This document shows, piece after piece, positions 1-64,000 of a DNA stretch of 64,000 nt. Origin of the DNA: Trichoplax adhaerens (lineage: Eukaryota; Animalia; Placozoa). The position numbers were made by a program, and so were the translations under genes. Within the stretch, counting starts at the first letter, position 1. Each line of letters starts with the position of its first letter. The DNA lies in contig NW_002060948.1 in assembly GCF_000150275.1 (NCBI RefSeq), positions 1,858,918 through 1,922,917 of the forward strand. Reading direction: 5' to 3'. The notes under the pieces are model-generated. The model searched no databases. It was not told the origin of the DNA and saw nothing but the letters and a program-made list of their open reading frames with translations.

Positions 1-187
1 TACATGACGATAAAGTACTGTAATGTAGTCTATACTCGTACAGTTACAGTACAATCTGACGCTAAAACATCAACTGTCAATACTCGCGAATACTAAGCGA
101 TACTAATGTCAGAAAAGTAGTCGTAGTAGTCATATAAATTTTTTTGATAAGCGATTACTGTGATCTTCATAAAAAGCGAATTTTTCC

Positions 188-275
188 GGATTTGTGTCCG
201 ATATAGTTTTCGGATTCTGGGACCGGTCGGGTTTGTGTCCGATATAATTTTCCTGTTTTGGAACCGGTCGGGTTT
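188..275. repeat. 41-bp tandem duplication
   Basis: tttgtgtccgatata...accggtcgggt starts at 191 and again at 232. Confidence 0.8.
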
Positions 276-1167
276 ATTTTTAATTTATGTCTGAATTATA
301 ATTTTTCTATTTAATTTTTGGATTTTTGTTCATGAAAAATATCGTAAGAGTTGATTTTTGAGATTTGGACTTTTTGTTATGAATTTGAAACTTTGGAATT
401 TTATGACGTGACTTGAAGTCACATTAGGAGATTTAGTGAGGAAAATAGAAAATAAGATGGAAATTGGCAGAAGGTTGTGTTGATTGTTAGGTAGTTAGAA
501 TGTTGTTTTTATGACTAAATCTTGATGTTTAAAGGTTGATTTTTAGACTTTTATAGTGTATTAATGATAGAAATTATGTTAGAAATGAAGTTTGATGTAT
601 TTTTATAGTTAGCTTGTTACTTTTATAATGTTTTGTAAGGGAATCGTAGGGTAAACTGTGTCTGAACTTTGAATGATTTTTGTTTTCTTAAATGGTGCAA
701 AGTAGTTTTCTAAAACGGATCTTAAGAGCGATTGGTTAGCAAATGTTTAGTTTTAAATACCTCTGACGGCTCTACGAAGCCTATAAATGATAGTGCAATT
801 AGAAAATTTAGAGAGAGAGTAGAAGAAGATTTTATTTGAAGAACTTGTTGAATTTAAAAGACCTTCGGGGTCGAATTGTCGTAAGTTAAAACGTTCTTCT
901 TTTTGAAAGGTTGTTTGGTCGTTGACAGTTTTTAAGTCTGTCATTTATTTTAATAATACTTAAAGCTAAGTATTTGTGCGGTTGTTCGGTTTATACTTCT
1001 CTCCATTTTTGTTTTGAAATAAATTGTTCGGTTATTTCCCCAAATTTTATTTGGTGTCAAAGTATTAGCGTTAAGTCGACCGGAGTGCAACGAAAGTAGA
1101 ATCAAAGTTTGTTAAAGTTTCGTAGCTTGATCTCTACACTTTTCATTTCATTACACTAGCATTTTCC

Positions 1168-1736
1168 AGGAAGTCAAAATTAATAGGATCTCATACGTAT
1201 ATCTAGAATGCAAAAACGATAATGCAGTATTCTTATTCCTGTAGTAGCAATTACAGCATTTAGCAAACAATAATACTAACGGTTACTTTAATTCTATATT
1301 GGTAAATTTTTGATGTAATTTTTATTATGAAATTATACACGCTATGTAATATGTCTCTAAGGATCTTGCATTATGTAAGATCTAACATTGAGTATGCATT
1401 CTAACATTAAAAAACTGGTATTAACCAGGTGAAAGAATTTTTGTGCTTAGGCTTTATTATTGTCAGAAAAAATTGTAACGTATCTAAGGTTACTCGCTGT
1501 ATCATAGTTGACAGATAATCTTAGAAGCTCCATTCATAACCTTTGCTTGATAGTTCACCAAAGACCTGATTAACGTCTAAAGAATCTACGATATAGAATT
1601 AGCTTGACAATTTGCCAAGATCGATCGAAAAGTCCCAGCAGCTCAATAAATTTTAGCAGATTTTCTCTTTGACTATCGACTTTTAGCTACACCCTGACAA
1701 GTTAATTCTTTAAAGGTGTTAAAAACAGAATAAGAA
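1168..1736 (+). repeat. Dispersed ~570-bp repeat, copy 1 (interrupted near its 3' end by the solo LTR)
   Basis: Near-identical to 23744-24313; about 11 differences counted by eye. Confidence 0.95.
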
Positions 1737-2221
1737 TGTGATGGAGGGTTCGATATCTCAGAGGATTGAGATTTAGTCGCCATTTACAATTATTACAACA
1801 AAGGGGTTATAAAAGTTATGCTTTATTGTAGGTTAGTATGTGAAGTACAGTGAGGTTGTTACGGTAGATCAGCGTGCAAGCTGTCGTGAGTAACGAGTAG
1901 AAGTATTAGACTGTGAGAGACTAACTAGAAGACTAACTGAGAGGCTAACGAACTCTGAGGTAGAAATCGCCGGTATTTATAGTTTTAAAGATAGAGCACA
2001 TGCAGAGAATAGGATTATGGAATTAGATACAACATATACCATAACAGGTTACAAAATAGCAGACGATTGTAGAAAACAGCGAGTACCGTAATAACTAATT
2101 ACAGTAGTCTGTATATGAATGTAGAGTAAGCGGACTGTAGATCTGTCTAAATATAAGAGCAATACAACATGTCTATATTTAAGAGTAGAATATAGTTACA
2201 GTATATTCTAAATACACTACA
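1737..2221 (-). mobile_element. Solo LTR (~485 bp) of an LTR retrotransposon
   Basis: TGT...ACA termini; 5-bp TSD AAGAA (1732-1736 and 2222-2226); TATAAATA and AATAAA on the minus strand; homologous to 21850-22310; empty site visible at ~24309. Confidence 0.85.
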
Positions 2222-3283
2222 AAGAATAAATAAATACAAAATTGACATTATGATATGCGGAAAAGAAATACTCTTCATCATCATCACGGCAATTTCTAAA
2301 CATAAATTAAAGCATACGATGAAAATCATCCATATAATTATAAGCTAAGGCGTTATGGATACTATTGGGTATCTAAAGCAGCTTAAAATATTACAATTTC
2401 CAGCAAAACGCAAAATTAGCTCTACAATATACTTAATCAATCACGATATCAGTTTAGAGGTGACGATTTGTTAAAGTCAGTAAATTTTTGTATACAGTAG
2501 TAAGTTTCATCTAGAAGTTATTTTCCTTGACCAAAGCAATATATTGTTGATAATTGATTGATAATACTTTGATAATTGTAATAACTAAACATTGCGCCCG
2601 TTGTAACACTCTTTCTATAGAAAAGGCAGAAGAAAATTAAGTTTTATTTTCTGTCACTACGTGGTACTAATTATAATTGTTACTAATGTACCATCGTGAT
2701 CCGATGGTGTTTCTCTAGATAATTTTTAACTGTATCTTGATTTGATAAGGTCATAAGTAACATACAGTGCATCTGCCCCAACTACCCTTGCGACACAATA
2801 AAACAACACAGTACTTATAATAAGCTTTACGTTAATCCGCAGAACTACTTCTCTAAACCTACGGTATAGTAACTGGAATCCTTGCTAAGTACTAACTCGT
2901 TCAACGCAATATACAATATAAAACTATCACGCAACTTAGCCTTAACCTGAATCACTTTTTATTGATCACAGTCCTTCTTATATACTCTTTCAGTAGTTAT
3001 AAACATATTTACTATGCTGCCAACATATTTTAATTACAAACGTGTTATTACGATTGAATTATCAAATGCGGATATTCGAGGTAATAAACAATTTCATACG
3101 TAAATCTACTTCGACTGTAAGCCGTGTCAAACTCCTGTGTTCTCAATATTTGTAACATATTACTATATCATCATAATATCATAATAGGTTATTACTAATA
3201 ATAACAATTCCTAAAGTAGTAGTTCATACTTTTAAAAAGTTCAAAACAAAATGTTATCATAAACTACACGTCCATATCTAAGT

Positions 3284-3333
3284 NNNNNNNNNNNNNNNNN
3301 NNNNNNNNNNNNNNNNNNNNNNNNNNNNNNNNN
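3284..3333. other. Assembly gap (50 N)
   Basis: Run of N inside the TM exon of gene A. Confidence 1.
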
Positions 3334-6300
3334 AACACCAGCAATAGTAAGACAGAAATAGCAACAATGATAGGAATAACTACGGTATTGGTTGCTGCGG
3401 AAGAATAGCATGAAAAGGAATTTAATATTACACGCAAATAAATTAGCATAAATACTTAATTTCTAGATAAAAGATAGGGATGTTTTAAGCCTAAAAAGCT
3501 ATTATTATCATATCAAAAGAGATTACATAAATGTTACAATTCGTTTTTAATTAAAATATATTTTTCAAGTTCATTTGCTGGAATAAAGTACGTACGTGTG
3601 CTTTGCGGTGATGGTGCTACCGTCGAGAAGACCATTCCAAGACCAACTAAAGCAGAATTGTTGGCATTTTGGATATAAGCTAATAGAGCTGTCATAGCTG
3701 CTTGTGCTGTCTGCGTATTTTCCATGCTTTGCTATATTTTGAATATAAACGAATTTTAAACTTTAAACTTTAAGTTTATAAGACAATTATGTAGCAAAAA
3801 TAGCTAGCTATGGTCTTTTAAAGTATGTATCAGCTACTTTAACAGCTTAGATTAATATCGTTACTAACGATTAGAGAACTTTAAATATAGGCTAAATATT
3901 TATTAGCTAATCTATTATCTGCCAGTTAATGTTAATCATTTTTACTAATAATTAAGACAATACAGTACTAATTTGAATTTGTAAATTACGGAAATAGTGA
4001 CTGGAAATTTATTTTACTATAAATTTCTCGTAAAAGTAATGCCACAGTGATATTAGTCCTATTTAAATATTTATGCCAAGTCGAAATCATAGTCCATTAT
4101 AGTATTATACATACCATAGCAAGAGTAATAATTGCATAAGTGCTGCTTTTAGAATTGACTTTGCATTGAAGATATAAATCTTGAGAGGAACTATAGCTTC
4201 TTAACAGAGTAAGGTTACGTAGCTGGTCACAGATACTGTGAATGGTTGTACCCTAATACAGACAGTATATTCGATATCAAATCCTTATGTTGCTACTTTT
4301 ATATTACTATAATAAATCAAATTAGGAAATTAATAGAGTCCATACCATTTTTAAATTAGTTATATCAACAAATCGAGATTCTCGAACACACCCATTGGGA
4401 ATGGTGTTGTCATTTAAACATAAAAGTCCTTTACGAGTATTAGCACATATTCCAACGTTGCCACAAGATGGTTTTAAGCAATTTAGAGCAGTAATAGCTT
4501 CACAAGAACCTTGTTCTTGGCTGCATGTTCCATTTGTGCAATAAGTTGCTCCACACCACACCTACGAAGGAAGAATATGAAACAACTTAGAATAGAGTTG
4601 ATCATGTCCATTTTTTAGACTTGGCTACAGATCGATATGAATACCTTAGTGCAAGATGTAACTCCGTTATTACATTGGCATCGATTACATTCGTTATCAA
4701 AAGAAACACCATGCTTATAGGTCTGGTTAGCAAATGTACAAGATTGATAGACATCTATACATGAAATGAATGCAAGTTAAGTTATGATGAAATAAAACAT
4801 TCCCTTGTAGTGATAAGCTCAATACATAGCCTACCAGCATTGCAATTTTGTCCGGTGTATTCAGAAGTGCAAATACACTGATATGCGTTAATGCGATCAA
4901 CACATGTGCCTTGATTAAGACAAGGATTCGATGCACATTCATCAATTTCAGCTTGACATAAAACTCCTGTATATCCTGAGCTACAGCGGCAACTATATGC
5001 ATTGACTAAGTCACTGCATGTGGCATTGTTAAAGCAAGGATTGGAAGCACATTCTTGTATATTAGTTTGGCATAGATTGCCAGTAAAACCAGTAATGCAC
5101 ACACAAGTAAAAGAACTGACGTCATCTATACAAGATGAAGCATTGACACATGGAGAAGAAGCACAATCATCGATATTGGTTTCGCAAAGGGAGCCGGTAA
5201 ATCCAAGTCTATAATAGCCAAATATATTAAAGGAATAGAATTAAATCGGTTCTTTATTCGAATATGCAATTGCTGGTAAAAATTAATATACTTGGTGACT
5301 AATAAATTGGCTTTAATAATTTTGATTTCGATATTTAAAAGAGATTGAAATCGAGTTAAATCGATTAATGTCTTTCTAACAGGAGTAGCTAAAAGAATAC
5401 TGTATGTCATTTTAATGCTAGGTCGATCTAACAGTATCCAGGCAATTATTGTAAGATAAAATCAACATTTCTATTAGTTAATAAATCTATCTACACAGTA
5501 TAAATTGTGGTCACGTTTAATACTAAGGGCCCAAACTAACCATATCTTAAATTCATGTACGCGTATAAATTTGTTTTTATACTGAAATGATAAAGACTAC
5601 TCTTCATTATGTCTATACTAACAATAAGAGATATTTAAATGTCAGTCTACATTTCCGTGCTGCTATGTCAACAGTGATTAGTTTAATAATTTGGATTGAT
5701 AATACTTAATAATATCTTTACAGAACTGTTAGCTCGAATGCTTAATTTTAATTCACAAAATACATCTTTTCCTAATAAGACCAATGCTACGTTGATATAA
5801 GCTTAATTTCGCAGATTTAAGTGCAATATTAATGCTTACAATTGGTTAGATAAGTTGCAATTACACTACACTATTCTATCTCAGTAATTTCTAATTCTAT
5901 AAATAAAATCTCTTTTAAAATTAAAATTACTTATCCCTTGCATGATATTACCGATTTTAACTTACCGGCAATTGCATTGATAGCCGTTAATTAAATCGAC
6001 GCAAGATCCAAAATTTAAGCATGGATTTGAAGAACACTCGTTGATATTACTCAAACAGTTTTTACCCGTGTAGCCATTAGGACAAGTACAAGTATAATCA
6101 TTGATTAAATCTGTACAATTTCCTCCATTTTGACATGGCGACTGTGTACAATCATTAATGTTATTTTGGCAGTTAGTGCCGTTATAGCCATCTCGACAAC
6201 GACATTGATAGCCGTTAACTAAATCTTGACATGTTGCACCGTTTTGACATGGATTGCTATCACATTCTCGATCTTCTTCAAGACATTGTTTGCCATGAAA

Positions 6301-9300
6301 ACCTTGAGTACAATTGCAATGATAGTCGCCTACTAAATCAATACATGTCGCATTATTTCTGCATGGAAGTGCAAGACAATCGTTAATATCAGTTTCGCAA
6401 TGAACACCTGTATAGCCATCAGTACAAGAACATTGATAACGATTAATATCATCTTGGCATGTTCCGTGAACACAAGGCGACGATGCACATTCGTCAATAT
6501 TACTCTGGCAATGACGACCCGTATAACCAGAAGTGCAGTAGCATGTATAACTACCAGGTGGAGAATTAACACATACTACCAAATTAACACATGGTCGAAA
6601 ACGACATTCATCGATATCATGATTGCATGTTGTACCATCATAGCCAGTAGAGCAAGAACAGTTAAATTGATTAATTAAGTTATTACATGTCCCGTAAACA
6701 CAAGGATTACTCGAACATTCATCAATTTCAGTTTGACAGTGATTGCCAGTATAGCCAGGTAGACATTGACATTGATATTGATTAATATTGTCGATACATG
6801 CTGCATCATGTTGGCACGGATTACTAAAGCATTCGTTAATATCTGTTTGACATTGCTGTCCAGTATAACCAGCCGGACATTGGCAAGTATATCGATTAAT
6901 TCCATCTATACAGACTCCGTTATTTTGACATGGTACATTGACGCAATCGTCGATATTAATTTGACAATCTTGACCTGTAAATCCGAGTAAACATTGACAA
7001 GAATAGTCGATGGCTTGATCATGGCATTGTCCGCCATTTTGGCATGGATTAAGTGTGCAATTGTCTAAAACACGATTTACCTAATACATCTTCCGGACAT
7101 GTACATGTATAATCATTGACTAAGTCGGTACAATTTCCATCATGGCATGGATTGGGATCGCAATTATCGATATCAGTTTGGCAATGTATACCTGTAAAGC
7201 CTTGAATACAACTGCATTGATAGCGATTAATTTGATTAATACATGTGGCGTTATTATAACATGGGTTACTTTGACATTCATCGATTTCAGTCTGACATAA
7301 TCGACCAGTATATCCAGGATTGCATCGACAGTGATAACCGTTAATGTTATCTAAACAAGATCCAAAGTAGCAAGGATTACTAGAACATTCATCGATATTA
7401 GTTTGGCACATTGTATCAGTATATCCAGGTAAGCATTGACATTGAAATTGATTAATTTGATCATAGCAGCTGCCATTATTCTGGCATGGTTCGGATAAAC
7501 ACTCATCAATATCTATTTGGCAATCCGAGCCATTATAGCCAGGATAGCATTGGCATTGATATTTTGCGATTAAATCAACACATGTAGCGTTATTATAACA
7601 AGGCTGATCAGCGCATTCGTTAATATCGATATGGCAATTAAAACCCGTATAACCGTCAGGGCAGGTACAGTTGTAGTAATTGACGAAATCATAACAAGTA
7701 CCACCTATCCATTAATAACGTAAATAAAAATAAGAATAAAGTGATTAGTAAAGCAATTATGGAGCTATGTAAATAATTTAAATTTTCTGCTTACTTTTAC
7801 ATTAGTAGAAAGTAGAATAATAAATATCAAAATATGCAAAATATTGATTTAATGGTTAATTTTATCTTTGCACCCTGCTTTGACCTGATTACAGTTATCA
7901 AGTCATTTTAACAGATTAACAATTACAGCGCTATTTAAATCTAAAATAAGAGAAAAATAATTAAATACATTATGCAGTAATATAGCCAATTGAATAGTAC
8001 AGTAGCCCAAAATCGATGTTTGTTAGTTAATTAAGCTGATTAATCAGCATTAGCTAATATCAGCAGAATGAAGAATAGCAAAGTTACTGGTCTTATATGT
8101 GCTCAAGTGATTTAATCTCTGTTAATTCATAGATGTCATTACAATTTTTTCTAGTTTGCATCGATCTATGGAATTTGAATCAGTTTCAAGTCATAATTAT
8201 TTAATCAGAATAGTCAACGTTCAATTATTATCAATTAAATAAAGAATAGCAAAATCACAGGTCTAGAATAATTTTAGAGTGATTTAGTCTCGGCTAATGC
8301 ATAGCTATCGTTGTAATTCTTTCTGGCTTGTATTAACTAATGGAATTTACGTCAATTTCAAGTCATAATTAATTAATCTGATTAGTCAATGTTTACTTAA
8401 CATCAACAGAATAAAGAATATCGAAGTTACAGGTCTAGAATAATTTTGGAATGATTTAGTCTCGGTTAATTAATAGCTATCATTTCCATTCCTTTTAGCT
8501 TATATTGCTATGGAATTTGCATCAGTTTCAAGATTAAAGTATAATAAAATGATGATATTGGTAACTTGAAGAATAACAAAGTAATAACTTTGATACAATA
8601 TAATTAGAGAACTAGTATTAGCTATGATGATCAGGTGCTAGCATTGATGAATCTAAGATAATTAAAATCAATAAAATATTGTGATACACTAGATCATAAG
8701 AAACTATTACCGTTTTGACATGGTTTAGTTTCGCATTCGTTAATATCAATTTCACAATTTCGACCAGTGTAACCAGCATCACAAATACATTCATAATCAG
8801 CGACAAAATCTTCGCATGTTGCTCCATTTTGGCATGGATTTGAGCTACATTCATCAATATCGAATTCACATCGCGAACCGTTATAACCTTGCATACAACT
8901 ACATTGGTAGTTATCGATTCCATCCAAACAGGTACCGTTATTGAAACATGGCGAACTTTGGCATTCATCTATATTAATATTACATGTAGTACCAGCATAA
9001 CCTGGAGCACAAGAGCAGTTAAATGCATCGACTAGATCATGGCAAGTCGCACCATTAACACATGGTGTACTAACGCATTCATTAATATCAGTTTCGCAAT
9101 GAACACCGGTATAGCCAAGATGACAAGAACAGCTATAGCCATCAATTCCATCAATACATGTAGCCGAATTTCGGCATGGATTACTTTGGCATTCATTGAT
9201 ATTAACGGCACAAGTAGCTCCTGTATAGCCACTAGCACATGTGCATATAAAGCCATTAATCAGATCCTATTAAGTTATCAATAAATTATGTAGATCAGAT

Positions 9301-12300
9301 AATGTATTACGAATGAAGTTTAAAGAAAGTTGGAAAATACTTCCGTTATGTATTCGTACATCGCATGTTCCGGAATTTTGGCATGGATTAGCTTGACAAT
9401 CATCAATATCTGTTAGAAAGTCAATAGCTGGTTAATTCAAAGTGTAAAGAGAATTGTCTTTTCTACTACTATAATAGTGTCACAGATCTCCTCTGCAACA
9501 CTTGTCCTACTAAGGCTAGCAACTGCTAATCTATCTGCTGTCTCCGACTATTCACCAAACTAACTCTTGATGAATCGTATAGACTAAGACTAACTTTCCT
9601 AATAACAAATAGTGATATAGAATTCGTAGACTGACAACTCGATTAACAATCGTCATATTAATATGTCAATCGAAAATTACTTAAAATGCAAAATGCATAG
9701 ATTCTCTCAAACTTAACACAGAATCAGAAAAATGTAGATTTGATTCTAAAATTACTGATGTACAGCAACAAGCTAATTAGATAGTAATTTCAAGACACGA
9801 AATAGTTTCTTGTGATATTTAAAATAGAAGCGATAAAGTATAGCTAACAGCCATCCGCGTCTATATTAATAAATTGATCGATAATTATAATCCATTCAGA
9901 ATTCAAACAGATAATGTATTTTATCATATAGTAAAGTTAATTAAAAATAGAACTGGCTTAATATGGACTTGAATAAGATCATCCAAGTCTATCACTAAGC
10001 TATAGCAGTAAATTTTTAGTTTAAAATGTAAAATCGGTGTAGTATCTTTTCTGGTAAGATACCATAGCGAAATTAGTTTGTTATTATTTGTTACACCTTG
10101 ATTAATTTATCATCCTACCATAACTTCAGTATACCGTAATGCTTTCAATTAGCTAAAGTATAGCTCGTCTACTGAATCTTGAGCTCCTTAAGTATTCTTA
10201 GATATTGATATTGCATAAGTAGATGTTAATGATTAGTGTATAAATGGCTTACCTGTTTGGCATAAGTTACCAGTGATTCCATCTATGCATTGACATCGAT
10301 AAGAATTGACTTGATCAATACAAGTAGCATTATATTGACATTCATTGGATAAACAGTTATCGATATCTGTTATATAAATGAAAAAATACGTTAATTGATA
10401 CGAATCTTATGATAAGCTCTTTCAAATGCTAGCATCTTAATAGCATCTACACCTATTTCGTTACCTGTTTCACATAATACACCTGTATAGCCAAGAGTAC
10501 AATTACACTGGTAGCCATCAATTGAATCAGTACAATTACTTCCATGTTGGCATGGACTGGATTTACATTCATCAATATTAGTTTGGCAATAAGTTCCAGT
10601 ATAACCCGCAAGACAGGTACAGTTATAGCTATTAATCAAATTATTACATGTACTACTATGCAAGCATGGATTACTATTGCATTCATTGATTTCGTAGGTG
10701 CAATTGGTACCATTATAGCCAGGTTGACATTGACATCGATACTGATTAATTCCATCAATACAAGTCGATTGATGTTGGCATGGATTAGGATTGCAATCAT
10801 CGATATTAACATCACAATGATCTCCAGTAAAGCCAGTACTGCAATTACAGAAGTAGTTAAGATGGAGATCGACGCATGTACCGTTTACACAGGCATTTCC
10901 ATGAGTATTATTGCATTCATTGATGCCTATAAGTTAAGAAAGGCATTCAGTATTAAATTAGCAATATTATAAGATGCTATCTTTCCTAAGATAGCGCAAG
11001 CCATTCGAGTACTTACTTGAATCACATAATGTCCCAATCCATCCATGATCGCAGTTGCAATGAAATTTATTGACCTGATCCTCACATGTTCCATTATTCA
11101 TACAAGGCGTAGATGAGCATTCGTTAATATCTGCCATAAATATTTTAAAGAATATTAATATGAAGATATTTCTTGTAGTTTATTTTACGATAAATTAGAC
11201 ATTCAGTGTTTCCTATTTAAAGCAAAGCAGTTGACAAATTATTGAATAATTAAAATTCTGTCTATTAGATCACTATATTGAGAATCTAATTACATTAGAG
11301 GCTATCTATCGACCTCTTTGAACTTAATTTTAGTTCTAATCAATTTTGTAGAGAATGGTATGTATTAATGTACTGTATTGAACGATGAAATATCATTATA
11401 TTGAGGAGCTAATCATATTGGAGTCTACCTGTTGACCTTGTTAAGCTTAATTTAATTCTAATCAAATTCCGTAGAGAACGGTATTTATGTACTGTATCGA
11501 ACAATGAAATTTATAGTACACAATCAAAAATGGCCTAATCTAAATCGAAAATTTATTCCCTATTAACACATACTTATACGATAACTATCTTAATTTACTG
11601 CTAATTAATAATCATGCTTCGGTCATTACTTGTTTGGCAAAAGGTGCCCATAAAACCAGCTATACATGTACAGTTATAATAATCTGTTCCATAGTTGCTA
11701 CAAAAGGCTCTATTTTGGCATGGATTGCTACGGCAAGGATTCATGTCTGTAAAGTAATTAAACGGATATTTTATTAGATAACAGTTAAAATTATCACATA
11801 CACTAATGCAATCTTATAATATCTCAGTACAAACTAGCTTTTACAGATAACTGATAAAGAGAGAAAATGTGCAATAACAAAGAGTAGTATAAATTCCATT
11901 AAACAAAAATATGCTTAAGACCTGATTGGCAGTGGACGCCAGTCCAATTACTGAAACACTGACAGGTATATCCATTTACTAAGTCGTGACAAGTCGCTCC
12001 ATTCATGCAAGGATTAGAAATACACTCATCCGCATCTTCAAGAAAATAAATTATTTTATAACCGTAATCGATACATACTTTATCTAATTTAAAATCTACT
12101 TTATTACCAAGCGATAATGAAATATAATTGTAGCTTAAAGTAATGTTTAAATAAGATTGCATAGAACAGACTTGTTTGACATTGAATTCCTGTAAATCCA
12201 GCCACGCAATTACAAACGTGAGTATCTGGTCCAGTATTGACACAACTTCCTTGATTTATACATGGTGAACTTCGACAGGTATTTAGATCTATTAATTACA

Positions 12301-15300
12301 TCCAAAAGTATATGTTTTTAGATATCTATCTTACACTGCAATTCCTAACATCAGATTACAAACTATGTTTACTAACCCGATTGGCATTGAACTCCTGTCC
12401 AATTGATCGGACATGAACAGCTGTATTGATTAACTAAATCGTTGCAAGTCGCATTGCCGTAGCATGGATTAGATCCGCACTCATTTATATCTATAAAAAT
12501 ATATTTTAAATATATTGTTGGATTATTTCATCTTCTATTATTGTCTAGGAGACTTCAGTCCTTACTTGTTTCACAATTACTTCCTGTATAGCCACTTAGA
12601 CAACTGCATGTATACATGTTAGGCTGTGTATTAGTACATGTTCCACTACCAGAACAAGGAGAACTTCGGCAAGAATTTAAATCTAACAGATTAAATTGAA
12701 TGTAGAACTAAGATTCGTAACTCTATAACATGATAGCGTATCTTTTCATAAACAAATTAGGATATATTTACCATCTGCACATGTAGTTCCAGTTCTGTCT
12801 GGAGGACAAATACACCGGAAACTATTAACTTGATCTGTGCAATTACCGTGGCGGCAAGGATTGGACTGACATTCATTAATATCTGATAGACAATAACACA
12901 ATCGATTATATGGCAATATTTAGATAGCATCGTTTAAGTTTACTGAGATACTATGTCTTTAGCATTAGTTTATATTAATTATGATTGAAAATAGATATTA
13001 CTTGTTATACAGTTTGTTCCTGTAAAACCGGCAATACATGAGCATTGATAAGCGTTTGCACCAGAGTTAATACATGTCGCACCATTGTGACAAGGAGAGC
13101 TGCGACAGCTGTTTAAATCTAATTTCATTACAAATATAAGTAAATATAAATTGAATGTCTAATTGATATCCGTATTGTTTAGGATGAGGTATTATAAATG
13201 TTTAAATTATTGAATGTTCGATCCACCTCAGTTACATCGACAGCATCATTTTCGATGATTTAAAAATTAATTGTATACGCCAACGTACCTGATTGGCAAG
13301 TATGACCAGTATAATTAGCCATGCAAATACAATTGTAGCTATTTACACCATCTACGCAAGTTCCTTGATTTTGACATGGATTAGTATTGCAATCGTTGAT
13401 ATCTATTGTATTTCAGAAGAGATATTCATTGTATTGATGTTGTTGTAATACTATTTTACAGATTTAAAATTTTTAATTTTTTCATTTATGTAATAAATAA
13501 GATAAAGCATAAAGTTACAAAACCAAGATTTCTAAGACGAACGATACTAGCGATAAATAGATATTTCGTCATCTCAAAGATTATTTTTAGGGATATATTA
13601 CTCACTTGTTTGACATTGCGGACCAGTAAATCCAGTAGCACAAGTACACGCGTACACATCTGGTCCAGTGTTACTACAAGTTGCGCCATTTTTACATGGA
13701 CTGCTACGACAAGAATTTAAGTCTGTAACAATATTAAGGACCGTTTAATATAATTAACACATTATTTCAGCATTGTTTTGTAAGTATTACTTATTCCCAT
13801 GTAATCAATCAAAGCAATAAAAACATGTAATATCACATATAATACACTAAAAATTGATACAGCATGTATTTAAAACTACATCAAATCAATCCTTTATCTA
13901 AATATTTCCATACCTTGACCACATTGTATCCCTGTCCAATCAGATGGACAAAGACAGTCATAACGATTAGCACCATCCACACATGTTGCATAGATATGTC
14001 TACACGGATTAGAGGCACATTCGTTGATATCTTTAACAAAAACGATAATTATAGACAGAAATATAAGGGAATGCTAATATTAGAAGCAAGTAAAAATCGA
14101 TTTTATACTATCAAATTGATATTATATTAAAAACTAACTTATTTCACATATTCTTCCTGTGAAGCCAGTAGGACATGAACATGTATAATTATTGATTCCG
14201 TGATTTATACAAGTTCCTCCATTCGAGCAGGGCGAAGAGCGGCAAGTGTTTAAATCTTTCAAATATGTAGAAATATACACAATTAATTTGTACGTAATGC
14301 TACCAAGCCTTATAAATACTAATCATATTTCGATAACAACGCCTTAATTTAATAATATTCATATACATTAGTAACTTTTAATAACCGACCATTTTGACAA
14401 TGTATTCCAGTCCAATTTGCTGGACAAGTACAACTATAACCGTTTATTTGATCATTGCAAGTTGCAGTTGATTGAGTGCATGGATTAGATGCACATTCGT
14501 TGATATCTTAATTAATATCAGGACATGCAATATTGACCAACGTTAGCTAACAATCAATTAAGAATAAAGCAGTAATATATAACGCAACTAACTTGTTTGG
14601 CATCGATTTCCTGTATAGCCAGTAACACAAGTACATTGAAACCGATTTGCGCCATTGACACATGTACCACTGTTTTGGCATGGATTGCTACGACAGTAAT
14701 TTAAATCTATAGGAAAGTAAGGCGGTTAGAGTACTTAATACCAAGTTTACTAGCGTGGTACATACAATATAAATTTCATAAATATCAAAATATGGCCAAG
14801 ATAAGATTAATACGCCGTTTTTATCACATATCGCTAAATAAAAATTACAGTACTTAAAGAAAGAATCAAAGATGATGAAAAATTTTAGAAATAGATTCTT
14901 TCCTTAATTATTACAGCTAATACTAATTCTATTTGGAAATAAATGAACTGTTGCCAAATTGATATAATTGCTTTGAAGAAAGATGTAATCATTTTAACAT
15001 TCTATTCTAATGGTTTGTTATAAATAGAAGACTAATACTGGGTAATAAATTAACAACTACGGAATATTAAATATTTTGCTTTTAGGCTAGCTTTCGCTTT
15101 AACTAATTTTTCCTATAGCTACTGAGTAAATTACAAGGGTAATTCCATTACATAGCCGTTAGCTCTGCCTTATCACGTAGTTTATTGATAGATATTAAAT
15201 CATCAATTAATTAAAAATTGAGTTTTACAGCTACAGTTGCGAGTACTTACCAGTTTGACAATTACTTCCTGTATAGTCACTTGGACATGTACATTGATAC

Positions 15301-18300
15301 TGATCCAGACCAGTATTAGCACAAGTACCGCTGTTTTGGCATGGATTGCTTCGGCAAGAGTTTAAATCTAGTAGCATCAAGATAAACAAGATGATCATTA
15401 TCAAGATTGGTAATACAAAGCATCATCATCCGCAAAATATAAATATAATAAAAATATTAATTTTGTTACCATACCGTAACTAACGAATTAAAATAGCAAT
15501 TATGGAAAGTATCAAAGCTGTGAAGGAATTTATATATAAACTCTATATAAATAATTGCATTTAGATATTCAAGTGATACGATTACTGATTCTGTCCTAGA
15601 TAATTACTGCATCTAGTGTAATAGGTAGTAGATTTATGCTAGTTATTGATGATTTAGTCTTTTTCAGTTACCGTAAACTCTGATTGCAAATTTACCCTTT
15701 AGCTAACATCTATAACACTCTACTGCAAATTCCATTTCAGTTGTTGCAAATTAAATTTAGGATACTCCTATTTATTGTAAATTTTTGTTATCAATTAAGT
15801 CTTATAAGGCTATTAATTAAAATATACTGTAAATTTATACCAGTTATTTAAAAGAGACTGCAAATACTTTTCAATTAAATACAGCCATGACTAATCTATA
15901 ACGATTGCATTTTTGTTACTAATTTATGTTGTAAATAAGTGTATTTATTTCACTCGAATATGCTATTATTTCGAGTAGATATTTAAAAGAAACTACAAAT
16001 ACTTTAAAATTAAATGCGATCATAATTAATCGGTAAAGGCTACATCACCGCCACTAATTTATACTGCAAATAAGTTTCCTTAGATTACTCAAGTGTGCTA
16101 TAATATCAAGTCGATATTTCAGTGTTTTATCTCGCCGTCTTTTAGACGTATAATTAAAACAATGGTATGAAAATTCTAGATTGTACAGGCTAAAATTATT
16201 ATTACTGTGTCTAAAACTGTAGTTATTCTAAGTATCAACTCTATTCTTACCCTTATCACATAGTGTTCCTGACCAATCTTTAGGACAACTACATGTAAAA
16301 CCATTGATGCCATCATGGCAAGTTGCGTATAAATGTCGACATGGATTCGATTGGCATTCGTTAATATCTACAAGGTATTAAAAGTGATAAGAATACCTTA
16401 TAATCGAGACAGAGTTAACATTAACAATCTATAGTTGTAATATAGCATTAACTATTGCTTAAAGCTATCATTATTTAGACGCACTTGTTTGGCAAGTGCT
16501 GCCAGTATAGCCAGAAATACATTGACAGGTATACGAAGTATAATCACTGGAAGGGGCACAAGAGCCTGAATTTTGGCAAGGTGAACTACCACAAGGATTC
16601 AATTCTACAAATAGTCGTTACGTAAAAGGTTGTAAGTTAACAGAATAACATATAAACTATTTATTGATTTATATCTAATCATACAAATATTCGATTTCTA
16701 CATACTTGTTTGGCAGTGTTTACCAGTATAATCGGTAGCACATGAACATGTATAAGAACTATAATCGGCAGCAACAATGCAAGTGCCTGAATTTCGGCAA
16801 GGTGTACTAAGACAAGGGTCTAGCTCTGTAAATATTGACCGTATAAACAGTATTAAAAATCTAAACCAGCTTAATATTAAATAAATATAAGTAAAGTTTA
16901 TAAAAACAATCGCTGTTATGCAGCAACAATATCTGCATATAGAAAGAAATATGACCTGGAACATTTGAAATACTGAGAAACAATCTTATATATCAGTTTT
17001 TTGACGAGTTAACATCAGTACTGTACATTTTTCAGTATAAGATTGAATACTATCATATAGCGAAATATATCCAATCATAAAATATAAAATATGCTAATCA
17101 AGTTTTCATATAGCCTTAAACTTTAGAAACTTATAACGTTGAGTCTGTACAGTATTGTAATCTATCAGCTTCCTTTGCTGTTTCAGAATGTGAAAGAATG
17201 TGCGAAAATAAAGCAAGACGATCGCACAAAATATAGATATTTTATCTAATGATGATCTTCTTGATAAAATATTTCAATAATTGATCACTTAGCTCATGCT
17301 TAATTTTTTATTACATGTCCAGTCATAAACTGTCATATCGTTGAATACTTACTACTCTGACATAATGTTCCTGTCCAATCACTAGGACAAGTACATGTGA
17401 AGCCGTTGATGTTATTATGACATGTTGAATAAATATGTTGACACGGATTCGATGCACATTCATTAATATCTTGGAGAAAAAATAATAGAAATAAATATTT
17501 CCATAAGCTTAATTATTTATACTGTTAAGTTAATCAAATATAAGTTTTCATCAATATAGAAGACTAACCTGTTTGACAATTTGTACCATTATACCCAGGA
17601 ACACATGCACAATTATAACCACTCGCATTATCGTGACATGTAGCACCATTTTGACATGGATTACTGTTGCAAGCCACTAAAAAGTATAAATTATACAAAA
17701 ATCAACAATAATGCTAAATAAATGCTACAGTAATTAAGATTATATACTCGGTTAAGTCGAATTCTTATCAAATAGAGAAGAAAACTAACATGATTCACAA
17801 TTGGTTCCAATGTATTGAGGGGTACAACTGCAACTATATTGATCAGGTCCAGTATTACTGCATGTACCGCCATTCTGGCACGGATTATTACGGCAATAGT
17901 TAAGATCTATAGATGAAAAGACAGGTAGATGAATTTAAAAGGTTATCCCACAGAATTTAATATTACTACTGCAATTACATTTTTTCAATAAGTTTACAAT
18001 TTACGTGTTTAGTATAAGAGGAACTTGTATAAAACTAATCATGTTCTTCTATAACATGATTTTATTCTATCTTGGATATGAAATTGATATTTTTGTCTTA
18101 TGACAGGATTCTAGCGGGTATTTATCCTATTAAAGTATCTGTATTATCTATTAAAATCAATTTGCAATTTCTGTGATATAATACGCCGTAGAATATACTT
18201 GTTCTTCCTGTAGATATTCAAACATCGTAATGATGAAAAACCAATCAAATTCTCTTAGCATCAATGTGATTATCATATAGCTATGCTAAATATCGACTTT

Positions 18301-20263
18301 ACCTTTCTCACAGCGAGTTCCTGTCCAATCGTGTGGACAACTACAAAGATAGGTATTAGCAACAACCGTACATGTTGCATATGGATGTACACATGGGTTC
18401 GAAGCACATGCATTAGCTGAATAAAGAAGTACGATAGGTAGTTAGATATAACATCGAATAATTTCGAAGTGGCTTTAAATTATGTCAAGTGAAACCTTCC
18501 TTCAAAGGTACTGACCAACACAAATAGAGAATCAAAGTCATAGAAAGTAATAGCTAGATAAATATTATTTTAATACCATTTTCGCAATTTTTTCCTGTAT
18601 TCTGCGGATGACAGTTACAACTGTAAGCGTCTGGGCCAGCGTTGGCACAAGTTCCCCCATTTTTACATGGGCTACTTTGGCAACTATTTAAATCTGTACG
18701 TAGTCAAAAGATTAGTAATCGGACATTCTTCATTAGCTTATAATGTTATTAGCAGTCTACAGACTTTAGGCTGATAACAGGCTACAAATAACGAAAGTAA
18801 TATCGCAGTAATTTAAGTTAATTATTAAATGATTGTAAATTATACTACTAATTGATGATACATGATTCGTAATAAGCCGTGATTAGTACAGGTTTTATCC
18901 AGGCAATTAATACAGTTGTGTAAAAATGTGGATATACTGTAAATCTACTAATTAACTTTAACAATTTTAGTGAAGTCTACATAAGCATCTACGATGGTAT
19001 TAGTTAGTCCTTGGAGAATTACAGTCAAATGCTAATAACTCTCTGCTTGTATATTCTATACAGAAAGATAAGAAACAGTCCTTTGCAAGAACTTAGTCAC
19101 ATACTAATAACTCTCTACTCGTATATTAGACAAAGGAAGATAGGAATCAGCCCTTTAAAATAGCTTTAATATGCTATACGTATGGGATGTGGAATAAACG
19201 TCTAACACTGGATTAAGATAAGATCTCTTTTATAATTAAATATCGCGTAATCTGTTTACCTTGATTACAGTTTGAACCTGTCCATTGTGAACAACATTTA
19301 ACCTCAGCTTGAAAACTAAGAAATGATTTCTTGATTATTGGTCGTGTTCCTTCTAATCTATACTGAGATTTAGCACCAGAAACAAGATAAAGGCCGTGAC
19401 TGAATATATCTAATAGATCATCGGCACCTTCTTGAAAGTCCTTATCCATCACTTTAATATGGAGGTTTACATAACCCTATAGATTGTAAAAATTAAAATT
19501 TTTACTGCGTTGGTAAGTAAAACGACAGGAATTTAAACGACGGAATTTAAACTAATATAGTCGATAATATAATTAATGAAATATCTTATCTTAGTAAATT
19601 TACCGTATAGGATTGGATTGTAAAGTTAAGAGGGTTTGTTTGGCTTGTACTATTCATAACTTCACCAATAGAAAATGACACATTTTGACTCCTTTCCCAA
19701 TACTTGGTTGTAAAGCTACCAATAGTACAAGGATCGGTTGAAGTTTGGGTGTTTAGACAAATAATAAAGTAATATTCACAGGCAGAAAAATTGTCACATT
19801 TGTCTCCATTATAATTTCGTTCGTCCGGGTTCCAGTAATGATCAAATTGTAAAGTAAATTCAGCATGGCTAGTAGTAGAACAAGCGCTAGCCTAAATACA
19901 TACAAAGATTATAAAATAGAATAGGGCGATGAATATATTCGTTCTACCATTCTTTTAATAGTGTTGTTAGATTGATTCTACAGCAATAGAAATATTATAA
20001 CATTTAAAATAATTGTACTACTTCTACTTTCTACATATAATTTTATAGACTAGGAAAAACAGATAGCCCTGAAGTTTACTTTACATGATATAAATCTAGC
20101 ATCACTCCATTCGTGTATTATCCACAGAACAAGAAAAAAATTTTAAAAACAATATATTATCAGACCAATCAAAAATATCTTGTAGTCATTCCAAACTTAT
20201 TCGACTTACCTCAACAGATATTGTAAAGGCTAAAAGAAGCAATAATACAAACAAAACTTTCAT
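3334..20263 (-). CDS. Gene A: Jagged/Serrate-like type I membrane protein lacking an intact DSL (SP-C2/MNNL-~52 EGF-vWC-juxtamembrane-TM); +1 frameshift at ~7067-7070; 3' end runs into an assembly gap
   Basis: Hand-spliced GT-AG exons with consistent phases: 20210-20263 ([18 protein letters not shown]), 19604-19891, 19260-19476. Then 23 single-EGF exons: 18577-18693, 18303-18416, 17790-17906, 17569-17676, 17353-17469, 16706-16825, 16485-16604, 16251-16367, 15251-15367, 14593-14706, 14390-14506, 14139-14255, 13914-14030, 13606-13722, 13289-13402, 13002-13118, 12772-12882, 12566-12682, 12377-12490, 12172-12288, 11922-12035, 11630-11746, 11017-11130. Then 10465-10926, 10253-10366, 9360-9409, 8711-9266, 5966-7704, 4835-5208, 4645-4754, 4346-4561 (VWCGATYC), 4115-4252 ([18 protein letters not shown]), 3596-3731 and 3334-3394 (TM: [16 protein letters not shown]). 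Confidence 0.85.
3596..4754 (-). other. Gene A vWC/cysteine-rich and Jagged-type juxtamembrane domain exons
   Basis: [32 protein letters not shown]|VWCG...[12 protein letters not shown]...|[14 protein letters not shown] resembles Jagged DCNTCQC..G...CSKVWCG...GLTTEHICSELRNL. Confidence 0.85.
8065..8590. repeat. Intronic tandem repeat, ~171-bp unit, ~3 copies
   Basis: aagaatagcaaa...ggtc...gattta.tct..g.taat..atag...tggaattt...tttcaag recurs at ~8071, ~8242 and ~8414. Confidence 0.8.
19260..19891 (-). other. Gene A MNNL/C2 domain exons plus DSL stub
   Basis: [35 protein letters not shown]...PCTIGSFTT...NPLNF | [13 protein letters not shown]...[18 protein letters not shown] matches the Notch-ligand N-terminal pattern (N..G.C..C..F..CL..C..G..NP..F). 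Confidence 0.8.
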
Positions 20264-21849
20264 GGTTGGAGTGCAGATAACTGTTTCGATTAAGTACAAT
20301 AAAATCAGCTATAAAATTGCTTTCAATGATGTAGTCTTTACTAGTAGCCATAAGTGGCAACCGCCAACTTGAGTATAACCCGCTAATTAACCAGACACGT
20401 TTCTTCTCCAATTAATAGCGAGGTATAAAAAGCAGAGGCTTTCACCTATAATATCGAACCAAATTAATAGCTATGCTATAAAATATAATAGCGGTAAAAT
20501 TAAATCAACAATTTCTAAGTTATTTAATAGTTAATTTAGGCGAGAAGAAATATTATCGATCGCTATCGGTAAGCTATTTGCCATCGCTATTTCTATAAAT
20601 CTCTCAAACATTTAGCTTTAGGGTGTGACGAAAGTTTACCCATGAGTGACAGAGTGATTAAGTCAACAAATAATAAAATAGATTCAGTATGCAGATCGAG
20701 AATCTGTAACGAACATTTTAAGCGAAGTACAGAAATCTTTCACTGGCGAAGTAATAAACGGTGATAGAAGTTGAACTTAATCCTATTATTTAAGAATATT
20801 AGGTAGGCAGTCTTATTAAAACGTTACTGGATAATCATTCAAGACTATTTTGTAGTGAAGGAATATTTAATTTATAACTAAAAGTCAGACTCAAATTCGA
20901 TGTTTACTCAAATATGCCACTAAGCTGACGGCAAAATCAAGAACTTGGGGTCGTATTAACTTTAAATCAAAGTAACTATTACATGATTATTTAGGATCTA
21001 ACACCCATCACCTTAAAGATAAATGACATCTATAGGATTTTCGATTTCTGCAATTGACCAATTTATAAGTTTACAAGTTAAATATGGCATTAACTGCGTC
21101 ATTATAGTTAACTTAAGGCGAGGATGGGAAATGATCAGTTTAAGTCTAGACAGCATACGAGTTGTAGATTTGAATCTGACATCTACTTCGATAGCAACTG
21201 TAATCAAGTGTCGGTAACGACCAGACCAATAAAGTAAGACTATAGCGGTGATTTTCTAAGTATACTTGGCTGATTCTAGAGATATCAAATAGATTGATGC
21301 TGTTATTTCTATCTTGGTACGTAGTGTTAATTAAAGTACGGGAACATCATAAAGCTGTAAGCCGGCTACAAAATTTCAAATAGTTAGACTATAAACTTCA
21401 TTATAAAGGTGTTCAGTAAATATATCATGGCTTTAAAATAATAACTTTGTAGGTTTAGTTAAAGACCCGATGATATAGATCTATTCACGCTAAAAGACTT
21501 TACAGCTACTAGTGACTCTATCAAATCAATCTCTCTCTAGAAGCTTGACCGTTTAATACAAACAAAGCTAATATCGGACAGTAATATCAAAATCTAATCA
21601 TGTTTAAATACAAAGTTTAGTACATTATTTATAATTTATTATCGAAACTGGAAACAAAATTTTAGAATACAATTATTTAAACTACCTTGAAATAAGATTA
21701 GAATGTGATAGAATTTAAGCAGAAATAGCAATTAATACAACCACCTGTTTTGACTGACATTGTGAGTGGAGTTTAAATTAAGTTTCACAATCTAATTCAA
21801 GTTATTGAAATAACTTAAAGATTTACTTAATTAAACTTATGATCAAATT

Positions 21850-22310
21850 TATAGTGTATTTGGATTGTACTGTAACTGTAATCTACTGATAAATATAGAC
21901 ATTTTGTACTGATCTTATATTTAGACATATCTACAGTCTGTTCGCTCTACATTCAAATATGGCTTACTACATTTAGTTATTACAGTCCTCGCTATTTTCT
22001 ATAATCATCTGCTATTCTATAACCCGTTATGGTATATGTTGTATCTAATCCTACAATCATGTTCTCTGCATGTTTTCTAAAGCTATAGCTATAAATACCG
22101 CCGTTTTCTACCTTAGATTTCTTAATTTGCATTATTAGTCACAGTTAGTATTCACACTTTACTCACGGCAGCTACCACGCTGATCTACCGTAATTATCAC
22201 ATTGTACCTTACTCTCTACAATAAAGTATCCTCTTTTCTTAAGCTCCTTGTGCAATTCTCTGCATGGCAACTAAAACCTCATTATCTGACTCTTCGAACC
22301 CTCCTGCACA
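21850..22310 (+). mobile_element. Solo LTR (~460 bp), diverged relative of the 1737-2221 LTR
   Basis: Aligns along its length with the reverse complement of 1737-2221 (e.g. ggtatatgttgtatctaat, ctataaataccg, cacgctgatctaccgtaa, tcgaaccctcc); ends in ACA, start mutated to TAT; 5-bp TSD AAATT (21845-21849 and 22311-22315). Confidence 0.8.
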
Positions 22311-23743
22311 AAATTAAATTGTGCTTTTAAGTGCCGTCATTTTAGTCATCTTTAAAAAGGCATTCCCCCTACACCTAATTTGACCATGATAACTTCAAGA
22401 ATAGTAATTAAAACTTACCAGGAACTTCTTGATTGATGAACGGAAAAATATGATCGAGATTTGAGAGCTGTACACTCTCTTGAATAATAATAATATATGA
22501 AATAAGCTTTAGGTAACTACTTCCGATTATAGCTTTACTTACTGAAATGTTCAGTTGATCTCATTGATAACGAGTGGAATAATGCAATTCATCTAGATCG
22601 TATGCTAGATCGTAATATCTACAACTATGATTATATCTTAGCTTAGATGTATATAGTTTTCTAAGGATACTATGAAATCAATTTAGATAGAGTTTATCAT
22701 AGTAATTGTATAACAGTATGACGAACCCAGACAATAATAATTATAAGTAGAAGTGGCGCTAAGAATTCTACATTACCCTCTCTTAGCGTAGGATTAGACA
22801 ATAACATAATACATAATTCATGATCGTTATAGAAACAATTGAAGTGATTTCCATATTAATAATCCGATTGGAAAGCTTACCTAATAATAGATTAGTGTCA
22901 AGCTAACATATAAGTTTATCGTTTGTTTATTTCATATTAAACTATACATACAATTCTATACTTTTATTGATATATGAGTAGGGCTTAGAACTCGACCCTA
23001 CTACGGCATAACTTTTGTAGAGTCTACGCCCATATTCTGACGAAAGAATCTCTTTCTGTTACTAAGCAACGGTTAATTTCCAACACCTAGACTTTTATGG
23101 CATGATATTCTCTCATTTGTGGTAATGATAAGCCATATTATATTCTTTCTTCCTGAACTAATTATCATATAATAGGTATCTATTTATTAACTCAATACAT
23201 TGGGGTGACAGCAATGAATTAAATCACTAGATTTAATCTAGAAGCTACTTGATTACTAGAATATTAACATCAAGATGGTTGATTAATCTTTTAGAAAGGA
23301 GATTTATTGTGGGCTTTGGTCCAGACATTAGCGAAAGTAAGATTACAATGTACTATTAATGACTACACGTATTTTCCAATCAGTTTCCATACCGTACGTC
23401 ATTATACAATGGTAATCATATTTTAATTACACAGTACGCAATATATTGTGTAAAGTATTAAAGTAGGTAAATCAGTTCCCTCTACCGTTATTGGGTAAAA
23501 GTTAAAAGCTCTGTACACAAGTTTTACGTCAAGACTATACGACACACTAATAGCTCTTATTTAATTACACCGTATAGTATGCTATACACTGATTAAAATA
23601 GGTGCTATTTCATAGATTGCTTATAATCCGATACGGTAGAATTAAAATTAGCTTTTGTACACGTACTTGAAATTTATCACCGTAATGATCTTATTTTATT
23701 AAAGGAGTAACCGTATACCACACCATAGGCCTTATGTAAAGTA

Positions 23744-24329
23744 AGGAAGTCAAAATTAATAGGATCTCATACGTATATCTAGAATGCAAAAACGATAATG
23801 CAGTATTCTTATTCCTGTAGTAGCAATTACAGCATTTAGCAAACAATAATACTAACGGTTACTTTAATTCTATATTGGTAAATTTTTGATGTAATTTTTA
23901 TTATGAAATTATACACGCTATGTAATATGTCTCTAAGGATCTTGCATTATGTAAGATCTAACATTGAATATGCATTCTAACATTAAAAAACTGGTATTAA
24001 CCAGGTGAAAGAATTTTTTGTGCTTAGGCTTTATTATTGTCAGAAAAAATTGTAACGTATCTACGGTTACTCCCTGTATCATAGTTCACAGTTAATCTTA
24101 GAAGCTCTATTCATAACCTTTGCTTGATAGTTCACCAAAGACCTGATTAACGTCTAAAGAATCTACGATATAGAATTAGCTTGACAATTTGCCAAGATCG
24201 ATCGAAAAGTCCCAGCAACTCAATAAATTTTAGCAGATTTTCTCTTTGACTATCGATTTTTAGTTACACCCTGACAAGTTAATTCTTTAAAGGTGTTAAA
24301 AATAGAATAAGAATAAATATAAAATTGAA
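23744..24329 (+). repeat. Dispersed ~570-bp repeat, copy 2 (no LTR insertion)
   Basis: Starts aggaagtcaaaattaataggatctc as at 1168; continues aagaataaatataaaattga, matching the sequence right of the LTR in copy 1. Confidence 0.95.
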
Positions 24330-25888
24330 TATTACCTGTGTATTGATTTATTTTATTACCTTTAAAATATAGCACATCTTGTGTGTAAAAAGTTTGAAGA
24401 GTATTTATGATCTTTTTATTAAGTTTTTAATATTAGAGTCAATGATGTCTGTGTGATTGTTCTCAAACTATGTCAAGAGGATAGCGAACACATTAGAAAG
24501 TGTGTATTTATTGAAGATCAAACTGAATGCGCACGTAGACTTTTAAACTGAGACTATTTTTCGTTGCTTAACTAACTTTAAGCTATTCTACGAAGTAGAA
24601 TCATAATATTTAGGTTTTAGAGTATTAATCCTATTGCATAAATGCTAATCAGTACACTAATTATAACATATACGCTAGTACTTCGTTTACTATAATAATC
24701 TAATCTGGAATATTCTAACAATTAATTACGATATGATACTGTGAATGCATTAAAAAAAAATTTCATACATATGCAGATAATTTTTTAGAGCTGCTAACTT
24801 TTAAGACTTTGAGTTTATGGCGTTAACAATAACTAAATAGAATGAAATCAAAATTTATTTCATTGCTAACGATTATGATATAATCTGCAATTGTGTAGCG
24901 TTAAATATACTTAGACTATAGTTGTATCTAGCTACGATAACCATTTTACCAGATTATTTAAACGTCATTCAAATAGAATAGAAATCTTCCCACACGTTCC
25001 CATTATCTTTTACTAGTAAGTTACTGCAAAACAGAACGGTAACACAAACTTTGATTATATTGAAATAATTATGAAGATTCGATTAGATTCGTAAACTAAC
25101 AATATTCTTACCATCTTTTCTCCGTTATACTTTTAATCTGTGTAAGACAGTGTAATATTGTATTCTAAGTTGATGATGTATTTAGTAATGTCTACTGTAA
25201 TTATTGTGTTTCACGAGTGATAGATATTCCGTTGGAGGCTTAAGTATTGAGTATAGCTAGCTTAGTAACTGTATCCTTTTGAAGAGGAGTGCTACAGCGC
25301 TCACACTAGAGCTTCACATGAAAGGTGTAAACTATCCTGTATTTGAGATGCTAATACTGAAGTGTGTAGCAAGTATTAGAGGTCCTCAGCTGATCGATTA
25401 CGTCGTATCTTTGTGAACGAGGTTTTGTTCAATAAATCTTAATTTTCTAAAGTCTTGAAGATTCTTAATCTATCAACCTCACAATCTGCAATGTTACCTA
25501 TAAATGTTACAACCTCTTTTTTTCTGCAACAGTTGTATTAAATTAAGTTCCAAGGGTACATACTCAAAATTGTAAAAAGAACTAAGAATTTAAAGTTTTA
25601 CATCTACTTTACTAATGGTTTATAGGGACAGTAAAATAGCACCATGTGTGCTCAATCAATACAACGATGGCATCAAATACCAATAAACTGATCAATATTC
25701 GCAATGTTACACTGTTTGTAAATCTATAACTTATGCATTTAGTTTGCCTTGGATATAGCCATGACTTTTGTAGCTACAATAGCACTTTATACTCGTTCTA
25801 TTTATTAGCAACATCTTCAAAACTGGTGATATTAGAAGAAATTCAGGCCTTGTGTAAACTCTCTACAGTATTCTAATTTTGGGTCTCT

Positions 25889-26700
25889 CCATCAATACCG
25901 CGTGTATTATAGATTACATGGCGATATTATCTATCATCCATTCCATCATTCGATATTTATATCAACGCAAGTGTGTTTTTATTTTGAAGTTGCTAATACG
26001 ACTAGAACTACCATCAATACTGCATGTATGTATTATAAATTATATCGCGATCATCCATTCCATTATCCGATATTTATATCTATACAAGTTTGTTGTTCCA
26101 TTTTAGAGTTACTAATGTCACTAGTTCTGCCATCGATATCACTAGAACCATCACCAATGTAACATAAACTATAAATTACATCGCAACATTACCCACCATC
26201 CATTCAATTTAAAATATTTATATCTATACAAGTGTATACTTCTATTTTAGAGTTACTAATGCCAATAGAACTATCATCAATGCTATATGTACTATAGATT
26301 ATATTGCGATACTACCGATCATCCATTCCATTATGCAATATTCATATCTATACTAGTGTGTACTTCTATTTTGAAGTTGCTAATACCACCAGGACCATCA
26401 TCAATGCTGTGTTGACTATAGGTTATATCACGATACTACACATCATCCATTCTATTATTCAATATTCATATCTATACAAGTGTATTTTCCTATTTTGGAA
26501 TCGCTAATATCGCTAGAAATATCATCAATGCTACGAGCATTATAGATTACATCGCGATATTCCCATAATCCATACCAATTGCAATATTCAATATTCATAT
26601 CTATACAAGTGTGTTTTCCTATTTTGGAGTTGCTAATACCACTAGCACTACCATCAATACTACGTATATTACATCACGATGTTACCCATCGTCCATCTCA
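25889..26700. repeat. Degenerate tandem array, ~122-bp unit, ~6.5 copies
   Basis: catcaat...tatagatta.at.gcgat...atccatt...atatctatacaagtgt...tatttt..agtt.ctaat...actaga recurs at ~25889, 26011, 26130, 26273, 26395, 26520 and 26651. Confidence 0.9.
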
Positions 26701-27486
26701 TTATCCTTCTAAATTAACTATGACAACCGATCAATAGATAGATTATAAAGCATTAAGCTTAATGAACAAATAACATTAGCACACAGCATGAATCTATCCA
26801 CTGATATTTTATTGACAATTAATATGTGACTGGTACGGTGATTCTCTTGTAGCTTATCGATACTATTGGTTAGATAAAATAAAAAGCTCTGTTGTCATGT
26901 TAATCGTTAACGGTTTTATGCATTATTCATTTTCTATGACATAATTGTGCATGGGATCCGATCCTTGTGACAAAAAGGAATAGAGATAGTCCGGCCCGAT
27001 TGAAGCCATTTCCCATGCTCTATTCTGGAAATTTATAGTAAGTTAACCTAATTTGTAGCATTTTATATTGATTAAAATTAGTTATAGTCTATTTTATGAT
27101 TATAAAAGAGAATTAAAGCTCACGAAAGAAATTCTTATAAACCAATTTGCCTTCAATAAGATACGGAAATAGTCAAGTGTGAGCAGCTCTGTATCTCAAT
27201 ATATTGTTATTGCGCTTAGCGCCAATGCCCTAATCTTTAATCTACCTACTAGATATTGTATAGACTGATCATGATGCTGTAAAGACTTTAATGTTAGAAT
27301 TACATGTCTATCGATAGTAGAAATTTTCAATTAGTAAACAAAATAAGATTGAGAAACTTTTAAATTTTACTGATTTCAGTACGTATAACCAATTACTATC
27401 ATAATGTAGACCGAAGACATAAGGTATATTCTAATTCGATCCCTCTATTATGTCTTGTATTTAGATCAGCACCGTACAAGTCGAGA

Positions 27487-38905
<11,419 letters not shown>

Positions 38906-41900
38906 ATAGCCAAATATGGGGCAAAGGTAAATGGACAGGCACAAAGTAATTTAAAAACTAGGAAGCAAATACGATAATTCTGATCTTTCTATAACCCATT
39001 TAGTCTTTCTTGCAATCGTTATTTAAACCCTTATATTTTATCTTTTTCAGGAGTTACCTTGAAATAAGTGGATTTAAAAAGTATAATTTTTATTTCTGTA
39101 AGCTCAAATAAATTCAAGCAAAATTCTTATAGATTTGTTTCCGAGTGGATAAATATTAATAGCTTCACCATGAATTAAATCATATGTGATTATGTTACGG
39201 TCAATCCTGGGAATCGGTCATTCCCGAGTAGATAAATATAATCACCTTTTAATTATGTGTTTAAAAATTGTAACTATAACAGATTAATCATCGTATTATT
39301 TTTAAAATTTGCAGGAGTTATGTAAGCTAATAAAGTATCATATTCTGCTGTCAAAACGACTAGATTAAAAGCTAATCTGATGCTAGTATAGCGTTAAAGT
39401 AGTGAAGCTTACAGTTCATGTAGACATTGATCCCTGTCATTTATCTAACATATACATAATGTTAACACGGTTATAAGTTTCTGTAGATTTTTTTACATTT
39501 TTAAGTCATTGCTTCAGCACTAGTAGTTATTATATACATTGAAAATGTAGATTCAATTTCTTTTTGGCAAACTTATTTTGATATCTTATGTAATATGCAA
39601 CAAATCCTTTCAAACTAGTAGCTAAAATCGTTGTTTTCTATAAATATAACATTTGTGATAGTTATGTAGGCTCAACAGATGTAATTACATCTCGGATTAC
39701 TTCAATAATTCTAATTCTAAGTAGATATTTTAAGATGAGCAAATAGCTCACTTTACAATGTTAGAATTACAATTGATATCGCTGGAATAAAAACTATTTC
39801 AATGTACCATTTGCAATTATCATCATCATATGACAAAGATGAATACTACAGTAATAAGACCTTCATCTTAGGAGTTGAATATTTTATTTCTCTCGAGGAC
39901 GCAATGCGTGCGATGTTCCATCTTGCATAATATGTACATGTTATTAAATATCACTACTATATCTACAACTGAGAATACTGCTGTAGCAAGAGCATTATTT
40001 TTACGGCCAGTACTAATGCACCTTCATTAAGGTGTAGATATATAGCAATCACCTTGATATCAACAATTAAAGTATATCATACCGTATACGCAATATTTTT
40101 CGCGCTTAGCCTTTTATCGCTAGTATAAGGTAAATACTAAGATTCTACTGATAGAAACATATTCCGAATCTATTTCTATCTAGTTATATCTTAATAACGG
40201 CTTCTCCTATTTATTTAAAAAATTTTGTCAATTTCCAATTATAGATCTAAAACTGGAATAAAATGTCAGCATAATTCTGTAAGAGATTAATTTAAAGAGC
40301 TACGAAAACCACCATATGGCTTCGATGAAGATACGATAATATAGATATAATGAAATTGTTCTCGGAACTATTTATACTTACGCAATTTGTCAACATTTAC
40401 TAGGAATGCCAGTTATTGTATAAAGGATGCTAATATTATTATTTATGATATCAATAAATAATATACAGTATTCGTGCCTCTTATATTTTAAATTCTTATC
40501 AAGCATAAGCTTTTAGTAAGCTACGAATATTTTATATCGTGAGCTCTACAACTGAAATGGTATTAAATATGAACACTCATTTTTGCTTCATGTTGTTTTG
40601 ATTAAAATCTCATAAAAATGCCATAAATTGGCTTTGATTACGCTTTTCTTTATATATTCGTATGCCATTAGGTTTCTGAAAAAGCTACAATACAGTAACG
40701 TATAAGAAAGATGAAGATAACTACGATAGTTGATCTCGTGGATGGGACTATAAATTATTATTGACTTTGTTGGTAAAAAACATTGAACAGTATCAAGAGT
40801 TGAGAAATTAATCCTAGTTTAACAGAGTTAGATATAAATATCAATTAACACTCTTGTGTTGAAATATTGACTACGGATGCCATAGTGGGAAGACCTAAGT
40901 CATATGATTGAAAAACAAGAGAATTATACTATCATCAAGTGTGTTAATGAAGAGATGGCGTCTATTGTTATTATTTCTCTTTCTTATTCTAATCTTGAAC
41001 GATAATTACCAATAACGATAAAGTAATTAAGAATAATTGTAAGAATAATTATATCATTATATAATTATATTATATTATATGCATTATATCGATCAATATA
41101 CGGGCCACATCCGGATGTTCTGTACCATACCGTCTATGCCATTATTGCTTAATGATCCTTTACTCTCTTTCATGCAGTCTATTGCTACCGCATCGCAATT
41201 ATCTATGACATCATGCCTTCACTTGTAATTTAATTATAATAATAATAGTAAGTTCTAAATTATTCGTCATGTGATATTACTGTTATGCTATTATGATTCC
41301 TGTTCTATGAATGTGCGTAAAAGTAACCGTTTCCGAATAGAATTCGATTATTTTTCGACTCTTAAATTATGCAATAGACATGTTTCGGATATCTTTAGAG
41401 GAAGGACACACCTTAAAAAAACAGATTGATGAACAGCTGATGAGCTGTTTTCTACATGAAATGCAGCAAATGAAGTGATTGACGACTGTCAATGATAGAA
41501 AAACTAAAGTTATCAGTTTCAATATAATTTTTGTATGGGGAGCAAGGTGCTTGCTGTACCTTAAGAGTTAAATAAATATTCATCCATAAAGGCTGACTAA
41601 ATAATTTATTATTATATAAAAAAGGAATAACAATAACGCTGCTAACGTCACTGTTATCATCAACAGTAGAACCGAAGAATAATCATAACAACAACCACAT
41701 TAGTACTGTAGCGCTATATTAAAGTATTAGAGCTACTAGCTATGCCTTCATAATATGAATAGTAATATTCTATATCCAATGCTATTGGATAGTAAATCTT
41801 TGTTTGTGTAATCAATACAACTAATAGTTAGTAGAAAGCATCAAGAACAATTTATCCCCTGGGTTTTTCAATAGTTAGGTCATCTAATATTACCTAATCG

Positions 41901-42217
41901 ATTAGTTAACTTCCGCTAATCAATCCCTATATCAGGGAAAAATCATCAGGAAAGCAGTTCGCTTTAATTCAAAATTGTTTATTAGTCGTCTTGTCTTTTA
42001 GTATTAGTAAAAAAATATGGAAATCAAGGCAAGAATGTCAAATTAATCGCTACGTATTCAGAAATGTTTTAGCGTTTTAAACGTTCAAGTCTAACTATTC
42101 CTTATCAATATAATTAACTTTAGAATCAGATTATTAAATTCAACTCCCTTATTAATTAACTTTAAACCATTTAAGCTTTTAACTTCATCTTTATTCCAAC
42201 ATATCCATTACTTAAAG

Positions 42218-45200
42218 ATGAAACTGAATCGTTTAATCTATTTTTTCGCCTCAGTTTTCTTTCTATCGACGGCATCTACGGTAAGATTAGCTGATAATGA
42301 TTGACTCTAAGCATGATTATGTTTACTAAGTTGATGGATTATAATACAGTAATCATTTTGCTTCACGGTGAACCTCGTCTTTTAGCTGACAAATAAAATG
42401 CACAGTATTTATATAAATAGATAGTTTAAAATAATATTAAGATACATTTTAAGGTAGCATGGTATTTAAATACAATTCAAGATAATCCTACATCTAGAAG
42501 AGCATTCTATTATTCCTATTTCTACACGCATTTATAAAAAATTAGTCAAGAATTGTATAGAATTTTCTTCCTTTCTAAATCTTTATCTATAAAATAACGC
42601 AACTAATTTTATCCTGGACGTGCTCTCAGTTTACTATAAACCTTACGTTATAGTCCAATACTACAGTATCAATGTTAAGTTACAGAGTTCATTATCGTTA
42701 TTGATCCTTTTGAAATACCTGTCAAATAATTTCTTTCTTTTCCGTTACTTTCATTAACATCAACGTAGCTTATTAGTGACTATAAACGTTACGCCAACAA
42801 AGTAAACTTAATGATTGTACGATAATTAATTGCAGGTAGTTTGATTTATTTCACTAAGTATAGAAATTTTTAGATATTAGCTACAGAAAGCGATATTAAA
42901 GATTAATCGCCTTTCCAGTCTAATATATACTGATGGTAACATCTATACCTTATCAATATATTACTATTTCTGTTTCATTCAGGCTAATGCAACTTCCGTG
43001 CAGGCTAACATAAGCATGAAGTTAATAAGTTATCATAATCCTCAAGAGATATTATATAATGGCCAAAAGTGCGATACTTTCTCATCTTGTGACTATATAT
43101 TTAATTTTTGCGGCCGGAAAACTAACTCTGGACCATCATGCGTTTATGGGGATGTTACGACTAAATCGTTTGATAATGTTGGCGAGACGAAAACTTTTCA
43201 AGTGGGTGAGCAATTGACCAATGGGGCAATTACCATCACTAACCCATATAGCGCTCCAATTGTCGGACTATGGCCTGTAAGTTTACTAGTACCAATTAAT
43301 TAACGGCTAGCTACAATATAATTTATCTCAATATCAACTAATTATGCAGTATATCTAGGTTTCATCATACCCTGATAGTTATTTCATCCCAAATATATCG
43401 CCTTATTCTAAGCTAGAGATACTATTAGTAGATTGTAAATGATTTAGATATTTAGGAAGTAAAATATTATGTAAAATTAAAATATCTCATTTAAGTTTTA
43501 TAATTAAAATTAATGTTGGATTGCATCTAAGTTACAACAATAATATCCTTAACTAGCATGAAAGAAAAAAAAATGATTTACGATGATTTACGTACACATA
43601 AAGTCATAAACAAAGCGAATTCAAGAAATTTGTTTATAATATATCATGCATAGATAGTTAAAATTAGTTTAATAAGGAAACTTTAAAAGTAAAATAGGCC
43701 TAAGATATCAATAAATTGAGAGTTAAGATACTGTCCACTGTGGTTTCTTAAATTTGCTATTTCATAAAATCTATCATAATCGATTATTACTACAAATTAC
43801 AGTAAGAAATTGCAGAACTTGCTTCATCAAGCAGTAATCTGGCATTACTTAAACTACGTCCAGTTATCATGCACCTAGAGTAAATTAAGTATATGTTTCT
43901 CTAATCAAAATAGGCAAGCACTTCAAAGCAATAATTGAATTAACGTTATAAAAAAGTATGTGCCAGATCAATCATTTGCTCTGCATATGAGCTTATTAAT
44001 CATCAGTTCATATTCTACGATATTGGATGCAATATAATATTTATGTCCATGCATAGCATTTACTCCAGTTTGCTATTAGTTTCCAAACTTAACAGAATAT
44101 TTAAGCATCTGTTACGTTAGAACAGTTTTTGATTTCATTCTTTAAGTCTTTCAACTTTGACAAACAGAAAAGGAATCACTAGCAATTTGCGTGGATATTA
44201 TGATCAATCAACTCTATGTCAACATCAACTGGCGCATTTTATAAATTTCTGATACATCAGTTAATACCTTTTATATCTATTTTAATTTTAATAGGGCCAA
44301 TTCCAGCTCTTTATTAACGTTACCGATGAAGACTCATTCTTAGAAGTAGGCAATAATAGAGTCGATGATTTAACAAAAGATATTACCATATCGGCTGGTA
44401 TTAAGCAAACGATTACCATGACTGGAAGTCGCCCCACTAATCCATCTAGTTTTACATTCGAGATGGAAGTTAAATGTATAAATAGTTGGATGGGAAGCCT
44501 TTGCGATATAGGTATAATTAACTCACCGTATCTCTATTTCATTTAAGAAATAAAGATACTTCTCAATTTCCGTCAAAACTTTTGAGATTTCTAAATAGAA
44601 TATAGAACACTTATGGTAGCAAGCAAACTATTTCTTCCCTTCTTATTTACTTGTTCCTTCTTAATCCTTTCCAGATCTAATTAGCTGTCGCAGTTCACCA
44701 TGTCAAGGTAGAGGAAACTGCATAAACACTGCACCTAACGCTTATAAATGTCATTGCCTTACTGGATATACCGGTGTCAATTGTGAAACAAGTAATGCCG
44801 ATTTCTAGGATACATACATTTCCATTTTTTAATAAAATTTTGCAATATCTATTATCAATTACCAACAGTTTTTATTTCGTTCTTGTATTTTAATTGTCAC
44901 CTATGGACGCATTAAATACATTATTAACTCTCCGTTCTAGATATTGACGAATGTGCATCTGGACCTTGCAAACATATTTATTCCACCTGCATTGATTTGG
45001 TGAACGGTTATCGATGTGTCTGTCCATCTGATTGGACAGGAAAAAATTGTGATATAGGTTAGTAGCATTCTATTTACATTCGATAGGTAAGTATGCATTA
45101 CATTGCAAATCTTCTCGCAGATTTTGTATTTTACTAGCGTGGACTTTTAAATCCTATTGCGTATTCTATATATTGCATTTTAAGAGGATTAGATCAAATT

Positions 45201-48200
45201 TATTGATGATGACCAAATATTTATATGATTTTGAATACAATGTTATTAGATAACAATATATGCCGTATCAATAACCCATGTCTGAACGGTGCAACATGCA
45301 AATTTACCAATGTTAATCAATATTCATGTACCTGTCTTCCCGGATTTACAGGAAAAACTTGCGATAGTAAGAGTATATTTATTCTAGTATATTTAGATTT
45401 TAGGCTGTTACATATCATGGATCTAAAGTATCACTTGATAGCCATAGCATTGGCAATCTTATATGATATAGAATCTACGTTATATAAAATGTTGGCGTGT
45501 GTAAGCGCATGCAATTGGATCTAATATGTGGTTAACAGTAAACTAAAGACAAATTTGAGATCTTCATAAATAATATCAATTTCGTGGCTTTAAACTTTCT
45601 CAGTTGTAAATAGCACAAACATATTGATTCAAAGCACTCATAGTTTGAATGCTAAACTTTAAACTCATTAGCTTACAATGGTTGTCTCTCGGATCCATGC
45701 CTTCATAGAGGCAATTGTTCAACTGGAAGTAATAGTTATACCTGCCATTGCCCTCAAGATTGGTCTGGGACTCACTGTGAACAGGGTCTGTTATTCTTTT
45801 CAGCAAATATTCTCCAGTGACAATTAGTATATTCCACTATTGCACAAATTGATTAAATCTAAAATAATTAATATAATAAAATAGGCTAGACTCTAAATCG
45901 GTGATAATATGCAAAAACTGATCCATATAGTCTTCATCATCTCGTATTAAGTGTCCATCATTAAGTCAGCTTATTACACATATAACGTCACAGCCTTTTC
46001 ACTTTAATAGTCTTAATTTAATGAGAATCTTTGCTACGTTTGTTGATAGATCTTAGCCTATGTAGAACAAATTCTCCATGCCAAAACGGTGGAACTTGCC
46101 AATTTGTTAATGCAACCAGCTATCAATGTGTTTGCCCACAATATTATACTGGGAGTACCTGTCAATGTTAGTCTAGACATATTATAGCTTCTTAATTCTA
46201 CAACCATTATATCTAATATTAAAGTATCGATATTATATATGATCCATTTATTCAATTTCCGATGTTTGCAGCTCATATTCCTTGCCAATCCAATCCCTGT
46301 ATTGGTACTGGTTCAACTTGTGTGGATACTCCAAGTGGCTATGTGTGCCATTGTCCAGTTGATATGACAGGAACCAATTGTGATATAGGTTGCTTAATAA
46401 ATTAACCAATACGATGTATTTCACCCGTTATAATTACATACAAGCAAACATATAATTATCTGTAATACTACAGATGCCACATACCATCGTCGAATGGAAT
46501 CACAGATCGATAGTGTGATATAAGATCGTGTAGGATCAATAATGTGATACAAATTTTAAATAGCAGTTTTAGCCGCTAGGATAGTTGTGTATCATGAATG
46601 AATACTAATTTATTGTAAGAATAGGGATTAATGGAGATTTACGATATTAAGTGGCAATTTATTAATCTTTAATGTTTCATAGCTTAGTAATAAGGATTAA
46701 ATATAGTATTTTTGCTCCAATCATTCGTAACTCAACTTGAAATAATCAATTTTAGATACCAACGTATGCAGATCAAACAATCCTTGCCAGCACGGCTCAA
46801 CATGCGAAAATACAGGCCCTTCTACTTATCGATGCGTATGTCCATCTCTATATTCAGGCCAAAATTGTGAAAGTAAGAAAACTTTGTAATGTAACTTAGT
46901 TACTCTAGTCATATCAATCAACCAAGTTGCATTTCATTAAACTAATTTTTTATCGAAACCAAATTTCATGATATTACTAATTTTATTATTTCTTTCACTA
47001 TGTTATCCAACTATCATCTAGATTATACACCGTGCATGTCAAATCCTTGCCAACATGTCTACGCTACATGCGTAAATAACCCACACAATTATACTTGCCA
47101 ATGCCCTGGCGATTGGATAGGTTATAATTGCGAGATAGGTTAGTTAGAAGTGGAATTGCTGAACTTATATTGTACGTGTAATTCGCGATAAAGTAAAAAA
47201 TGATTAAGCTAAGATCAAATTTTTACGTTTACAAATAATTTGGTTACTCATATTTATTTAAATAATTAAAACATAATTTAAAAGTACAGTATCTTATTAA
47301 TTACAGCAAACCATACTTTGTATAAGAAATTATTAAATATAAGCTTTCCACCTTACGAAAGTCATTATAGAGAGCATAAAGTCTATTGATAGATCAGTCT
47401 CGTCTAATATTTAGTAAGGTTATGATAATAAAAGATATGGAATATTTCAGCTTATATTTAGCAATACAGTCCAAAATACTGTGATTTAGCCATGATTACC
47501 AGAATAAGAATTGTAACAGTTTATTGATCGGTTCTTACTTCTAATACAGATGCAAATATATGTCGAATGAATAACCCTTGTGTAAATGGCGGGATCTGCA
47601 CATCGCATAAAGCAGGAAAATACCAATGCGAATGCCCGGATAACTATAACGGCACTAATTGTGAAAGTATGATTTTTATATTCAATACTCTTTGGTTAAC
47701 TCAAGTATCAATCGATCTATGACGGCTTTATCGCCATATATCCTCTACTTGATAATTCTTGTAATGTACGATCTACTAAATTTCCATAGATCCTGTATAT
47801 AGGTTGTAAGGATGTAAAGCATATTAAACCAGCTCAAATTAACAATTATAGTCTGCTTCTAAATAGAATATTCCTGGTTTATTACTAGATTACAACGACT
47901 GCTTATCGAGACCTTGCAATCATATTTACGCAACATGTGTGGATTTGCCGGGTACCAATTATTCTTGCATTTGTCCTTCTGACTGGACAGGAAGAAATTG
48001 CGATAAAGGTATTCTACAGAAACTATTATTCTGAAATAGCCATAGCCTAGTAATCGATTTAAGTCATTTTTGATCGAATCGGATTTTGAGCATTTTTAGT
48101 GAAATTTGATACTTTGCCTTTATCAATTGAGCTTCTTTGTGATAGTACTCGCATACATTATTGCTTAGGTGCAATTATTCCGTAGTATATCAACATCACA

Positions 48201-51200
48201 TGTTAGCGAAACATAGCCAACGCAAGTATTATATCCCATCTAGTCTGATGTTACCCTAATCGAATAAATCATTCATTATTATAGATTTAAATAGCTGCAG
48301 ATCCAATCCATGTCAATTTGGAGGTACTTGCACCAGTATTGGTCCTGATGTCTATGCATGTAGTTGTCCTGTTGGATATACTGGCAAAAATTGTCAAACA
48401 GGTAGCAGATTGGTATCTATAAAATGATTTTCCAAATCAAAATGATTAGCTTTAATATAACGGAAATCTACTAAAGCAGGCATTGGCATAATTGTTGGGG
48501 CTTTACAAGTCATTAGAGAAGATACAGGAATAAAAAACTTAAAAAATGAATTAACAACTCATTAAATAATCGCTTGTACAGTTAAAATACGTTTCTATTT
48601 GCTTGATGCATTCTTATTAGAAACAGTTACCGAGACCATTAGTTTTAGATTTATTTATTTCTTGATTTACTCATTTAGCAAACAAGGGCTCCAAAAGCTG
48701 CTAGAATGATAAAATGATTGCAGCTTCAGATTTTATTCTCTTTCACCAATAATAACTGCAATTCCTACGTAACCTATGTTTGATCAACCTATTTCAAATT
48801 TCTCATTAACTTTAGATATCAATCACTGCCTTGGACATGCTTGTTTAAACGGTGCAACCTGTATCGATGGTGTAACTTCATATACTTGCTCGTGCAATTC
48901 TAACTGGACAGGTTCTGTCTGTGATCAAGGTAAGATAAATTATAATATCACGTTTGATTAAAAGTAGGGGATAAATATACTCTATCTCAGATAAGTGCTG
49001 TACTAAAAGTTATCACCTATTTTAATAGCAATATGTAGAACAGGATGCAATCTATTGCATGGCAACTGTCATAACAGCCCGATGCAGTGCTTGTAAGTTA
49101 ATATTGGAAACTTGTTAACTTCAATTAATGCATTATTCAATTTATTAGCATTAGGACTTATATATATAATAATACAACCGATTAGTATAATGTTAATAGA
49201 AACCTTGACACTTTCTAAACAAGATGCATTAATGGCTGGACTGGAAATACTTGCAACACTTGCGTTAAAAGAGAAGGCTGTACAGGTCCGTTTACTACTC
49301 ATAAAAGTGTTTGAAATGTTATTGATTTAACATCCCGAATGCGTTCTTTGGCTAGCATTTGATAAAATTCCTCCGCCGTGGCAACGTTTTCTTAAATTAT
49401 ATTATTTGTCCATCAATATTGTGATATTACATGTTCAGTATTATTGCAATTCATTGATTGCCCCATTACGACCATTAATGTAGAGATTATATCACACGTA
49501 CAGTAAGAGTATCTACTCGTCTTCGTATTTTTCGTTTAGTAACATTGAACATGTTCAGTACTATTGCAATTAATTCGTTACCCCATCGTAACCATTAAAA
49601 GGGATATATTGTACGTAGGGTAAGATTATCTACTCATCTCATTTATACTTTTCGTTCAGTAACATTGAGTATGTTTAGTACTATTACAATTTATTCCGTG
49701 CCTCGTCGTAACCATTAAAGGGGGTTCTAAATGCACGTAACATAAGACTATCTACTCGTCTTATTCATTTTTTTCGTTTGATAACATTGGTATGTACAGC
49801 ATTGTAGCAATTCATTTGTTACCCTATCGTAACCATAAAAGGGGTAGATATAAACGTAATGTAAAGACTATCTACTCATCTTATTTGCATTTTTCGTTTG
49901 ATAAAATTTAGCCAATGGCTACTGTGTTAATGCTAATGAATGTATCTGTAGAGATCATTACAGTGGTCCAAATTGTCAATATGGTTAGTATTCTGTTGGT
50001 TAATATCATGATCATGATCATCAATAGGATATTTAAATTTTTGACTTAATTCGGATTAATTTACTGTGATAGATAATAATAAATGCAGACTGGGACCTTG
50101 TCAAAATGGAGGAAACTGTACTAATGTCTTACCTGATAGCTATTCTTGTGGTTGTTTGCCAGGTTTTACTGGTAGCAATTGCAATACAAGTACGTTGATG
50201 CCATTTATTGTCATAGTACTGGTAAATTCAATATGTGCTATTACAAAAACAATTTATTCAATATAATATCATCTTGCTGCATATGATACTTTCATAATCA
50301 ATAGACCGATACTTTATTAGTTTTTCTTTGTTTTACTATATCTATATTAGCACTTTCATTAAGTCATACTTTAGCATATATATTTGATAAATATCCATGT
50401 CTGTCTGGACTATTATGTCATCGTGCATTAGCACGTCCAGTAAGTCGTACGTTAATTTATATATTTGACAAATATTTATGTCTGCCTTTACTATTATGTT
50501 ACTGTGCATTAGCATACTCAGTAAGTCATATGTTATTTTATATATCTGGCAAAACATTCATATCTGTTTTAACTATTATGTCACTGTACTATTGTAACGT
50601 TGTTTGCAGTTAGCTAATATCTGCAAGACACAAAATTATCAGCTAGAAAACTGTATTCAATTGTTCTTTATTCGATTGTAGTTCATGAAAACTCTACGAA
50701 TTAGATAAATAGCTCTAGATTATTAAGTTTTATAGGCTAGACTAAGCTGCTGCATATTGCAATTATTAATGTAGGTTTAAAGGGTAATATTTGTATGTTT
50801 CTCCGTAGATCTAAATTTTTTACCTTTGATATAACAGATATCAATGAATGCTCCTCAAACCCTTGCGATAATAATGCTACTTGTAGCGATCGAGTAAATG
50901 GCTTCCTATGCTTATGCAATGTAGGCTTTAATGGCACTAACTGCGAAAATGGTAGGTACAAATACAGATCCAGACAGGTTATGCGATTGATGATCATTAT
51001 GATCTGCATACTTAAAGGTTGAGACTATTTGCAAACGAGGGAAAGATCATGTTTCTAATATGATCATTCTAATCTATTTCATTTAGATAATAATGCCTGT
51101 AGAATTTCTCCATGTCAGAATGAAGGAAATTGTTCTGACATTGTACCCAATAAATATAAGTGTGACTGTCCTAATGGTTTCAATGGAACTAACTGCGAAA

Positions 51201-54200
51201 ATAGTTAGTAACATCACAGTCTAATTTTAAGATTGGCTTATATTACAGTCAACTACTGTAATAATGTATATCATAGCTTCTCGTCATTAACTTGAAAAAT
51301 TTGTTATAAATGCAGTGTTCTAAACTAGAAATAACGATTATTTCAGATATCAACGAATGTCATACCAAACCCTGCCTAAATTCAGGAACCTGCATCGATG
51401 ACATTAATAAATTTACGTGCCACTGCACAACTAATTGGACGGGCACCCTTTGCGAAAATGGTAAACAGCTTTTTCTTGATATGATCTACGCATTACTATG
51501 CTGTCTGAAAAGCAAATCATTGTTATATACAGTAATTACAACTTGTACTTAGAATCGATCACTGATCTAAAGTAATTCTACGCTATTTGTTGAATTTATA
51601 GATCTAAATTCATGTCGTAATAATCCATGCGTAAATGGTGCTACTTGTCAAAATACCGGACTGAATACGTATAACTGCAGTTGTGCACCTGGTTTCACCG
51701 GCTCGCAATGCGGAACGGGTTGGTTGATTATTTTGTGTAGCTAAATATATTTTTAAAAACTATCGTTATGCATTTTATTCTTACATACTCTATTATAGTG
51801 TATGGTTAAAATCTCTATCATTCCTATCGGTAACGATATCAGGATGCATCTTTTCTAAAATACCATATGCAAAAGCATGTATATTTTACTTCATATAGCT
51901 GCACGATTGCACACAGTAGCTTTGATATCTCAATGAAATGTTAATTTTAAGCTTCCTAACGACATCCTGATCATGTATTTATTCCAAGTACCATCCTTCT
52001 CCTCAAAAATCGGAAATAATATTAACAAAATTTTATCTTGATAGGCATTAATGAATGTTCATCTAATCCGTGTGTAAGTGGGCATGGTACTTGTGACGAT
52101 GCCGTTAATCGCTATACCTGCTTGTGTTCAGCTGAATGGACAGGAGTCCATTGCGAAAATGGTTTGTACGCGTGAATTTGATTATTATACCTTGCAATAT
52201 TTGTTCATCACAGAGCTCGTGTATAGGAAATAGTGTCTATAGTGAGAACCCCATGATCATAAGTAAGACGCGGCGCTAGACCTGAGTGGATTAGCGATGT
52301 CAAGGATATTACATTTAGGCGTTAAGATAGTCGAGTGCCGCTAGTGAATAACTTTAGAGAAGATACCTGTAGCTTTAAGTGATAATGCGGAAGGAATTTC
52401 AGTCTGAGATCTACTTGTTTATAGCTTATATGGTCTAAGTTTGCTATTGTAACATTTAGCAATAATTTTAAATAACAAACTCTTTTTATCTACTAATATT
52501 GGAAAAGGATTTATTGCGGAACTGTTCCCTAGTAGGGATAAAAACAGTGCTTTATTACAAACTCATACTTGGGGCGACTATAACATGATTAAGCTTTCTA
52601 ATTCTGTCCTAACAGATCTAAACAGCTGTCGAAGTAATCCATGTCAAAACAGTGCTACCTGCACCAACACAGGCCCTAACAGCTATAACTGTACCTGCCA
52701 TGCCGGCTTTACTGGAAAAAACTGCGAAACAAGTAAGTATAATAAACACACTATAACTAGATTTATTATTTGCGATTGCTAAGTATTAGAATATCCTATC
52801 CAGTGGATGATAAATATTTTTATCACAGATATTAACGAATGCTTGTCGCAGCCTTGCCGAAATAGCGGCACGTGTATCGATAGAGTTAATCGTTTCAGTT
52901 GTCAGTGTTCTAGAAGGTGGACTGGAACTACTTGTACTGGAGGTATGCTATTACTCTGCTAAAGTTAACTGTGAAATTTGATAAGAAATGGTTTATGTGC
53001 TCATTACAAAAACTAATTCATAGCTATTGCAATTTCTAAGCGATTTGACATGAATCGTATAAGTATGATAAACTTTCTTCAACAGCACTACTTTTACATC
53101 AAGCAGACAAGTATCATAAATCATTTAGAATACATATATATATCCTTAAATATCGAAAAGTCCAAGTTGACACATTTCAACTCTATCATAAGCCTAAAAT
53201 TTAAGGTCCGGCAGCTTCATTCAAATGTTAAAGGAATACGTACATTTATTGGGTTCCCATCTCTATGCCAATATTCTTCTGTTAAGTGTCTATATAAGTG
53301 CCTTATGGGGCTATCATTAAAGCTGAGGGCACAGCTAAATCTATACGGATATTTTCAATTTGAATCAGTTTGAGGGTTCCGGAGGTCATACATAACTACT
53401 CTACGCTGGATTCGTGGGTAGTAACGATATGCTAACACCATATAATTTTGCTTACAAACCGTAAATAAATAAAGTGCTAAACAATAAATTTCAAAGAAAA
53501 TTATCACTTAAATTATTTAGAACTCTCGACCACCCCATCGGATAACTTACAACATGCTTTACAATTATAATGTTACCATAAGAATATAATTATTTAGCTA
53601 ATCTAATCCAGTACCTTACCACAACTAATAGAATCGATTGAATATTTTCAGACTTGCAATATTGTAACAATATACCATGCGATAATGAAGGATTATGCAG
53701 CAATACTGGCATTAATACTTATTGGTGTCATTGTAGCCCTGGTTATACTGGCCAAAATTGTCAAACAGGTAAAATTGCAAGTGATTTATTAAATATTTGA
53801 TCGCTTAGTCTCTTTAACTTGAACTAATTTTACGTTCATTCTAATTTAAACCGTAAATTCGACTGCGTTCGGTCGTAGATATCAACGAATGTGTCTCCAA
53901 TCCATGCCAGAATAAGGGCAATTGTACCGATTTCGTTAATAAATTTAATTGTACATGCGATGCTGGATTTACAGGAAAGTTTTGCCAGGTTAACATCGAT
54001 GAATGCCTATCATCGCCGTGTATAAATGGCGGACTATGTATGGATGGAATCGATCAATATAACTGTCAGTGTCCAGCAGGTTTTACTGGTATCCACTGTG
54101 AAATTAATATCAACGAATGTGCAAGTAATCCATGCATCAACAGCTACAGATGCCGTGATTCCATAGATGGCTACTTTTGTGACTGTAACATTGGTTTTAC

Positions 54201-57200
54201 TGGCTCAAACTGTGAAACAAATATTAATGAATGTGCCAGCCAGCCTTGCTTGAATAATGCAATGTGCAATGATTCCATTAATAATTATTCATGTATTTGC
54301 AATTCTGGCTTTACGGGAATATATTGTGAAACCAATATTAACGAATGCCTATCGATGCCATGCCGTAATAACGGCACCTGTATCGATCTGATTAATGCTT
54401 ATGTGTGTCAATGTTTTAACACAGGCTTTACTGGACTTAACTGTGAAAGCAGTGAGTTTATAAATTCTTCTATCACTAATAGAAGTTAATATGAGACGAA
54501 TGCTAAAAAACGATATAATCTTGGTTTTCCTAGCTTTATAAGACAGTTTACGATTAAAAATTTATTATATAGATTAGATTAAATAATCATATTTATTATC
54601 TTCATAGATATCGATAACTGCCAATCAGCTATCTGCTACCATAATGGAACATGTATCGATGAGATAAGAGATTATCATTGCAATTGTACAAGTGGCTGGG
54701 AAGGCAAGCAATGCCTGCAAGGTAGTAAAACTTAAAATACCTATACAATATAAGAGTAATTGTATCAAAAACGACGCACTGATATTAAACTTATATACAT
54801 TCAAATTAATTTTTCAATTCTCTATCTTGTATAATCAGAAACCAATGAATGTTTATCCAACCCCTGCTTCCATGATAGTACCTGCATCGATATGTTTGAC
54901 ATGTACCGGTGCAATTGTACTAACGGATATAACGGCACAAACTGCGAAAGTGAAATTAACGAATGTGCTTCTTCGCCGTGTCTTCATGGCGGTTTCTGCG
55001 AAAATGCAATTGGTAGCTTTATTTGCCACTGCGGTTTTGATGGCTTTACTGGTGACCGATGTGAAATCAGTTAGTTTCGAAAATAATTAGAAATGTGATA
55101 ATATTTACTGATGGACTTATACACATTGTTCAAAGATTAACACTGTTGAATACATTTATCTATTATTTTTCTGCAATGATCTTGGTTAAGATTCCACTTT
55201 TTAACGAATCAGTTGTAATAACGTATAATCGGAAAAGCATGTCTACCCTTATTATGTTTTTACTGATAGACTTATGCATACTTTATTATTTATAGATTCA
55301 TAGATTAATACTGTACATTTATCTATTATTTTTCTAATCTAATTAAGGCTAAAACTTCACTTTTTAATAAATTAGTATATAACGACGTATAATCTGATAT
55401 ACATGTTTACCGATAAGCGTTTCTATGCCACTGCTAGACTACGTATTCGATAGCATATTCGCTCAATCAAATGATGTTGATTCCTAATTTTTTATCTCTT
55501 CATCTTTTAAAAATTAGATATTGATGATTGCATCAATAGTCCATGCAATAATAATGGGACATGCATCGATTTAGTGAACGATTTTAGGTGTAATTGTGCT
55601 AATGGCTACTCTGGAAAACGCTGTGATATTAATATCGACGAATGTCAATCTCAACCTTGTATGCATAATGGAACATGCATTGATCAAATTCATAGTTATC
55701 GATGTAATTGCCTTGGTGGATATACTGGCAATGCTTGTGCTATCAACATTAACGAATGTTCATCCAGTCCGTGTCAAAATAATGCTAGCTGTGTGGATAT
55801 TATCGATGAATATATCTGTGATTGTGCAAACGGCTTTACGGGTACTGTATGTGAGACTAATATCAACGAATGTCGATCGCAACCTTGCAGTAATGGGGCA
55901 ACTTGCATTGACATGATTGATGGTTATAAATGCAACTGCAAGAATGGATTTACTGGTATTACTTGCGGTATTAACATTAAAGAATGTTTATCGCAACCTT
56001 GCCAAAATAATGGCACCTGCATTGATATGGTCAACAGATATATTTGCAATTGTAACCCTGGTTATACTGGAATTCATTGCCAAACAGATATCAATGAATG
56101 CCAATCACAACCATGTCAAAATAATGGTACTTGCTTCGATTTAATCAATTACTTTAGTTGTAACTGTATTGCTGGATATACTGGACCTACCTGTCAAATT
56201 AACATTAATGAATGCCAATCGCATCCATGTCAGAACAATGCTACCTGCCAAGATATGGTCAATGGTTATAATTGCCATTGCGCCGACGGATATACTGGAA
56301 ATACTTGCGATATCGATATTAACGAATGTCAATCTCAACCGTGTATTCATAATGGAACTTGTATCGATTTAATAGACGAATTTAATTGCATTTGCGCTGA
56401 TGGCTATACCGGAGTAATGTGCCAAACAGACATTAACGAATGTCAATCTGTGCCTTGCTTGAATAATGGAACTTGTCTGGTAAGTCAAATGGTTTATTGC
56501 ATAGATCAAAGTCTTAGATTAGTTAAGTGTATTTTAAAAATAGCCACCAATTATCCTTTCCGGTCGTTTTATGACTGTAGTGTAATATGTCCGATATATC
56601 GAATGGTTTATTGTATAGACAAAAGTATTGATTAGTGAAGGCTATTTTATAAATAGCTACCAATGAATCTTTCTGATCGTTTTATGACTATCACTTTTAG
56701 GATTTGATTGGTAGCTATCAATGCCAATGTCAACCTGGTTACACTGGATTACAGTGCCAAGTCGATATCAACGAATGCGCTAGCAATCCTTGCGTGAATA
56801 GTGGAACTTGTTTGGATCAAATCAATCAATATCAGTGCAGATGTAATCCGGGCTATACTGGAACCCAATGTCAAACTGAAATTAATGAATGTCAATCAAC
56901 TCCATGCCTTAACGGGGCAATTTGTAATGATTACGTTAATTACTATAATTGCACCTGTTTACCTGGTTTTACTGGTCAATATTGTGAAATTGAAATCAAC
57001 GAATGTAATTCTTCACCTTGTCGTCACGGTTAGTCATTTCTATCATTTTGAGCTAGCGTTAATTCAGTAGTTCTCAATCTTTTCGGGACAAAAGCCTCTT
57101 TTTATGCTATACAGTACTTAGTCTATTTAATGCAATATGTTCCAACCTAAAATCAGCAGGATTAGAGATTTATGTTAGCTATTTTCAGCATATGATGGAA

Positions 57201-60200
57201 ATAGTATCAACCTATCGCCTTTTTTAAGTCAAGAAATAATTTAAAGAGATTTATGATTGTTTTTTGACTTATAGGTGGAACATGCAACGATTTCATCAAT
57301 GCTTACAACTGTACATGCATCCCTGGCTACACTGGAATACATTGCGAAATCGACATCGATGAATGTGCGAGTAATCCATGCGTTAACTCCATTCTTTGCG
57401 CGAACCTTTTGGATAAATATCAATGCTATTGCAAGCAGGGCTTTACCGGCGTTAATTGTCAAACTAATATTAACGAATGCGCTTCAAATCCATGTCAAAA
57501 TTCTGGTACTTGTACTGATTACGTCAACTATTATCAATGTACCTGCATGCCAGGATATACTGGTAGTACTTGTGAAGTGAATATTAATGAATGTGCCAGT
57601 GCACCATGTCGCTATGGCGGTACATGTCTAGATCTAGTCAATGGCTATAACTGCACATGTGAAGGTGGTTATAGTGGAGCAGATTGTCAGATTAATATTA
57701 ATGAATGCTCGAGTATGCCTTGTTTAAATGGTGCTACTTGTATCGATAATTTAGATGCATTTGATTGTACATGTGCAGCTGGGTTTACTGGTGTAATATG
57801 TGAAACAAATATTAATGATTGCAACCCTAATCCATGTCGCAATAATGGAACCTGTACAGATTTGATTAATGACTACCATTGCAACTGTTTACCTGGCATC
57901 CAAGGCAAATCATGCATTGATAGCTGTAATGGTCAACCTTGCCAGCATAATGGGACTTGCCAAGATCAACACGATTCTTATAAGTGCTATTGTGCAATAG
58001 GATATACAGGAATCGATTGTGAAATTAATATTGATGAATGCAGCAGCAGTCCTTGTTTGCATGGTGCGTGTTTTGATGGTATAGATGGTTATCGATGCTT
58101 ATGCATTGTTGGTTATACTGGAACTAACTGCATTACAGAAATTGATGAATGTTCTGATCAACCGTGTATTAATGGAACATGTCGAGATAGAATTAACGAT
58201 TTTTATTGCAACTGCACACCTGGCTTCGATGGAAAAAGATGTCAAAATGACATCAACGAATGCCTATCCAATCCTTGTAGAAATGATGGCACTTGTATTG
58301 ATAATATTAACAGCTACCAATGTACATGCTTTGGTTATACTGGTGTCAATTGTGAGACAGAAATTGACGAATGTGCTAGTTCACCATGTACTTCTAATGG
58401 CGTTTGTGTCAACAGGATTGGTAGCTATTCTTGCGCTTGTAAGCCAGGATTTACTGGTAGTAAATGTCAAACGAATATTAACGAATGTGCATCATCGCCT
58501 TGCGTGCATGGATCTTGTGTCGATTCCGTCTTTGGCTATAAATGCAATTGTAATGCAGGCTATACTGGTGGTCATTGCCAGAATGAAATCAATGAGTGTG
58601 CTTTTGTGCATTGTTTTAACGGTAACTGTATCGATTTAATTGCAAATTATACTTGTAATTGTACAGCTGGCTATACTGGCCGATATTGCCAATTCGATAT
58701 TAACGAATGCCAAAGTAATCCATGCCAAAATGGAGCAACATGCGCTGATTTAATCAATCGTTATCAGTGCTACTGCCAATACGGTTTTACTGGCACTCAA
58801 TGTGAAACCAACATCAACGAATGTAGCAGTAATCCATGTCGTCATAGAGGAACATGCCATGATCAAATCAATGGCTATTCTTGTTCTTGTCCAGTTGGTT
58901 ATACTGGAACAGTGTGCCAAACGGATATCAATGAATGCCAGCCTAATCCATGCCATAACCAGGGACAGTGTACAGATAAAATAAATGGATACAATTGCAC
59001 TTGCCTGTAAGTTTTTTATGCTATGCAACTGCTTCAAATAGTCAGTTTCAAGAAGCTCTGCAGTACCTTACCAGTTAAAAATAGATTCAAATAATTTATT
59101 TTTTACTATACCATAAGAAGTAACTTTAGTTCATTAACATGCCAAAACAGGGACCATGTACAGATAAAATAAATGCTCATAATTGTACTTGCATGTGAGT
59201 TATTTTATACAATATATTTACTCCAAATAGATCCGTTTCAATAAGCTCTAAAGTATCTTACCAGTTAAAGAATATACCAATATAAATAGTTTATTCTCTT
59301 ACTATAAGTAACCATCGTTCAATAACATACCAAAACCGGGGACAGAATATAAAATAAAAATAAATGGCTGTAATTTCATTTGCTTTTAAGATCTTTTATC
59401 AATCCAACTGCTTCAAATAGATCTGTTTCTATGAGCTCTAATGCGTCTTAATAGTTAAAGAAATACATAAACAGTTTTAGTCTCTTACTATAAGAAGTAA
59501 CCTTAGTTCATTAAGACTACCATTTCAGATATATTACTAAAGCTTTGATTTTGTTGCATTAGACCTGGTTTCACCGGTGTAACATGCGAGACCAATATTA
59601 ACGAATGTGCTAGCAATCCATGCGTTCATGCATTTAGCTGTGTTGATCAAGTTAATAACGTGCACTGTAATTGCCAACCTGGTTACCATGGCCACTTCTG
59701 CCAGATTCAAACAAATGAATGTTTATCATCTCCATGTGTTAATGGCACTTGTATCGACCAAATTAACTCATATCATTGCAATTGCTCAACTGGTTTTACT
59801 GGCAGTAATTGCGACACTGATATCAACTATTGCACTAATGTCAATTGTAATAATCACGGTAACTGCATCGATTCACTAACTACCTATCATTGCCAATGTA
59901 ATCCAGGCTATACTGGCAAAGATTGTCAAACAGGTAACATATGCAATAGATGCCTGCATTTCTCTACGAAAATTTGTTAGCTGTTTGCAATATCTGATTC
60001 AATTTCATCTTAAACTTTATTAATACTTATCAACTTCAAATTTTAAAGTCGGTACTATTAAGAATAATAGAAGTCGATTTCTGCTAGTTAACAAATGATA
60101 TATCCGGTGTATTAAGATTTTATTCCTATGCTAAAGATCACCTTTAAGAAATTAGATTAAATAGCTTAGGTAACGTAATGGATATTAGTAAGCGCAATAT

Positions 60201-63200
60201 TTACCGAATAGTTATTCCCGATAGTCAGAATATCGGACATCAGATTAAATAATTACCTTCAGCAGCCATCCCATTAAACATAGTTTATAAAATACTTCAA
60301 ATTATTCATCTATGTGATATAATAAGTTTAATCTAGCTTTTGAACAGTATTAAATGATAGTATTACTCTTCATAGATTATATATCATAATAAATAGCTTG
60401 ATTTATACTAGTAGTTAACGACAAAGTATGCGAATATAGACGATAAATAAGCCAACATTGATGGAAATAGATATATAAATTCTGATATTACCTCGAAGAT
60501 GATAATCAATGTAAATGGCACGGTTATGAAAATTTAGTAAATATCAAATAGTATTGAACTAGATAATGATATCACTTTTCTAACTGGAAAGTGCTATAGA
60601 TATTCCATACATACATCATGTCTTCAGCTTCAGGATATTTTAGTATTACATTGCATTTGTTGGACGAGATTTACCGCTCTACAAATTAGTTGCTATCATT
60701 CATCTCATTTTATTTCCAATTATATAGAAATTGACCACTGCTTAAGCAATCCATGTGATTCTAATGGCAATTGTATTAATAATCCAACTGGTTATAAGTG
60801 TTATTGTTATACCGGCTTTACAGGATTAGATTGCACTTTAGGTAAGAACTAAGCTAATTACAATTATATGTCATCAAAATAAGATAATATTATTGTAACA
60901 TTGCTATCGTTAGATAGGATAAATATTGCCATGCTAGTCATCTAAATCTTGCAAGATAACTTAATAACCTCCAAAATCAACAATAAATCTATCCTGTTCT
61001 TCAATTATCTACTTTTTTAGTTACCTTATAATAATATATTTCTATTATTAGGTAGAATAAATATTGTCAAACTAGTCATTTAAAAGCTACAAGACAACTT
61101 ATTAACCTCTAAAATCAACTATGAATTTATCTTGTTATTAAATATATCCAACTTTTAGTTACTTGTGTCAGTAATGGAATAGCCTATCAAAATGGTAGCA
61201 GCTGGCTTAGTGATTGCAATAAATGTACCTGCGAAGGAGGACAAAAAAGTTGTACAATGGTAAATTTTCTTTTAATACCTATTCCAACGATAGTAATATT
61301 TATCATTAAAGATAGTGAATTTATTAATCTCGTCCTGTATATTATTTTTATCCACTAATTGCTCTGTAGATTTGGTGCGGCCCAACAGCTTGCAATCCCT
61401 CACTACAAGGCCAATGTGGACAAAATGATACCTGCCAATCGTTATCGCAAAATGAATGTGTTAAGCCACCTTGCTCAACTGCCAGTTTCTGCTCAAAAAG
61501 TGAATTAGGATTAGATTGCCTTAACTATGTTGGCCATTCACCAAGCAACTGTTACCGACAGTCATTTCTAATCGGCCATAATAGCCTTACAAATGTAAGA
61601 GATTATAGCATGATTATACTAGCTTAAGGTCTCAACCGAGCTGAATGTTGAACGTTAGCTCGATTACATGAAATTTTTTAATCAGCGTTTCATATATCTA
61701 CTCGCACATCAGGGGACAACCATCACTGAATTATGCAATGAATTACGATCCGTGAATGTATTGAAAAGTTACTCAAATAACGGCAGCCTCATTTTGCAAT
61801 GTAAAATCGAACAGAAAACATCAGAGGGAATTCGAATTGCATTAGCCACGGTAAAATTTTAGCCTACGAGAGTATATACAGCAAGCTTATTATTTACGTT
61901 AAAAACAATAAAATAAAATATTTAAAACTTTGCGCAAACTGTCCATATCTTCTTCGTATTTCTATTATATATTAATACAACTGTAGTGATCTATTTAAGC
62001 ATCAAAGTACTATCTAACTCATCACATCCAAATCCTAGCTGCATAAAGAATACATATCTTAGATATGCTATCTCTAAATACATATTGCTCTACATAATGC
62101 CATGTTACGTTACACTACTGTATCTAAATATAATGATAGCGCCAGGTATTAATTATATTTATCTATAAGTAATCGCGTGTATATATATATACACAACTAC
62201 ACATTAATTACACAAAAGTATTTGTAGATTTTTTAACGTTATTGACTACAATTTCTACTATCGCTAACAGATCTTTTCTCTCTATCTTTTAATTTGTAGA
62301 AATCCGCTTCCGGAAGTCAATACGCCCAGTCAGCATTGACAGCATTATTGTTAAGCCTTCAGACAGGACAAGGGAATAATCCACCAGTTCAGCTATTACC
62401 CATCAAAGCGGAAGGTATTCATGTTAACCTTATACGTTATCATCAAATTTGAAGACATTTTATGTTTAGCGTGCTAAAATATCGATCAGGATATGTCTAT
62501 GATAGATTAAATAGCTAAAGTTTCGATTTTAGGAATCAAATAGTCATTTCATCTTTAAAACTTCGAAATGGAATTTAATAATTCTCTCATGTTGTAGGTT
62601 TCAACGCTACTGTTATCGGTATCATCATCGCTATTGCTATTTTTCTGCTTGTAGCTGTCTTTTTGTATCGACGACGTCGACGTAAACAAACTGCTCAAAA
62701 GAATTCTGTATCTTTCGAGCAACAGTTATCGTCTATCGCTCCAGCTACAAGTATAACTAATCCACTGTACAAAGAAGGAGATCTGGATTTTCCAGATCTG
62801 CCTGCTCGGAAAGAAAGCCGTTTCGATAGTCCTGACCTCGACGGTGACGAGCAAGTTCAATTGCATAGTACCAGAAGTAAATTTAGCGTTGATAGCTTTG
62901 CTAAGCGAAATCAAAACTATTCTAGTACCTATTTTGAGAATCCTGCCATCAATGATAACGAAAGTGCTCACCAGCAATACCCTGAAACTAGCGTACCTAA
63001 TAACGGTATAGTAACCAATACAAATGGCAAGGACGGTAGCCTCTATAAATCAGTTAACGGCAAAGGTGATAACGACAAGGTTACATTATTTATGACAAAG
63101 AAATCATCTTCCAAAATGCGTGAACGAAGTGATAGCTTACCTACCGATACCACGACTTTACAAAAAGGAAATGGCCTTCAAACTGCCGACGATTATTATT

Positions 63201-63361
63201 ATCAAAATTACGATGATCAATCATTGGTTAGTGGAAACAGAAGGAGGAAGAGATCGAGCATAATGAAGAGCATGAGCGATATTTACAATCATGTTACATC
63301 AAACGCATCCAAGAAGAAGTCCTTCAGGGACAGCCATGATGAAGGTTCACTTATCAATTAA
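42218..63361 (+). CDS. Gene C: giant Jagged/Serrate-like type I membrane protein (SP-C2/MNNL-12 EGF-DOS-~48 EGF-vWC-juxtamembrane-TM-~230 aa tail), ~2994 aa, no intact DSL
   Basis: Exons: 42218-42280, 42983-43276, 44295-44511, 44675-44791, 44941-45057, 45250-45366, 45672-45785, 46050-46166, 46272-46388, 46756-46872, 47022-47138, 47550-47666, 47889-48008, 48285-48401, 48816-48929, 49029-49092, 49224-49285, 49912-49983, 50073-50189, 50838-50951, 51087-51203, 51347-51460, 51602-51718, 52045-52161, 52616-52732, 52829-52942, 53652-53768, 53879-54451, 54608-54721, 54839-55069, 55518-56479, 56701-57028, 57275-59006, 59563-59933, 60728-60841, 61159-61259, 61370-61594, 61713-61850, 62300-62414, 62598-63361. 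Lengths sum to 8985 nt with an open frame. Confidence 0.88.
42983..44511 (+). other. Gene C MNNL/C2 domain exons plus DSL stub
   Basis: [32 protein letters not shown]...CVYG...[12 protein letters not shown] | [13 protein letters not shown]...[15 protein letters not shown]. Confidence 0.85.
49029..49983 (+). other. DOS motif (atypical EGF1-EGF2 of Delta/Jagged) encoded by three small exons of gene C
   Basis: Spliced product [22 protein letters not shown]|[20 protein letters not shown]|[24 protein letters not shown] aligns Cys-for-Cys with Jagged1 AICRQGCSPKHGSC...[34 protein letters not shown] (recalled sequence). Confidence 0.85.
49425..49910. repeat. Intronic tandem repeat, ~120-bp unit, ~4 copies
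   Basis: atgttcagta.tattgcaat...accatta...tatctactc.tc...ttttcgtt recurs at ~49431, 49551, 49671 and 49791. Confidence 0.9.
50345..50590. repeat. Intronic tandem repeat, 81-bp unit, 3 copies
   Basis: attagca...taagtc.ta...tatatat...actattatgt at 50346, 50427 and 50508. Confidence 0.85.
58945..59515 (+). repeat. ~190-bp tandem triplication spanning an exon 3' end and donor site
   Basis: catgcc..aac.ggga...cagataaaataaatg...aattg.acttgc.tgt.agtt...caaatag...agttaaa...agtaac at ~58949, ~59138 and ~59325. Confidence 0.85.
61159..62414 (+). other. Gene C vWC/cysteine-rich and juxtamembrane domain exons
   Basis: [32 protein letters not shown]|IWCGP...CVKPPC...|[18 protein letters not shown]. Confidence 0.85.
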
Positions 63362-64000
63362 TCAAGATAGTATCTAGATCTTTTCTCCTTCTTTATTTAA
63401 TCGATCAACAAATCCTATACTACCTAAACAATTCATGAAATTTCCTTCATGTTTTAGTTAATACAAAATGTAAATACGTCAAACTTTTTCATTAATTTTC
63501 ACTTTAGCTTTTTGATTAATAACACATGGACGGTAAACATCATAAGTTTGCTCCATTAACTCTTGATATGATGATAGTAAATATCTTTCTTGATATATTA
63601 TGCCCTTTGATATAAAAGAATACGTATAACTACATAATAATTTTGAAGGACTACTTCTAAATCCAAAATTTCTATGCTACATTTTATAAACTGGAAGGTA
63701 TTAAATCAATTTTTATCCGTTAAAGAAATGGTCATAGTATTTTTTACACTTTATTTGAAAGTTGAGTGTCAATATACAGTAACCTATTTTTAATTGTACC
63801 TGCTAGTTCGTTTTGATATTGCATATTTACAAAATAAGATTTATAGGTACTTATTAATATAACCATTTAATTTCTTTATGCTGCTCAATTTAGTGCATCT
63901 TTTATAGCAGAATTACAGTCGTTTACTTGAAGTAATTTAAATTAAAAGCTTATATGTAGAAATCGATTACATCTATTTTTTTAAATATCATTTTTATTTA

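What the first reader, a model, noticed from the sequence alone, without database searches (positions are those of the whole stretch)
3334..63361. Cluster of three DSL-less, Jagged-like proteins: a non-canonical Notch-ligand-like family
Seen: all three genes have the Jagged scaffold (SP, MNNL/C2, EGFs, vWC with VWCG, juxtamembrane ICxxLRN motif, TM). Where the ~45-aa, 6-Cys DSL should lie there is only a 2-Cys stub: [12 protein letters not shown] in [13 protein letters not shown] in [13 protein letters not shown] in C. A phase-1 intron and ordinary EGFs follow. Established: canonical ligands bind Notch EGF11-12 through C2 plus DSL. Inference: DSL loss predates the triplication and the scaffold has been kept intact since. 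These proteins could be co-ligands or cis-modulators (like DSL-less DLK1/OSM-11), Notch-independent adhesion or lipid-binding receptors, or a relic pre-DSL ligand architecture.
Basis: partly seen in the sequence, partly recalled or inferred. Interest (0 to 1): 0.9.

Follow-up and report, generated by a model that had tools for sequence, protein, structure and literature searches.

The report
Placozoan Jagged-like genes lacking DSL
Three intact neighbouring genes (one shown to be expressed) in a Trichoplax-like genome encode Jagged/Serrate-type membrane proteins whose Notch-binding DSL domain has shrunk to one small disulfide loop, which shows that placozoans do have Jagged-lineage genes, but in a form that probably cannot signal to Notch in the usual way.

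Summary
Genes A (-, about 3.3-20.3 kb), B (+, 27.5-38.9 kb) and C (+, 42.2-63.4 kb) each encode a signal peptide, a two-exon MNNL/C2 domain and a C-x8-C stub where the DSL should be. EGF arrays of about 51, 16 and 61 repeats follow, then a vWC/Cys-rich region, a Jagged-type juxtamembrane domain and a TM segment.

- **No DSL:** none exists in any frame of the window.
- **Splicing:** RNA contigs splice gene B exons 1-7 as predicted, and the stub exon joins straight to the first EGF exon.
- **Conservation:** a deeply diverged placozoan keeps the stub in its orthologues of A and C.
- **Jagged identity:** the C-terminal ectodomains score 62-96 bits against a profile of real Jagged/Serrate proteins; shuffled controls reach 5 bits at most.
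- **Family size:** the trio belongs to about 14 stub-bearing loci. The genome has only one true DSL ligand, a Delta.
- **DOS pair:** gene C keeps EGF1-2, displaced behind 12 EGFs; A and B lack it.

Secondary DSL loss in a Jagged-lineage ancestor is the best reading; a pre-DSL relic is unlikely. Function is untested, and canonical Notch trans-activation is improbable. Published surveys call Jagged absent from Placozoa. This scan had already found the same family on neighbouring DNA (s1-751077).

The parts
20210..20263 (-). Gene A exon 1: start codon and signal peptide ([18 protein letters not shown]), phase-0 GTAAGT donor
19604..19891 (-). Gene A exon 2: N-terminal half of the MNNL/C2 domain
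   Evidence: Pfam MNNL 23.4 bits; splice sites
19260..19476 (-). Gene A exon 3: C-terminal half of C2 plus the DSL stub (19267-19302); ends in phase 1
4835..18693 (-). Gene A EGF array, about 51 repeats, many Ca-binding with O-Glc/O-Fuc consensus sites. Draft exon chain, open through its whole length; not checked by RNA.
3341..4754 (-). Gene A C-terminal module: vWC-a 4645-4754, vWC-b/Cys-rich 4346-4561, juxtamembrane ferredoxin-like exons 4115-4252 and about 3596-3731, TM exon from about 3394, cut by the N gap
27487..27543 (+). Gene B exon 1: signal peptide ([19 protein letters not shown])
   Evidence: RNA junction 27543>29237
29237..29533 (+). Gene B exon 2: N-terminal half of MNNL/C2
   Evidence: Pfam MNNL 36 bits; DLL4 C2 E = 3.7e-4; RNA junctions
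30230..30452 (+). Gene B exon 3: C-terminal half of C2 plus stub (30410-30445). It is spliced directly to the EGF exon at 30601.
   Evidence: RNA junction 30452>30601 in three RNA runs
30601..36478 (+). Gene B EGF array, about 16 repeats. Exons 4-7 are RNA-confirmed: 30601-30717, 31301-31420, 31821-31934 and 32721 onward. The rest is a draft chain.
37065..38905 (+). Gene B C-terminal module: vWC-a 37065-37177, vWC-b 37316-37555, juxtamembrane 37684-37821 and 37945-38077, TM plus tail 38580-38905 (stop TAA)
42218..42280 (+). Gene C exon 1: signal peptide ([21 protein letters not shown])
42983..43276 (+). Gene C exon 2: N-terminal half of MNNL/C2
   Evidence: Pfam MNNL 16.5 bits, below the cut-off; family profile 130 bits
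44295..44511 (+). Gene C exon 3: C-terminal half of C2 plus stub (44469-44504)
   Evidence: orthologue L015
44675..48929 (+). Gene C: 12 single-EGF exons alternating between an EGF3-like type (DLxSCRSSPC...) and a second type, lying between the stub and the DOS pair
49029..49983 (+). Gene C DOS-type EGF1-EGF2 pair in three exons (49029-49092, 49224-49306, 49912-49983): [14 protein letters not shown]...[10 protein letters not shown], then NTCVKREGC...[12 protein letters not shown]
50073..60841 (+). Gene C distal EGF array, about 47 repeats including large multi-EGF exons; draft chain
61159..63361 (+). Gene C C-terminal module: vWC-a 61159-61259, vWC-b 61370-61594, juxtamembrane 61713-61850 and 62300-62414, TM plus 230-aa tail 62598-63361 (the tail holds ITNPLYK)
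   Evidence: (PF23575, E = 0.005)

Best explanation
A, B and C are expressed or intact paralogues of the Jagged/Serrate lineage in a placozoan genome. The genome's size and contig count fit Trichoplax adhaerens.

Each is a type-I membrane protein built, from the N-terminus, of a signal peptide, a Notch-ligand C2 (MNNL) head, EGF repeats, a vWC/Cys-rich region, the Jagged-specific ferredoxin-like juxtamembrane domain, a TM segment and a tail. The DSL domain is reduced to a single C-x3-[W/Y]-x-G-x2-C disulfide loop. The DOS pair (EGF1-2) is deleted in A and B and pushed 12 EGFs away in C.

This is a secondary loss that happened once, before a placozoan-specific expansion to about 14 loci.

Mechanism (inferred): the proteins display a lipid-binding C2 tip on a long, largely Ca-binding, glycosylatable EGF rod. 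They lack the second DSL loop that contacts Notch EGF11, and they lack the C2-DSL-EGF1-3 register used by Delta and Jagged. They therefore most likely do not trans-activate Notch canonically. I take them to be Notch-independent adhesion or recognition receptors, or at most weak or atypical modulators. The Jagged-type juxtamembrane domain and tail may still direct processing or endocytosis.
For: **Architecture and splice sites:**

**No DSL:**

**Expression:** RNA splicing of gene B with no extra exon.

**Shared gene structure:** the same two intron positions as in the canonical Delta, after 'WP' and after the DSL position.

**Jagged identity of the C-terminal module:** 83.9, 62.3 and 95.6 bits against a profile of five Jagged/Serrate proteins, with shuffles at most 5 bits. 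The ferredoxin-like part alone scores 36, 20 and 41 bits, with shuffles at most 11. PF23575 hits gene C's single exon, and in the whole genome it hits only family members.

**Family-wide stub:**

**Orthologues in a deeply diverged placozoan keep the stub:** synonymous sites are saturated (pS 0.57-0.91) while pN is 0.24-0.26.

**Only one true DSL in the genome:**

**DOS:** retained in C and in neighbour D.

**Open draft reading frames:** 2363, 982 and 2742 aa without stops.

**EGF features:** Ca-binding, O-Glc and O-Fuc consensus sites are abundant.
Against: No functional data of any kind.

C2 alone contacts Notch EGF12 in solved complexes (from my knowledge of Luca et al. 2015 and 2017), so residual Notch binding is not excluded, especially for gene C, which has a DOS pair.

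Genes A and C have no RNA support here. Their mid-gene exon chains come from a home-made predictor, which mis-set one RNA-known junction in gene B by a few bases.

The C2 tree groups the family only weakly: SH-aLRT 84, with 11 of 13 members.

No 3D model of the C2-stub unit could be made.
Confidence: 0.7

Rival explanations
1. They remain Notch-pathway ligands or modulators. The C2 head, plus the DOS pair in gene C, would still bind Notch weakly. The proteins would then act as cis-inhibitors, co-ligands alongside the single canonical Delta, or low-gain trans ligands whose endocytosis is driven by a Jagged-like tail.
For: The C2 domain is conserved under purifying selection. Gene C and neighbour D keep a DOS-type EGF1-2 pair. 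Gene C's tail holds ITNPLYK, which resembles the Jagged N-box core seen in the real Jagged proteins returned here (..NPIKNPIDK..) and the IKNTWDK box of Drosophila Delta (PMC11887331). The genome has a Notch-type receptor with LNR repeats.
Against: The part of the DSL that carries the Notch EGF11-contacting residues is absent from all about 14 paralogues. A and B have no DOS. Removing or displacing three modules breaks the antiparallel register of the known complexes. An expansion to about 14 genes with 16 to 63 EGFs is unusual for a pathway ligand.
Confidence: 0.25
2. Relic architecture: a C2-EGF-vWC protein that never had a DSL. This would be the 'EGF+VWC' precursor from which Jagged was later assembled (scenario II of Gazave et al. 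2009).
For: Gazave et al. proposed this from partial Trichoplax models (PMC2770060). No member of the family has a DSL.
Against: The stub is a DSL/EGF-type C-x8-C loop at exactly the DSL position, and it ends at the intron shared with the canonical Delta's DSL exon. DOS EGF1-2, which normally follows a DSL, is present in C and D. The nearest C2 domains outside Placozoa all sit next to DSLs. The same genome's Delta has C2 plus DSL plus DOS.
Confidence: 0.05
3. Artefact or decay: mis-assembly, or pseudogenes whose DSL exon was lost recently.
For: A 50-N gap cuts gene A's TM exon. A diverged copy of gene A's 3' half on contig C1287 has a frameshift.
Against: Gene B is spliced and abundant in three RNA runs. 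The draft models have no stop over 982 to 2742 codons. The stub and its flanks are conserved across saturated synonymous divergence. The same structure occurs in about 14 loci.
Confidence: 0.02

Closest known systems
Jagged/Serrate (canonical DSL ligands of cnidarians and bilaterians)
   Same: SP, MNNL/C2, EGF array (gene B has about 16, as Jagged does), vWC/Cys-rich region, PF23575-type ferredoxin-like juxtamembrane domain, TM and tail. The C-terminal module aligns collinearly at 62-96 bits.
   Different: The DSL is reduced to one disulfide loop. EGF1-2 (DOS) are absent in A and B or displaced in C. A and C have 50-60 EGFs. The family is expanded to about 14 loci.
The Trichoplax 'EGF+VWC' protein noted by Gazave et al. 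2009 (PMC2770060)
   Same: Almost certainly partial models of these same genes: EGF repeats followed by vWC, never with a DSL.
   Different: That paper did not report the N-terminal MNNL/C2, the DSL stub, the DOS pair or the Jagged juxtamembrane domain. It concluded that Jagged is absent from Placozoa.
Vertebrate DLL3
   Same: A ligand-family member with MNNL but a degenerate DSL (no Pfam DSL according to PMC12166595). From my own knowledge, it cannot trans-activate Notch.
   Different: DLL3 keeps a DSL-sized, divergent module and is Delta-type, without vWC or the ferredoxin-like domain. Here about two thirds of the DSL is physically missing.
DLK1/DLK2 and C. elegans OSM-11/DOS co-ligands
   Same: DSL-less proteins related to Notch ligands. 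Gene C shares the DOS motif with them.
   Different: They lack the C2 domain and vWC and are defined by DOS. A and B have C2 but no DOS, which is the opposite arrangement.
Neighbouring giant gene of the same family (scan finding s1-751077, about 22 kb upstream of this window)
   Same: The same C2 head and the same stub (MQC-ANGYSGSRC; L038). It is part of the same tandem cluster.
   Different: I did not examine whether it has the vWC/ferredoxin-like module. Searches with those exons did not hit it.

Membership tests
Jagged/Serrate | N-terminal MNNL/C2 domain | tested here: met
   Pfam PF07657 on exon 2 alone: A 23.4 bits, B 36 bits (cut-off 22.5), C 16.5 bits. DLL4 C2 in the PDB at E = 3.7e-4. 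Intron positions are shared with the canonical Delta.
Jagged/Serrate | DSL domain (six Cys, YYG motif, Notch EGF11 contact loop) | tested here: not met
   Only a C-x8-C loop remains. No Pfam DSL hit in the window. The local DSL HMM gives at most 10.5 bits in any frame. RNA shows no extra exon in gene B.
Jagged/Serrate | DOS-type EGF1-EGF2 immediately after the DSL | tested here: not met
   Absent from A and B. Present in C, but 12 EGFs downstream of the stub. PF21700 passes its cut-off only in the canonical Delta.
Jagged/Serrate | vWC/Cys-rich region after the EGF array | tested here: met
   Pfam VWC half-domain hits on single exons, 15-25 bits, below the cut-off because the domain is split by an intron. 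The spliced region scores 48-57 bits against a Jagged profile, with shuffles at most 6.
Jagged/Serrate | Jagged-specific ferredoxin-like juxtamembrane domain (Pfam PF23575) | tested here: met
   PF23575 on gene C's single exon: E = 0.005, 17.4 bits, covering one third of the model. The spliced region scores 36, 20 and 41 bits against a profile from 11 Jagged/Serrate proteins, with shuffles at most 11. Gene B is the weakest.
Jagged/Serrate | Single TM segment and cytoplasmic tail with Mind bomb N-box/C-box | tested here: inconclusive
   TM segments are present in all three. Gene C has ITNPLYK, which resembles IKNPI[DE]K. Gene B has no clear box. Gene A's tail is lost in the assembly gap.
Jagged/Serrate | Binds and trans-activates Notch | not testable with these tools
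I ran no complex prediction because I make no binding claim.
DOS co-ligands (DLK1, OSM-11) | DOS motif without DSL and without MNNL | tested here: not met
   A and B lack DOS. C has DOS but also has MNNL and vWC.

The most novel reading that the evidence does not exclude
Placozoans converted the Jagged lineage into a family of about 14 DSL-less, C2-tipped receptors that work outside canonical ligand-receptor signalling. Two forms of this are possible. They could be cell-cell recognition or adhesion molecules whose C2 head engages the opposing membrane. Alternatively, because their arrays of 50-60 Ca-binding, O-Fuc/O-Glc-consensus EGFs resemble the Notch ectodomain, they could be decoy or alternative receptors for the genome's single Delta. 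Either way it would be a natural experiment separating the C2 function of Notch ligands from their DSL function.
Probability: 0.3. Interest if true: 0.85.

Novelty: new variant of a known kind. Interest (0 to 1): 0.66.

Why it matters
Comparative surveys state that Jagged is absent from Placozoa. They treat the Trichoplax 'EGF+VWC' protein as a possible precursor of Jagged (PMC2770060), and the 2025 survey still lists only a Delta for Trichoplax (PMC12166595).

These gene models show the opposite. A complete Jagged-type scaffold, with C2, a DOS remnant, vWC, the ferredoxin-like domain and a TM segment, existed in the placozoan lineage. It then lost its receptor-binding DSL once and radiated afterwards.

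This moves the origin of Jagged to before the split between placozoans and the cnidarian-bilaterian lineage. It removes the main support for the domain-fusion scenario. It also supplies a set of natural DSL-deletion, and partly DOS-deletion, ligands for asking what the C2 domain and the Jagged C-terminal module do on their own.

Tried and rejected
- **Hidden DSL exon.** Rejected by RNA junctions for gene B, by a six-frame DSL HMM scan of the whole window and by the Pfam DSL genome scan. The introns of B (148 nt) and C (163 nt) are also too short to hold one.
- **Other DSL genes in the genome.** The five weak Pfam DSL hits (L002-L006) are MEGF/laminin-type EGFs.
- **Exon 3 against PDB sequences.** No hit.
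- **Stub-exon profile against 5.8 billion proteins.** Only two fragments from another placozoan turned up, so no non-placozoan stub was seen. The search sees only proteins of 41-130 aa, so it is weak evidence.
- **Whole-library HMMER search with the C2 exon.** It returned mostly exon-sized fragments without names. Only two of the ten hits looked up carry a name.
- **Search with gene C's 580-aa exon for public Trichoplax models.** It returned only generic EGF proteins such as fibropellin, Crumbs and Jagged.
- **C2 tree.** Too few columns to place the family relative to Jagged or Delta.
- **First pass of my exon-chain predictor.** It inserted spurious mini-exons. The stricter run still mis-set one RNA-known junction by a few bases, so the mid-gene exons of A and C are drafts.
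- Joined (spliced) models were analysed only inside local scripts. They were not sent to database searches, structure prediction or complex prediction, so there is no fold model of the C2-stub unit.
- **Rfam.** Nothing in the window.
- **Human sequence.** One protein returned carries a human name (P0240). I did not look it up further. It was one of the P0188-P0307 hits scanned when I extracted the 116 DSL segments for the local HMM.
Full report
**Setting**

The window is G000:C1409:1858918-1922917 of a 105.6-Mb, 1414-contig, 31% GC genome. Size and contig count fit the Trichoplax adhaerens assembly. That is my inference from memory; an earlier scan note also calls it Trichoplax.

The genes have short GT..AG introns and many one-EGF exons in phase 1.

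**Observation**

I defined the 5' exons from open frames and splice sites. Each gene has:
- a short signal-peptide exon;
- a 96-99-codon exon that Pfam recognises as the first half of MNNL/C2 (A 23.4 bits, B 36 bits, C 16.5 bits), and gene B's exon matches the DLL4 C2 domain in the PDB at E = 3.7e-4;
- a 72-74-codon exon holding the rest of C2. This exon ends ...[V/I]xC-x3-[W/Y]-x-G-x2-C-xx, followed by a phase-1 donor.

The next exon starts an ordinary EGF of the DLNSCxSSPC type.

The genome's one canonical ligand lies on contig C1403 (MNNL 104.8 bits, DSL 71.2 bits). It has introns at the same two positions, after '..TWP' and right after the DSL, and its DSL lies in the same exon as the second half of C2. 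The missing DSL is therefore an in-exon deletion, not a skipped or overlooked exon.

Three direct tests agree:
- Pfam DSL finds nothing in this window.
- An HMM I built from 116 DSLs scores at most 10.5 bits in any of the six frames, and only on generic C-x8-C loops.
- Contigs from three RNA-seq runs carry the gene B junctions 27543>29237, 29533>30230, 30452>30601, 30717>31301, 31420>31821 and 31934>32721. The stub exon is thus spliced straight to EGF1.

The reads tool allowed only one call, so genes A and C have no RNA support here.

**What the stub is**

I joined the exons inside a local script and aligned them with real C2-DSL proteins. The last C2 strand plus the first DSL Cys (..F.YR[V/I].C) lines up with ..FQAEVKC..IKMHIQC and ..FEMEVKC.

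The remaining loop, C-x3-aromatic-x-G-x2-C, fits both the first (YYG) and the last (GWxG) DSL loop. Which one survived cannot be decided. Either way, the middle of the DSL is gone.

From my own knowledge of the JAG1 and DLL4 complexes with Notch1 (not tested here), that middle part carries the Notch EGF11-contacting residues.

Gene A's 'third Cys' is a substitution at loop position 1.

**C-terminal identity**

Exon-level Pfam gave only half-vWC hits. One search returned genuine Jagged/Serrate proteins. Pfam shows that these carry PF23575, a Jagged-specific ferredoxin-like domain between the Cys-rich region and the TM segment.

- Gene C's 46-aa juxtamembrane exon alone hits PF23575 at E = 0.005.
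- Spliced in a script, the vWC-to-juxtamembrane modules of A, B and C score 83.9, 62.3 and 95.6 bits against a profile of five Jagged/Serrate proteins, in one collinear alignment. 300 shuffles of each reach 5 bits at most.
- Split in two, the vWC/Cys-rich part scores 48-57 bits and the ferredoxin-like part 36, 20 and 41 bits. Shuffles reach at most 6 and 11 bits.
- In the whole genome PF23575 touches only members of this family, not the canonical ligand, which is therefore a Delta.

**Gene bodies**

A simple splice-aware chain predictor gave open frames of 2363 aa (A), 982 aa (B) and 2742 aa (C) up to the TM exon. The corresponding counts of six-Cys EGFs are 51, 15 and 61, and gene B has further EGFs split by introns.

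The predictor mis-set one RNA-known junction in gene B by a few bases, so the mid-gene exons are drafts.

Most EGFs of A and C are Ca-binding type and carry O-glucose (C-x-S-x-P-C) and O-fucose (C-x4-[S/T]-C) consensus sites.

**DOS**

Gene C contains a textbook EGF1-EGF2 pair at 49029-49983: AICRTGC..HGNC....[11 protein letters not shown], then NTC....GC..G.C.....[12 protein letters not shown]. It is followed by an EGF3-type repeat, but it sits behind 12 extra EGF exons.

**Family and conservation**

Profiles of the two C2 exons find 16 and 14 hits respectively in the genome. With near-identical copies counted once, that is about 14 loci:
- the three genes in this window;
- a giant gene upstream, at 1.83 Mb;
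- one just downstream, at 1.925-1.934 Mb;
- a cluster at 4.26-4.38 Mb;
- a cluster on contig C1411;
- one on C1341, plus small-contig copies.

Every exon-3 match carries a C-x8-C stub and none has a DSL; in one (L043) the second Cys reads Y. The vWC/ferredoxin module is found in A, B, C, gene E (4.257 Mb) and a C1287 copy, and only its vWC-b exon matches, weakly, at 1.926 Mb (gene D) and 1.947 Mb. Gene D also has a displaced DOS head; gene E (63 EGFs) has none.

In assemblies of another placozoan (run SRR30664517), the orthologues of A and C keep the stub (VKCCSTWTGSNC and ITCAPNWAGALC), the intron and the following EGF. Synonymous sites between the two species are saturated (pS 0.57-0.91) while pN is 0.24-0.26, which indicates purifying selection.

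Outside Placozoa, every C2 relative I could inspect sits next to a full DSL: L011 and a sea-anemone protein with MNNL plus six DSLs, among others. In a C2 tree, 11 of 13 family members group with their placozoan orthologues (SH-aLRT 84). The canonical Trichoplax Delta sits in a separate, supported clade (95) with other, unnamed MNNL fragments. The tree is too short to say more.

**Interpretation**

Shown:
- identity as Jagged-lineage genes;
- absence of the DSL;
- expression and splicing of gene B;
- family-wide and cross-species conservation.

Inferred:
- a single secondary loss before the family expanded;
- inability to use the canonical C2-DSL-EGF1-3 interface.

Function is unknown. I commit to Notch-independent adhesion or recognition, or at most atypical modulation, by a C2-tipped EGF rod. 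Residual Notch modulation is the main rival. For gene C, that rival is helped by its DOS pair and by an N-box-like ITNPLYK in the tail. The genome does encode LNR-bearing Notch.

**Literature**

Gazave et al. 2009 state that Jagged is absent from placozoans. They saw vWC only with EGFs in Trichoplax and built an origin-of-Jagged scenario on that. The 2025 survey of 58 species lists only a Trichoplax Delta and a Jagged clade made of cnidarians and bilaterians. Three full-text searches found no description of these DSL-less genes.

An earlier follow-up in this scan found the same family from the upstream giant gene (s1-751077). My genome searches reproduce its figure of about 15 genes.

**Limits**

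- Spliced models were used only in local scripts. They were not sent to database, fold or complex tools, so there is no structure of the C2-stub unit.
- There is no RNA check of genes A and C.
- Gene A's 3' end is broken by an assembly gap.

Noticed in passing
window 32120-32620 (intron 6 of gene B): An interspersed repeat of about 400-500 bp. The genome search gave at least 660 first-look candidates at about 90% identity. RNA contig depth is very high and there are many variants in all four runs. It matches no Rfam family. It is probably a transcribed non-autonomous mobile element.
   Followed up: partly
window 49431-49908 (intron inside gene C's DOS pair): A tandem array of four copies of a 120-bp unit (75% matches), lying between the two exons that encode EGF2.
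   Followed up: partly
window about 3290-3340: A 50-N assembly gap cuts gene A's TM exon, so its cytoplasmic tail cannot be read from this window.
   Followed up: no
L057 (G000:C1287:2957-6094): A diverged copy of gene A's C-terminal half (EGFs, vWC, juxtamembrane domain, TM, tail), with a frameshift in the vWC-b exon. It may be a pseudogene, a divergent haplotype or a paralogue on an unplaced contig. Its tail contains ..NIYRNQLNLDN...
   Followed up: partly
G000:C1409:1925.7-1934.4 kb (L060, L064), just beyond the window's 3' end: Gene D on the minus strand: stub LKC-ESQWLGSLC, 17 six-Cys EGFs, a displaced DOS-type EGF1 head (CREGCNLDHGHC...) and VWCG. The tandem cluster therefore continues past the window.
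   Followed up: partly
G000:C1409:4257-4272.8 kb (L059, L063): Gene E on the minus strand: stub VTC-ESTWSGTDC, 63 six-Cys EGFs, VWCG and the genome's best PF23575 hit (25.4 bits); no DOS head. A near-identical N-terminal exon pair lies 36 kb away, at 4.308 Mb.
   Followed up: partly
L002-L006 (C1409:3.94 Mb, C1414:3.63 Mb, C1408:0.51 Mb, C1387:0.38 Mb, C1409:0.70 Mb): The sub-threshold Pfam DSL hits are arrays of MEGF/laminin-type EGFs (C..G.YG..C...C.C), not DSL domains.
   Followed up: yes
P0083 (NCBI KAK3698607.1, Actinostola sp.): A sea-anemone protein with one MNNL followed by six DSL domains. In the C2 tree it falls in the weakly supported group (SH-aLRT 80) that also holds the placozoan family.
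   Followed up: no

Follow-up and report, generated by a model that had tools for sequence, protein, structure and literature searches.

The DOS motif of Notch ligands has been described as always lying directly after the DSL domain (Komatsu et al., PMC2504490). We asked how, in one gene of the placozoan Trichoplax adhaerens, a DOS-type pair of EGF repeats came to be separated from the DSL region by twelve EGF exons. The gene, denoted gene C, occupies positions 42218–63361 on the forward strand of the window (the whole 64,000-nucleotide stretch of DNA that was analyzed; G+C content 32%), and genome searches covered the 105.6-Mb assembly (1414 contigs). A preliminary description had attributed the separation to an EGF cassette that expanded inside the DSL–DOS intron of a gene derived from Jagged, splitting the receptor-binding surface.

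Gene C appears to be an intact gene for a giant, Jagged-like type-I membrane protein. The first coding exon (42218–42280; identified by its open reading frame and donor site) has a start codon, a signal-peptide-like hydrophobic stretch, and a phase-0 donor. It is followed by the N-terminal half of a predicted C2 (MNNL) domain (42983–43276), which tblastn connects among genes A, B, and C and which scores 17.3 bits with Pfam MNNL (PF07657, cut-off 22.5 bits; gene B 31.5, gene A 22.8), one exon being half of the domain. Alignment with the canonical Delta exon identifies the next exon (44295–44511; phase 0 at its start and phase 1 at its end) as the C-terminal half of C2 plus a DSL stub comprising only the last disulfide loop. 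Twelve single-EGF exons come next (44675–48929; delimited by exon bounds and EGF regular-expression matches), each 114–120 nt long with AG/GT splice sites and phase 1 at both ends, alternating between EGF3-like and calcium-binding-like types. Three small DOS-type exons follow, all with AG/GT sites: exon a (49029–49092; EGF1 cysteines 1–4; phase 1 in, phase 2 out), exon b (49224–49285; phase 2 in, phase 1 out; spanning the GW.G..C..C junction from late EGF1 into early EGF2), and exon c (49912–49983; symmetric in phase 1; the remainder of EGF2). Right after this EGF1–2 pair lies an EGF3-like exon (50073–50189), nearest to the first post-DOS units of genes D and G, and then ∼43 additional EGF repeats (50838–60834; single-EGF exons to 53768, multi-EGF exons beyond), for a total of 56 EGF units. 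The ectodomain ends in Jagged-type exons (61125–61859; VWC-like, WCGP cysteine-rich, and JAG1-like), and a hydropathy scan places a transmembrane helix in the last exon (62582–63361), with a basic stop-transfer sequence, a cytoplasmic tail of ∼230 residues, and a stop codon. With 56 EGF units and a helix plus tail at 62582–63358, gene C falls among type-I membrane proteins with long EGF arrays. The predicted order is thus signal peptide, C2/MNNL, DSL remnant, 12 EGFs, EGF1–2 homologue, ∼44 EGFs, VWC and Jagged-type juxtamembrane exons, transmembrane helix, and cytoplasmic tail. Protein evidence was gathered exon by exon, and the statistics of exons of 20–23 residues are weak. From conservation and splice sites, we infer that the three small exons and the twelve EGF exons are part of the gene C product.

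Displacement of the pair is not special to gene C, as had been supposed; it is also found in at least four sister genes, D, E, F, and G, and so is older than the divergence of these genes from gene C. In the other family members the pair either adjoins the stub (K1–K4, which have FN3 exons; K1 and K2 have two tandem DOS cassettes immediately after the stub) or is missing (A, B, and Z), and a further member, gene H, is visibly decayed. The sister genes share with gene C the alternating EGF exon types and, where DOS-bearing, the three-exon structure of the pair with its extra intron in EGF2. They differ in the number of EGFs from stub to pair, in the presence of the pair, and in their C-terminal domains (VWC/Jagged-type vs. 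FN3).

The three small exons lie where they had originally been placed, and their translation has the cysteine pattern first reported. Together they form the Delta/Jagged EGF1–2 cysteine framework, with a single occurrence in the window: The EGF1-to-EGF2 junction signature GW.G..C..C and the A-I-C start each had one match in six frames over the 64 kb. Genome-wide, the junction, searched as a 30-place degenerate DNA pattern, had 16 matches compared with two for the reversed control, and 11 of the 16 were in Delta or family genes. The pair had been called a full DOS, a description that does not hold, as the Komatsu consensus failed at four positions. Exon a satisfies the start of the consensus, C-X(3)-C-X(3,8)-C, with spacings of 3 and 6. 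The interval X(2,5) between cysteines 3 and 4 is violated by six residues, the length seen in all family members, and a regular expression passes only as X(2,6). Within C-x-C, the [KVER] position is occupied by Leu, encoded by a codon split between 49091–49092 and 49224. The element C-X(10,12)-C followed by X(1,3)-P is present as C-X(11)-C with the proline missing, and in C-X(1,4)-W-X(1,4)-C the exon c loop lacks the tryptophan. Adjacency to DSL is also violated, with twelve EGF exons and 4.5 kb between stub and pair. By these measures the gene C pair has apparently drifted away from the DOS consensus.

Is the pair nonetheless a homologue of Delta/Jagged EGF1–2? The failure of the strict consensus at four positions would also fit an EGF_2-type pair born within the EGF array, with a generic resemblance only. 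Sequence searches bear on both readings. Exon a matched only two Jagged-2 chains in PDB, at the EGF1 start (E 0.34 and 0.38), and exon b, again at the corresponding position, only chains of Jagged-1 and Delta-like proteins (best E 0.005); these per-exon values (0.005 to 0.34) are weak because the queries had only 20 residues. Exon c matched generic EGF models (Pfam EGF_2 at 24.1 bits, generic PDB chains) and had no match to EGF_DL_JAG or JAG1-like_EGF2 at E up to 10. The EGF2 repeats of genes D–G likewise did not match these two models. A bridge is provided by the K cassettes, which consist of the same three exons: Their EGF2 scores 15–24 bits with Delta/Jagged EGF2 models (18–24 bits with EGF_DL_JAG), and EGF2 of canonical Delta scores 41.4 bits with EGF_DL_JAG and 32.5 bits with JAG1-like_EGF2. 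The gene structure points the same way. In canonical Delta of this genome, one intron (phase 1) lies two codons past the last cysteine of DSL and another (phase 2) falls within the C-x-C of EGF1; gene C has both at the same positions and phases (before EGF1 and within C-x-C). In both genes an EGF3-like exon follows the pair. We therefore give very little credence to an origin within the array and take the gene C pair to be the EGF1–2 homologue, on the basis of the two shared introns and the PDB matches of exons a and b.

Since these introns match those of Delta in position and phase, the twelve exons occupy the old DSL/EGF1 intron. An intron directly after DSL has been noted in many classical ligand genes (Komatsu et al., PMC2504490). 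The slot is a single phase-1 intron in Delta, and its content varies among the paralogues, from no EGFs in K1 (and none seen in K2–K4) to seven in D, 12 in C, 21 in F, 24 in G, and 25 in E. Such variation is what exon duplication within an intron would produce, and the proposal that an EGF cassette expanded in the DSL–DOS intron is thereby supported. The differing counts also suggest that the first insertion is old and that array size is still changing; near-identical 3-EGF units in gene E indicate recent exon duplication. When the arrays were compared by best hits of their units, the first pre-DOS and first post-DOS units were partly collinear between paralogues, and the interior was not.

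The same layout could have arisen with no EGF copying into the stub/EGF1 intron, if a block starting with the DOS cassette was duplicated and its first copy was then lost. The three-exon cassette, with phase 1 at both ends, is able to duplicate, the tandem cassettes of K1 and K2 sit right after the stub, and the EGFs before and after the gene C pair are of the same alternating types. We consider this route unlikely: The intermediate it calls for (stub, DOS, EGFs, DOS) was seen in no gene, and no DOS remnant adjoins the stub of any giant gene. Moreover, the first two pre-DOS units are apparently common to the giants, including the DOS-less A and Z, as judged by eye on translations and supported in part only by the best-hit comparison.

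Insertion into the intron leaves the question of whether the twelve exons and the pair are used. If in some transcripts 44511 were spliced straight to 49029, a join between two phase-1 sites, the result would be a short, K-like C2–stub–DOS head, with the twelve exons as a regulated spacer. The exons are symmetric in phase 1 and multiples of three in length, so that omission of any combination of them would preserve the frame, and the adjoining layout exists in the K genes. However, such phase compatibility is typical of almost any EGF array and hence is no evidence of skipping, and all twelve exons retain their cysteine frameworks and splice sites, making regulated skipping, in our judgment, quite improbable. 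Still less credible is that the small exons are unspliced relics or that the entire gene is in decay. Decay does occur in the family (gene H), and the 626-nt intron that splits EGF2 is inflated by a local tandem repeat (120 bp × 4; 49431–49908, detected by TRF) with no second copy across the genome. Against this, the ∼70 exons of gene C have all their cysteines and splice sites and unbroken reading frames, and the pair is the best-conserved part across the five paralogues: Mean pairwise identity among C–G is 60%–64% for the pair exons compared with 40%–42% for the C2 exons. Because it is better conserved than C2, the pair is probably still in use.

The receptor-binding surface was not, as had been suggested, still intact when the array was inserted. 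The stub retains two cysteines, and relative to Delta 33 residues are missing in an in-frame gap. The identical deletion is present in all 11 stub-bearing genes that were aligned, gene C and its sisters alike, including three K genes in which DOS still adjoins the stub. A genome scan with the DSL domain model (Pfam PF01414; six cysteines) found none in the window and a single match above cut-off, canonical Delta. The DSL core would thus have been lost before the array was inserted, because the deletion is common to all 11 genes, the K genes with adjoining DOS among them.

In genes A and B, EGF exons come directly after the stub exon (19264–19476 on the reverse strand in A; 30230–30451 on the forward strand in B), with no DOS-type pair. 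Low-stringency tblastn with the DOS exons of eight genes confirmed the absence: Apart from the stub and ordinary EGF exons, neither gene had anything resembling a remnant. The further claim that A and B lost DOS is an argument from parsimony, which favors loss of the EGF1–2 pair in A, B, and Z. A tree of the C2 N-terminal exon gave support only to K1–K2 and E/F/G/H, and so sets neither the sequence of duplications nor the number of DOS losses. Best hits between the EGF arrays of A and C formed no diagonal, and the deletion point in A was not located. An orthologue fragment in another placozoan sample (contig L016) retains the stub exon (61% identity), with an EGF3-like exon after it, and the contig ends one exon past the stub. 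A word search for the pair in other placozoans, with the open reading frame around the post-DOS EGF3 exon, returned no candidate. When the C2 N-terminal exon was used in an exhaustive protein search, 14 matches were returned: 12 short fragments the size of an exon and two spurious repeat proteins, with no full-length gene model among them.

Derivation from a Jagged-like ancestor is consistent with the C-terminal exons. VWC-like, WCGP-type, and JAG1-like exons occur in A, B, and C, and the WCGP-type exon was found in D and E as well. Scores are modest: In gene C, the first of two VWC exons reaches 24.3 bits at the exon level, below the 27.6 cut-off, and the JAG1 juxtamembrane (ferredoxin-like) model PF23575 reaches 20.6 bits by exon and 18.6 in a genome scan, below its 27-bit cut-off. 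That scan had matches only in genes E and C, both below cut-off. Together, the VWC-like and Jagged-type C-terminal exons support a Jagged-like origin of the family. Jagged has been stated to be absent from placozoans, and two comparative studies hold that it arose only in the cnidarian–bilaterian ancestor (PMC2770060, PMC12166595). The apparent combination of C2, EGF1–2 pair, VWC, and Jagged-type juxtamembrane exons in a placozoan bears on that view.

From comparison of the paralogous sequences, we think it likely that a Jagged-like Notch ligand gave rise to the placozoan family of gene C by deletion, array insertion, and loss of the pair in A, B, and Z. With the order of events read from shared characters, a single in-frame deletion in the ancestor of the whole family would have removed 33 DSL residues and left the last loop. 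EGF3/EGF4-type phase-1 exons would then have been copied into the stub/EGF1 phase-1 intron in the ancestor of the giant genes. The array would have grown and shrunk gene by gene (seven to 25 units, 12 in gene C), and the pair would have been lost from A, B, and Z.

In Notch ligands, C2, DSL, and EGF1–3 form one contiguous surface. Since the DSL core is gone and C2 is about twelve EGFs from the pair, gene C is predicted to have no such surface, and a long adhesive or Notch-modulating surface protein is the more likely function. The family, in an early-branching animal, thus departs from both rules, the contiguous C2–DSL–EGF1–3 surface and DOS directly after DSL. Despite DSL loss and displacement, no part of the head is better conserved than the EGF1–2 pair, a circumstance that makes the family a natural experiment on the roles of the pair and of C2 without DSL. 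It is also a clean case of protein growth via symmetric phase-1 exon duplication within one ancestral intron. We found no published description of a placozoan family with a displaced pair and no DSL core. A more speculative idea, which we would not expect to hold, is that the DOS-type pair is a DSL-independent Notch-binding module and that the giants act as co-ligands or cis/trans modulators beside canonical Delta. If so, canonical Delta would supply DSL in a bipartite arrangement, as proposed for the DSL-only and DOS-only ligands of C. elegans; the variable EGF array would determine how far the Notch-binding site lies from a C2 tip that binds lipid; and Jagged-type architecture would be older than the cnidarian–bilaterian ancestor.

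Among known systems, Jagged/Serrate proteins are DSL-family Notch ligands with C2/MNNL, DSL, EGF1–2 with DOS, 14–16 EGFs, a VWC-like region, and a transmembrane helix. Gene C shares with them a predicted N-terminal C2/MNNL, an atypical EGF1–2 pair with an EGF3-like repeat right after it, a long array of EGFs, the VWC-like, WCGP cysteine-rich, and JAG1-like juxtamembrane exons, and one transmembrane helix with a tail. It differs in that its DSL core is deleted to the last loop, twelve EGFs separate C2 from the pair, canonical EGFs number ∼56 rather than ∼16, and the P, W, and [KVER] residues expected from the DOS consensus have been lost from the pair. Canonical Delta (G000:C1403, loci L014/L015) has in common with gene C the C2/MNNL exon, a C2-ending exon that stops in phase 1 two codons past the last DSL cysteine, the phase-2 C-x-C intron, the phase-1 end of EGF2, and an EGF3-like next exon. 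Unlike gene C, Delta lacks VWC and retains an entire DSL (71 bits); its EGF2 scores above cut-off with EGF_DL_JAG (41 bits) and is not interrupted by an intron, and its EGF1 exon comes right after that of DSL. DLK1/DLK2 and C. elegans OSM-11-type proteins resemble gene C in having a DOS-type element without a working DSL, and DSL-independent or co-ligand action on Notch is in question for them as it is here (PMC2504490). In these small proteins the motif is N-terminal, in the first two EGFs, with no C2, whereas in gene C the pair is internal, fails the strict consensus, and is part of a giant protein with C2.

The window (G000:C1409:1858918-1922917 of the searched 105.6-Mb assembly of 1414 contigs; 32% G+C) contains three paralogous genes with 118 EGF repeats between them: gene A on the minus strand (from about 19.9 to 3.3 kb) and genes B (29.2-41 kb) and C (42.2-63.4 kb) on the plus strand. 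An assembly gap of 50 N (3284-3333) interrupts gene A toward its 3' end, close to the presumed TM exon. Gene C, all of whose exons cited here are on the plus strand, opens with a signal-peptide exon (42218-42280) and a C2/MNNL exon (42983-43276), followed by an exon that closes the C2 domain and retains only two cysteines of the DSL domain (the stub; 44295-44511). Twelve EGF exons (44675-48929; 114-120 nt each, AG/GT splice sites, phase 1 at both ends) then precede three small exons with good splice sites, a (49029-49092; phases 1/2), b (49224-49285; 2/1), and c (49912-49983; 1/1), which together encode the cysteine framework of Delta/Jagged EGF1-2, the region of the DOS motif (here, the pair). 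These bounds, phases, splice sites, and cysteines bear out the preliminary description, which had placed the pair behind twelve phase-1 EGF exons. The intron that splits EGF2 is 626 nt long because it is filled by a tandem repeat (49431-49908; 120 bp × 4, 75% matches), of which no further copies were found elsewhere in the genome.

We compared this layout with the single canonical DSL ligand of the genome, a Delta on contig C1403 (DSL 71 bits, MNNL 105 bits). In the Delta gene, the exon that completes C2 and carries the DSL domain stops in phase 1, two codons past the last DSL cysteine; the following exon stops in phase 2 within the C-x-C of EGF1, and the boundary closing EGF2 is again of phase 1. 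All three boundaries recur in gene C with unchanged phases, and the sole difference at these boundaries is that twelve EGF exons open the first one. An intron directly after DSL is present in many ligand genes (Komatsu et al., PMC2504490). Searching the spliced model exon by exon against all solved structures, we found that exon a matched Jagged-2 alone, in the first part of EGF1, and exon b only Delta-like and Jagged-1 chains; with queries of just 20 residues, the E-values were weak (0.005 to 0.34).

Exon c gave generic matches. The specific EGF2 models of Pfam, which give 41 and 32 bits for the Delta exon and 15-24 bits for the K paralogues (see below), had no match in genes C to G. Genes C, E, F, and G matched the generic EGF_2 model, and gene D only a weak Teneurin-type EGF. 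Against the published DOS consensus (PMC2504490), the pair of gene C deviates at four positions, with a spacing of 6 (consensus 2-5), a leucine within C-x-C, and neither the proline nor the tryptophan present. The "full DOS" initially reported therefore did not hold up, and we regard the pair as a diverged homologue of EGF1-2 and not a textbook DOS.

Each of the two diagnostic signatures of the pair occurs once in the six frames of the window, and neither its exons nor a recognizable remnant was found in genes A and B, in line with the absence proposed earlier. Genome-wide, the junction pattern had 16 matches (two for a reversed control), 11 of them in Delta or related genes.

A genome search with both C2 exons recovered about a dozen related heads, and ten further loci were fetched for comparison. 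The same 33 DSL residues are missing from all 11 stub-bearing genes aligned with Delta, which points to one ancestral in-frame deletion. Every pair-bearing member has the same three-exon structure of the pair, in which EGF2 is split by an intron missing from Delta. The K genes (G000:C1411:2200000-2323000; loci L030-L033) are a short-headed branch of the family, in which the stub leads directly into one or two pairs, followed by one EGF, FN3-like exons, and a TM helix. On C1409, the giant genes of the family place a varying number of EGFs between stub and pair: seven in D, 12 in C, 21 in F, 24 in G, and 25 in E. Gene D (G000:C1409:1924000-1935000, minus; loci L019, L020) is the tail-to-tail neighbor of gene C, immediately beyond the end of the window; it carries its three-exon pair behind seven EGF exons, has VWC/WCGP exons, and has an insert of ~40 residues in its N-terminal C2 exon. 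No pair was found in genes A, B, and Z, and no DOS-type pair in gene H (G000:C1409:4279000-4287300, minus; locus L027), a decayed member of the family that lies between E and F, has lost many EGF cysteines to replacement, and is probably a pseudogene.

Genes E and F (G000:C1409:4258000-4274000 and 4294000-4310000; loci L021-L024) have almost identical 5' halves, and gene E contains nearly identical copies of a three-EGF unit near 4270256 and 4268216. The repeated unit shows ongoing exon duplication, and the two genes together indicate recent duplication, both segmental and of exons in tandem. Collinearity between paralogues is partial for the first EGF units before and after the DOS region and absent for the interior units. 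Downstream of the EGF exons of F, calcium-binding EGF exons lead into a long open frame of another domain type (locus L023; G000:C1409:4294000-4296138, minus), which could be a separate gene or an alternative C-terminus of F.

These comparisons suggest an order of events. The DSL deletion came first, since it is common to genes with adjacent and with displaced pairs. The EGF insertion is not an event of gene C and predates the divergence of the displaced-pair genes, as five genes share the displacement. An EGF cassette expanding within the DSL-DOS intron and splitting the receptor-binding surface had been envisaged; the EGFs do occupy Delta's first boundary, but the array did not break an intact surface because DSL had already been deleted. 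Loss of the pair from A, B, and Z, postulated earlier for A and B, is favored by parsimony, given that Delta, the K genes, and C to G all carry it; the C2 tree did not resolve the branching order of the family.

Mean identity among genes C to G was 60%-64% for the three exons of the pair and 40%-42% for the C2 exons. In a different placozoan sample (Logan SRR30664517; L016:1-357 and 3625-5202), we also found an orthologous gene C head, with a stub exon 61% identical followed by an EGF3-like exon, on a contig that stops upstream of where the pair would appear. Ahead of this head, the contig has a TM-plus-tail exon belonging to another gene, just as gene B precedes gene C in the window, and local gene order therefore seems to be conserved.

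In mammalian ligands DSL is essential, and its binding to Notch is supported by MNNL or by EGF1-2 with DOS (PMC6986876; PMC2504490). Because gene C lacks the DSL core and its C2 domain and pair stand twelve EGFs apart, it should be unable to form a contiguous activating-ligand head. The twelve exons could in principle be skipped in frame. Conservation of the pair suggests a retained binding role. By analogy with proposals for DOS-only proteins, it could make a DSL-independent contact with Notch EGF repeats; alternatively, it could serve in adhesion.

Toward their 3' ends, genes A, B, and C all carry a VWC-like exon, a cysteine-rich exon of the WCGP type, and one that resembles the Jagged-1 juxtamembrane region (4100-4776, minus; 37055-37636, plus; 61125-61859, plus), followed by a TM helix and tail. 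These exons favor a Jagged-like origin, where the preliminary description had put forward derivation from a true Jagged. The PF23575 model, searched across the whole genome, matched only genes E and C, both below cut-off. The literature we searched contained no description of this DSL-stub family. Two comparative studies report Jagged as absent from placozoans, and one of them noted the combination of EGF and VWC in Trichoplax (PMC2770060, PMC12166595). The genes of the window display a Jagged-type C-terminal architecture within a phylum reported to be without Jagged.
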